64,000 nucleotides of DNA from a virus (IMGVR_UViG_3300003320_000853); one strand, 5' to 3'. Shown: positions 1 through 64,000, counted from the first letter of the stretch. A program made the numbers and translations. The notes: generated from the letters alone by a model not told the origin.

Positions 1-222
1 CCACCGCGACGCCCACAACTTCTGGTACTTTCACCCTCGCAACGGCGGCGTGAGCGCCTACGTGCAGTACGACTACGACCCTGAGACGCGGGCGAGCACG
101 TACGACGCGGGGTTCCTCGACCCGGAGAAGATCGAAGCGTCCTTGGAGCGCGTCAACGCTTTGGAGCCCTTCCCGCCCCGCAAATGGGTGTGGAGAGCCC
201 TCGGGGAGGCCATGGAGGCGGA

Positions 223-876
223 ATGAACGTCACGATCTTCCGGCACGGCCAGAGCACAGCGAATGCCGGCGAACCAAGCGACGACCCCGCGAGCATCGAG
301 CTCACCCCGCTCGGATGGGAACAGGCGCGGATGATCGCCGAAGCACCTACGGGCGCCCCGGGTCTCATCGTGACCTCGCCGTTTCTTCGTACGAAGCAGA
401 CGGCCAGGCCTACGGTAGAGCGCTTCCCAAGCGTGGCCCAGGAAGAGTGGCCCATCCAGGAGTTCACCTATCTTCCGGCCGAGCCGTTCAAGGGCACCAC
501 GCGAGCCGACCGGGTCGAGTTCGCGGCGGCCTTCTGGGATCGCTCCGATCCGTTCTACCGGGAGGGCCCGGGGGCCGAGTCGCTCAATGACCTTTTCGTC
601 CGGGTGTACGACATGTTCGATCGGCTCGACAGGATCGGCAGCGCCACGAACGAAATCGCGATCTTCGGCCACGGGATGTTCATGAGGGCGATCCTCTGGG
701 GCGTGCTCACGAACATCTGGACGATGACCCCGGACACGATGCAAGGCTTCCGTTCGTTCTGCCTCTCCTTCCCCATCCCGAACGCCGTATCGCTTCCTCT
801 CTCCGGGCAGGATGGGCGCTGGCACGTCGGAACGCTTGGGATCAACCACATCCCAGAGGGTATGGTCACGACGTGA
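223..876 (+). CDS. Histidine phosphatase (phosphoglycerate mutase family)
   Basis: FRHGQS catalytic motif at the N-terminus, SPFLRTKQTA, ESLNDL and FGHG; ATG 223 overlaps the stop of a partial upstream ORF (<2..226). Confidence 0.9.
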   Translation: MNVTIFRHGQSTANAGEPSDDPASIELTPLGWEQARMIAEAPTGAPGLIVTSPFLRTKQTARPTVERFPSVAQEEWPIQEFTYLPAEPFKGTTRADRVEFAAAFWDRSDPFYREGPGAESLNDLFVRVYDMFDRLDRIGSATNEIAIFGHGMFMRAILWGVLTNIWTMTPDTMQGFRSFCLSFPIPNAVSLPLSGQDGRWHVGTLGINHIPEGMVTT

Positions 877-1115
877 GTCAGCCCATCACGGAGGCCGACA
901 TCCTGGCCTTGGTCCGTGGCGCGGTGAGGTTCCCCTACCCGCAAGTCTGCAAGCACCTGGTCGCGCTCGACTTGCTGAACATGCTCGGCGAGAAGGGCTA
1001 CAACGTCCGGGAGGATCTCGCCGCCGCCATCGTGGAGGCCCGAGACGAAGACGCCCTGGCGATCCTGGGGTTGATCGCTCCAGAGGTGCCGCTGTAGGAG
1101 CGCGGGAGGATTTCC

Positions 1116-1412
1116 ATGGAAAAAGATTACGCGATCGTTCTCTTTTACGTCATTCTCATCTCGGCCACTCTCACCGCCCTGGTCGCCGAGTCCTACTTCA
1201 AAGACTTGACCCCCAGCTTCAAGCTGAAGCTCCGGCGGATCTACATGCTCACGGTGACGGCCACGTGCGGCGCCAGCTTCGACGATGCCCTGACGCAGCA
1301 TCGGCCGATCCAGGCGACCCTGTGTGCCTTCTTCATCGGAGTCATCGTCCTGAGCGCATTCGCTTCGCTCTTCGACAAGGAGAAGCCGAAGAACAAGGGC
1401 GACGAGGCGTGA
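1116..1412 (+). CDS. Small membrane protein
   Basis: 2-3 hydrophobic stretches; GGGAGG upstream. Confidence 0.6.
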   Translation: MEKDYAIVLFYVILISATLTALVAESYFKDLTPSFKLKLRRIYMLTVTATCGASFDDALTQHRPIQATLCAFFIGVIVLSAFASLFDKEKPKNKGDEA

Positions 1413-1756
1413 AGACCTGGCATTTCGAGAGCGCGATCGTGGCCTCCCTTCTGCTCGCCGTGTGGTGGACGACGGGCCACACGGCGGCCGAGCTGCTCGG
1501 GAGTGCGGCCGTGTTCTGCGGCTTCTGTTGCGCTTCCATCACCGACCGGCTCACCGAGCAGGAGGCGGTCCGGGTCAAGCCCGCCGTCTCCTGCTACCGG
1601 CTCTTCTGGTACTTCTTCGTAGGCAAGGAGGCGTTCTGGGCCGTCTACTTCACCTGGAAGGGAGCCTGGTCGGCGCTCGTCGGGGTCGCGATCTTCATGG
1701 CGTACCCTTTGTGGCGCAAGGTATGGCGCCACATCCATCCGATGCGGAACGGTTAG
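1409..1756 (+). CDS. Membrane protein (hypothetical)
   Basis: GTG start overlaps the previous stop (GTGA); several hydrophobic helices. The longer 812..1756 ORF is an upstream extension. Confidence 0.6.
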   Translation: MKTWHFESAIVASLLLAVWWTTGHTAAELLGSAAVFCGFCCASITDRLTEQEAVRVKPAVSCYRLFWYFFVGKEAFWAVYFTWKGAWSALVGVAIFMAYPLWRKVWRHIHPMRNG

Positions 1757-1759
1757 GGG

Positions 1760-2551
1760 CTAGTTGCAGACGCCCGTCTGCATGTTGCACTGGAGACCGC
1801 TGCAACACAGATCGTCGAGAGTGCAATCGGCGCCGGGGCCCTGGCAGCACGAACCGCTCTCGCACTGGAGATGGATGCTGGTGCAGCAATCGCTGTCGGA
1901 CTGGCACTCATAGCCCATCACGGTGCTGTACTCGTCCATGCAACACTCGCCGACGACGGGGTCGATGGCGTAGTTGGCCGGGCAACGGAGACCCTCGCAA
2001 CAGATGTTGGTGGGGTCGTCCGTGTAGAAGGAATTGTCACAGGGCCCGCCGATCTCGGAGCACCCGTTGATGGGTCCGGCGTCGGCGCCGACATCGTTGG
2101 CTGGCTGGACGCAGCCGCCGGGAATCTCCCAGGCGGGCGGGGGCTGGAAGTTGATGACGTCCTGCGGGAAGGAGCCAACGAGGACGCACCGTAGGCCCTC
2201 GTTGGCGGCCGTGACCTCGTCCTTGCCGAGCAGGTTGTCAGTGATCTGCGTGGCGCGATCGAGATCCTTGGCGCAGAAGACGAACCCGCACGGGTAGTGT
2301 GGGATGAGCATGGCGTAGGCGTTGAAGAGACCGGGCGGCGTGATGACGGGGTCGGCGTTGCAGGCCCAGACATTGCCGCCGTAGTCCCCGACGCCGTTGA
2401 GGAAGGCCTTGGTAACACAAATGGCCGCCCCCATCTTGGGGGCCGAGCTGCTACATCCTCCGCCATCTGCGGCCATGGCGAAGAGAGAGAACGTGGCCAG
2501 CGCCAAGACGGCGCCGATCCTACCGGGAGTCCTGGAAATGTATCGCTTCAT
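1760..2551 (-). CDS. Secreted or lipoprotein-like Cys-rich protein with three C-C-CC-C-C repeats
   Basis: Basic plus hydrophobic signal (MKRYISR..AVLALATFSLFAMAADGGGCSSS); three C-terminal Cys repeats; class II motif GGTGTAG upstream of ATG 2551. Confidence 0.75.
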   Translation of the reverse strand: MKRYISRTPGRIGAVLALATFSLFAMAADGGGCSSSAPKMGAAICVTKAFLNGVGDYGGNVWACNADPVITPPGLFNAYAMLIPHYPCGFVFCAKDLDRATQITDNLLGKDEVTAANEGLRCVLVGSFPQDVINFQPPPAWEIPGGCVQPANDVGADAGPINGCSEIGGPCDNSFYTDDPTNICCEGLRCPANYAIDPVVGECCMDEYSTVMGYECQSDSDCCTSIHLQCESGSCCQGPGADCTLDDLCCSGLQCNMQTGVCN

Positions 2552-3429
2552 AGAGCGCGTCCCTACACCAAAATCCGGTTGCTGTCGAGGTTGATCGGCT
2601 GGCTCCGTCCCGTGTAGAGAGGGGTCATGAGCGACCCGAATAAGCCTGTGGATCCCAAGAATCCCTTCAGCGGCCTCAGCGACCACGAGTGGAACGTCGC
2701 GAAGGACATGTGGGGAAAGGGGCTCGACAAGTGGCTGGCCCCGACGGCAGCCCCGTCCGGCGCCCTCCCTCAATGGAGGGTGAAGATCCCTGGTGTATCT
2801 TTCCCTCAGTACACCCGCCGCTCGGGCGCCTACAAGGCCGTGACTGGCCCGATCCTGGAGGAGACCCGTCGCCGGCTGGGGCTCAAGGACGAAGGTTGAT
2901 CAGCGCCGGAGCGTAGCTTCGCCCTCGGGGTCGGAACCATTCATCCGGCCCGCGATCTGAGGGATGTCCTTGCGGGAGAAGGTCAGGGTCTTTTCATCCC
3001 CGAGAGATGCGTCGTCGCTCAAGTCCGGCAGCTTCAGCACCTTCGGAGCCCATGCTGGCTTCGGCTGCGCCAAGAGGCGCTTCAGCTCCCCCATCTGCCG
3101 GCTCAGGCTGGAGACCCGGTGATTCAGGAGGCCGAGGATCGCGAGGATGAGGAGCAATTCGATCACAACAGGGGTCATAGGATCCCTGTTACACCGAGGC
3201 TAGGAGTTCTGGGTATTGAGCTTCGCGAGCTGCGTCGTGAGCTCATCGTACTCGTTGACGGCCGCGTTCGTCTTGCCTTCAGCGAAACATTTGCCACAGC
3301 GACGCCCGTAGGACTCCCGCGACGTCTTGACTCCGAAGGGGTTCCTACAGACCCAACAGCGGCCCGGCGGATGAGCCTTCCAGAGCTGGCTGAGACGCTT
3401 CTGGACTCTCTGCTTCTCCTTCGCCGTGC

Positions 3430-3684
3430 TCACAGGCTTTCCTCCTCATCGAGGCGCTCCCAGGCCGTCGGAGCCGTCGAGGGAGGGGGCGGGAACGTGA
3501 GACGCCACATGGACAGGTCGGTCTCCAGGAAGATTCGCGTACTCTTCCGGATGCACACCTCGGGATCCCCATCGTAGAAGCTCGGGAAGCCCGTATGTTC
3601 CCACAGGATGTGCTCGGCGAAGTCCTTCGGAAGGGCAATGAAGAGCTGACGGGCTTCGTCCTGGACGATCTCGACGCCCGTCAC
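3430..3684 (-). CDS. Hypothetical protein with the shared C-terminal tag (PTAWERLDEEESL)
   Basis: GTG start overlaps the stop of the CYTH gene; tag follows a Pro-rich linker. Confidence 0.7.
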   Translation of the reverse strand: MTGVEIVQDEARQLFIALPKDFAEHILWEHTGFPSFYDGDPEVCIRKSTRIFLETDLSMWRLTFPPPPSTAPTAWERLDEEESL

Positions 3685-4244
3685 CGGAGGTGCCCGCAGT
3701 CCGGGCACGCCACGATCTGGTCAGGGATGCTCTCCGGACCATCATCGTCGTCGCCCTCGATGAAGATCATCCCCTTGCCACCACAGCGGCAGGGGAACTT
3801 CGGGATCTCGCGGGAGCGGGCCAGGTTGACGTTTTGGAAGCGCGGGTCGAGGGATACCTCCTCGCCGACCCACTCGGGCTTGCCGTACTCCTGATCCTCC
3901 GAATCCAGCTCGATCTCGGCGAGCCAGAAGCCCTGGAGGTGCCCGTGGAACTCGTCGACCTCCCACGGCGAGTTTAGAAGGCGGTGCCGCGTCTTCTCCA
4001 GCCGGAGAGGGCACATCGCGAGCATCTTCTGTGCGATCTCACGGCTCAGGGGGAAGCTCCATTCCTCGCGTGAGATGAGGCCCTTGCCCTTGATCGTGAG
4101 CTCGTTCCCGACGACGACGCTCGACGAGAGCCGGACGCGCACCAGAGGGTTGAGGCTCAGGTACCCCTGGACGATACGGGCCGAGAAGAGACGTTCCGTA
4201 GGGAGCTTCTCGACGTTGACCAGGAACTTGCGCTCGATCTCCAT
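3681..4244 (-). CDS. CYTH-domain (triphosphate tunnel) protein
   Basis: MEIERKFLV, QGYL, VRVR, LTIKG, EKTR, WEVDEF, LAEIEL signatures; short C-terminal Cys pairs. Confidence 0.9.
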   Translation of the reverse strand: MEIERKFLVNVEKLPTERLFSARIVQGYLSLNPLVRVRLSSSVVVGNELTIKGKGLISREEWSFPLSREIAQKMLAMCPLRLEKTRHRLLNSPWEVDEFHGHLQGFWLAEIELDSEDQEYGKPEWVGEEVSLDPRFQNVNLARSREIPKFPCRCGGKGMIFIEGDDDDGPESIPDQIVACPDCGHLR

Positions 4245-4606
4245 CCTTCACCTCTCGGGTCCGTACACCAGACGGCTCATGAACACGTGGGCAGCGCCGC
4301 TCTGGCAGTATCCCTTACGGTGAGGCCATGGGACGGCGCCGCAGAAGCATACGCAGCGGGACGCTCGAACCTTGCGCATCACCCGGCAGAGAGGTCGGCC
4401 GGGCCGGCATCCTTTGATGTGCCGATCCTTCCAGCACCGCTTGCGGGGCATCGCCCGGGGCTACACCGTGGGCTCGTGGGCTCGTGCTCCTGGCTGAACC
4501 GAGCACCGACCGTCGTGAGGTGGCGTGCGGCTTCATCGAAATCCATGCCCTACCCTTACACCAACCCCCAGGTTGATCGAGATGGTGTAGAGGCTGTACA
4601 ACCTAC

Positions 4607-5191
4607 ATGAAACTCGCTCGGCACTATCAGACCGTTACGGAAAAGGCCCTCGATGCGAAGAAGGCCAGAGACAAGGAAGCCGCCATGGCTCAGCTCAGAG
4701 AGCTGGAGCCCCAGGTCGAGGGAGCTGCAAACGACGGCAAGTTCACCTTCTCCACCACCGAGCGTCTGCTCCCCTTGACCGTCGCCATGCTCATCGAGCT
4801 GGGATACGCAACCAAGGAGCGCCAGGACAACGGCAACTTCCCGGACGCCTCCCGCCCGATCTGGGACATCTCTTGGGGCGAGTTCGCTCGCCCTGTCTCC
4901 ACGGAGCGCAGGGACAGGGTCTTCGTGGTCATCGGCAAGACGGGCCAGTACGAGGACACCACCGAATGGTACGTCTGCGCCTTTGGGACGCACGAGGACG
5001 CCCTGGATCTCAGCAATCGGCTCAATGCGTGGTGCCGGGATCACGGGTGCGATGCACGCCCCTACGTCGGCGTGCCGACCGACCATCCCCCCGAGGACCC
5101 CGCCTTCCGTTGCATTGACACGGGCGTCCAGTACCACATCCACGAGATCCCCCTCTATCTCTCAGGAAAAGGTATGTCCATCCCGACATGA
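4607..5191 (+). CDS. Two-domain hypothetical protein
   Basis: Class I promoter. C-terminal half aligns by eye with 21746..22021; N-terminal half resembles 43814..44227 and 44231..44722. Confidence 0.75.
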   Translation: MKLARHYQTVTEKALDAKKARDKEAAMAQLRELEPQVEGAANDGKFTFSTTERLLPLTVAMLIELGYATKERQDNGNFPDASRPIWDISWGEFARPVSTERRDRVFVVIGKTGQYEDTTEWYVCAFGTHEDALDLSNRLNAWCRDHGCDARPYVGVPTDHPPEDPAFRCIDTGVQYHIHEIPLYLSGKGMSIPT

Positions 5192-5583
5192 CCCTTCGCT
5201 TCGTGAACCTGCTCGCTTGGTGGCGGCGCAAGGTGGCCGTCGAGAGCTTTTCCACGCCCAAGCTCTCGGACGGAACCCTGATCACGATCGACGAAGGGGA
5301 CGGCACGGAGCCCCAAATGCTCGCTCTCACCCGGAACAACCTGTGCTCCATGGCGTGGGTCATCCGCGAGGCCGATCGGCGGGGCTTGAAAAACGTCTCG
5401 CTCACCCTCGAAGTGCCCGAGGGGCCCGACGTCTGGTCTCAGACGCTCACGGTACCCAACTGGGCCAAGAGGAAGCTCTTCCGCGAGGTCATCGCACGGG
5501 CCCTCGCGCTCGGCTGGAAGGGCGAAGTCTACCACCCTTCTCCCACGGCATGGGATCAGCTTTTGAGGGATGAGGGTCTCTAG
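5188..5583 (+). CDS. Hypothetical protein with the shared C-terminal tag (PTAWDQLLRDEGL)
   Basis: ATGA overlap with the upstream gene; tag at the stop. Confidence 0.75.
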   Translation: MTLRFVNLLAWWRRKVAVESFSTPKLSDGTLITIDEGDGTEPQMLALTRNNLCSMAWVIREADRRGLKNVSLTLEVPEGPDVWSQTLTVPNWAKRKLFREVIARALALGWKGEVYHPSPTAWDQLLRDEGL

Positions 5584-5618
5584 GTTGATCGGCGCGCCCC
5601 TGGCCTTGTAGTAGGGGC

Positions 5619-8600
5619 ATGGCACGCAAGAGCACCAAAGCCCTCAACGAGTTCCTCGCCACCCTTGGCGAGCCTCCCTGCGGCAGCTTCGAGACCTACG
5701 GCCGCGACACCAAGGCCTACGTCTTCGTCCCCAAGACGATGACCCGGGCGCAGTTCGAAGCCAAGCTGACCGAGGCGGGGTTCACCTGTCATCCGGAGTG
5801 GAACCGCACCATCCCCACGGGGACGGAGGTGGATGTCACCTTCCGCAAGGTGAAGGGCTGGGACGAGTGATGGCCGCCACGAAGCTGACCAAGCGTCAAG
5901 CCGAGACCCTCGACCTCCTCAAGAAAGCCGGGGGCGTGACGCTCACGGGTGCCACGGCTTCCTGCCTCTGGCGCAACTATCGCGCCCTCGTCGAGAAGGG
6001 CTGCGCCACCGAGACGGAGATCAAGCCGGGGATCAGCCGCTTCGAGCCGCGGGGCGGGAAAGGCGCCGACGAGGGGTGATGCCATGCTGGATCCGCAGTG
6101 GCATGCAGAGCTCTGGTACCGGGGCGAACCGCTCGCTCCGGCCTTCATCCTGGAGTGCGAGCTTCAGGATCCGCAGGCTGCCGCATGTGCGATCTGCAAC
6201 TGGGCCTGGGGGCACTGGGAGAAGTACGCCGGGAACCCGGACTACCAGATCATCGTCCGCAACATGGACGCCGCCTTCCGAGCGGAGCGGATCGCCATGA
6301 TCCGCGCCAAGCAGGCTGAGCGCGAGCGGCACTGGAAAGAGAACCGCTGGACGAAGAACGGGAAGGCCAGGCTCTCGCTCGTCCGGGATTGATCACGGGG
6401 GTCTCACGCTTGTAGAGACCCCCATGACGACCGAGAAGAAGCCCCGCTTCAAGCCCGAGACCACCACCTTCCAGATGTCCCATGCTCGCGTGAAGGATGT
6501 CACCCTCACGCTCACCCACAACCGGAAGGGCTACATCATCCGCCAGAAGGAAGGCGCCTCGACCCACGAGTCCCTCCCCTTCGAGACCATCGAGCAGGCA
6601 CGTCGGGCGTGGCCCGAGTGGTTCATCCCGCTCGCCATCGAGGCCGCCAAGGCCGGCTTCCCCCTGGAGGCTGAGCGCGTCAAGACGGGCCGCAAGATCC
6701 CCTGCCCTGGGGCGGCCCATTCGAACCCCTTCATCGACCACTGCATGTGCTGCCTCGGCGGCACGTGGGGCGAGGTCGACGAGCTGGCGCCGATCGACCT
6801 CGACTTCGCCCGCACGGCCCGCCTGGACGTGCCGTGCCCCTCCCTCACCCGGGAGCAGTCGGCCGCCATGCACCAGCTCGAAAAAGACGGTGTGGTCGAG
6901 CTGGTCTCCCTCCGCAGCCGGAGCAGCTTCTACAGCGGCTACCGCTGGAAGTGAGCGCCCCAGGTTGATCGTGGTGCCCCTCCGGCTGTAGGAGGGGCAT
7001 GAACAACACCATGCCCAAGATCATCCAGTTGAGCAACGAATCCGACGGGGAGTGCCCCTGCGGCTGCGGCGAGGACGCCTACATGTTCACCGTCGAGGGC
7101 GTCGAGAGCGGCTACGTGGATGCCGCGCCCAAGTGCGCCAGGACTTTCCTGGTCGATGCCGGGCTCCTCCCGGACGAGGACGAGTTGATCGACTACGACG
7201 TGACCCTGTAGAAGGCCCATGAGCAACCTCAAGAACGCCGCCACTCTCCGGACCTGGCTCGATGCCTACACGCACGGCGCGCCTCGCACGTGGAGCGAGC
7301 TGATGAGCGCCCTCGTGGGCCCGAACTTCGACCGGGACGACCTCGAACTCACCTCCGAGGAGTGGGCCGCCGTGCGGTACTACCAGCCGCTCCTCAAGGA
7401 TCTCTGCACCGTCACCCACGCGAGCGACCCCCGCCACGACCTCTACTGCCCGAAGGATGCCTGACATGACGACCGAGAGGACCCTTCCCACGTACACGGA
7501 TGCCAAAGGCAAAGTCTGGACGCTCGAACCCTGGAACTCCCGCTCGGACATCCGGACATGGCGGACTCCCAAGGGTATCGGCACCCCGGGAGGCATCATC
7601 GTCAAGACGACGGAAGGCTTCGAGTGGGAGGCCCGCTTGCCGGATGAGACCGGCAGTTCATGGACCAAGGCCCCGACCCTCCAGGCAGCCCAGGCCGCCT
7701 GCGACGCGGAGATCGTGGCGAAGCTCTCCAATCTTCGTTGATCGCCAGCCGCTCGCCCCTGTAGAACCCCCATGGCTACCAAGGTCACCTACACGGATCG
7801 CAGCGGCAAGAAGTGCTCCCTCACCCTCGGCTCGCGAGAGGCTGCCGAGAAGTACGCGAAGACCGTCAAGGGCGCCGTCCTCGAAGACGTCGCCACGGTC
7901 GCCCCCAACGTCACCGCCACCGTCTGTCCCGCCGGCACGGCCGAGGCCCAGAAGGCCGCCACCAACGCCTACTACGCGCCCATCAAGGCGGCCCGCCACG
8001 GCGTGGTCGTCTCCGAGGGCCTGAGCGCGGAGCAGCGGGCCGAGCTGGAGATGGAGCACTTCTCTCAGGCGAGGCTCGCCGGCCAGTCGATGGAAGACGC
8101 CATTGCCGACTGGAATTACAGCCAGGGTCGGGGATGAGCTCTCCGAAGCTCAAGCGGACCATCTCGCCCGCAGCAGAGACCGAGCGCGAGATGGTCCGGA
8201 GAGACGGGGGCCAGTTCGGCTATAACCTCGATGCCATGTGCGTTTGCGGGCATACGAAGGGCGAGCATGTCTTCCCCTCGGGTCGCCAGTGCTTAGCCGA
8301 GATTGAGGGCAGCGATGACGGCTGCCCCTGCCCAGGGTTCAGAAAGAGTCGAAAGAAAGCTCCGAAGAGCCGTCCCCCAAGTTGATCGCCGTGCTCGACG
8401 TCCTGTAGGAGAGGCATGACGACTTCGACCGGCCCCGACGACATCATCCGCTCTCTCGCCACCGATCTCGCGGACATCTTCCGCGGGAACGAAGCAACAA
8501 CGGCGCTCGACATCAAGGCCTTGGAGAACCGCGGTTACGGGTTCTTCCGCATGCAGCTCCACGCGGCCCTCGTGACGGCTCGTATCTACCGCGAGCCGAC

Positions 8601-11600
8601 CTTCGCGGAGGTCGAGGAGCTGATGGGTTGGACCAAGATCGGCCTCCGTGACTGATTAACCCCCAATCTCACCCTGTTGAGCAAACCATGAGCCTTTCCC
8701 TCGCCATGCAGTTCCTCACGGCCCGCACCAAACACCGTGCCGTGAGCTTCCTCAAGCGGGTCGACTACAGTTGGCCCAGCTCCGCGGATCCTATCGTCTT
8801 CGCCGACGGATCCCAGGTCTACCTGTCCGGGATGGACCGGCACCTCACCGACAAGGAGGTCACGAAGGCCGTCGCCCGCTACTGCCGGCACGAGGGCCAC
8901 TACGCGTCCTTCGTCCGCACCAACACCCTGGCGATGTCCTGTGCCCTCCGTGAGTGGCGCCTCGACTATCAGGGTTGATCGGCGAGCGGGTTCCCTTGTA
9001 GGAGCGGCATGAACACCACCTTCAATCCCATCGTCCCGCTCTTCAAGCGGAGCTACGAGAATCCGGCCCTCGACAACATCCTCCTCCGGAGCGCAACGAC
9101 CCTCGGCGAGCGCTTCCTCGCTTACGGCTCGAACCGGGCGGCCGTAGCCGTCGCCCTGAACACGATCCGCAACGCTTCCCCCGGAGGCCGCTTCCACGGC
9201 AAGCCCGGCGCCGCCGAGATGGCCGAGTCCGCCAAGGTGTGGCTGCTGAGCCACGGGCTCAACGAGCAGGGCAAGGCGAACTGATCATGGCGAAGAAACT
9301 CTACAGAGTCGCTCGCGACGAGGGCCGCCAGATCGGCCTCGATCTATTGACCGTCAACCGGGCGGGGATGTTCTTCACTCACCCGAGCTTCAAGAAACCG
9401 GGGGAGTTCATCTTTCACGGGGACAAGGCCATGTGCCGCGCCCTCGTGGACGCCATTCCCAACTGCTTCATCGTCGACACGAACGGCAAGAGGGTCGAGA
9501 AATGAGCACGCACGCATTCATCGGCTTGGAGAAGCGGGACGGATCGGTCTCCTTCATCTACGTCCACTACGACGGATTCCCAAGGAACATGGCGCCCATG
9601 CTCACCCAGAACTGGGCCGAGCTGGCACGGGTCAAGAAGCTGCTCTCCAAGGGCGACCTCCTGGGCGTCAAGGCGACCCTCCGCCAGTGCCATCGGATCG
9701 GCACTCCGCCCTTCAAGGACAAGCCCCAGCATGCGGACACAGTCGAAGACTTCACCACCATCGCCAGGGGTCTGGGAGGCAGCTACGCCTACCTCTTCCG
9801 CGCCTCCGGCTGGGAGATGTTCGACGCCGACACCAAGATGTGGGTGCCCGCATCTGCACGTTTGCAGGGATAGGCGGAAGAGGAGTACGCGCATTCTGGG
9901 GGATCATGCTGACCGTCGACGAAATACACGCTCTGCGCGACCGCCTGTGGACTCGCTTCAAGGTCGGGCAGGACAGAGACGAAGACCTCTACGTCTTCCA
10001 GCACGGAAGGTTTGTCACAATCGGTTTCCATGGGATCTATCGGATGCCCACGGCCCGGGCGGCCAAGGTCGCGGGCGAGCTCATCGCGAGGTTTGCCATG
10101 GGGTACTGTCCAAGGCTCCACTTCTGCCGTGACGAGATCCACTCCAAAGGCGGGGATGTCCTCCTGGAGTTCACCGTCGATCCGACCCCAGAACCGAGAC
10201 GGAACGAAGGCTTGCTCGGAAGCCCGCCCGATCTCACCGACGACGATCGCCTCTGCTAGTCCCCCAGAACTGGTGTATGAGGGCCATTACCAGAGAAAGG
10301 ACCCTCATGATCGGCACGACCACAAGCGGGGCGCCTCTCCAGACGCGCCCCTTCTCCAGCAAGCCCACCCTGATCCCCCAGCTCGGCGACGACGGCCGTT
10401 GGAACGGCAAGATCGTCAAGGTCGAGATGGTGCTGCTCCGCAGCCTCGAAGGCGGCGCACGCCAGCACCTCTGGCTCATCCCCGACCCCCGGCCCCACAA
10501 CCATCCGTGGAAGTGGATCGACTGCAAGGTGCTCCGCGGCAGCTACATGGCCATGGAGTACATCCCGGACGGGAAGGGCGGCTTCAACGAGCGGGGCATC
10601 GTCCTCGACGCGGGCGACCCCGAGCACCGCCTCCTCCACGACGAGCATCACCAGATCGTCCAGGTCGTCCCCGGCACCATCTCGGTCATGAGCTTCGGCC
10701 CCGTCGTCGGCGACGGCAAGCAGTGGGGCCACCTCGTGAAAAACGGAGACGCCTACACCTACGAGCCCACGAAGCCCATGAGCGGCTTCGTGGACGCTCT
10801 CTGGCACTGCAACCCGCACCTCCGCAAGGAGGGATGGGTCGACCCCTACGCCGAGCAGCCGGTGCCCGATCTCGACGCCCTCATGGCGAGCGTCGGCGTC
10901 TGAGCCGTCCCTGTTGATCGGCTGCGGGCCCTTCCTGTAGAACCCGCATGCACTGCAAGATCCAGTGGATCGACTGTTCCGGCAACCCCACGCCCGACAC
11001 GAACGAGGCCGTTGGCTTCGCCGTCTTCAAGGACGGCCGCCGCTTCCCCATCTGCGCGTCCCACCTGGAGACCCTTCGGGATCGCCGCTGCCACCATGAG
11101 CCCGAGAAGGGCTGCTCCCACCGCAGCTCCGATCCCCACGCCTCCTGGCACTTCGAGCCCCTCCCCGTCGAGACCACGTGAACCGCACCAAGATCACGCA
11201 CGTCGCCATCCGATTCCAGGGGGTCGTCTACTCCCTGCCACCGCCCAACCGGCACCACCACGTCATCCGCCTCATCGTCGAGCAGACGGGCGTGGACAGC
11301 GTGGACAACGACGAGCAGGGCTTCCTCGACGAATCCGGACGCTTCCTCAGCCGCCGCCAAGCGCTGGTGTCGGCCCGCCTCTTCGGCCAGATCAAGGACG
11401 AGAGTCAAATCCGCGCCGGTCGCCTCTTCTCCGAAGACCTCTGGTAGCACAAGGTTGATCGCAGCCTGCCGCGGGTTGTAAGAACGGCATGAAGATCGAG
11501 ATCCGTAACCTCAAGTTCTCGGCGTTCGCGTCTCAGGATTCGAACTGCTTCCAGGGCACCATCTACATCGACGGAAAGAAGGAAGGGGATGTCCGGAACG

Positions 11601-13776
11601 ACGGGCATGGGGGATCCCCCATCTTCAACCCCCCTTCGCTCACGAGGAAGCTGGCCGAGCACGCCGCAACCCTCCCACACATCTGTGTGCTCGATCGCCT
11701 GATCCCGGTGACGGCCTCCTACCTCATCGAGGACATGGTCGAGAAGATGCTCCGGGAGCGCGACCTCAAGAAGCGGCTCACGAAGCACGTCATGTTTACG
11801 ATCGCCGGGAAGGCCGGCGTCTTCCAGTTGCGCGCCATGAAGGCCGACGTGCTCCGGACGACCCTGGAGAACAAGGCGCTCCTCGCCAAGCTCGGTGCCG
11901 ACAAGATCCTGAACCTCTTGCCTCTCGAAGAGGCCCTGGTCGTGTTCAAGGCGGCCAACGTGTCCAGCGCGGTGTAAGGATCACACCATGGGTGGCGAAG
12001 TTTTCGTGGGGGTCAAGGACATGGAAGGCCGGGAACACCTGAGCCTTCGGTGGACGAACGGCATGCCAAGCTGGCTCGGGTCGGCCGACTTCTACCTCTC
12101 TCCTGGCACGCTCCTCGACTTCCTCAGCGGAGCCAAGCCCGACAACAAGTGGCCCAAAGCCGTCCTCGTGGATCACATCGAGCCGAGCGAGTACGGGGTC
12201 ATCTTCGTCGACTTTCCGACGAAGAGCATCCTGTCACGCCAGGACTACCATCACCCGTGGGAGGTCAACGGGCGGTGCCTCCAGCCCAGGGAGATCCAGG
12301 AACTCTGGCACTCCGGGTGGATCATCGGCGCCCACGACTGCGACGACAAGCCCGTCATGCTCGACGAGAACGAGCTTCGGGCTGGCCGTGTGCCCCGTCG
12401 CTCATGGCTCAACATCCAGCCCAAGGGTTGGACGCTCGATTACGAGATCGAGCGCGCCCATCACCGCTGGCCCGAGGTCACCGCCTGGCTCAAGGATCAC
12501 GGGTGGACGTCACCCATTCGCCCTGGAGAACCCTCATGATCCCCATGAACCATCTGCCTCCCCGCTGCGTCATCGAAACCCGCATCCGCGAGATCGACGA
12601 GGAACTCGGGCGTCAGGATGTGGTGCCCCTCGCCCCGAGCTACATCGCCGAGCTGAACGAGCGGCGGGCCCGCTTCCAGGAGAAGCTCGACGTCGTCATC
12701 GCCTACTACAGGGACAACCCCGGGACGCCTGCCTTCATGGCGACGCTCTCCGCCACGACGGGCCGCTTCGAGGTTCGCGCTGTCTCCCGCATCCGCCTGT
12801 TCCCGGATGGAACGGTGCTCGTCCGCTTTGCAGAGTCCGGCTTGGAGCTCGCCGCCCGGCCCGAGGACGTCTTCGAGACCGAAGCCGGAGCGCAAGCCCA
12901 CGCCCCCGTCCTCGAACGGGAGCTGAACGCGTACCTCGCCTCCGTCGACACAGATGCCGCGGGCCACTCGTGAAGCGTCAGGCCCACGCCTGGTTCGTTA
13001 GGCAGCGCCTCCTGACCTTCTTCCAGGAGCACAGGGAAAGGGTGCTCAGAGGAGAAAGTCCTCCAGGGGGCTGGTGAGGTCCGACTCTCCGAGAAGTTCC
13101 ACAAGCGCCTTCCGAGCCCGGACGATCCCCTCCCTGTGCTCCTGGATCTTCTCCCGCAGGTAGGCCGCCTCTTCCTCGATGTGCCAGACGCACCGCTGGG
13201 CCCTCACGACAGGCTTTCCACAGGCGGTCATGTCCCCGTTGTCCCACACCCGGGCCTCACATAGATCGCTCATGTTCCAGGCTCTACACCGATAAATTGA
13301 CCATGAAGAACCGTCCCGAATCCTCCGGCTGCATCGTGACCACGCCGGGAGCTGCCAGGCTCCAGTCCCTTCTGGGGAGCGCCCCACGCCAGGGCTCCGT
13401 GGCACCCACCCACGATGAGTACCGCGCTCTCCAGCGGCTCTACGGCTACGTCCCCGAGAAGTCTCATCCCCGCCCGCCCGAGCCGTCGCATCCGGGTCCG
13501 GATGCGACGTGGGACGAGAAGGAGAAGTACAAGCGCGCCAAGGCCACGTGGGACGCCTGGTCCGACCCCAAGGGGTTCCTCCAGGCCGGAGCCGACGTCA
13601 ACCTCTACCGGCACGCGGAAGTCGACGGCCTCCGCCTCGTGGCATGGATCGCCCGCTTCATCGCGCCCGGGGCAGATCCGCTCAAGGCTCTCATCCTCCT
13701 CGCGTCCGAGGCTGGCTGGAACGTCGACCTTGAGGACATCGAGTACGCCCAGGAAGAGGAAGAGCCCGCAGGTTGA
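5619..13776 (+). other. Array of about 22 small co-oriented hypothetical phage genes
   Basis: ORFs at 5619-5870, 5870-6079, 6084-6392, 6424-6954, 6999-7211, 7219-7464, 7457-7741, 7772-8137, 8134-8385, 8416-8655, 8688-8978, 9009-9284, 9287-9505, 9502-9873, 9906-10259, 10307-10903, 10948-11181, 11178-11447, 11489-11977, 11988-12539, 12536-12973, 13303-13776. Supported by high GC3, start/stop overlaps and upstream motifs. One minus-strand gene at 13046-13273. Confidence 0.7.
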
Positions 13777-13806
13777 TCACCGAGCCCTCCCGTCTGTAGG
13801 AGGAGC

Positions 13807-14124
13807 ATGAGCACCGAGATCGCCAACGAGATCGCCCGCCAACTCGGCGGAACCCGCCGCCTCGCCGCCATGACCGGCGCCAGCAAGTTCACCGCGGATG
13901 GCCCGGCCCTCGTGTTCGCCCTCCCCAGCGGCAAGGCCAAGGACGGCATCAACAACGTCCGGATCACCCTCGACCAGGGGACCGACACCTACACCGTGCG
14001 CTTCATCCGCATCGGACGCGCCCCGAGCTTCAAGGTCACCCCCGTCCAGGAGACCTCCCTCGTCTACGCCGACCAGCTCAAGACGCTCTTCGAGCAGACC
14101 ACGGGCCTCTACCTCTCCCTGTGA
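13807..14124 (+). CDS. Conserved phage hypothetical protein
   Basis: Class I promoter; IARQLGG..MTGA..DTYTVRF..VYADQL..FEQTTGLYLSL pattern is familiar from phage hypotheticals. Confidence 0.75.
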   Translation: MSTEIANEIARQLGGTRRLAAMTGASKFTADGPALVFALPSGKAKDGINNVRITLDQGTDTYTVRFIRIGRAPSFKVTPVQETSLVYADQLKTLFEQTTGLYLSL

Positions 14125-14127
14125 GCC

Positions 14128-14673
14128 CTAGCCCGGCGTCTCCACATGACCGGCCCGACGCTTCCACTCGGAGAGCTCTGCCTCGGGAAGACCCATCACC
14201 CGCCACACATCGGTCAGCCTCGCCCACGCCGTGTAGCGGGCTCCCCCAAGCGTCGGCGCCACCGCGTTGAGCCGCAACCCGCCCACCAAAGCGCGGAACG
14301 CCTCCAGCCCGTGCCCCGTGTGATCCCCCGCCCGGAAGAGATCGACCAGCCGGTCCTGCATCCCACGAAGCTCATCCTGAAGCTCCAACGCACGCTCCTG
14401 CTCCGGCCCATGCTCCGAAGACGTCACGTCGAGCGCCTCCTGCATCAACGCCCTCAAGAACGGCTCCCGGGCCAGCACGAGGAGAAGACGCCGAAGAGAC
14501 ACGCTCCCCGCATCCTCGCCCAAGCTTGAGCCCACCGTAAGCGTGATCTCCCCGTTCTCCCTGACCTCCACCGACGAAGGCTGCTCCTCGGGCAACGGGC
14601 CCACGGGCGTCTCAACCCAGCCCATCCTCGGAGCCAGATCCAACGGGACTGGAATGTTGAACGCGCGTGCCAT
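14128..14673 (-). CDS. Hypothetical protein
   Basis: Class II motif 10 nt before the ATG. Confidence 0.65.
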   Translation of the reverse strand: MARAFNIPVPLDLAPRMGWVETPVGPLPEEQPSSVEVRENGEITLTVGSSLGEDAGSVSLRRLLLVLAREPFLRALMQEALDVTSSEHGPEQERALELQDELRGMQDRLVDLFRAGDHTGHGLEAFRALVGGLRLNAVAPTLGGARYTAWARLTDVWRVMGLPEAELSEWKRRAGHVETPG

Positions 14674-14700
14674 GCCTCAACCCTACACCTCGGCCCGTAT

Positions 14701-15036
14701 TCACGTCCACCGATGAAGCCCGAGCGGAACACATGCCGTCCCCTCGACGAGCCGCGCCTGGAACCCGTCCGGCAAGAGCGCCATGTGCCCAGGCACGACC
14801 AGCTCCGACGAGAAGACCATCGCCCCGAAGAAGAAGCCCACGAGAGGCGCCCCCACCGTCTCCAGATGAGCGTCCCTGACCCGCGTGTCGCTCACCGGGT
14901 CGAAATGCTCGCGGTCGCCCATCAAGACTTCGACCTCCCCCGGGTGCAACCACACTTGGCCCACCCGGAGCCCGGCGGTCTCCATCCACCCAAACCACTC
15001 CACCAGGCTCTTCCGGAGCCCTTCGACCTTCGTCAT
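14701..15036 (-). CDS. Hypothetical protein
   Basis: Class II motif 10 nt before the ATG; divergent from the class I promoter at 15063. Confidence 0.65.
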   Translation of the reverse strand: MTKVEGLRKSLVEWFGWMETAGLRVGQVWLHPGEVEVLMGDREHFDPVSDTRVRDAHLETVGAPLVGFFFGAMVFSSELVVPGHMALLPDGFQARLVEGTACVPLGLHRWT

Positions 15037-15631
15037 GCCCCGGCCCTACACCGAAGCCCAGGTTGATCGCCAGCACCCCAGCCCTGTAGGAGAGGCATGG
15101 GACGCTCAACGACTCCGACCTTCCGCTGTGAGATGAACATCAGCCGGGGCTCCATGACCCCCCTGGCCTGGGACACCAAGCACGCCGGCCGCCCCAGCGA
15201 CGCCACCCTCAAGGCTTTCGTCGAGCACTTCGAGGCGTCCACCCGCCAGGGCGGCGTCAACGCTCACCTCGGCCCCACCGTCGTCTGGTCGGCCAAAGTC
15301 ATCCGCCAGAGCACGGGCGATACCGTCGCCTCCTACCAGGGCCCGCTCTTCGCCGTCGTCTGAGGCACAGCCATGCCCCGCTACAGCCAGACGTTCGAGC
15401 GCGTCAACTTCGGCACCCGGCCCGTCCAGGTCGAAGCCGTCACCATCGAGTTCGAGACGGACGTGCCCTTCGAGGATGACGCCTTCGAGGATGACGCCTT
15501 CGAGAAGGCCCTCTGGAACGCCCTCTGGGACCAGAGCGGCTGGCGTGACCGCCCCTGGCCCGAAGGCTTCTCGTCAGCCCTGACCAAGGGCCCCTGCCGC
15601 AAGCTCCCCTGAGCGTCACCGGCCCAGGCGC

Positions 15632-15676
15632 ATCCCAGACCTCTCCCGAGCCCTATCCCAGACCTCTCCCGAGCCC
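15632..15676. repeat. Intergenic tandem direct repeat, 2 x ATCCCAGACCTCTCCCGAGCCC
   Basis: Identical 22-mers at 15632-15653 and 15655-15676. Confidence 0.9.
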
Positions 15677-16219
15677 CCGGAGCCCCGGTCTCGACCCCCG
15701 GAGGGTCAAGCACTCGCTCGGGTCCGATGACGCTCGTCCATTCTCTACGGAAATGCCGCTGTAAGTCTACGCGACCCCTGGATCCCTCGGCCCATGTTGG
15801 CACGAGTTTTTCCGATCCCGAGGGTTGATCCCGATCCTCCCGGCCCTGTACTTGGGGCATGACGCTCAACGAGTTGCTGAAGCTGGTGCCGGAATCCGAT
15901 CGTGACCTGCCGGTGTGCCTGTACACGGGCTGGGAAGGCGATGAGCGCCTTCCGGCAACGTCCGTGAAGGTCGTCGAGGGCGAGTACCTCGACGCCCAGT
16001 GGGGCCCGCAGACGGGCCGCCACATCCTCATCTCCCCGCGTTGACCTCCCAGCCCGTCCTGGAGTAGACTTCCCCTCGCTCCTGCAACAGGCCCGAGAGC
16101 CGGGCCGAGGACAGTGCTCGGGCCCGCAGACCCTACGTGGTCTCACCAGTGGCCCACCCAGCCAAGCTCCTCATCCCCCGGCCCTCCGACCTCGGCCCAG
16201 GAAAAAGGCTACACCGCTC

Positions 16220-16260
16220 ACCCCGGGCCCCTTGTGGGGGTCAGGGGGTTTTTGCATTTT
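16220..16260 (+). terminator. Probable intrinsic terminator
   Basis: CCCCGGGCCCC-TTGTG-GGGGTCAGGGG imperfect stem followed by GTTTTTGCATTTT. Confidence 0.6.
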
Positions 16261-16681
16261 CATGGTTGATCGTGGTGCCCTTGGGCCTGTAGGAGGAGCA
16301 TGAACACGCCCTTCCAAATCCTCGCCCCCATCTACGTGAACATTGCCCAGGCGGCGGACGACCTCATCGCGAGTCTCTGCGCCCTCCGAAACCGGAACAG
16401 CTACATCGAGCGCTTGATCCTCCGCGCCATGGTCGACGAGATCACCGCCGACCGTGACGCCCTCTTGGGCGCCCTGCTGGCCCACCACGGGTGGACGGCC
16501 CAGGCCTTCGCGGATGTTGCCTGGTCGGACGAGGGCGACGCTTTCGAGGCCCTGCACGCGTACGTCGTCTGACCTTGAGCCCCACAAGAGCGGTTCTGGA
16601 CGGAAGCCAGAACCGCTCGACTATCATTTCCGCCCCCGCCCGATCGCCGAAAGGTGCGTATCCAATGGATGCACACACCTC

Positions 16682-16841
16682 GCGCGGCGAGTTACAGGGA
16701 CGCGGTAATCCCTGATTTTTGCCTTGGCCGCCGCCCCTGCGCGGCGAGTTACAGTGGGGTGGTACGGCCCCCGATTTTTGGCCCGGCGGCTTTCTGCGTC
16801 GGACGCGATTTTTGGCCCGGCGGGATTTTTTGGCCCGGTGG
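16682..16841. repeat. Iteron-like direct repeats in non-coding DNA (candidate replication origin)
   Basis: GCGCGGCGAGTTACAG at 16682 and 16739; GATTTTTGGCCCGGCGG at 16773 and 16807, variant at 16824, partial at 16714. Confidence 0.7.
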
Positions 16842-16896
16842 TCTATTTCGGGAGCAACGGGATTGATTGTGATCCGTCTTGGTCTGTAGGAGAGGC

Positions 16897-18320
16897 ATGA
16901 AGACCCCGAAGACTATGAAGAAGATGGGCCCTTACAACGCGAGCTTTTGGCAGACGGACGAGAACGGCGTGGCCTTTTCGGTGTGTGTCGTTCAGCTCGT
17001 GGACGGGAAGATCGTGCGGAGCAACGCGGCGCAGTGCACCGGCTTCGAGGGGACGGTCAACTACCATCTGTACTTCATGGCCCGGAACTCGCGGTTTGGG
17101 GGCAGGCCGGTCAAGACCTTCGTCTCGCAGGGGACGGACGGTTTCATCGCCGCTTGCGGTGGGGGCATCGCCAAGGTCTTCAGGAGCTCGATCGTCAGCC
17201 CGATCGAGTGATTTGTCGGCGGAGGTTGATCGCCATGCTCCTCGGACTGTAGGAGGGGCATGAGCACGACGACCTACGCGGTTCTTCCTCTCCACGGTGA
17301 AGCCTACGTCTCCCTGAAGAACGGGTGCCTGACGCACCTCGTCGAGATGGGGAACTTCGTGCCCCAGTGCCGGGTTAAGGCGGAGCACGTGCTGGACGAC
17401 ACGACTCAGGCGAGCCACGACGCGCCGACGTGCAAGGTGTGCGCGAAGAAGCTGGCTCGGCTGGGTCTCGTGGCGGTCGAGAAGAACGGAACCAAGTTGT
17501 GGGAGAAGGTATGAACACGAACTGGGTGAGTTTCGGGAAGGTGGCCCGGGACCTCTGTGGGATGCAGTCGCAGTATTGCAGCCGTTACATCGACGGGCGT
17601 CTGGGAAGCCCTGGCCTGGGGGAAGGGTTGCGGTTTCGGCGGAAGGGTGGGGAGGGGTCGCTCGACGTTGCGGACTACCACTTCATCGAGATCCACCGGG
17701 ATGACGTCGAGGCGTTCGTCCGTCGGGTCACCGAGTACCGGCGTTCCATCGGGGCCATCGTCTGATGGCTGGGGAGAGTGAGATGGCCACGGCATTGTGC
17801 CCCGGGATGGTTCTCTGTCGGACGCGTCCGGGCTCGTACGAGGTCTGCATCATCCGTAGCCCTGCGCAGTACCCTTTGGAGGGGGCCTGGACGGCGGTCC
17901 TTGGGGAGATCGATGCGCCCCCGCTTTGCGGTCTCTTCGAGCTTTGGCCGGAGAGTGTGCCTCGCGTTTGGCGGCGGGCGACGGCGGAGGAAGCGGCCAA
18001 GGTGCGGGCTCTCTACCTCGACCACGCGAAGACGTGTGGCCGGAGATGTGCGGGGTGGATCGCGAAGACGATCCCGCCCGACGAAAATGTGGGTCGTTGA
18101 TTGATCGGGAGAGGCTTCGGTCTGTAGGAGGGGTATGAGCACCGAGACCAAGAAGACGACGCGAGACGATGTGATGGCCCTGATCAAGAGGGCGGAGCAG
18201 GAGAAGGCCCGGACGAAGTACATCAGCCAGTCGACGCTCCGCCGGATCTCCAGCGCGGGCTTCGAGTCCGGGATGGACCACGCGGAGTACCTCAAGCTGA
18301 CCGCGCATCTGTACAAGTGA
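16897..18320 (+). other. Five small hypothetical genes
   Basis: 16897-17211, 17260-17514, 17511-17765, 17765-18100, 18135-18320; starts set by class I motifs and overlaps. Confidence 0.65.
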
Positions 18321-18355
18321 TTGATCGGCGAACCCCCAACCTTGTAGGAGACACC

Positions 18356-18718
18356 ATGAACCCCGAGCGTGAAGCGATGGATGCCGAGTTCGGCGCTTTC
18401 GAGAACGAGTTCCAGGCGGCGTTTGCCCTCTCCCAGATGGAGGCGCCCGCGGACGACCGTGCGGAGATCGAGCGGGCGGTGAAGGCGGGCCGCTTCGTGG
18501 TGGTGGCTTCGACGCCCCGCTACTGCGCCCTGACGGACGCCCTCATGGGCGAGTTTCTCACCCTTCTCTCGGAGCACTCGACGTTCGAGGAGGCCGAGGC
18601 GGCCATGGTCAACGCCCTGGACGAGGGGGACGTGTGGTACACGGTGCGCGGGCCGAAGGCGGCGCCGGCCACCGTGGTGCCGTCGGGCGACGAGGACGAG
18701 GACAACATCCCGTTTTGA
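18356..18718 (+). CDS. Acidic hypothetical protein ending in an SSB-tail-like DEDEDNIPF
   Basis: Class I promoter at 18321; C-terminus resembles the bacterial SSB tail DDDIPF. Confidence 0.7.
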   Translation: MNPEREAMDAEFGAFENEFQAAFALSQMEAPADDRAEIERAVKAGRFVVVASTPRYCALTDALMGEFLTLLSEHSTFEEAEAAMVNALDEGDVWYTVRGPKAAPATVVPSGDEDEDNIPF

Positions 18719-19233
18719 TGGGCCTGGCGATGAAGGTCATCACGTACATCTCCCCGGGCGATTTCACCGCCGAGGACACGCTCGTCTGGGACGTCGTTCG
18801 TCGGGAAGCTCGTCGCCTTGGGCTTCCTGACGAGCTCTACATCGTCAACACGGGCCGCCGGAACCCGGCGGCTCTCAACCGTATCTGCGCCGTGCTGGAG
18901 GTGACTGTCGGAGTGCACGGGTTCCAGGTTGTCGGGCCACGACACCCATTGTTCCAGGCACTCCACTTCGACAGGCAGCTCCGGATCGGGCGGATGACCG
19001 TCCGGGATGATGGGATCGTCCAGGTGCGGCCCCGTGTCTGGTCGAGCATCAACGCCGATTTCCGGGACGATCAGGACAACCTCGACGACGAAGCCATGTT
19101 CCCTGGGATCAAAGAGTTCAAGCTCACGGCGCGGCAGATGTCCGACCTCGGGATGGACGAGGTCGAGGAGGAGCCGGCGCCATCGGTGCGGCCCACGGCG
19201 TGGTCGCGTCTCTTGGAAGACGATGCGTTGTGA
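18718..19233 (+). CDS. Hypothetical protein with tag (PTAWSRLLEDDAL)
   Basis: TGATG overlap; tag at the stop. Confidence 0.7.
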   Translation: MGLAMKVITYISPGDFTAEDTLVWDVVRREARRLGLPDELYIVNTGRRNPAALNRICAVLEVTVGVHGFQVVGPRHPLFQALHFDRQLRIGRMTVRDDGIVQVRPRVWSSINADFRDDQDNLDDEAMFPGIKEFKLTARQMSDLGMDEVEEEPAPSVRPTAWSRLLEDDAL

Positions 19234-19562
19234 CCGATCGGGAGCCGACCTACACTGTAGTTTTCTTACCGCATGATGGTCGGCAGCCCTGGCGTCGGGA
19301 CAACCTGACGTTGGAGCGGGCGGCCTACTTCTGCGGGCGGGATGCGGTAGAGGCGCTCTTGGTCGTGCGGAACCAGGAGCCGACGGACGGCCGCGAGTGG
19401 CCTTGGTGGCCGCTCTTGAGGCGTCTCGGTTTGATCCCGCTGGCGATCCACCCGCGCATCGTGGGGCACGTCTCTCTTCGTGGTGTCGTGGTGATCGGGT
19501 ACATTCCGCCATTGCTGGCTCCTACCTCGTGGGAGCATTTGCTGGGGGAGTCACAGCTATGA
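19230..19562 (+). CDS. Hypothetical protein with tag (PTSWEHLLGESQL)
   Basis: GTGA overlap; tag at the stop. Confidence 0.7.
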   Translation: MTDREPTYTVVFLPHDGRQPWRRDNLTLERAAYFCGRDAVEALLVVRNQEPTDGREWPWWPLLRRLGLIPLAIHPRIVGHVSLRGVVVIGYIPPLLAPTSWEHLLGESQL

Positions 19563-19789
19563 ACTACACGGCAATTTTTCACGGGACCCGAAGGGTATCT
19601 CGGGTCGAGGTGGCGTCGATCCCTGACGTCCAGACGAAGCTCATGCGGCTGAACGAGGCGGCCAAGGCGCCGTTCTACGCTGAGCTGTACTCGGGAGACA
19701 AGCTCGTGGCGCGGGTCTATCCGAAGAGTGTTGCGTGGGTCGAGCGACCGGACGCGTGGGCGCATCTTTTGGCCGACGACGGGCTCTAG
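19559..19789 (+). CDS. Hypothetical protein with tag (PDAWAHLLADDGL)
   Basis: ATGA overlap; tag at the stop. Confidence 0.7.
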   Translation: MNYTAIFHGTRRVSRVEVASIPDVQTKLMRLNEAAKAPFYAELYSGDKLVARVYPKSVAWVERPDAWAHLLADDGL

Positions 19790-20106
19790 GTTGATCGGGG
19801 AGGGATCCGGACTGTAGGAGAGGCATGAACACGCCGCGCATCATCGACGCCAAGGTCACCAACGAGAACGGCCGCTACGTGGTCACGCCCGTGTGGAGCG
19901 GGGTGGATCGTCCCGAGACGGGGAGCATCAGCACGGGGAAGACCAGCACGCTCGCTTTCCGGCTGGCCCAGGCGATGAAGTCGGGCCAGGCCTACGAGCG
20001 CGTCGAGGTCGTGACGGACGTGAACGGCAAGACGTTCGTTTCGGCCCTGCCTCGCTTCCGCGGGCGGTGTCTGAACGCCGATCTTCTGCGTCTTGGGTTC
20101 TAGGCC

Positions 20107-20427
20107 ATGCTTGGCAGGCCTCTCGCGGAGATCCGATACATCGTGGTCTTCGTCCCGGTCGAGGCCGGCGAGCAGGTTCCTGCGGGTACATGGTTTGATG
20201 AAGGGCTCTCGATCTCCGAGATCGACCGCATCTGCAAGTCTACGCCGGCCCGGGCTTCGCTCTTCCAGATGGAGGACGTCGCTCGGGTCAAGCGTCTCGC
20301 CATCATCCCCCATGGGGGGATCGGACCAGGCGAGGTCTACCAGCTTCAGTGGGCGGAACAGGAGCGATTCAAGCGGGAGAGTAGGGACACAGGGTGGGCC
20401 CAACTTCTTCGAGACGAATTTGGGTGA
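20107..20427 (+). CDS. Hypothetical protein with tag variant (DTGWAQLLRDEFG)
   Basis: Follows 19825..20103; tag at the stop. Confidence 0.65.
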   Translation: MLGRPLAEIRYIVVFVPVEAGEQVPAGTWFDEGLSISEIDRICKSTPARASLFQMEDVARVKRLAIIPHGGIGPGEVYQLQWAEQERFKRESRDTGWAQLLRDEFG

Positions 20428-21148
20428 CGTCCTAGGTGTAGAACCCGCAGATGGATGTTGACGCCGTTCTGGCTCCGCTCCGAGATGCCGGACTCATCTA
20501 CGCGTATGACGAGTTTCGGGGAAATATCCACGTTCATGGGGGGCGTCACGAGTGGAACGTCACCGCAGGGCCCTTCAAAGCCCGGGTTCAGGGGTGGGAA
20601 GACCCTTTCATGATCTACGGCAAGCCCGACAAGCTCATGGTCGTGGTCGCGGCCGTGCAGACGCACCCTTGGGACGAAGAGCAGGAGTGCTCGTCCCTGG
20701 AGGAAGCCGTTCGATTCGTCCTCCAGGTGTATGCGGGCCGGGTTTAGTCGTCGTTTGTGTTGATCGTCGTCGGCGGCGTCTTGTAGAGGGGACATGGACA
20801 CCAAGAAGCGCGACGAGATCATCCAGAAGCTGGCGACCTACATCCTCCACTACTGCCCGATGGGGGCGTTGCAGCGGGGGGAGGTATGTGACGTGGCCCT
20901 CTGCTATCCCCGGAAATCCGGGTTCAACGGAACGATCACGGCGCAAGAGGTCAAGCGCCTGGCAGACGGGAGCCTGCTCGACCTCTCCCTCAAGGACATC
21001 AAGGCGGTCGCGACGAGCAGGAAGCTCGCTCGTCTCGTCGGGGTGTACCGGACGAGCTTCATCAAGGCGACCAGCTCGAAGGACAAGGGGTCGATCCGGC
21101 TCAGCCAGCGCGGGCCTGGGGGTTCCTGATGCGGTGTACCCAAGAACC

Positions 21149-21712
21149 ATGAGGATCTACATCGGAACGAAGCCGGGGAACGTGAAGGACTACGCGATGC
21201 GGGACGCCAAGTGGCGGTTCGCCGCCCCGAGCAGCATCACGTGCAAGCCGGTCGGGTCGATCGTGCCCGAGCAGCCGTGGGGGCTGGAGGAGACGACCAT
21301 CGGCGCCGAGTATCGCGCCTCAGAGACCGAGCTCGCCGTCTGCAACGGTCGCTCGCTGGAGCCCGACGAGGTCTGCATCGGGTGCGAGAACGGCATCTGG
21401 ACGCTCGTCCAGAGCGCGGATCCCGAGAAGTGCGTCTACATCGACCCGGCCGTCATCGTGGCTCGCACCGCCAAGGGCGTCTTCCACACGGTGAGCATGG
21501 GGATCCAGGTGCCGACCAAGTACGTCCTGGAGGCCAAGGAGATCCTGGCAAGCGGCGACAAGGACATCACGGTCGGCAAGGTCATTGCCAAGCACCTCGG
21601 GTGCGATCACACCGACTGGCACCACGCGATCACGCACGGGCGCTACAGCCGCCGGACGATTCTCGGCGAGGCGTTCTACTCCCTGCTCTCGCAGATCCCC
21701 GATCTCGGTTGA
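21149..21712 (+). CDS. Inosine/xanthosine triphosphatase-like protein (YjjX/DUF84 family)
   Basis: VPEQPWGLEETTIGAEYRA and IGCENGI match family motifs; class II motif upstream. Confidence 0.75.
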   Translation: MRIYIGTKPGNVKDYAMRDAKWRFAAPSSITCKPVGSIVPEQPWGLEETTIGAEYRASETELAVCNGRSLEPDEVCIGCENGIWTLVQSADPEKCVYIDPAVIVARTAKGVFHTVSMGIQVPTKYVLEAKEILASGDKDITVGKVIAKHLGCDHTDWHHAITHGRYSRRTILGEAFYSLLSQIPDLG

Positions 21713-21745
21713 TCGTGCGGTCTCGGCTCCTGTAGGAGTAGAATC

Positions 21746-22021
21746 ATGAACATCACGTCCCCGAAATCCATCTTCGTCGTCGTGGGCCACACGGGCAAGT
21801 ACGACGACGCGACCTCTTGGAACGTCGGTGCGTCCCGGAACGTCCACAGGGCGAACGCGCTCCGCGACCGACTGAACGAGTGGTGCAAGGCGAACGGCTT
21901 CGACCCGTCGCGCAACGGCATCGTGTACACCTCGGAGAAGCCCGAGGAAGACCCTCAGTTCATCTGCCTCGACGGCACGTCCTACACGGTCGACGAGATC
22001 CCGGATCTCGACGTCGATTGA
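21746..22021 (+). CDS. Hypothetical protein, paralog of the C-terminal half of 4607..5191
   Basis: FVVxGxTGxYxDxTxW..RLNxWC..G..PxEDPxFxCxD..YxxxEIP shared. Confidence 0.75.
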   Translation: MNITSPKSIFVVVGHTGKYDDATSWNVGASRNVHRANALRDRLNEWCKANGFDPSRNGIVYTSEKPEEDPQFICLDGTSYTVDEIPDLDVD

Positions 22022-22051
22022 TCCGCTGACCCCTTTCTCTGTAGAGGGGTC

Positions 22052-22201
22052 ATGCTCGTCATCCTTCCCTCGGTCAAGCGCATGAGCGACGCTCAACTCG
22101 TGGCGGAGCTTCTCTCCTATCAGGGGATCGTCCTCTCGAAAGAGGCGCGCCGCCGCCGGAACCGGGTGGCCCAAGAGATCGATCGGAGGATCCATGTGTG
22201 A
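22052..22201 (+). CDS. 49-aa protein missed by the ORF track; paralog of 22909..23160
   Basis: Class I promoter at 22018; MLVILPSVKRMSDAQLVAELLSYQGIV..RRRNRVAQEIDRRIHV. Confidence 0.7.
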   Translation: MLVILPSVKRMSDAQLVAELLSYQGIVLSKEARRRRNRVAQEIDRRIHV

Positions 22202-22604
22202 CTTGCGCGTAGGCTATTACGTCGGAGAATATTTCACAGCGTACGACTGGGATGCCAAGAAGGTGAGGCGCTGGATCTGCGTCGCCTACGATCCCAACGT
22301 CGACTACTTCTGCACGACGGTCGACGACCTCGGTCCGCAGCGGCTGACGGACATCAGCATCCGGGCCATCGGCCGCACGTGGCACGAAACGTTCGAAGCA
22401 GACTTCCACGACCCCGCGCTTCTCGTCTTCGTGGTGCAGTCTGCGCAGAAGGGGAACGCGGATTTCGGGAACGACCCCCGGATCGCGGCGCTTTCCGAGA
22501 GTGATCGGCAGCTTCTGTCCAGGGTGTATGAAGGATCGTACGCTTCCTTCAAGAAGTGGGGACGGTTGGGTTGATAGAAAACACCCTCCCTCTGTAGAAC
22601 ACCC

Positions 22605-22895
22605 ATGATGACGATCATCCCCTCCGACACCCACACCACGGTCACCTTCTCCGGGAACCTCATGGTGGACGGGCAGGGCCTCATGGGCGAGGCCGAGGCG
22701 TTCATCAAGAACGTCGAGGGTGATGTCGTGATCGACATCACGGCGGTCACCGAGCTGGGCATCCAGGGTGCATGGCTCGTCGCTTCGATGTGGAAGTCGG
22801 CGCCGCGGTGGACGATGATCACCATCCGCGCGACTCCGCGCTATGCGCCCCTCTTCAAGCTCATCCGCATCCGGGCGGATGTCCTGGCGGTGTAA
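22605..22895 (+). CDS. STAS-like (anti-sigma antagonist-like) protein
   Basis: 96 aa; VTFSGNL..VVIDITAVTELGIQGAWLV pattern; the canonical D-S-S/T-G serine appears replaced. Confidence 0.55.
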   Translation: MMTIIPSDTHTTVTFSGNLMVDGQGLMGEAEAFIKNVEGDVVIDITAVTELGIQGAWLVASMWKSAPRWTMITIRATPRYAPLFKLIRIRADVLAV

Positions 22896-23163
22896 CCTGG
22901 GGGTCGCCATGAGCGACCCCTTCGTTCTTGCTGAGACGGCCTTCCTCGACGCACAGCGCGCCCATGAGGAAGTCCCCTCGATCCCCGTCAGGATGATGCC
23001 TACGTCGGCGCTGATCGCCGAGCTGGTATCCTATCTCATGGAAGTCAGGGAACGAGATGGCATCGTCGAGCTCGGATGGGGGGACAGGCCACTGATCGCC
23101 GAGATCAAGGCGCGCCGGAACGCCGTGTGTGCCGAGATCGACGCGAGGATCCCGAGGTAGGTC

Positions 23164-24345
23164 ATGAACGCAGGACAGAAGCTCTACGAGGCGCACGGCA
23201 TCCTTCGGGAGTGCTTCGGCGACAATGGGGTATGGGCCGATCCGAGCCGGTACCGCCGGCAGTGCTGGACGCGGGACTTCGGGCTCGCCATACAGCCCCT
23301 CCTCCTCACGTTCGCGGAACGCGACTCGATGCACAGAAGAGCAGGGAACTGCGATTCGGCGGAGCAGACGATCGCCGAGCGGCACCTTTGTAGTCTCGAA
23401 GCCAGGCAGCGGCCGGACGGCCAGATCCCGATCGTCTTCCTCGACGGATGGCGCGGGCATGCCCGCTTCCTCTCCGACAAGATCGCGAGGAGCCTCCGGG
23501 ACAGGAAGCTCTCCTTCATGCTCGGGCGCTACCTCCAGGGGCAGCTCGGACAGCTCACCCCTGGGACGCGGGACAGCGAGCTCCTCTACATCGTCGCGGC
23601 TCTCGAACATGCGGAAAGAACCGGCCTGTTCCCGGTCTCCATGGATTCGATCAAGCTGGCGATGCGGTACATCAAGAGGAACCTGCTCGACTCGCGGGGC
23701 CTGCTCCTCGGCGCCGATTGGCGGGACACGATGCACCTCCAGCTCCGGGAGAAGCCGCTCCTCACGAACAATGCGCTCCTCTTTCACGCCTACGATCTCT
23801 TGTCGCGGCACGGCGACAACAAGTCGTTCTGGGAGACGCAGGCGCATCTCCAGCGCGATCTCATCAACAAGGTCTTCTGGGATGGCAGCCTCCTCCAGGA
23901 CTGGCCGAGGAACAACAACTCGAAGCAGCGGTTCGACCCCCTCGGGGCGAGTCTCGCCGTGCTCTTCGACGTCATCCCGCCCGAGCGGTACGCTGATGTG
24001 TGGAAGGGGTTCGATTCCGTGGACTCGCCCTACGGGGTGACGATCAGGTGCCGTCACAACCCGGTTCGTCCCGAGGAGGGGGCGATCATCGAGCGGACGG
24101 ATGGCCAGGTCATCTGGCCATTCGTGGTCGGCTTCGCCGCGATGGCGATGGACAAGATGGCCAAGAAGACGGGCTTGAACCCCTTCGAGGCGAGTCGGCA
24201 GCTCTACAAGCTCTACAACCTCGAAGGCTTCCGCGAATGGTACGACCCGGCGACGGGGAAGGGCTATGGGGCCCAGCGCCAGCTCTGGTCGGCGACCCTC
24301 TTCACGCGGGCCTACCTCGCGATCAATCCTGACTCCATCGGTTGA
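23164..24345 (+). CDS. Six-hairpin glycoside hydrolase (amylo-alpha-1,6-glucosidase/GH100-like)
   Basis: WTRDF, DWRD, IWPFVVGF, FREWYD..G.G...QLWSA motifs. Confidence 0.75.
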   Translation: MNAGQKLYEAHGILRECFGDNGVWADPSRYRRQCWTRDFGLAIQPLLLTFAERDSMHRRAGNCDSAEQTIAERHLCSLEARQRPDGQIPIVFLDGWRGHARFLSDKIARSLRDRKLSFMLGRYLQGQLGQLTPGTRDSELLYIVAALEHAERTGLFPVSMDSIKLAMRYIKRNLLDSRGLLLGADWRDTMHLQLREKPLLTNNALLFHAYDLLSRHGDNKSFWETQAHLQRDLINKVFWDGSLLQDWPRNNNSKQRFDPLGASLAVLFDVIPPERYADVWKGFDSVDSPYGVTIRCRHNPVRPEEGAIIERTDGQVIWPFVVGFAAMAMDKMAKKTGLNPFEASRQLYKLYNLEGFREWYDPATGKGYGAQRQLWSATLFTRAYLAINPDSIG

Positions 24346-25018
24346 CTGGTCCGGCCGTTCGATTGTAGAACGGCCATGGACACCAAGATCATCGTCCGTG
24401 GCAGCGGCCCCCTGGCTGGATTCGAAGCGCGGGTCATCGCGGCAGAGCTGGATTGCGAGTCCGACGACGGGCTGCTCCTGACACTCGACCGCGCCTACGA
24501 GCTCGGCGGGCAGTCCCACACGACTGCCGTCATCCTCCACACGAACGGTCTGCTCCTCACGGTCGTGGGCGCCTTCGACCTTCTCCACGTCCCGACGGAG
24601 CAAATGTTGCTGCTCCAGAAGCTCAACGACGAACTTCTTGGAAGGGGTTGATCAGGAACGGCCTGGACCTGTAGTAGGGGCATGAACACCACGAACATCA
24701 CCGCGGCTGACACTCTCTCGATTCAGGATTTCGCGACCCGCACGGCCGCCGTCGAGATCGTCGCCATGCGCGACAACCTCTCGATCTTCGAGGTGACCTT
24801 CCAGTCCCTCGATCTCAATGATGCCGGTTCGCGGGACAAGTTCACCCGCGAGGTTCCGGCCAAGAGTGAGGCGGAGGCCCGTGCCCTCGCCGAGGCGTGG
24901 GCAGACGGCGCCGAGGTCGTCGAGATCGAAGAGACCTCGGCTCTCAGCGCGTAACCCCAACGACCGGAAAAATGGCCCGCTGAGTTGATCGGCGGGCCCT
25001 TTGATCTGTAGAGGGGAC

Positions 25019-25333
25019 ATGAACATGACCTTCAACCCTGTGATCCTGGCCTACGTGAAGTCTGAGACCCGTGAGGGGGTCGTCCACACGATCCGCATGG
25101 GCAGGGATGGAAACGTCTACTGCTCGTGCGAGGCGTGGAAGTACCAGAGCAAGCCGGTCACGGAGCGTACCTGCAAGCACCTCCAGGCTTTCGCTCTTCA
25201 GGCGAACCTCCCCAACGTGGCGCTACTTCGCCAGATGGCAGCCATGATGGCCCCTCCGGCTCCGAAGCCGGCCCCGGTCCGCAGGGCGACGGCCACGAAG
25301 CCGAACCCCTGGACGACTCCCCTCCCCCACTGA
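25019..25333 (+). CDS. SWIM zinc-finger protein
   Basis: YCSCEAWKYQ..CKHL; class I promoter at 24985. Confidence 0.75.
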   Translation: MNMTFNPVILAYVKSETREGVVHTIRMGRDGNVYCSCEAWKYQSKPVTERTCKHLQAFALQANLPNVALLRQMAAMMAPPAPKPAPVRRATATKPNPWTTPLPH

Positions 25334-26207
25334 AAAGAAAACCCCGGGGTCTTCACCCTACCGATTTCTCGGGAAGGGGAGAGGACTACCCGGGGACAGT
25401 GGCGACTTCTACACCTGTCAACCAGGACGAATTTCCCCTCGCGACCGTCCAGGACGGTGTATATGAAGGGGGAAGGGACGATCCCGGCTGGCCGACACCC
25501 CCCATCGGTCTCCCGTGAGGGTTGTCCCTTCCCTTTTCCATCCTTGGTATCCTTCGGACATGCACCGATCGATCCTCGATTGATCCCCAGCCAGGGGCCC
25601 TTGTAGACCAGAGCATGGTCGAAGGAACCCCCGAGTCCGCGGTCCTCGCGGCACGGCTGCTCGTCTTCATCGTGTTGTTGCCCTTCAGGGGCCTCTATCT
25701 GCTCGGCGTGCTCGGTGCTCACGGATACCGCCGGCTCTTCGTGCGGCGTCCGCCTGTCCGGCAGCTCGTCGACTACAAGCTCCGCCAGCTCCCGGACAGC
25801 TTCCGGTCGGGCATCCAGTGGTCGATCACGATCGACGGCCGGGCGTACCGGATCGCGTCGGTAGACGACCTCCCCGAGGAACACCGGGAAACGATGCGCG
25901 CCAGGCTGGCGAGCCAGGCAGAGGCCATTCACCAGATTCTCGGCGTGCCCGCTCTTCCGCCCGCTCCCGCAGTCCCGGAACCGCCGAAGGACGATGGAGA
26001 CCGGCCACAGGACATCGCCGATGAGCTGAGCGCGTTGAATCCCGTGCGGGGATGGGATGATCATGTCTCGATCCCGGCCCCAAGCGATAGCTGGGGCTCA
26101 GAAGGCAGCGGCGGGGGATCTTCGGGCAATTGGTGATACCCAAGACGGTGTAGGATCATCCATGGCGTTGATTGGGCGCCAGCCTTCGCTGTAGAACCGG
26201 CAGATCC

Positions 26208-26606
26208 ATGAAGAAACACGTCACAGCCGCCGCAGCGCTCATCTGGGGTGTCGCCCCGGAAACCAGGGGCCGCATCTTGAGCGTCTCCCGGAAGAACGAC
26301 CCCGCCGACCTCGGTCTCCCTGGGGGAAAGGTCGAGCCTGGCGAGACCCCCTACGAGGCCATGGTCCGGGAGGTCTTCGAGGAGACGGGCATCCGCGTTC
26401 GCGCAGCCAAGCTCGTCTTCGAGAGACCCGACGGCCCGCATATCGTCCAGACGTTCTTCGTCACCGAGTGGGAAGGCACGCCCGGTAACACGAAGGAGAC
26501 GGGACGCGTCAAGTGGGTCGAACTGGGAGACATGCTCGCCGAGGAGTGCCGCTCCTTCCGGGAGTACAACGCCGCTCTCTTCTGCCACCTTGGCTTGGAG
26601 GTATGA
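26208..26606 (+). CDS. NUDIX hydrolase
   Basis: GGKVEPGETPYEAMVREVFEETG Nudix box. Confidence 0.92.
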   Translation: MKKHVTAAAALIWGVAPETRGRILSVSRKNDPADLGLPGGKVEPGETPYEAMVREVFEETGIRVRAAKLVFERPDGPHIVQTFFVTEWEGTPGNTKETGRVKWVELGDMLAEECRSFREYNAALFCHLGLEV

Positions 26607-27138
26607 GATGGACAGCACGCTGTTCAACGAGTTCGCCGAGAAGCCTCCTGTGGTCTTCAAGATCGAAAAGGTCCCCTCCAATTGGGAGCCACGTCCGTTG
26701 CACCAGATGATGGAGAAGCCCGATCGCCGTGGCCCCCATGGCGTGTGCAACTGCTGTGGGACGAAGATCCCGCAGCTCTCTTTCGAGGAAGCCTTCGAGA
26801 AAGCCAAGGCCGAGAGGGACGACAAGGGCGCCATGAAGCATATGAACGCCATGGCGCACGGCTACGAGGAGTGCGACCTCTGCGCTGGTGACCATCCGGG
26901 AACCCCTGGTGTCCCGGAGCCGAAGCTCGGCGAGGAGTGGGAGAGCGGATCGGGTGAACGCGTCCGCGTGATCCAGGAGTACGGCGGTAGGTACAAATCC
27001 GGCCCATACGGCGGATGGGCGATGGGCATCACCTCGGATGGGCGCCAGCTCGGGATTCGCCGTGGGAATGTCGAGAATGGTCGCTGGCGGCCCTTCTCGG
27101 GCCCGGCGTCGACGGTCAACGCAGTTCTTGGCCTGTAG

Positions 27139-28113
27139 GTGAGGACGATGATGCAGCTCTCGATTTTCAGTGGCACGGCGAATAGGCCGCTTGCCGAGCG
27201 GGTGTGTGAGGCGCTCGACGGGGTTCCCCTTGGAAGGGCCCTCGTGTCTCGGTTCTCCAATGGGGAACCCCGTGTTCAGATCGAGGAGAGCGTCCGCGAA
27301 CGGGACGTGTACATCATCCAGCCGACTTGCGCCGGCTTGGACGGATCCTCGGTGAACGACAACTTCATGCAGCTCCTTGTCATGGTCGACGCTCTCGACC
27401 GGGCTGGCGCCGGTCGCATCACGGCGGTCGTCCCCTCCTTCGGCTATGCCAGGCAGGACAGGCGCGCCGAAACGAGGACGCCGATCACGGCCAAGCTCGC
27501 CGCCGACGCCATGGCCATGGCCGGCGTGAAGCGGGTCGTGACGATCGATCTCCACGCGGAGCAGATCGAAGGCATGTTCCCCCGCGGCGTCCACGTCGAG
27601 AACATCTACGCCAGCCACGCGATGGAGGGGTACCTCCGGCGCGAGTACGAAGGCGTCATGTGTGTCTCTCCGGACGCCGGGGGCGCCAAGCGGAATCGGG
27701 CCTACGCCAAGCTCCTCAACTCGCGGACGGCGATGATCGACAAGCGCCGTGATGAGCCCGGCAAGGTCGGCGGTGCAGAGGTCGTCGGCGACGTCGACAG
27801 CAAGCGGTGCCTCATCACCGACGACATGATCGACTCGGCCGGCACCCTCGTGGCCGCGGGCCACTCCCTCATGAAGGCTGGCGCCGTGAGTGTCGACGCC
27901 GTCGCCACTCACCCGGTCTTCTCGGGGAACGCCGTAGAGAACATCGCCACCTCGCCGTTCGGCCGCATCATCGTGGCCGACACGATCCCCATCTCCGACG
28001 CGATGATGGCGACGGGCAAGATCCACATCGTGAGCGTCGGCGGCATCCTTGCCGATGCCATCCGTCGGCTTCATAACGGGGACACCCTCCACCCCTACCT
28101 CCGCCGGTCATGA
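27139..28113 (+). CDS. prs: Ribose-phosphate pyrophosphokinase
   Basis: FSNGE, FGYARQDR, DLHAEQI, VSPDAGG, IDKRR, DDMIDSAGT, THPVFSG. Confidence 0.95.
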   Translation: MRTMMQLSIFSGTANRPLAERVCEALDGVPLGRALVSRFSNGEPRVQIEESVRERDVYIIQPTCAGLDGSSVNDNFMQLLVMVDALDRAGAGRITAVVPSFGYARQDRRAETRTPITAKLAADAMAMAGVKRVVTIDLHAEQIEGMFPRGVHVENIYASHAMEGYLRREYEGVMCVSPDAGGAKRNRAYAKLLNSRTAMIDKRRDEPGKVGGAEVVGDVDSKRCLITDDMIDSAGTLVAAGHSLMKAGAVSVDAVATHPVFSGNAVENIATSPFGRIIVADTIPISDAMMATGKIHIVSVGGILADAIRRLHNGDTLHPYLRRS

Positions 28114-28701
28114 TCCAGAGACCCGTGAAAGGTCGCGCCGACACGGACGAGAAGAAGCGCGTCGTGATTGACCGCATCCTCACCGTCTGGAAGCGGAACC
28201 CCCACCTCCGGCTCGGCCAGCTCCTCGTCAACCTGACGTTGCCCAACATCGACGCCATCGACCGCCTCTTCTACATCGAGGATGAGGAGCTGGTGGCTAT
28301 CCTGGAGAAGTCTGCGTGAGCGATCCCGAGACGAACGACCTCCCCGAGTATTGGGATAACCTCCTGCCTGGGATCGACATCCCCCGTCTGTCGGAGGACA
28401 AGCTCCGGGAGTTCGTGCTCGGCGTCCTCGATGGGCGGATCTACATCGACCGCCAGGTGGGCAACCCCGAGGACGTCGGGCATGTATTCTTCCCGCTCCT
28501 CTTCGGCGCGTTCTCGGGCTACAACGAGGACAGCCTGAAGAGCTACGTCGGCTGCATCTACGAGTACATGGACCAGGCGCTCCCCCGCAGCATCAACGGG
28601 AGGCCGTGCTTCGCGTCGATGCGGATCCTCCACACGGAGGACTGGAAGCGGGCCCATGCCGCCATCGTCGCCGAGCAAGAGCGTCGCAAGAACATCCCGA
28701 T

Positions 28702-30177
28702 CTAGAGCTCATCGTCCATCAGGTGCTCGAACGCGGTGCGCCGGACGACCTTCCTCCAGATCCCCGAGGCGAAGTCTCTGAGCGGGATGGAGCGTCGCCG
28801 CTTCACCTTCCGATCCACGACGTGGACGATCTCCCTCGCGACGTCGACGGTGACGACTTCGATTTCGGTCTTGTCGGTCAGGTGCTCCCATTCATCCCCG
28901 GACACGGGCAAGACTTCCGGGACAGAAGGCGCGTCACCTTCCACGATCGACCATGCGCGATGGAGATTCATGAAATCCGCGTAGAGCATCGTGTTCCGCT
29001 GTTCGGGAATGCCATCGTCCGTGGCCGACGCCCGACGGAAGGTGACCGCTTCGCCCCCGTAGGACGTCGACGGACGGCCCGTGACCTCGACGAGATCCCC
29101 CGTCGCCCGGTTCACCCAGAGCGAGCGGGCCGTGGGGATGCCCAACGCTTCCCCGTCGACCTCGGGCGGCTCCGGCACCGGCACGGAGGGCGCCACAGGA
29201 GGGTTCCGGGGGAAGCTCGGCGGGTTCGAGGTGTACACGACGCCTGAGCGAACCGGGAGGATGTCTCCGTTGAGGTTGCGCCGTCCAAGCTCGACCTCTT
29301 CGCGGAGAGCCTCCTGCGGACCCCGGACGAGTTCGAGGAGAGCGTTGTGCGTCGAGGGTGCTGGACGGCCCGGGGCGCCCCCCAGACGGGAGACAGGGGA
29401 AGTCGAGACGCGGCCCACATCGCGAGATTGGATCGCGATCGAGTGAAGACTTTCGGGGCCTGTCACCACGTGAATCGGGACGCCTTGAAAGGCGCGAGCT
29501 CCGAGAGGCCCGCCGATGACCTCTCGCTCGTGGGTGCGATAGAAATGACCCCAGACCTGTGGGGTGACGTCGATCCTACGGATGGGGATCAGGTTCGCCT
29601 CCATGTAGGTGCGCAGCTCGATCATGGTGTCCCAGAACCATTCGTCCGTGTGGGTTCCGGGGGGCTCGGCCACCGTTCCCCACTGGTAGCTGCACTTCGA
29701 GCAGCTCCACACGTGGAACGTTCCGTTCCGGGTCACGTTCGACGTTGCTCGGTCGTCGCATGCGGGGCAGCCGTCGTTGACGATGGGCTGCGGAACCTCG
29801 GCCGCCCCCGGGTGCTCGCTCATGTCGAGCGTCGCCGAGGTCCCGATGGGCATGTGGCGGGGGCAAACCCATTCCGGGGTCGCGTCGCGATCCATCCGGA
29901 AGACTCCCGCCAGCCGGCAGCCTCGACGAGAACACCCCATTCCGTGGGTCGGCGCGGCTTGAACAAACCTCCACAAATCAATGCGGTTCGCGGGAACACG
30001 GGTTCGGTTGCCCGTCATGCTGACGAGGGTGATGACGTTGGGCGCAAGCTCGGCGACGACAGCCCGAGCGGTACGCCCGGTGAAAGGGTCGGTCGTTTCC
30101 CACAGCTCGCAGACTTGCGGATCTCCGCTAGGCACCGTGAACCTCCACCATGATCCCCCGAACAGAGTTTCCTCCAT
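28702..30177 (-). CDS. Multidomain hypothetical protein with Zn-finger Cys pairs and tag (RTAFEHLMDDEL)
   Basis: Start placed at ATG 30177 because the longer ORF overlaps the divergent gene 30253..30570; CPAC..CSKC; tag at the stop. Confidence 0.65.
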   Translation of the reverse strand: MEETLFGGSWWRFTVPSGDPQVCELWETTDPFTGRTARAVVAELAPNVITLVSMTGNRTRVPANRIDLWRFVQAAPTHGMGCSRRGCRLAGVFRMDRDATPEWVCPRHMPIGTSATLDMSEHPGAAEVPQPIVNDGCPACDDRATSNVTRNGTFHVWSCSKCSYQWGTVAEPPGTHTDEWFWDTMIELRTYMEANLIPIRRIDVTPQVWGHFYRTHEREVIGGPLGARAFQGVPIHVVTGPESLHSIAIQSRDVGRVSTSPVSRLGGAPGRPAPSTHNALLELVRGPQEALREEVELGRRNLNGDILPVRSGVVYTSNPPSFPRNPPVAPSVPVPEPPEVDGEALGIPTARSLWVNRATGDLVEVTGRPSTSYGGEAVTFRRASATDDGIPEQRNTMLYADFMNLHRAWSIVEGDAPSVPEVLPVSGDEWEHLTDKTEIEVVTVDVAREIVHVVDRKVKRRRSIPLRDFASGIWRKVVRRTAFEHLMDDEL

Positions 30178-30946
30178 CCACGTGCGCCTTGCACGATCGC
30201 GGGGTGGTGACCATGCTCGACGACTACACCGGGCCGGTGTACCAGGATCGGGATGAGCAACGACATGAAGGACAACCCGTGCGACGGGAAGGACGTGGTC
30301 ACGCTGGGGCCCGAGATCACACCGGGGGTGCATCCCTGCGTTCGCCACAATGCGAACCACGAGATCACCGTAGGGGTGCTCCACGTCGTGAAGGACGGCG
30401 ATCCCGTGCCGGAGAACGCCCTCATCCTTCAAAAGGGAGAGGGCACGACGTACCACGTCGTGGGCGAGGCGAAAGCCACCTCGCATGGCCCGGCCCAGGT
30501 GGCCACCGACACGTACCGCCGGAACTGGGAGTCCATCTTCGGGGCCCGTCAGGTCGTCGGCCAGGCTTGATCCGAGGGTCTCCTCTCCTGTAGGAGGACC
30601 GTGCCGCGACGCCTTCCCCTCATCTGCCCCTCGAATTCGAGGGGCGTCGCCGACTTCCACACGAAGCCTTGCAACGGCAAGGCGTGCTCATGGTGGAAGA
30701 AAGGCGAGAACCTCTGTGGCGCCATCGCCACGCTCGACGACTACGCTCGGTGGGAGAAGCCAGAGACTCCGCTACCTCACTGCCCCATCACGGCTTCCTG
30801 CACGTGGGACGTCCAGGAGATCGCTCAGGGCCGGCGCGGATGCGTCCCGCGCCGGCTGGGCCTCGTCTGTGAGCATCAGGCGGGAGAGCCCGGCGTGGAC
30901 CTCGACACCGCCATTTGGAACACCTTCGAGATGGCGGACCCGGACG

Positions 30947-31201
30947 ATGCCGAAGCCTGGGGATAGCTGGTTCATCTTCAAGAAGCTCGTCTTGCTCCAC
31001 ATCGAGGAACACCCGGGCGTGCGATCCGGTGATCTGATCGAGGCGTTCAACGCCGACGACAACTTGATCATGGAGTGTCTGGACGTTCTGCTCTCTCAGG
31101 GATCGATCAACTGGATCGAGGAACCGCGGATGACCTGGCGGTACTACGCCAGCCGGAGGCCGACCGCTTGGGAGGTTCTTCTCCAGGATGACGTGGTGTA
31201 G
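30947..31201 (+). CDS. Winged-helix-like protein with tag (PTAWEVLLQDDVV)
   Basis: IEEHPGVRSGDLIEAF..CLDVLLSQGSI pattern. Confidence 0.65.
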   Translation: MPKPGDSWFIFKKLVLLHIEEHPGVRSGDLIEAFNADDNLIMECLDVLLSQGSINWIEEPRMTWRYYASRRPTAWEVLLQDDVV

Positions 31202-31213
31202 GCTCCCGAGACG

Positions 31214-31483
31214 ATGCCGAAAAGGGTGACCATCCGAGATGCTGTGCTTCGCTACGTGAGATTCAACTCGGGACGCACTGCGACGGAGATCGCCAAGGAT
31301 ATCGGGAGGAACGTCGGTTCCGTCTCTTCGGTACTCAACCATCTCCGGGAGGAAGGCGAGGTCGAGTACGCACCGAAACGCGGACCCCGGGGCGGCTACA
31401 CCTACCGCATCCCGGCGGCCAAGCTCGCCCCGACATCCAACAAGACCTCGTGGGCTCATCTTCTCGACGAGGACGACCTCTGA
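31214..31483 (+). CDS. Winged-helix DNA-binding protein with tag (KTSWAHLLDEDDL)
   Basis: TATEIAKDIGRNVGSVSSVLNHLREEGEV HTH; class II motif. Confidence 0.8.
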   Translation: MPKRVTIRDAVLRYVRFNSGRTATEIAKDIGRNVGSVSSVLNHLREEGEVEYAPKRGPRGGYTYRIPAAKLAPTSNKTSWAHLLDEDDL

Positions 31484-31794
31484 TGCCTCCTCCCATCTAC
31501 AAGCCGACCATGCAGATCGTGGACTACGCCTACCTCCTCAGCCCGAGGAGGCGTTCGGTGGACGAGGCCGAGCTGGCCCGTCTCCGAGACGTCGTCCTAC
31601 GTCTTCGGATGGCGAAGAACGCGGGTGGCGAGCGGTACGACACTGCGCTCAAGAACCGCGATGCGCCCGCCCCGCTCGTCAAGATTCTGCCCGAGGGCCG
31701 CAAGCACTACATTTCCTGCCTTACCGATGAGGCTGTGCAGCGCTTGTTGCGGCCCACGGCGTGGGAGCACCTCCTCCAGGATGAGGGCCTCTGA
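31483..31794 (+). CDS. Hypothetical protein with tag (PTAWEHLLQDEGL)
   Basis: TGATG overlaps on both sides. Confidence 0.75.
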   Translation: MPPPIYKPTMQIVDYAYLLSPRRRSVDEAELARLRDVVLRLRMAKNAGGERYDTALKNRDAPAPLVKILPEGRKHYISCLTDEAVQRLLRPTAWEHLLQDEGL

Positions 31795-32072
31795 TGCCCG
31801 GCGAACGGCAGAACGCGAAGATCGTGAATTTCGGCCAGGTTTGGTCGAGACCCTTTGGGCAACACATCCCTGAAGCCGCTGTCCATCGGCTTCACGAACT
31901 TTCCGACGACTTTCACGCCCACATCCAGGACATCCGCAACGTGTTCGAGAATCCGACCCCTGGAGGGAAGGCTCTCCAGTACGAGACGTCTCATCGAATT
32001 CGGTTCAAGATCCCGCGTCCCGTCTACCCCACCGCTTGGGAGCACCTCCTCCGGGACGATGGCCTCGGTTGA
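31794..32072 (+). CDS. Hypothetical protein with tag (PTAWEHLLRDDGLG)
   Basis: TGATG overlap; tag at the stop. Confidence 0.75.
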   Translation: MPGERQNAKIVNFGQVWSRPFGQHIPEAAVHRLHELSDDFHAHIQDIRNVFENPTPGGKALQYETSHRIRFKIPRPVYPTAWEHLLRDDGLG

Positions 32073-32104
32073 CGCCGGGCCGGCTGGTGTATAGGGTGAG
32101 GGTC

Positions 32105-32212
32105 ATGAGAATCAACGCTGTCTTCTGAATCCCTGGCAAGGCTCGCGCGCCTCCCTCTGCCTTCGTTTCGCGAACGGTCATTTCCCGAACGAATCGAAGG
32201 AGAGAGTCATGA
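32105..32212 (+). promoter_or_regulatory. Candidate leader ORF/attenuator with an internal UGA
   Basis: MRINAVF-TGA (32126-32128); the frame stays open to TGA 32210-32212, which overlaps ATG 32209; 32153-32170 can pair with 32190-32206, covering the AAGGAG RBS. Confidence 0.55.
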
Positions 32213-32721
32213 AGAACATCGAGGCGCTGAAGAACGAGATCAAGGGACAGGTCGAGACCATCCGCGGCATCCGCGGGAAGATCAACGGGCTCAAGTGGAA
32301 GCCCGGTACCGAGGAGAAGGTTGCCGCCGTCAGGGCGAAGAGCCGGCCTCGGGGCAACCGCCAGGACTGCCCGTTGGGCAAGGCGGATTTGAAGGAGTTC
32401 CGCCGGCCGGAGACGGGCCCGGAGCGGTACGCCCTCTGGAACGAGAAGCGGGATGAGGGGATCACGGCCCGCTACCTCCTGCTCGCGTACGGCGCCCTCC
32501 GGGGCCGCAGCTACAAGCAGATCGAGCCCTCCTGCCGGGAGGGCAACGAGCCGGTCGCGGGCTGGATCTGGAGCAAGCTGTCCGACTTCGTTGAGCCCAA
32601 GTTGTGGTCGACGCTGACGGAGAGCTCGATCGAGGCGTGGCTCAAGGGCACGCCTCTCCCGCTTCCGCCGCGTCCCGCTCGGCCCGTGATCGCTCCGGCG
32701 GTGATGGAGGCTTCGCCGTGA
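32209..32721 (+). CDS. Basic hypothetical protein co-transcribed with Pth2
   Basis: AAGGAG RBS; RYLLLAYGALRGRSYKQIE; GTGA overlap with the next gene. Confidence 0.75.
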   Translation: MKNIEALKNEIKGQVETIRGIRGKINGLKWKPGTEEKVAAVRAKSRPRGNRQDCPLGKADLKEFRRPETGPERYALWNEKRDEGITARYLLLAYGALRGRSYKQIEPSCREGNEPVAGWIWSKLSDFVEPKLWSTLTESSIEAWLKGTPLPLPPRPARPVIAPAVMEASP

Positions 32722-33056
32722 AGAAGCTCTTCCTCGTCACGCGCCGGGACCTTCTCCCCGGCGACCAGGCGGTTCAGTCTGCGCATGCCCTCACGGAGTT
32801 CGTGATGACGCATCCGGAGATCGCCCGCGACTGGCACCGGGAGTCGAACACGCTGATCATGAAGGCTGTCCGTGACGAGGAAGAGCTGCATGAGCTCGTC
32901 CTCAAGGCTCAGGCTCGCGGGATCCGGTTCGCCGTGTTCCGCGAGCCCGACCGGGCCAACGAGTTGACGGCCATCGCGATCGAGCCGAACGGCAAGAAGC
33001 TCGTTCAGGGGATGCCCCTGGCGCTCGCTCCGAAGTCTGCACAGGAGGCAGCATGA
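32718..33056 (+). CDS. Peptidyl-tRNA hydrolase, Pth2-like
   Basis: LVTRRDL.PG.QAVQSAHA..FREPD..NELTAIAI; 112 aa. Confidence 0.82.
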   Translation: MKKLFLVTRRDLLPGDQAVQSAHALTEFVMTHPEIARDWHRESNTLIMKAVRDEEELHELVLKAQARGIRFAVFREPDRANELTAIAIEPNGKKLVQGMPLALAPKSAQEAA

Positions 33057-33397
33057 GCTTCGACCAGGACGAGATCCGGACGCCTCTCGACTTGATCCGT
33101 GACTTCGCCGAGTTCCTTCGGGAGCACGAATGGGAGGACACCACGGAGAGCTGCCCTCGTGGTTGTTGTCGGGATTGGGTGCGGAAGTGCGCCGACTGTG
33201 GGGCCGTCCACTCCGGAGAGCGCCACAGGGGCGATCCGGAGCCCCATGAGTCGCACTGTCGCTGGCAGAACCTCATGACGGAGGCCGACGCCATGCTTGC
33301 TGCGGAGGAGGCGCGTCGGGAGGCCGAGGAGGCCGAACGGGAGCGGCAGCACTCGGGCAAGACGGTCTGGGAGCATCTCGAAGAGGTGCTTCCGTAA
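33053..33397 (+). CDS. Cys/His-rich hypothetical protein with tag variant (KTVWEHLEEVLP)
   Basis: ATGA overlap; CPRGCC, CADC, HESHC. Confidence 0.7.
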   Translation: MSFDQDEIRTPLDLIRDFAEFLREHEWEDTTESCPRGCCRDWVRKCADCGAVHSGERHRGDPEPHESHCRWQNLMTEADAMLAAEEARREAEEAERERQHSGKTVWEHLEEVLP

Positions 33398-33401
33398 TCG
33401 G

Positions 33402-42670: not shown

Positions 42671-42823
42671 TCAGTAGTCGCCGTTCTTGTAGGCGGCCTG
42701 CTTGTTCTTGGCACCACCGCGGGGAGCGCGACGGTCGCGCATCTTGTTGGCGTGGCGGGTGGTGAGGGCCGCGAGGGCGGCGGAGCGGGTGGCGGGCATC
42801 TCGGGGAGCTTCGGGGTCTTCAT
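42671..42823 (-). CDS. 50-aa basic peptide (paralog B), missed by the ORF track
   Basis: MKTPKLPEMPATRSAALAALTTRHANKMRDRRAPRGGAKNKQAAYKNGDY; class I promoter. Confidence 0.8.
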   Translation of the reverse strand: MKTPKLPEMPATRSAALAALTTRHANKMRDRRAPRGGAKNKQAAYKNGDY

Positions 42824-43813
42824 GTATCCCTCTACAGGGGACACCATCCCCCGATCAATGCGCGTCGTGCGGATTGTACTTCGAAAGCCAATCCAGGAGC
42901 TTCTCGGACTCGACCAGATGCTTCGCCAGCTCCCCGAGCTTGTCGAGCAAGGTCTCGTCGGCCAGCTCGGTCATGACCTCATCGTCCTCATCGTCGAGGT
43001 CGTGGGCGGCCCTGAGATATGCCTGGACGGCCACTCGGAACTTCGTTGCGTCTCCATGGAAAGCAGGGAGGAGATGCAGCATCAGCTTGAGCACCCGGGC
43101 GGTGTGCTCGGGATCGGAGGCCGTTCGGCGGTCGTAGGAGTAGGTCATCCCGAAGAAGGGGTGCAAGAGGTGAACTATCAGGCGGCCATGAGGTCGGCGA
43201 GCGGCCGGGTGCTCGTATAGAACCACCCCATGTCGCCCTTGTTCTGGAAATCGATCCGGCCCTTGAAGGCCGCACAGACCTGGTTCTCGGTGAGACCGGA
43301 AGCAGCCGCGATCTCCTCGACCCGGAGCCCCTGACCGAGGGTGGCGAATGTGCGGGAGATGATTGCGATGGCCTGGGTCTTCGTGAGCTTCATGCCCCTC
43401 CTACAAGACGGACGCGAGGCCGATCAATCGAAAAAGCGGATTGATCGAGAACCCGGATCCCCTGTACCAGGGGCATGCGGAAGGCCAAGACCCCCGACCC
43501 CAAGGCCGTCAAAGAAGCGCTCGACCTCTTCGTGGCGGATCTTCTCGATGACGACCGGACGAGCTTCACCTTCCAGGAAGCCGAAGGGCTCGCTGCGGAG
43601 CTGGGGTTCTCGACGGCTGTCGAGGTAATCAAGGGTCTCCGCGAGCGGGGCTGCGCCATGGACGAGCGGAAGCCCGCCCGTGAGGTACGTGGTTTCCGAG
43701 CAAACAACCACAACCGCTTCTGTGACCCTGCCAACAAGACGCATGGGGGCACGGGGTGGGAGCAGATCAACGGGTTTGCCGGGCAGTCCGGCTGACCCTG
43801 GTGTAAGAAAGAG

Positions 43814-44722
43814 ATGACGAAGATGCTCAATATCGATCCGCAGAGGCTCCGGCAGTTGACGGACGAGAAGCTCGCCGCCGTGGAGGCCGAGAAATTGGCC
43901 AAAGAGGCCCGTGATCGGGCGTATGAGGCCGAGAGAGTCGCCAACGGCGAGAAGCGGGCGGCGGCGGTGATCGAGCAGATCCCAGCCCTGTGCGAGAAGG
44001 CAGCCCGGTCGGGTGTTCGTGAAGCCAGGGTCATGGACATGGACACCTCCGAGTTCATCGGCCCCGGCCGCGACCACAGCGGCAACGCTCTTCAGGAGAG
44101 CTGGTTCGCCTACGGGGCCCTCCCCGTGTACCGGGCGCTTCGCGACGCCGGGTTCTCGATGAACGTCAAGATGTGGGACGATCCGCGCAGCGGGTGGAGC
44201 GGTTTCTATCTCAACGTCACCTGGTGAACGATGGCGAAGTGGGATCACGACGATCTGGTCAGTAAACCCATGAAGGGGGATCCCGACGATCTGGTTGGGC
44301 ATTGGGACGCGCTCAAGCCCCAGAAGGAGGAGGCCGCAGCCAAACCGGCTGCGGCCCGCTCGGGCATCCTCGACGTCAACGAGCTGCGGACGGCGACCCA
44401 GAGGGCCATTCAGGATGGCACCGCCAAGAAGCGGGCCGCCGAGGAGGCTAAGGTCGCCGACATCCTCCAGAGGACGACGGAGCGGGCCCGCAAGGAGGCT
44501 GCCAAGGGCAAGAGCCAGTGCCGGGTGATGAAGATCCTGTATGACCGGGATTACACCTATGTCAAAGACAACACGACCAGGCCGAGAAGGATCGAGCTGT
44601 TGGGGCTGGCGAAGCTCGTCTCCGATCAGCTCCAGGCGGCGAAGATCCAGACAGATTTCGAACGCCAGAACACTGGCGGAAGCTACTTCGACGAAGACGT
44701 CTGGCTCCTCATGAAGTGGTAG
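43814..44722 (+). other. Two tandem, probably paralogous hypothetical genes (43814-44227, 44231-44722)
   Basis: Shared LR..T..coiled..[EK]AA..G....RVM..terminal W layout; class II motif at 43800. Confidence 0.6.
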
Positions 44723-44740
44723 CGGTGTAGCCCGTCCGAA

Positions 44741-45361
44741 ATGGACGGCACTCACGGCATTCTTTCCGACAACGAAATCCGAACGGCGTATGCCAACGGA
44801 AAGATCGTCGTCGATCCCTTCAACCCCGAGCACCTCAACCCGACGAGCCTCGACCTCACGCTCGGCGACGGGGTCGCGGTCTATACGAACTGGGTGGAGG
44901 CATTCGAGGTGCCCAAGACGACCTATGAGGACGGCCGTTACTTCTGCATCCTCCCGAACGGGATGATCAACGTGAAGCAGGAGCCCGGGGTCGCCCGCTT
45001 CACGATCAGCCATCAAGGCTGGCTCCTCAAGCCCGGGATCGGCTACCTGATGCACACGCGTGAACGGGTCTGGACAGAGAGCTTCGTCCCCGTGCTCGAC
45101 GGGAAGTCTTCGATCGGCCGGCTTTTCGTGAAGGTGCACGAGACTGCGGGCTACGGCGATCCGGGCTTCAACGGGCAGTACACCTTGGAGGTCACTGCCC
45201 AGCACCCGATCCGAGTCTATGCCGGGATGCGGATCTGTCAGATCCGGTTCCACACGATCGCGGGAGCGGTGGGCAAGACCTACGACAAGGTGGGGCACTA
45301 CACGCAAGAGGCGGCCACGGGAGCGGTCGCCTCTCAGGCGTGGAAGCAGTTCCAGGGGTAG
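44741..45361 (+). CDS. dcd: dCTP deaminase
   Basis: ILSD.EI, NPTSLDLTLG, GKSSIGRL, TAGYGDPGFNGQYTLE, GMRICQI. Confidence 0.93.
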   Translation: MDGTHGILSDNEIRTAYANGKIVVDPFNPEHLNPTSLDLTLGDGVAVYTNWVEAFEVPKTTYEDGRYFCILPNGMINVKQEPGVARFTISHQGWLLKPGIGYLMHTRERVWTESFVPVLDGKSSIGRLFVKVHETAGYGDPGFNGQYTLEVTAQHPIRVYAGMRICQIRFHTIAGAVGKTYDKVGHYTQEAATGAVASQAWKQFQG

Positions 45362-45749
45362 GGGTCAGTCCATGTTCGCCGCGATGAGGTCGCGGGTCGG
45401 GTTGTGCCCGAAGTGCCATGACTTGATGAAGTGACCCTCGGCCTCCGCCTTGTTGTAGATCAGGCGCATCTTCTCGAAAAGGACGGCGGCCTCAGCCTCG
45501 CAGCGATCCTCCGTGGCCTTGAGGGTGTTGTATTCGTCGGAGGGCATGGTGCCGCCGTTGTGGCGCATCCCGATGCGGATCTCGTCCCGCGCAGCGAACC
45601 CCTCACTGCGCTTGGCTTCCCAAGCCTTCTCGGCCTTCGTGTAGGCGATCTTGGCGGCGCGGGCGGACTTGAAGGGCTTCGTCGTGTTCATGCCTCTACT
45701 AAAAAAAGGGCGGGCGTCGGATCAACCGCGCCCGCCATTTTTCCGTCAA

Positions 45750-46592
45750 TCACTCGGCGGCATCGTCCTTCTTGAGGACGCTGAGGATCTCCTTGGCGGC
45801 CTTCTGGATGCGCTCGCCGACCGACTTGACGAGCTTCGTGTCGCCCTCCGACCAGCCGGCGACATAGCCGAAGCTGTACTCGCTCGCGTCGAACCCGAGG
45901 ACGGTGAACACGATGAACGCCGTGCTCTCGGCCTCGACCTCGTTCTGGGGACGGCCGTGGCGATCCTCCTCCTTGGCGTGGAGGATCGAGTGTGCCACCT
46001 CGTGGACGAGCACCCGGAACGTCTGGAGGTCGCTCATCCCCTCGAATACTTCGATGCGACCGGCGCGGTAGTAGAGACCATCGGCCGTCTCGCCAGCCGG
46101 GCGGGCCGGGAAGGTCACGGGGACGCCGCGAGACGCCGACCACGCGGCGAGCTTCGCGGTGAGGGACCGGATCTCCTCGCTGCTCCCCTGGAGATCCTTG
46201 GCGACCTCGGGAAGGGGCTCGCCGTCCGTCTGGGAGATGTCGAAGGTCGACTCGACCCGCCACCCGCGGATTCCGTAGACGTCCTCCTTCACGCCGTCCT
46301 TCTCGACGCTCTTCTTGAACTTGAGGGGCGCGAGCACGTGGAATGCCTTCTCACCCTTGCGCACCTGGCGGCCGAGGCTCTGCCAGGTGCGGTAGCCGGC
46401 GAACCGGGTGACGTCGACGCCGCGGGTGATCGCCTGGCCCATGAGCCACATGACGTTGCCGAAGCTGTACTTGTGGAAGCGGCTCTGCGTCGCGAGGTAG
46501 CGCTTCCAGTCGTCCGAGGAGACGAGGGCCGCGATGCCGTCCGTGAGAGCCTTGTGCGCGTCTTCGAGCCGGGTGTCCGTCGTGGTGTCCAT
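45750..46592 (-). CDS. ardC: ArdC-like ssDNA-binding antirestriction protein with zincin domain
   Basis: FHKYSFGN, AGYRTWQSLGRQVRKGEKA, FDISQTDG, HEVAH, EVEAESTA, YSFGYVAGW. Confidence 0.85.
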   Translation of the reverse strand: MDTTTDTRLEDAHKALTDGIAALVSSDDWKRYLATQSRFHKYSFGNVMWLMGQAITRGVDVTRFAGYRTWQSLGRQVRKGEKAFHVLAPLKFKKSVEKDGVKEDVYGIRGWRVESTFDISQTDGEPLPEVAKDLQGSSEEIRSLTAKLAAWSASRGVPVTFPARPAGETADGLYYRAGRIEVFEGMSDLQTFRVLVHEVAHSILHAKEEDRHGRPQNEVEAESTAFIVFTVLGFDASEYSFGYVAGWSEGDTKLVKSVGERIQKAAKEILSVLKKDDAAE

Positions 46593-46989
46593 GCCCCTCA
46601 TACACGGGGTCGACCCCCACGATCAATCGGGGCGGGATATTTTCTTTGGTGTAGGGGAGATTGATTCGCGAGGGTGTCGCGCTGTATGTCCCCCATGACC
46701 TCGCAAGAACGCCGTGAATGGGCCGGAGCCATCCTAGGGATGGTCTGTCTGATCCCTCTCTCGTTGGCCTTCGTCGTCGCGTGTCAATTCTTTCTGGAGT
46801 GACCATGCCTCGCACCCGTCAGGTCGATTTTGCCGTGGGGGAACTTCGTCGGATCACCGGAAAGGTGTACCCCCATCTGGAGACCGCCTTCGATGGGATG
46901 CCCCCGGAGGCACAGGAGGATCTCGTCCGGGTCATGCGCGACCTCTACGGCGAAATCCTGAACGCCAAGCGGCAGGGAGGCCGCGAACC

Positions 46990-47331
46990 GTGGAGACGCT
47001 GAAATCCTACATCATCTCTCTCAAGAAGACCCATCCGACACCTTTACCTCGGGATCGGAAGGCGGCCATCGAGGTCGTCAAGAACAGCTTCGAGAAGAAC
47101 CGGGAAGAGGTCTTCGGGCGCCTCGGCATGTTTAGGTGCTACCCCGTCCAGTCGAAGACCCTGTCGACCGTCTTTACGGCCTCGGGAGGGATCCGGTTCA
47201 CATGCTTCCCGGCCCTCGGATTGATCGCCGCGATCCTCCCCAAGGAGATCGTCGACTTCCTGTCGAAGGACCCGTCCGTCGGATCCGTCACGGAAGATCG
47301 GAGGATCAAGCTCTTCCCCTACGCGGAGTGA
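46990..47331 (+). CDS. Standalone peptidase-inhibitor-I9 (subtilase propeptide)-like protein
   Basis: SYIISLK..IAAILPKEIVDFLSKDPSVGSVTEDRRIKL pattern. Confidence 0.5.
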   Translation: METLKSYIISLKKTHPTPLPRDRKAAIEVVKNSFEKNREEVFGRLGMFRCYPVQSKTLSTVFTASGGIRFTCFPALGLIAAILPKEIVDFLSKDPSVGSVTEDRRIKLFPYAE

Positions 47332-48457
47332 CCATGTCGAGGCTCAAGTTCAGGGTCGTCATCGACAACGATGACCATGAGCACGGTCGGATGTGGCTTC
47401 CCTACATTTCGCCCCATCGGGGGCTTCGCCGTGTCCTCGTCATCTGGGGCTGGCTCTACGCTGAGATCAAGCTTGTCCGGAGGTAGCCGTGGCCGCCAAA
47501 AAGAAGGGGCTCACCCAGGACGCCATGCAGGCGTTCATACAGAAGACCATGACGAGCCTCGGGGCACCCCCCATCAAGTTCGAGCCCGACGAAGACCTCC
47601 GGTACTTCTGGCAGGGGAAGCCTCTGACGATCGGGGAGCTGAAGAGGCTTCCCGAGAACGCGGTCGTGTGGGTGACGTACAAGAAGTACGGCCACGACGG
47701 CGGAGGCTTCCGCATCAACCACGCGATGAGGGTCAGCCGCGAGGAGGGCGCCGACGCTTGGTTCCTCGTGGATGGCTCCTCCTTCGCGGCCGAGTTCACA
47801 CCCGCGGCGGGGCTGACGGACGGTGACGATTGCTTCGACGACTGTATCGGCGAGGGGGAGATGTTCCTCTACCACGCGGAGAAGCTCACCCCGGCCGAGC
47901 ACAAGAAACGGGTCACGGCACAGAAGAAGCTCCTGAAGGCGCTCGACGACATCTCGAAGGGCGGCAAGGCGGCGAAGCGTGGGATGTCCGCCCTCAAGCC
48001 CAAGAGACGGAAGGGGCGCCGGTGATGGCTGATGACGAGCTGGTCTCCTACTGGGACATCGTCCACCCGCCCCTTCCCACGCCAGAACCCGTGTTTGGCT
48101 TGGACGATCTGAGCGACGCACCTGAGCCGGATCCCCCGAAGCGTCCAGCCTTCTGCTACGAATGTGGCCTGCCCTCCCGGATCTGCGACGGGAGCGACCA
48201 TCTAAAGGTGCGTAACGCCAGGAGAACCTACGGGTGGAACATCCTCCGATGGCAAACCGAGGAATCGGACATTTTCTGGCGGAAGGCTCGACACCTGACC
48301 GAGGAGGAGACGGTCGATATACAGCATCGCCTCACGTGGATCCGACAGGCGTCCAATGAGACCAACGAGCAATTCTTCCGACGGCGCCGAGCCTTGAACG
48401 AGGTGGGCAAGATCGTCGTAAGCCGATGGCGCATCGATCTGTTCCGTAGGATTTTCC

Positions 48458-48811
48458 ATGAGCGCTGAGAAGCAGATGGTGCGGGAGCGCTTCCGGACGG
48501 CGGTGTTCCGGCGGGCGAAGTACCGTTGCCAGGGCCCCGGCTGCAAGGTCGTCGCCACGGCCGAGACGGCGGAGACGATCCTCGACGCCCACCACGTGAC
48601 GCCTCGCGAGCTCATGCCCGGCGGTGGGTACGTCGCCGAGAATGGGGTCTGCCTGTGCAAGGCAGACTGTCACGAGAAGGCTGAGCAGAACCTCCGCGGC
48701 GGCGACTGGCCTGGCTTCGCATCCGATGATCTCTACAAGATCATCGGGTCGAACCGGAAGAAGGCGGAAGCGGCCTCCAAGAGGTTGATCAAGACATCCC
48801 CCACCATGTAG
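48458..48811 (+). CDS. HNH-like endonuclease
   Basis: VFRRAKYRCQ..C..LDAHHV..ENGVCLC..CH. Confidence 0.7.
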   Translation: MSAEKQMVRERFRTAVFRRAKYRCQGPGCKVVATAETAETILDAHHVTPRELMPGGGYVAENGVCLCKADCHEKAEQNLRGGDWPGFASDDLYKIIGSNRKKAEAASKRLIKTSPTM

Positions 48812-49623
48812 GACGGGCATGAACAACCGCGCCAAGAACGTCGCCGAGGCTTTGATCTACGCCGTCGAATGCGACATCGCGACCCTCGAAGGGTACCGCT
48901 TCATCAAGAAGTTCTCCAAGGCCGACATTCGGCGGGCGGAGGACATCGTCCGGACGGGCCTCGCCAACTGCAAGCGCTTCACCACGATCGAGGACGCGGA
49001 GGCCGTCAAGGCGTCCCGTGTCACCGCGTGGTTTCGGGGCGAGACCAACGAGACCGGAGAGAAGCCGTGACTCTGTCGAGGGTGAAGAAGGGCCTCTACG
49101 TCATCAAGGACGCTGCCGGCAACACCATCGACACGGCCGACCGGATCGACTCCGCCATGAACAGGGCCGACAAGAAGGGCGTGCCCTGCATGGTCGTCCA
49201 TGTCCTCTCCGGGAAGATCGTCCGCCCTCTCCGCTGATCCCCCGGTGTACCTGGGTGTCATGCCGAGCGAGCTGGACGACCTCTGCGCGGAGCATGGGGT
49301 CGTCGTTGAAGACTCGACGCAAGGAGCCGTGGTTCTCCGCTGGGGCGAGCGTAGACTTCTGGCCCCTTACCGTGGCCCTGCAACGCCTGCGAACGTCCTC
49401 TGCGCCGTCATCCTCGACGTCATCACGACCGATGACATGACCGAGGAGGAAGCCGTAGAGAACGACGTGGGATACCTCTCCGCCGAGGAGTCCAGGCGGA
49501 TCTTCCTCATGTGCAGAGCCGAAGCAGAGCCGCTTCGCACCTTCCTCGGGGAGCACTATGACGAATTCGCAGGTGCTCAGCACTAGAGGTTGATCGCGGC
49601 GGGCCTCGCGATGTAGAAGTAAG

Positions 49624-49822
49624 CGTCCACGGCGAGACAAGAAACCGCCGGGGCCCACAGGGAGCCCGAATCTCTGGTAGCGGGGAGCCAGGCTGGGAGC
49701 TGGCCTAGCGGAAAACGGCGAAACGGATCTAGGGGAGCCCGCCGAAGCTGGGCCTAGCGACGAGCGGCGAAGCAGCTCACCAGCCAAGCCCCGGAAGCAT
49801 GCTTCCGGGGCTTCTGTGTTTC
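49624..49822 (+). ncRNA. Candidate structured ncRNA of about 200 nt
   Basis: Perfect class I promoter at 49590 with no ATG after it; several short stems; ends in a terminator. Confidence 0.6.
49786..49822 (+). terminator. Intrinsic terminator
   Basis: AAGCCCCGGAAGCATGCTTCCGGGGCTT perfect palindrome followed by CTGTGTTTC. Confidence 0.8.
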
Positions 49823-51183
49823 TGGCGCCTGGAAGGGCCCGTTGAGCGCTCCGGCCGAGGGGCATGGCCTAGGCGCCGTCCGGAGCCTCGTGGAGACTTC
49901 CTGGGGCGGATCTAGGCCAGGAAGGCAGGCCTGGCGACCCCGACGTCGAGGAGGGCGTAGACGAAGAGTCCTGCGAGCACGTCGTCCTCGACGTTGCCAG
50001 GAAGCCCGATCACGAGAGAGCGCTTCTTCGCGAGGTCGCCGAGAAGAAACTCGACCTTGCTCCGGAGAGGCTTCCCGTGAAGCGAGATGGGCGTCATCTC
50101 ATGGATCATTTCCGACGGGGTGCCCCGGTAGATCGGATTCTCCGGGGAAGGGATCCAGATCGACTCGGGGAGCAGGGAGAGGTGTGCGGCCGAGAACGAA
50201 GTCTCCGTCATGCCACGACCGTACGAGGGAAGTGCGTCGGGGGAAGCTGGCGCACTTTCGTGGAGACCTTCTTGACCGCCTTCCAAGATGGGACGACGCC
50301 CGTCGAGGTAACCGAGAGGATCTGGCGCGACATCCCGGAGGTCACATCGAAGCTCACCGCGGTCACCCGGAAGCATCCGGAGACTTCGAGCGCCTCCGTA
50401 CGCGTCCCGTTCTGCCGCTGGAGACGAAAGCGAAGCGTGAGCGGATCCCCGATCCGAAACAGGGAAGTCAGCCCCATCTTGACCCGCGGGTTACCCGTGA
50501 CGTCGGCGAGCTCGATGACTGTGGCATTCATCATACTCCCTAGGGTTTTCCATCGAATCTTTCGTGGACGTACCACCTTGGAGCCCTTCGTGTCCGGGGC
50601 GCATTTCGCGCTTGCACGGCGATCCCGTCCTGGTATAGCCTCGCCCTCGTTCCCCTTCCCGAGATCGTCCGGAACGGTCGTTGACGGATGGGGGACGAGT
50701 TCCTTGCCCAGGTCACCTCGAAAGGGGTGAGGGTAGGAGAGGAGGCCTTCGGAGCCGTACCGAAGGCGCTTCCGATCCGAAGCGGCGATCCGAGAGAGCG
50801 GGTCTCGAAGGTCGCCCAGAAGTACACCGAGAGAGGATCGCCCCGAGAAGTACCGCGAGACCTCACATCTTGATCCTAGATCGAGACGAAGGGTGGAAGC
50901 CTGGGAAGAACAAACCAAGAAAACCAATCGACGATCAGCTTTCCGATTCATCTTCGACGACGACATCAAGCAGTACAGCAGTAGCGGATCCAAGTACGAC
51001 AGCAACGAGCAACGCAGCAAGCACAAGTAGTAGTAGAGCGACAGCAACGACAGGTAGTCGTGCAGCGGGTAGTGGTTCGGTAGGTAGTGCGGCGGGTACG
51101 TGTTCGGTGGGCCCGAACGGCGCTCTCAGCTCGGATGGCTTCCGAGCGCCCCAAGGGGACGGTAGGCGGGATCCCGCCTGTGC

Positions 51184-51792
51184 CTATCCTCTCGGTTTCA
51201 GGGGGAAAAAGCTCGCGGCGTAGCTCCAGAGAATGGCTGGATGGCTCTCAGTCCCGAGGCTCGATCCGATCTCGATCGCACGGTTCCAGAGGCGGCGTGC
51301 TTCGGGGAGATTCTCGTTCGTGAGGTGCTCGATGGCGGAGAGCCAAAGGCTCAGGGTGGCACGATGGAGGGCGCCGGAGGACTCGGTGGCCTCTTCTTGG
51401 AGGCGGGAGACCTCACGGCTGGCCCGGCTCGGGTCCTGGCCTCCGGCCCATCCGAGCCAGGCCAAGGAGGCGGTCTCTACGAGGTGCTCCTCGTAGGAGG
51501 CACGGGTGGGAAGCCCAAGGGGTCTCCGGGGGAAGGCTACCCCTGCCACCATGTGAAGCGAGGTGTGGATCACATCGTTCAGCCGGCGGTTGAGGTAGGA
51601 GCTGGGGGATCGGTGAGTGAGGGCGCTTCGAGCCAGAGTCCTGGCAGATCCGGGAGCCGCGCGGTTGTGCACAACGCTGAGGGCTTCTCGGAGGGCCGTG
51701 ACTTCTCGGACGATGGGCGTTTCGTCTCCGAAGGCGGGTCGCCACACCAAGGAATGGTGGGGTGGCTCGCTGAAAGCCGAATGTGCGTGCAT
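51184..51792 (-). CDS. Hypothetical helical protein
   Basis: Start set by the class II motif at 51803; the longer 621-aa ORF is an antisense shadow of 51931..52956. Confidence 0.55.
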   Translation of the reverse strand: MHAHSAFSEPPHHSLVWRPAFGDETPIVREVTALREALSVVHNRAAPGSARTLARSALTHRSPSSYLNRRLNDVIHTSLHMVAGVAFPRRPLGLPTRASYEEHLVETASLAWLGWAGGQDPSRASREVSRLQEEATESSGALHRATLSLWLSAIEHLTNENLPEARRLWNRAIEIGSSLGTESHPAILWSYAASFFPLKPRG

Positions 51793-51930
51793 GCAAAGGT
51801 AATACACCGCGTACGGCATTGGATCAATGCGGGAAGACTGTGCTTTCTCGGTCTGCGCTTGACCAGGACGGAAGCGGCGGGCTATGGGGCGGCCGATTGA
51901 TCGATCGGGGGCCTCGCTTGTAGAAGCAGC

Positions 51931-52956
51931 ATGGAGGGCAGGATGTCTGGAAACTGGCCCGTGGGTGTTCCACGGGACTACAAAGAGCTTCATGCCATGT
52001 ATGGGGATTACGTGGCCTATGTCTGCCAGCGGTACGGCAGGGTCGAGCAGAGTCCGGCGGATCTCCTCCAGCACATCTGGGAGAGGTTGCTCAACGCCAA
52101 CGTTCTCGCGAAGTACGTCGCCAGCCTCCAGACGGGCTACTCCGTTCCGGATACGGTGACGACCCTGGAGGCGTGTGCTCTCCTGGGGGTCAGCTTCGGG
52201 GCGTGGCGTTCTGCCCACTGGTCGTACCAGGTGATCTTCAAGAAGGTGCTCAACGGGCAGACGCCCGAGGGCGGGAAGATGTGCGGGACCACGCGGAGCC
52301 GGGGTCTTCCCGTTCGCTGCTCCGCTTGCAAGGGCGGGGGCCAGATCGACGACGAGGCTTGCGCCAAGTGCAATGGGCTCGGCTCGACGGGGGTGCGTAC
52401 GGAGCGGTGGGTCCGTTGGATGCCAGAACCGATCCAGCCGGATCCGGAGCCTGGCAAGACGGTGCGTCCCGTGGGGCCGGTCTCGGCAAAGGCCCGGTTC
52501 AACACTCGGCAGGTGATCGCGCTCGCGGAGATGAACGTCTTCCGGAACGTGTGTGTGAATCTGCCCACACCCACAGCCACCCCGGCTCATTTCAGGAACT
52601 ATCTCCGCCAGGCGGTGAAGAACCATTTCAAGAACTGGGTCCGGACGAAGAAGCGCCGGCACAAGGAGCGCCCGGCCGATCTCTTCACGGAGTTCAAGAG
52701 CTTCGACGACACGAGGGAGTCCGGGATGGAGGAGCGGCTCGTCGATCCGCACGCGACGAACCGGATGGAGGCGATGGCCGACATCGGGAAGATCCTCGGC
52801 CAGGCTCAGACGCGCGACCTCCTCTCGAAGAAGGACGACTTGTTCGCGCTCCTCGATGGGGGCTACACGCTCGCCGAGGCGGTGAAGAAGCTCGGGTGCT
52901 CGGCATCGACCCGGCGGGCCGTCGATCGGGTGCTCAAGAACCTCTCCAATGGGTGA
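51931..52956 (+). CDS. ECF sigma-factor-like protein with a large insertion in region 2
   Basis: YKELHAMYGDYV..ADLLQHIWERLL (regions 2.1-2.2), FRNYLRQAVKNHFKNWVRTKKRR (2.3-2.4), GYTLAEAVKKLGCS (region 4); class I promoter. Confidence 0.65.
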   Translation: MEGRMSGNWPVGVPRDYKELHAMYGDYVAYVCQRYGRVEQSPADLLQHIWERLLNANVLAKYVASLQTGYSVPDTVTTLEACALLGVSFGAWRSAHWSYQVIFKKVLNGQTPEGGKMCGTTRSRGLPVRCSACKGGGQIDDEACAKCNGLGSTGVRTERWVRWMPEPIQPDPEPGKTVRPVGPVSAKARFNTRQVIALAEMNVFRNVCVNLPTPTATPAHFRNYLRQAVKNHFKNWVRTKKRRHKERPADLFTEFKSFDDTRESGMEERLVDPHATNRMEAMADIGKILGQAQTRDLLSKKDDLFALLDGGYTLAEAVKKLGCSASTRRAVDRVLKNLSNG

Positions 52957-53156
52957 GGTCGAAGGGCTCCGGGCCTGTCCCTCTTGCCGTCGCGGAGTGA
53001 CCCATGCTCCGCGGCGGGGCTTCAACGATCCCGAAGCCTTCCACTGCATCTTCTGTCCCGCCGTCGTCTGCGACTGGTGCTACTCGACCCACACGAGGGA
53101 GCAGCACGCCGCCGAAGCCCTCAAGGCGCCCGATCCTCCGGTGTAAGAGAAGGGTC

Positions 53157-53879
53157 ATGGCCTACCACTGGTTCATGACCGTCGAGGCGAATAGTGAGGA
53201 AGGCGCTCGCAAGTTCGCGGCGTCTTTCGACACTTCCCCTGTTCAGCTCGAAGGGCGCAGCATCTCCTTCGTGGCCGAGGCCGAACGCAAGGACGACCTC
53301 TGGTGGGGGGTCGTCGTCTTCCCGTTCTTCGGATCCGCGTCGAAAGGCCAGGAGAGCGGAGTTGCCCCGCACAACGGGGCGGAGTCCGCCAGTCACGCCG
53401 TGCTCCTGACGGCCATCGGCAACGTCCTCTACTACAGGCTCCTCCGGGCGGCTCCGTTCGACGTCGCGGTTCTCGGGGTCGAGTGCGACGGGTTCTTCGG
53501 CTTCGGGGAGCACGATGATCTCGTCCAGGATCTTCGGGACGGTTGGACGCTGGACGGCCTCGTGGTCTCGGCTGCCCTGTGGGAAGCGGCCGGACAGCCG
53601 CCTGGGCTCGTTCGGCGCTCGGACGGCACCTACTGGTTCCCCTGGAAGGGCGAGCCATTCACCGTGCGGTTCCACATCACTCTCCGGGAAGAGACCGCCG
53701 ACGACGCCACGATCGCGAAGCTTATCGCCTTCGGGAACCTCCAGCACGTGGATCTGACGCGGGCCCGGCGTTTCGGAATCATCTCCGCCAACGGGGACTC
53801 GACCATGCTCGAAGCGTTGAGGGCCCGTCCGGAAGTCTTCTCGGTCGAGGTTGACGGCCAGAAGACTGTGGCGGACTAG
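53157..53879 (+). CDS. Hypothetical protein with an I9-propeptide-like C-terminus
   Basis: Class II motif; ends LEALRARPEVFSVEVDG. Confidence 0.55.
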   Translation: MAYHWFMTVEANSEEGARKFAASFDTSPVQLEGRSISFVAEAERKDDLWWGVVVFPFFGSASKGQESGVAPHNGAESASHAVLLTAIGNVLYYRLLRAAPFDVAVLGVECDGFFGFGEHDDLVQDLRDGWTLDGLVVSAALWEAAGQPPGLVRRSDGTYWFPWKGEPFTVRFHITLREETADDATIAKLIAFGNLQHVDLTRARRFGIISANGDSTMLEALRARPEVFSVEVDGQKTVAD

Positions 53880-53907
53880 CGGATCCATCTATCCCAGGGG
53901 TTGGGTG

Positions 53908-54714
53908 ATGGACATTGCCCGACTCATCACCGCCGCCGAGGAAACCCAACGGAGACTTTACGCCTCCCTTCCTTGGGGTTATCGTGTCGCTCAGCTCTTC
54001 ATGGTGCTCTCTCTCGACACGACAGAATCCTTCGGCCGCGCGATCATGGCGGAGTTCCTCCTCAAGGGTGTGACCGGGATGCCCGATCCCGGCCCCCGTT
54101 GGAACGCTTCCTCCAAGAAGCCCGCCGACACGCTCCCCCGGGGTTACGGCCGAGACTTCGCCGACAGGGTGTACAAGACCCTGCTCGGGAAGTTCCGCGA
54201 TCCCGATCTCGCCGAGAACGCGATGATGGACTTCCTCATCCGGTTCACCCTCCAGGGGGGATCGTCCCACATGCACCCGGGGACGAGCTTCGACCAGGCG
54301 AAGCAGTACGTGATGCAGGGGGTCGTTCGCCAGGGCATCAACATCGTCCAGGAGAAGACGCGGCAGCGGCAGCGCGAGAAGCCGACGTACCAACAGGACG
54401 ATGAGGGTGAGGAGCAACAGATCGACTTCTCGGATCCCCATGCCTTCGAGGATCTCGCCGATCTCATCCCCCAGCACCAGCTCAAGGCGCTCCTCGCCGA
54501 TCTCTCCCGCAAGGTGCATCCCGACGCCGGGCTCTACATCAAGCTCCTGACCGAGGGGTACAACGAGAAGGAGATCGTCGGCGATCCGGCGAAGGGCATC
54601 GAGGGGAAGCTCCCTCACTACAATTCGTCTCCGCAGAGCTGGAACGCAAACTGGAAGCCGAAGATCCTCAAGTACCTCCAGGAACGTGTCGAGCACGGGC
54701 TCCAGGCAGCCTGA
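53908..54714 (+). CDS. Second, divergent sigma-factor-like protein
   Basis: VYKTLLGKFRDPDLAENAMMDF..SFDQAKQYVMQGVVRQGINIVQEKTRQR; EGYNEKEI. Confidence 0.5.
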   Translation: MDIARLITAAEETQRRLYASLPWGYRVAQLFMVLSLDTTESFGRAIMAEFLLKGVTGMPDPGPRWNASSKKPADTLPRGYGRDFADRVYKTLLGKFRDPDLAENAMMDFLIRFTLQGGSSHMHPGTSFDQAKQYVMQGVVRQGINIVQEKTRQRQREKPTYQQDDEGEEQQIDFSDPHAFEDLADLIPQHQLKALLADLSRKVHPDAGLYIKLLTEGYNEKEIVGDPAKGIEGKLPHYNSSPQSWNANWKPKILKYLQERVEHGLQAA

Positions 54715-54734
54715 TCCTCGGTGTAGAAGTCTGC

Positions 54735-56021
54735 ATGCGGTATCGCGACCAGCTCGCGCTCCTCCAAAACCGGCACGTCATCGGCGACAACCACGAAGAG
54801 CTGAAGAAGCTTCCGGCGGACTTCTTCCACTGCGCGGTAACGAGCCCGCCCTACTTCGGTCTCCGGGACTATGGGACGCGCCGATGGTTTGGTGGGGATC
54901 CGAAAGACGAGCCGTGCCCTCACCTCTTCACCAAGGAGCACGGGCCGCACCACCCGGGCCAGGTCGAGCAAACGAAGTGGAAGACGGCCCAAGCGGCCGG
55001 CAAGGGGCAGACGGCGACGACCCTTTCCTGTGTCCAGTGCGGCGCCTGGTACGGTCAGCTCGGCTTGGAGCCCACCCCCGATCTTTACGTGGAGCACCTC
55101 GTCGAGGTCTTCCGTGGGGTGAAGCGCGTTCTCCGACCGGATGGCGTCTTCTGGCTCAACGTGGGGGATAGCTACGACAAGGAGAAGAGCCTCATCGGGA
55201 TCCCTTGGCTCGTGGCGCTGGCGCTACGCAAGGACGGATGGCTCATCCGACAGGAGATTGTCTGGGAGAAGCCCAACGTCATGCCCGAGAGCGTTCGGGA
55301 TCGTCCGACGCGGGCTCATGAGCAAGTCTTCCTCCTGACGAAGAACCGCGACTACTTCTACGACCAGGAGGCGGAGCGAGAACCCTATCTGATGGTGCCC
55401 CAGAGCCGGCCTAATGGACACAAGCGACGCCGGCCGGGGATCGAGCTCTACGAGCATGTGTGGGAAGGTACCATTCGAGATACGCCAGGATATGATGGCG
55501 GATCGTCTGGTCGCAACCTTCGCACCGTGTGGAAAATCAACCCCCAGCCGTACCACGGGGCGCACTTCGCTGTCTTCCCGATGAAGCTTCCTGAGCGCTG
55601 CATCAAGCTCGGGACGAGTGAGCATGGGGCGTGCGCCGCTTGCGGAGCTCCTTTCGAGCGGATCGTCGAGCGGGTCGTTCCAGAGGCTCCGCGGTTCGAG
55701 GAGAACGTCGTCCCCAACAACACGCCGCACCAGCGGTTCTCATGGGAGCAGCAACGGGTGCGGGACGAAAACCCGCCGGTGACCATCGGATGGGAGCCGA
55801 CGTGCAAGTGCAAGGCGAGCATCGCACCGTGCGTCGTGCTTGATCCGTTCCTCGGCAGCGGGACGACGGTGGCGGCGGCCATCGGCCTTCTCCGGACGGG
55901 CTTCGGCATCGAGATCAACCCTGCGTACGAAGAACTCATCGTCGAGCGGAAGCAAGAGCCCCTGGATTTCTCTGGGGATCGGTCTGCTTACGAGGCTGCG
56001 ATGGCTATGGGAGAGTCATGA
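54735..56021 (+). CDS. DNA amino-methyltransferase (N4-C/N6-A, beta order)
   Basis: VTSPPYFGLRDY, IVWEKPN.MPESVRDR, HFAVFP..L..CI, VLDPFLGSGTT. Confidence 0.92.
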   Translation: MRYRDQLALLQNRHVIGDNHEELKKLPADFFHCAVTSPPYFGLRDYGTRRWFGGDPKDEPCPHLFTKEHGPHHPGQVEQTKWKTAQAAGKGQTATTLSCVQCGAWYGQLGLEPTPDLYVEHLVEVFRGVKRVLRPDGVFWLNVGDSYDKEKSLIGIPWLVALALRKDGWLIRQEIVWEKPNVMPESVRDRPTRAHEQVFLLTKNRDYFYDQEAEREPYLMVPQSRPNGHKRRRPGIELYEHVWEGTIRDTPGYDGGSSGRNLRTVWKINPQPYHGAHFAVFPMKLPERCIKLGTSEHGACAACGAPFERIVERVVPEAPRFEENVVPNNTPHQRFSWEQQRVRDENPPVTIGWEPTCKCKASIAPCVVLDPFLGSGTTVAAAIGLLRTGFGIEINPAYEELIVERKQEPLDFSGDRSAYEAAMAMGES

Positions 56022-56494
56022 CGCCGGAGGAAGTCCGTATTCGTCTGGGGTTTCGACCTTGGCCCGAGTTTGCCTCCGAGATCGCGAGCCAGAACCCTGA
56101 CACGCCAGCGGAGCGTTGGCGGAGGACAGGACGGACGACGCAGAGCCTCGTCCGGGCGGTGTCCGAGCTGACGGAGGGTCGCGACGTTTTGATCCTTGCT
56201 TGGTCTCGGGACGCTTCCGATCGGCATCTGCGGACGCTGCACGAATACTGGTTCAGGGTCTCTGTCAACATTGACAGTCGTCGAACCCAGATCCTAGCGC
56301 TTGGGAGAGATGCTGAAGTCAGCCTCGCGGGCTTCGACGGTTGGTTGGTGATCGATCACTACATCGAAGAGATGTTCCCGAATAGGGTGAGAAGTCTGAG
56401 ATCACTGTGGCGACCTCCGACCGAGAAGTCTCCTCCACCCGCCATCTACCGTCCGACGTCTTTCGAGCTTCTTCTTGCCGAAGATCCCTTCTGA
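56018..56494 (+). CDS. Hypothetical protein with tag (PTSFELLLAEDPF)
   Basis: ATGA overlap; tag follows a Pro-rich linker. Confidence 0.7.
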   Translation: MTPEEVRIRLGFRPWPEFASEIASQNPDTPAERWRRTGRTTQSLVRAVSELTEGRDVLILAWSRDASDRHLRTLHEYWFRVSVNIDSRRTQILALGRDAEVSLAGFDGWLVIDHYIEEMFPNRVRSLRSLWRPPTEKSPPPAIYRPTSFELLLAEDPF

Positions 56495-56524
56495 TGACGT
56501 CCTGGACGGTGTAGCTGTCGGTAG

Positions 56525-57367
56525 ATGCGCGAGTTGGTCATCACGCCGCCGGAGCGGAAGGACGGCAAGGAGTCGAAGGGGCGCGCCTTCCGCGCCTTTC
56601 ATCTCGCTCACTTGAAGGCGGACGCCTTGTGGGAGGGCGGCATGACGGAAACGGAGGCGATCCGGCCTGTGTGGCTCATGGTAGGGGGCTCCGAGACCGA
56701 GATCCGGCCCTTCGTCACGAACCTCATGCTCGGCAAGAAGGCCGATATGCCCGGCCGCTTCCGGAGCGAGGGCAAGCGTTTCGAGCTGCTCAAGAGCGCC
56801 GGCTACCAGTACATCTGGCAGCGCATCCCCGAGAAGGGGCCCGATGGTCGTGTCGACGTCAAGGCGATCGTGATGGCCTTTCTGCCCGACCTCTTCCGGA
56901 TGGACCTCGGCATGGTCGATCCGGAAGGCGTGAACTTCTGCCTGCTCCCCACGAACGAATGGGTCGGGCAGTCGACCATCGATCCGAACCCTTCGGTCGT
57001 GCATGTCCGAACGGCTTTCGGCAAGGTGGGGATCCCGATTCCGGACGATGACCTCCGTCAGCTCGTTCCCACGGCCATCCTCTTCTGTGCCTTCCTCGAT
57101 CGCCGGACGCGGTGCCCGCTCATTGCCGACACGTGCTTCTACCTCCAGCTCTTCTGCTCGGCCCTGGCACAGGGGATCGCAGGATGGACGCGGGGAGATG
57201 CTCACAACACTTGGGGACGGCACGCGAACCTCTACCTGGAAGAGGTGGGGATCGAGGATGTGCGGATCGGTCTCGGGGTCGCATGCAAGGCGACCCATGG
57301 GGAGCTGGAGACGTTTCTCGCCGAACAGGTGAAAATCTACTTCGAGGTCAAGAATGGCGCGGCTTGA
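56525..57367 (+). CDS. Hypothetical protein upstream of the MTase-helicase
   Basis: 280-aa ORF; class II motif at 56508. Confidence 0.7.
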   Translation: MRELVITPPERKDGKESKGRAFRAFHLAHLKADALWEGGMTETEAIRPVWLMVGGSETEIRPFVTNLMLGKKADMPGRFRSEGKRFELLKSAGYQYIWQRIPEKGPDGRVDVKAIVMAFLPDLFRMDLGMVDPEGVNFCLLPTNEWVGQSTIDPNPSVVHVRTAFGKVGIPIPDDDLRQLVPTAILFCAFLDRRTRCPLIADTCFYLQLFCSALAQGIAGWTRGDAHNTWGRHANLYLEEVGIEDVRIGLGVACKATHGELETFLAEQVKIYFEVKNGAA

Positions 57368-60300
57368 ATCCATCGCAATCGGGGGCTATTACCCGACACC
57401 CAAGCGCGTGATCCCCTACATCGCGGCGCTTTTCGACGTGCCCGATATGTCTTCCCCTTCGGCCTATTCCTCGTGGGATCGGAATGGGGTTGCTTTCCTC
57501 GACCCATGCGCAGGCGACGGCGAAGCGGTTCTGACGTTCGCCAAGTGCCTCTTCGGCGATCTCCACACCCGAACGGTCGACTTCGATCTCTACGCGGCAG
57601 AGATGGAGGAGTCCCGCTTCAAAGCTCTCCAGGAGAGATGCAAGGGAGAGGATCTGCCCTATTCCTCCTTCTCGAAGGGCCTCGTCCATGGGGACGCTTT
57701 CCGCATCGTGTGGAAGTTCGACTACTCCAACAAGGGCGCGAGCTGCCTCTGGCTGAACCCGCCCTACGACATCGACCGCGAGATGGGACGGCTCGAAGAG
57801 CGCTTCCTCCGTCGCTTCACATCTGCGCTCGCCTTTGGCGGGGTCCTCGTCTTCATCATCCCGGTGACGGCGCTCCGGGCGTCGGCGAAGACCTTGGCCA
57901 AGGAGTACACGCACATACACTGCTTCCGGTTTCCCGCGCCGGAGTACGAGGCTTACAAGCAAGTCGTGGTCGTCGCGCAGCGGACGCAAGCCCTGTTCGA
58001 GCCCGACGAAGAGAACGTGGAGAGGATCCTTGGATGGGCGTCGAATCCTGAGACGATCGACGTTCTCCCGGGTTCGGAGATGGGGATCGAGGATCCCGTC
58101 GCTGCGCTCCTCGCCGATCCCCTGGCGGAGCAGGTTCTCTCTCTGCCGGCGATGCGAGCGAGCACGGTCGGCTTCTCATCTTGGGAGATCGTGGCCGTCG
58201 ATTTCTACGGGCTGCTCGCCAAGGCTGCGCCTTGGTGCGCGACCGATCGGACCGGGAAGGTGTCCCCTGTCGTGGGCATCCTCCCCGAGGCGCCGGCCGA
58301 CGACCTCCTTATCCGTCGCTATCCCCTCGCGATGCCTCCTCGCTCGGCCCACATTGCGGCCGGCATTGCCGCGGGGATCTTCAACGGGTTCCGTGTCTAC
58401 CCCGACGACCCCAAGCTGGGATTGCCTCCCCTTCTCGTGAAGGGCGTCTTCGATCGCGAGTATCGGACGGTCGACGAGAAGCACAACAAAGATGGCGAGA
58501 AGATCGGAGAGATCCAGGTTCAGCAGCCGAAGCTCGTCACGACGGTGCTCGATCTGACGACCTTCAAGTACGTCACGATCCAGCCTCGCGCCGATAAGAC
58601 GGGGTCGCGGGACATCACGACCATGACGATGGCCGACCTCCTCGAATACTACGGCCGCAGCCTCATGGAGGTCATGCTCAAGCAATGCCCCGTGCTTCAC
58701 GACCCGGGCCGCGAGGAGGATTGGATCAGGCTGGCGCCGCTCAACCGGACGATGTTCAAGGCTCAGAGCCACGCGGCGGCGGCGGCCGTCAAGCTCCTCG
58801 GCGGGCTCAACGTACCGATGAAGGATCGCTACGGCAAGACGGTCTTCGCCCTCGGGGAGATCGGCTCGGGCAAGACGACGCTTGCTCTCGGAGTCGCCAA
58901 GACGATCGGCTCGAAGCGGATGCTCGTTCTCTGCCCTCCGCATCTCCTCGACGGATGGAAGGACCAGATCCGCGAGGTCATCCCCGAGGCGCGTACGGTC
59001 GTCCTCCAGGACGTGAGTGATGTCCAAGCGCTGGCCGAGGACACCTCCCCCGGCATGGTGATTTCGATCGTCTCCCGCGAGACGGCGAAGCTTGGGCACG
59101 CTTGGGGAGCCGTGGAGAAGTTCTGCCCGAAGTGTGGGTCTCGCGTTCCCACGAACATCGATCTCGTCAAGACACGGGCCCGGTGCTCGGAGGCGCCTGT
59201 GCTCTCCAACGAGATGGGCAGGATTGTGTGCGACCTTGCTCTCGCGCTCGTCCCCCGATTCTACGACGTTTCGCGGATCAAGCAGCTTCTCTGGACCAGG
59301 CCCCTTCGCCGGTGGCCGGGCATCCTCCGCAAGCGCGGGGTCGACGAGTCCGAGGCCTGGCAGAAGATCGTATCGTCGGGGATCATCGAGAAGACGATCG
59401 ATCGGCTCATCCCCCATCTGGAACGTGAGCACGTGGTCCAAGCGATCGAGTTCTTGCTCCTCTCGAATCGAGATCAGGATCTCGTCGCTTGCGTCGCCGA
59501 GAAGGTCTACAGGTGGACCCTCCACGACGTGCAGACGTGGGGGCATTGGGCCACGGTGCGGACGCGGGCGGTGGGTCTCGCCCTCATGCTCGACGACGAA
59601 GCGGCGCGGTCCAAGCTCACAGAGCTCTTGTGGTCGATGAGCCCGGAGAACGGATCCTCGTACAACGCCTACTACCAGGGGCCGAAGGACTACCCGACGC
59701 GCATCGAGGCGAAGTATCGCGAGCTGTACCACGGGGAGAAGCTCGGACACTCCGACTCATGGTCGTACGTCGAGAAGGGCGGGGAGGGCCTGGAGTGGGC
59801 TGAGATCCCTGAGAAGCCGGAAGCCATCATCTCGGCGGTCGCGTCTCTCATGACTGCTTCCAGCTTCCGGCTTGGGGAGGTCTGCGGGGAGCCTCTCTTC
59901 GAGGCCCGGCCCGATCCTCGCCGGTTCCCTCTGGCTCAGTACATCTGCAAGAAGTACCCGGCTCTCTTCGATCTGCTCGTCCTCGATGAGGGGCACGAGT
60001 ATGCGACGGACGGCTCCGCTCAGGAGCGGGCGGCCCATCGGCTCACGTCGCTCGGGCTGCCGACGATGCTGCTCACGGGCACGATCATGAACGGCTATGC
60101 GGAAAGCCTGTTCACGAACCTCTGGTACCTCTCGCCGGCCTTTCGCGCCGAATTCGCCAGGGAGGAGCGCCAGAAGTTCGTTGACCGCTACGGCTATCGG
60201 AAGCGCATGGTCGAGAACCGGGACGATGATGGAAAGGTTGTCGCCTTCGGGTCGGTGACGGATCGTGTCGAACGTCGGGAGAGGATGCTCGGCAACGCTC

Positions 60301-61355
60301 CTGGTGTCCTTCCCGTTCTGCTCTTGAAGCACCTTCTTCCGATCGCGGTCACGCTCCACAAGGCGGATCTGGCTGTCGATATTCCTCCGTGCGCTGAGAT
60401 GGTCGAGGGAATCGAACCAGAGGCGACGCTCCTCGAAAACTACCGACATCTCCAGAAGAAACTCGTCGATCAGATCAAGAAGGACCGCTACGACGAGGAG
60501 AAGAGCGGCAAGCTCCTCGGGGCGCTCGCCGAGCTGCCTGGCTACCTCGATCTCGCGACGAGTGACACGGGCAACCGTGACGATGGATCCTACGAGATCC
60601 GCTACCCTGAATCGGTCGGCGGCGGTCTCGTGGCCCGTGTCGACCCGTTCCCTGCGTCGATTCTCCTCCCGAAGGAGAAGTGGGCCCTGGAGATCATCGA
60701 GGCCGAGCTTCGCGAGGATCGGAACGTCCTCTGGTTTGGCTGGCACACGCGGCTCCTCTCGCGTCTCTCCCGCCTCGTCGAGGAGAATCTTGGGATCAAG
60801 GCGCCCATCCTCTACCCGGACAAGGTGAGCACGGGCAAGCGCCAGAAGTGGATCGATCAGGAGGTCGTCGGTCGGAAGCGCCGGGTACTCATCGTGAATC
60901 CCGTCTGCGTCCAGACGGGGCTCAACAACCTCGTCTACTTCGCGACCAACATCTGGCATGAGAACCCGGCGTGCAACCCGGTGGTGAAGCGCCAGGCGGA
61001 CGGCCGTATCGACCGCGTCGGGCAGACGGTGAACACGAGGATCCGCTTCCCGATCTACGAGGGGACGGCCCAGCAGCACCTTCACTCGCTCCTCATGCGC
61101 AAGGTTGCGGTGTCGATGTCGACGGACGGGCTCGACGCCGAGGCGGCTCTCCAGGCGGCGGGCATCGGGCAGGACGACGGGTTCTCGGCTTTCTCGGTCG
61201 GGCGCCAGCTCTACGAGATGATCGTCTCGGGTCGGGAGCTGCCCGCGCTCACCCGGACGAAGAAGGCGCTCACTGAGACGAAGGTATCCCTCGCCAAGCC
61301 GCCCCCCATCATCACGGAAGCGGACATCTTCGAGTTCGCGATGTCCCTCGGGTGA
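57354..61355 (+). CDS. N6-adenine MTase-like domain fused to an SF2/SNF2-like helicase
   Basis: GYYPTP, LDPCAGDG, LNPPY; GEIGSGKT, LDEGHE, LTGT, QTGLN, QADGRIDRVGQ. Confidence 0.85.
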   Translation: MARLESIAIGGYYPTPKRVIPYIAALFDVPDMSSPSAYSSWDRNGVAFLDPCAGDGEAVLTFAKCLFGDLHTRTVDFDLYAAEMEESRFKALQERCKGEDLPYSSFSKGLVHGDAFRIVWKFDYSNKGASCLWLNPPYDIDREMGRLEERFLRRFTSALAFGGVLVFIIPVTALRASAKTLAKEYTHIHCFRFPAPEYEAYKQVVVVAQRTQALFEPDEENVERILGWASNPETIDVLPGSEMGIEDPVAALLADPLAEQVLSLPAMRASTVGFSSWEIVAVDFYGLLAKAAPWCATDRTGKVSPVVGILPEAPADDLLIRRYPLAMPPRSAHIAAGIAAGIFNGFRVYPDDPKLGLPPLLVKGVFDREYRTVDEKHNKDGEKIGEIQVQQPKLVTTVLDLTTFKYVTIQPRADKTGSRDITTMTMADLLEYYGRSLMEVMLKQCPVLHDPGREEDWIRLAPLNRTMFKAQSHAAAAAVKLLGGLNVPMKDRYGKTVFALGEIGSGKTTLALGVAKTIGSKRMLVLCPPHLLDGWKDQIREVIPEARTVVLQDVSDVQALAEDTSPGMVISIVSRETAKLGHAWGAVEKFCPKCGSRVPTNIDLVKTRARCSEAPVLSNEMGRIVCDLALALVPRFYDVSRIKQLLWTRPLRRWPGILRKRGVDESEAWQKIVSSGIIEKTIDRLIPHLEREHVVQAIEFLLLSNRDQDLVACVAEKVYRWTLHDVQTWGHWATVRTRAVGLALMLDDEAARSKLTELLWSMSPENGSSYNAYYQGPKDYPTRIEAKYRELYHGEKLGHSDSWSYVEKGGEGLEWAEIPEKPEAIISAVASLMTASSFRLGEVCGEPLFEARPDPRRFPLAQYICKKYPALFDLLVLDEGHEYATDGSAQERAAHRLTSLGLPTMLLTGTIMNGYAESLFTNLWYLSPAFRAEFAREERQKFVDRYGYRKRMVENRDDDGKVVAFGSVTDRVERRERMLGNAPGVLPVLLLKHLLPIAVTLHKADLAVDIPPCAEMVEGIEPEATLLENYRHLQKKLVDQIKKDRYDEEKSGKLLGALAELPGYLDLATSDTGNRDDGSYEIRYPESVGGGLVARVDPFPASILLPKEKWALEIIEAELREDRNVLWFGWHTRLLSRLSRLVEENLGIKAPILYPDKVSTGKRQKWIDQEVVGRKRRVLIVNPVCVQTGLNNLVYFATNIWHENPACNPVVKRQADGRIDRVGQTVNTRIRFPIYEGTAQQHLHSLLMRKVAVSMSTDGLDAEAALQAAGIGQDDGFSAFSVGRQLYEMIVSGRELPALTRTKKALTETKVSLAKPPPIITEADIFEFAMSLG

Positions 61356-63358
61356 CCATGAAGAACATCATCGAAGAGAAGTGGGGTCGCCTCGTACATG
61401 GCGACTGCCGAAACGTGCTCCCTACGCTGGCGAGCGACAGCATCGACGCCATGGTCACCGATCCCCCGGCCGGCATCGAATTCATGGGGAAGGACTGGGA
61501 CAACGCGCTCAAGTTCGGGGAGACGTTTGCATCCCACGGGTTTTCGGATGGTGGGGAACGCATCCCGGCGCCGGCTCAGAAGCTCTCGGAGCGGAACCCC
61601 GTTTGCAAGAAGTGCCGCAAGCACATCCGCGGCGCGGATGGGTGCCAGTGCCAGGAGCCCGAAAGCGACGAGCCCCCCGAGCTCATCCGGGAGAGGCGTC
61701 TCCAACAACGGCAAGGCTTCATCACGTTCATGGAGTCGGTCATGAAGGAGAGCTTCCGGGTCTTGAAGCCCGGGGCTCACGCCGTCGTCTGGGCGCTCCC
61801 GCGGACGTCCCACTGGACGGCTACCGCTCTGGAGAACGTCGGCTTCGAGATCCGGGACTGCATCTACCATGTGAAGCCGCGGAGCCCGGAAGTCATCGCC
61901 TTCCTCGAAAGTCTCTCGCCCGAACAGTGGGAGCTCCTCCAAAGATGTTCTCCAACCGATTCCTGGGTGATGCAAGTGTTCGGATCTGGGTTTCCCAAGT
62001 CTCTGGACGTGTCGAAGGCGCTCGACAAGATGGCGGGCGCCGCTCGGGAGGTGTTGGGACCAGGGAATAGACATAATTCCAGGCCCTTCGGTGAGAAGGC
62101 CGGGGATGTCGACTATGACGGTGGGATCTTTGCTGGGGGTGTCCCTCCAATCACGGCGCCGGCAACGGACGAGGCGAAGCTATGGGCTGGGTGGGGAACT
62201 GCACTGAAGCCTGCCGTCGAGGTGTGGTGGGTCGCCAGAAAGCCCATCCGAGAGGTCAACGTCGCGACTCAGGTGCGGAAGACCGGGACAGGCGCCCTCA
62301 ACATCGACGGGACGCGGGTCAAGCATGCCAACGCGGCGGACTTCGAGCGGCACAAGGCTCAGGTCGATCGTATCAAGCAAGAGGGGGGATCATGGGAGGG
62401 TAGCTGGAAGAACAGCTCCGACCTCTCCGGTGCGAACGAGGTCACGACGGCGGGCCGGTGGCCGTCCCACATTCTCCTGAGCCACGCTCCCGGCTGCCAG
62501 CAGGCCGGAACGCGAGAGGTCAAGACTGGCACGGCGGTTCAACGCAACCGGGATGGTGGCGTCCACAACCAAGTCTACGGCGAGTACCGCAAGCCTCCTG
62601 TGGAGGACGCGACCTATGCGAACGGAGACGGCACGGAGACGGTCGACGCTTGGGAGTGCTGCGCCGAATGTCCGGTTCGCATGCTCGACGACCAGAGCGG
62701 GGAGACTTCCTCCGGTGCCATGAAGCACGAGGTGGGATCCTACGGGGGAGATTCCGTCACCGGCTTTCTTAGAGGTCGGTCGGGACCCTCGAACCAGCAT
62801 GGCGATGCGGGCGGAGCTTCTCGATTCTTCCAGGTATTCGAGCATGAGCCGCCCTTCGTCTACGTGGCCAAGGCCAGCCGCGCCGAGCGGGACGAGGGCA
62901 TCAAAGGCGAGACGAAGACGCGGCGGGCCGTCCAGTACGGAGGCAAAAAGCAGCGGCAGTGCAATGTCTGCGGTTCTCGCTCGGGACCGAGCAAGGAGGG
63001 GCAGAGCTGGCCCACGTGTGGACACGAGGACTGGCGGTGGACCGAGCAGCTCGACGAGGGTCACAAGGGCGGGAACGCGAAGAACACGCACCCCACCGTC
63101 AAGCCCATCAAGCTCATGCGCTACCTCGTGCGTCTCGTGACTCCCAAGGGAGGGACCATTCTCGATCCCTTCTCTGGATCAGGATCGACCCTTCTCGCCG
63201 CTCTCTTGGAGGGTTTCAAGTTCCTGGGTATCGAACGTGAGGAAGAGTACGTCCACATTGCCGAGGAGCGTCTCCAGCATCACGCCCAGGAGGAGCTGGG
63301 GCGTCAAAGCGAAGAATCCGTCTTCGATCTCCTCTCCGAACTTGAGCAGGAATTCTAG
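61352..63358 (+). CDS. DNA amino-methyltransferase (beta order) with Cys-rich insertions
   Basis: VTDPPAG, FRVLKPG, FGSGFPKS, HPTVKP..LMRYLVRLVTP.GG.ILDPFSGSGST. Confidence 0.9.
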   Translation: MTMKNIIEEKWGRLVHGDCRNVLPTLASDSIDAMVTDPPAGIEFMGKDWDNALKFGETFASHGFSDGGERIPAPAQKLSERNPVCKKCRKHIRGADGCQCQEPESDEPPELIRERRLQQRQGFITFMESVMKESFRVLKPGAHAVVWALPRTSHWTATALENVGFEIRDCIYHVKPRSPEVIAFLESLSPEQWELLQRCSPTDSWVMQVFGSGFPKSLDVSKALDKMAGAAREVLGPGNRHNSRPFGEKAGDVDYDGGIFAGGVPPITAPATDEAKLWAGWGTALKPAVEVWWVARKPIREVNVATQVRKTGTGALNIDGTRVKHANAADFERHKAQVDRIKQEGGSWEGSWKNSSDLSGANEVTTAGRWPSHILLSHAPGCQQAGTREVKTGTAVQRNRDGGVHNQVYGEYRKPPVEDATYANGDGTETVDAWECCAECPVRMLDDQSGETSSGAMKHEVGSYGGDSVTGFLRGRSGPSNQHGDAGGASRFFQVFEHEPPFVYVAKASRAERDEGIKGETKTRRAVQYGGKKQRQCNVCGSRSGPSKEGQSWPTCGHEDWRWTEQLDEGHKGGNAKNTHPTVKPIKLMRYLVRLVTPKGGTILDPFSGSGSTLLAALLEGFKFLGIEREEEYVHIAEERLQHHAQEELGRQSEESVFDLLSELEQEF

Positions 63359-63377
63359 TTGGCCTACCGTGCCGCCC

Positions 63378-63626
63378 ATGCACATCGAAAAGTTCAAGGC
63401 GATGGATCGGGCAGGCCGGAAGGAAGTCCTCCAGGAGATGCACAAGGAGCGGATCCGGCTGGAGGGGATCCGCACACCCGAAGAGATGGAGCCCCTCCTC
63501 GACGAGATACACAGGTTCGAGGAAGAGCACGAACGGGCGAAGAACCCGGAATATATTCCGGTTCCTCGTCGGAGGCCGAAGCCGACCTCGCCGCCGACCT
63601 CCTGGGCCGTCCTTCTGGAGGACTAG
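63378..63626 (+). CDS. Hypothetical protein with tag (PTSWAVLLED)
   Basis: Helical charged body, Pro-rich linker, tag at the stop; start uncertain. Confidence 0.65.
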   Translation: MHIEKFKAMDRAGRKEVLQEMHKERIRLEGIRTPEEMEPLLDEIHRFEEEHERAKNPEYIPVPRRRPKPTSPPTSWAVLLED

Positions 63627-63967
63627 CCCTGGCGTTCGTGCTCGGAGACGCCAGGGCCCAGCTCAACGCTCCACGTGAGCCCGGCTGTCATGGAGAACCG
63701 GAAGGTGGGCTGGTTCCGGAGGGTATCGGCCATCTCCTGGAGCCATCTGGCGGCCTCTTCGCGAGAGGAGGCCCGCAGCTCGGCCCTGACCAGGTAGCGC
63801 GGGACCATCATCGCCAGTGTGTGGGCCTCCACGAAAGTCTTCACGTGACCCATCTGGATCTCGTTGACGAGCTGCTTCGTGATGCCGTAGTTCAGCGCGA
63901 GCCACTCGGGCGACGCGCTGGAATTCTGGATGTGCTCGAAAGCATCCTGATCGAATGGTTTGGACAT
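63623..63967 (-). CDS. Hypothetical protein
   Basis: Class I promoter at 63975-64000. Confidence 0.7.
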   Translation of the reverse strand: MSKPFDQDAFEHIQNSSASPEWLALNYGITKQLVNEIQMGHVKTFVEAHTLAMMVPRYLVRAELRASSREEAARWLQEMADTLRNQPTFRFSMTAGLTWSVELGPGVSEHERQG

Positions 63968-64000
63968 GGGGTTCCTACAGGGGCGAGCCCGCGGCGATCA

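Follow-up and report, generated by a model that had tools for sequence, protein, structure and literature searches.

The products of 16 open reading frames in the window, by which we mean the whole 64,000-nucleotide stretch of viral DNA that was analysed, share a 13-residue C-terminal tail, Pro-Thr-Ala-Trp-Glu-His-Leu-Leu followed by an acidic end. The tail is carried by ~12% of the genes of the window (~1 in 8), and its general form is [PK]-T-[AS]-W-[EA]-x-L-L-x-[DE]-[DE]-x-L. The tag is terminal, under selection at the level of the peptide, modular and conserved between orthologues, and its occurrence is restricted to one subclade of the phage-G-like huge phages. We interpret it as a portable short linear docking motif on a proline-rich tether, recognized by one predicted reader that is probably encoded by the phage, and would put the probability of this reading at roughly 0.6. 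We have found no paper describing this tag.

An initial annotation had placed 16 such tails at the ends of genes, and all 16 (16/16) are found there. They are listed together with weaker candidates that lie outside the 16:

3430..3708, minus strand: tagged gene downstream of a CYTH/Zn-ribbon gene (3681-4244), tail PTAWERLDEEESL
5188..5583, plus strand: tagged gene, 131 aa, tail PTAWDQLLRDEGL
18715..19233, plus strand: tagged gene, 172 aa, tail PTAWSRLLEDDAL; the SSB gene (18356-18718) lies upstream and is followed by three coupled tagged genes, of which this is the first
19230..19562, plus strand: tagged gene, 110 aa, tail PTSWEHLLGESQL
19559..19789, plus strand: tagged gene, 76 aa, tail PDAWAHLLADDGL
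20107..20427, plus strand: tagged gene, 106 aa, tail DTGWAQLLRDEFG
28702..30660, minus strand: tagged gene containing a Zn-ribbon, tail RTAFEHLMDDEL
30947..31201, plus strand: tagged gene, 84 aa, tail PTAWEVLLQDDVV
31214..31483, plus strand: tagged winged-helix protein, 89 aa, tail KTSWAHLLDEDDL
31483..31794, plus strand: tagged gene, 103 aa, tail PTAWEHLLQDEGL
31794..32072, plus strand: tagged gene, 92 aa, tail PTAWEHLLRDDGLG
33053..33397, plus strand: tagged gene, 114 aa, weaker tail KTVWEHLEEVLP; the operon with PTH2 (32718-33056) ends in this gene
37542..37838, minus strand: tagged gene, 98 aa, tail PTSWEHLEGGAFG, among the weaker ones
39320..40267, plus strand: tagged gene, 315 aa, tail EVWWEDLLRDDFADL; parts of the major capsid protein, namely its N-arm and a C-terminal piece, lie within it
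56018..56494, plus strand: tagged gene, 158 aa, tail PTSFELLLAEDPF; coupled behind an N6/N4 DNA methylase (54735-56021)
63369..63626, plus strand: tagged gene, 85 aa, tail PTSWAVLLED
61352..63358, plus strand: DNA methylase, 668 aa, possible degenerate tail ESVFDLLSELEQEF; outside the 16
16300-16572: weak candidate tail, ending DAFEALHAYVV; beyond the 16

A loose regular expression applied to all six frames of the window gave 19 matches, 16 of which have the threonine 9-14 residues before the stop. A PSSM constructed from the tails matched 15 times at ≤20 residues from the end of an open reading frame (7,970 positions) versus once internally (83,795 positions), and the sole internal match falls opposite the rIIB-like gene, in a shadow frame that is non-coding. 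The enrichment at C-termini over internal and shadow-frame positions has an odds ratio of 158 (Fisher p 1.8e-15), and this comparison, which the initial annotation had proposed as a check, bears out the terminal position. The final residues of the tails are variable (L, G, V, P, F or D), with 3-10 residues beyond the Leu-Leu. The preceding linker is rich in Pro and Arg as had been claimed, with 20% Pro against a background of 6%. The consensus over 36 tails from four genomes is P-T-A-W-E-R/H-L-L-x-D. The earlier suggestion of an N-capped amphipathic helix is also supported, since the tag is built like one, with a T-x-x-E capping box and an acidic end.

In the window tails variation is greatest at the third codon position in every conserved column, and 51% of pairs of the same residue use different codons. 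In all-against-all BLASTP the carriers match one another over their last 13-19 residues only. With third positions variable and resemblance limited to the tail, it is the peptide that is under selection, as the initial annotation had held from the synonymous codons, and its statement that the carriers have no other resemblance is upheld. Pfam domains are absent from nearly all carriers of the window and the relatives, the exceptions being winged helices (in two carriers) and a radical SAM enzyme; the carriers are thus well supported as unrelated, mostly orphan proteins. Their size had been given as ~76-490 aa; the smallest is 76 aa, and for the minus-strand gene at 28702 a correction is needed, its longest reading frame being 652 aa and a likelier start (29895) giving 397 aa. 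The two proposed runs of tagged genes, 18715-20427 and 30947-32072, are both real. None of the 16 directly follows the abundant leaderless motif CTGTAGGAG-N-ATG (0/16), in agreement with the claim that no tagged gene is first behind a class I promoter. A broader TGTA expression, which also matches GGTGTA, precedes 2/16 tagged versus 49/111 untagged genes (p 0.016), and both matches at tagged genes are the GGTGTA motif.

The tag is retained by orthologues whose bodies are 30-74% identical. In the family of the winged-helix protein at 31214 it is kept in all seven homologues found (7/7), at identities as low as 30%, and its Trp is the same in all; three more orthologue pairs retain it. The G001 orthologue of the 28702 gene ends in SVYDRLIGDEDL, the G004 orthologue of the 39320 gene is tagged too, and in G001 the methylase and its coupled gene have the same arrangement as at 56018, tag included. 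A different pattern is seen in the family of the 37542 gene. Its G004 orthologue has the tail PTMWDIIIED, yet only 3/16 homologues have linker and tag; the other 13 stop directly after the conserved body, where the linker and tag would begin, and the tag is therefore a grafted module. This also answers the question raised in the initial annotation of whether homologues in other phages lack the tag, and the contigs bearing the untagged homologues have no tags in the 67 kb scanned. In the predicted fold of the 37542 protein the body has pLDDT ~90 and the tail 52-70 without packed structure, so that the model shows a confident body with a floppy tail.

The window is derived from an uncultured phage of ~377 kb. 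Four related uncultured huge phages also have the tag, in a flavour that is particular to each genome and common to unrelated proteins within it: PTAWEHLL in the window, KKSVWEHLL in G003 and PTAWERLL in G004. The PSSM cut-off differed from scan to scan, and with this proviso there were about 9 tags in G001, 19 C-terminal versus 1 internal match in G002, 11 tags in 90 kb of G003, and 21 C-terminal versus 22 internal matches in G004, together with weaker C-terminal ones. The strongest non-terminal matches in G004 are real copies of the tag, 22-51 residues from the end or N-proximal, and the motif is less strictly terminal in that genome. PSSM scans gave no tags in G005, in LR745208.1 or in the cultured Tunturi_5. 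Position +4 is His in 8/15 tags of the window and 11/11 of G003, and Arg in 18/22 of G004; at position -1, 9/11 tags of G003 have Lys, and Pro is found elsewhere. The peptide is kept across genomes of 55-64% G+C with different codons. Amongst 185,579 cellular genomes TAW[DE]xLLx[DE][DE] has 35 matches, only 3/35 of them ≤20 residues from the stop. As a terminal motif, the tag is missing from cellular genomes.

The initial interpretation was of a helix that docks many cargoes on one hub, with the capsid interior, a compartment, a host protease or a polymerase as candidate hubs. What stands is a peptide-level, portable, terminal, helix-like motif on unrelated orphans that is conserved by orthologues; the docking of the carriers on a common reader we infer. 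The flexible Pro/Arg-rich tether would lead into a helix of one to two turns with Thr as N-cap and Glu at N3, placing Trp and Leu-Leu on one face, followed by the acidic run and a loose hydrophobic end. A single reader with a hydrophobic groove flanked by basic residues could recognize all the carriers. The phage would graft the tag mainly onto the C-termini of fast-evolving accessory proteins, whose genes are second or later in their operons. Given the lineage-specific flavour and the absence of the terminal motif from cellular genomes, the reader is most likely phage-encoded and co-evolving with the tag, rather than a universally conserved host protein. The flavour could in principle stem from copying of tag DNA within a genome instead of co-evolution with a reader. 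The codon diversity of the tails argues against recent copying of this kind. There is a resemblance, by analogy, to the W-acidic or LxxLL-type motifs of eukaryotes, which place a Trp/Leu amphipathic helix in an acidic context.

It is unlikely that the tail instead binds the procapsid interior, via the major capsid protein or a scaffold, with the carriers being packaged and then injected together with the DNA. Such a signal has precedents in the cargo-loading peptides of encapsulins and in the C-terminal tail that targets the HK97 protease. The encapsulin peptides follow a Pro/Gly-rich linker and have as their reader a single shell protein with the HK97 fold. The architecture of cargo, flexible linker and short C-terminal peptide grafted onto unrelated proteins, as in family 1 encapsulins and microcompartment peptides, is seen here also. 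However, PTAWE[HR]LL-acidic is unlike the Gly/Ser-rich LTVGSL(K/R) consensus of family 1, and none of the tagged genes has a dedicated shell gene beside it such as encapsulin cargo operons contain; the virion capsid protein, encoded far from the tagged arrays, is the sole protein of HK97 type. This small protein is extraordinarily conserved in the clade (≥89% identity in the best 80 of >590 related IMG/VR contigs, where other core proteins are about 50% identical), fragments of it lie within two tagged orthologues, and many carriers resemble anti-defence or take-over orphans that would gain from early delivery. Yet flavour differs between genomes with capsid proteins 90-95% identical, which would not be expected of a capsid protein that co-evolved with the tag as its reader. 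Moreover the tag-free G005 has this capsid protein too, and the tagged genes share their transcription units with SSB, rII-like, nucleotide-metabolism and methylase genes rather than with the structural module. The T4 capsid-targeting sequence (IPI-III, Alt) is likewise a short peptide common to several unrelated phage proteins, but it is N-terminal and removed by the prohead protease, whereas the tag is C-terminal (rarely internal), with its Thr 9-14 residues before the stop in 16/16 window carriers, and has no cleavage signature.

The neighbouring genes might suggest recruitment of the carriers to a DNA-handling hub of the phage, whether a hidden sliding clamp, SSB, helicase or RNA polymerase factor. 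The SSB gene has three tagged genes coupled behind it, DNA methylases precede tagged genes, two carriers are winged-helix proteins, G002 has two small tagged genes between a DnaB-like helicase and PolA, and there is a clamp-loader homologue with no recognizable clamp. We nevertheless think this rather improbable, because by far the most carriers are orphans that lack a DNA-handling domain, none of the known clamp-binding consensus sequences fits the motif, and the tag-free G005 shares the core replication genes. The clamp domains PF00712 and PF02768 had no match in seven genomes, though a divergent clamp may exist, and a PHROGs scan of ten G002 proteins around the clamp-loader and PolA genes gave no clamp. 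The extreme C-terminal hydrophobic/acidic tails of T4/RB69 gp43, gp33 and gp55, which are common to unrelated phage proteins and dock on one phage-encoded hub, the clamp, are similar in kind. They are restricted to a handful of replication and transcription proteins, in contrast to ~12% of genes here, mostly orphans. The tag has no Gln, and its Trp-x-x-Leu-Leu with a following acidic run differs from sliding-clamp motifs (QL[SD]LF; T4 SLDFLFG-like). Nor is it an SSB tail (DDDIPF), having a Trp-Leu-Leu core on non-SSB proteins; the phage SSB (18356-18718) alone ends DEDEDNIPF.

Where the downstream gene is translationally coupled, the acidic codons of the tail double as its Shine-Dalgarno sequence, and part of the acidic conservation may for this reason arise at the RNA level. 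That there is no protein-level reader at all, the tail being a nucleic-acid signal (RBS, terminator or promoter), a nascent-peptide effect or a duplicated C-terminal segment, is very improbable: coupled pairs do have GAGG/GGAG about 8-12 nt before the next start, the same promoter-like DNA follows two tags, and the tail at 33362-33397 lies within an imperfect inverted repeat (read from the codons), but 10/16 tags keep the acidic run with no coupled gene downstream, the best-conserved Thr, Trp and Leu lie outside any RBS, third positions vary freely and the peptide persists across the range of G+C, the spacing between motif and stop (9 to 19 residues) is variable, as are the terminal residues, in a manner unlike arrest peptides, and the bodies are unrelated, with untagged homologues in existence.

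For the docking reading, the leading but weak candidate reader is the clade's own ClpX with a ClpP-docking LGF loop. ClpX with zf-C4_ClpX, AAA_2, a GYVG pore loop and an [LVI]GF loop is found in G001-G005, and thus the four tag-bearing relatives examined all encode one with zinc finger, GYVG and [LVI]GF; it was not found in LR745208.1 or Tunturi_5. If ClpX reads the tag, the carriers would be tethered to ClpXP as short-lived substrates or as SspB-like adaptors. In E. coli the SspB adaptor of ClpXP has a substrate-binding body, a long flexible linker and a C-terminal XB peptide, which binds the zinc-binding domain of ClpX and is basic-hydrophobic (LRVVK), while ssrA ends LAA-COOH. The carriers share with SspB a folded body, a flexible linker and a terminal peptide, which in the modelled 37542 protein lies on a floppy tail. 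They differ in having Trp/Leu and an acidic run with a variable end, and in number, dozens of carriers here versus one adaptor there. The ClpX of G001-G005 is predicted from its sequence to dock ClpP, as an ssrA-type degron requires, but the conserved last residues with free carboxylate of such a degron are not seen, and the internal and N-proximal copies in G004 argue against a strict C-terminal degron. The variable ends and these copies, unlike classical ClpX C-terminal degrons, also count against ClpX as reader, as do the ClpX of G005 (52% identical), a genome with no tag, and the finding of ClpP in G001 only.

It is conceivable, if quite improbable, that the carriers are interchangeable substrate receptors, each with an orphan body that binds a different host protein (e.g. 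of defence) and a tail that tethers it to phage ClpX working with host ClpP. For the tag itself a loose analogy is provided by the poxvirus ankyrin/PRANC proteins, large, fast-evolving viral sets with one C-terminal, F-box-like module that docks them on a common machine, although PRANC folds into a domain of about 40 residues in a eukaryotic setting and the tag is a 13-residue peptide. If the carriers are indeed such receptors, the phage would run a system of targeted protein degradation in bacteria, each genome encoding dozens of SspB-like adaptors, much as poxvirus and lentivirus adaptors hijack cullin ligases.

The peptide shared by 16 open reading frames (ORFs) of the window, some 13 residues long and typified by PTAWEHLL, is a C-terminal tag. 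A loose regular expression applied to all six frames of the window gives 19 matches, of which 16 have the threonine 9–14 residues ahead of the stop. Using a position-specific scoring matrix (PSSM) derived from the tails, 15 matches fall within 20 residues of an ORF end compared with one among 83,795 internal positions (odds ratio 158, p = 1.8e-15), and that sole internal match lies in a shadow frame of a rIIB-like gene. Thus the terminal placement asserted in the initial annotation is upheld, as is the dissimilarity of the carriers, since all-against-all BLASTP finds similarity limited to the last 13–19 residues. Selection acts on the peptide: within every conserved column variation is greatest at the third codon position, and the codon differs in half of all pairs having the same residue (threonine is encoded by ACG, ACC or ACA, alanine by all four of its codons, and leucine by CTC, CTT, TTG or CTG). 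The 11 residues ahead of the tag contain 20% proline and 13% arginine, compared with 6 and 8% overall, in keeping with the Pro/Arg linker described earlier. GC3 is lower in the tagged genes (0.78 versus 0.85, p = 1.5e-5).

The core T-A-W-E, with proline ahead of it, conforms to the classical S/T-x-x-E capping box of helices. The tryptophan (N2) and the two leucines (N5 and N6) are located on one face of the helix; beyond them come two to three acidic residues and a loosely defined hydrophobic end. In the variant PTWHERLL the tryptophan is placed one residue earlier, while the register of the threonine, glutamate and leucine pair is kept. In an AlphaFold model of the family of the tagged gene at 37542 the body has a pLDDT of ~90, falling to 70–52 over the last 15 residues, which adopt no packed structure. 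A Foldseek search of the PDB with this body gave nothing significant; the resemblances seen were weak and to winged-helix structures. The coding sequence of one weak tail, WEHLEEVLP (33362–33397), is an imperfect inverted repeat, since the WEHLL codons read on the opposite strand give EEVLP. The repeat abuts a tRNA gene and may act as a hairpin as well.

How general is the tag? IMG/VR contigs were retrieved with degenerate DNA patterns for the tag and the whole records were then scanned, using PSSM cut-offs of 12 (window, G001 and G002), 11 (G004) and 10 (G003). Four related uncultured huge phages bear the tag.

Tag matches in related phages
G001: 529 kb, 64% G+C; about 9 C-terminal
G002: 275 kb, 58% G+C; 19 C-terminal, 1 internal
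G003: 407 kb; 11 C-terminal in the 90 kb sampled
G004: 437 kb, complete, 55% G+C; 21 C-terminal, 22 internal, plus several weaker C-terminal

The tag was found neither by PSSM nor by a de novo k-mer test, which recovers it in all positive genomes, in the related phages G005 (448 kb, complete), LR745208.1 and Tunturi_5, the last being the sole cultured relative among those found. The variant [TS]RF[DES]R gave no match in a scan of five genomes. A search of 185,579 cellular genomes with the peptide pattern gave 35 matches, approximately the number expected by chance, of which only 3 are near a stop. The strongest non-terminal matches in G004 are real copies of the tag, lying either 22–51 residues short of the C-terminus or close to the N-terminus (in a kinase-like protein, for example, around residue 40), and therefore the motif is less strictly terminal in that phage. 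The tag is terminal in most cases, and the non-terminal copies favour a docking motif over a C-degron that is threaded into a pore. G004 also contains a type I-C-like CRISPR–Cas module (Cas8c/Csd1, Cas7 and a Cas3-like helicase) at 101.7–108.2 kb (L148), flanked by repetitive arrays at ~100–101.5 and 109–111 kb.

Many proteins are common to the window and the tag-bearing phages, and among those phages. The window and G002 share only two, a 115-aa multi-pass membrane protein (1409–1756, plus strand; 59% identity) and a CYTH–zinc ribbon fusion (3681–4244, minus strand; 44%). The tag-bearing phages also have in common a 299-aa major capsid protein, with identities of at least 89% across the 80 best of >590 related IMG/VR contigs. 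Identity to the counterpart in LR745208.1 is 82%, in Tunturiibacter phage Tunturi_5 47% and in Bacillus phage G 39%. Between G001 and G002 the capsid protein (G002 gene L019:7634–8533) is 95% identical, other core proteins being 40–65% identical. Fragments of the capsid protein are also found.

39320–40267, plus strand: tagged 315-aa window protein, holding only the capsid N-arm (residues ~8–78) and a short C-terminal piece (~254–277)
G004 111116–112105, minus strand: its orthologue, also tagged
G002 57199–58149: a different capsid segment, repeated twice

The idea that an ATPase adjoins a second capsid-like gene does not hold here; in the window the capsid-fragment gene is followed by thymidine kinase, and its neighbour in G004 encodes an SPFH protein.

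Orthologues hold the tag while their bodies diverge. The 37542 protein is 44% identical to that of G004, whose tail is PTMWDIIIED, and the family of the tagged gene at 28702 ends in SVYDRLIGDEDL in G001. In the winged-helix family (tagged gene 31214..31483) all seven homologues are tagged, the tryptophan being among ten invariant columns. The initial annotation had asked whether untagged homologues exist, and they do: in the 37542 family 13 of 16 members stop directly after the conserved body (...GKRILVIG), only three having linker and tag. No tag was found in the contigs carrying these untagged homologues (67 kb in total). The tag is thus an appendage whose presence or absence is a property of the genome as a whole. 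Moreover, each lineage has its own flavour. Counting from the threonine, position +4 is histidine in 8 of 15 window tags and 11 of 11 G003 tags, and arginine in 18 of 22 G004 and 7 of 10 G001 tags; in G003, lysine replaces proline at –1 (9/11) and valine replaces alanine at +1 (7/11). Thus unrelated proteins within one genome change in concert. Given the codon diversity, co-evolution with a lineage-specific protein that recognizes the tag, the reader, would fit these sequences better than recent copying, and such a reader would hence be phage-encoded.

ClpX reads terminal peptides and accepts SspB-like tethers, and because of this is the most natural candidate for the reader, albeit a weak one. 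In five relatives there is a true ClpX with zinc finger, AAA_2 domain, GYVG and the ClpP-docking [LVI]GF loop (LGF, VGF or IGF); the RKH loop is replaced by sequences of the RGQMK, RGMGK or QGHGR type.

G001 54555–55898: ClpX
G002 163370–164623 (L025:11376–12620): ClpX
G004 40704–41993: ClpX

Of the tag-free phages, G005 has this ClpX but LR745208.1 and Tunturi_5 do not; ClpP was seen only in G001. Co-folding two copies of the ClpX zinc-binding domain plus zinc with a 36-residue tagged G004 tail gave a score of 0.03 (mark 0.32), which speaks neither for nor against binding. The capsid protein, a hidden clamp and a 527-aa AAA protein beside PolA gave no decisive signal as readers. There are 17 families present in G001, G002 and G004 but not G005, including a peptidoglycan glycosyltransferase, a lytic transglycosylase, a dNMP-kinase-like protein and several unknowns. 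They gave no decisive signal either: none has a peptide-binding signature or Pfam hit, two are missing from tag-bearing G003, and two have tag-like ends themselves. The small membrane protein at 1409–1756 is rejected by its distribution, for G005 has it despite lacking tags and G004, rich in tags, does not. Two proteins, a PBP1-like peptidoglycan glycosyltransferase bearing a membrane anchor at its N-terminus and a lytic-transglycosylase-like protein, are conserved in G004 (66.1–72.7 kb), G001 (285.9–295.8 kb) and G002 (197.8–219.1 kb), and are absent from G005.

The window (64% G+C) is densely packed with ~125 mostly small genes, and one of its proteins is found on a 376,986-bp contig. Megablast of phage and plasmid collections found no close relative, and an exact 50-mer was not found in JGI metagenome contigs.

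Recognizable genes of the window
18356–18718: SSB, ending DEDEDNIPF
35832–37370, minus strand: rIIA-like ATPase
Others: ArdC-like protein, PRPP synthetase, thymidine kinase, dCTP deaminase, dual-specificity phosphatase, PTH2, two N6/N4 DNA methylases, 1333-aa methylase–helicase

A second common ending is seen in the methylase–helicase (TEADIFEFAMSLG, 61314–61355) and a 193-aa protein at 38458–39039 (TEGQIFDLAMTLGERGHEKG, 38980–39039). Two motifs stand at fixed distances upstream of window starts (e.g. 6999, 7219, 16300, 17260, 18135, 18356 and 19825). TCG-N(~13)-CTGTAGGAG-N(4–5)-ATG precedes ~45 genes without a Shine–Dalgarno sequence, and GGTGTA at –16/–17 precedes ~18; they look like two classes of phage-specific promoter for leaderless mRNAs. 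Genes of the first class often begin MNT or MST. As had been noted, tagged genes are never first after the CTGTAG motif; their place in the operon is mostly second or third. A 75-nt tRNA with anticodon UCA, which reads UGA (33400–33474, minus strand), adjoins the operon of the PTH2 peptidyl-tRNA hydrolase (32718–33056, plus strand). Large window genes have no in-frame TGA, and therefore the genome is not recoded overall.

In its mode of working the tag resembles known peptides for addressing or docking (encapsulin cargo-loading peptides, SspB/XB tethers, T4 clamp-binding tails and the T4 capsid-targeting sequence), but it lacks the features of sequence or position that define each. The tail profile matched nothing among PDB sequences, and literature searches gave no description of the motif. 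The observation is robust and the clade is broad, comprising widespread huge phages of soil and freshwater. If one reader recognizes the tail, ~10–15% of the proteome would be under a single undescribed address code. The tail provides a handle to place orphan genes by the hundred in a single functional class. The 13-residue peptide could be used as bait for the reader, and may serve as a portable engineering tag. The tag-bearing and tag-free relatives offer a natural contrast that makes the question directly testable.
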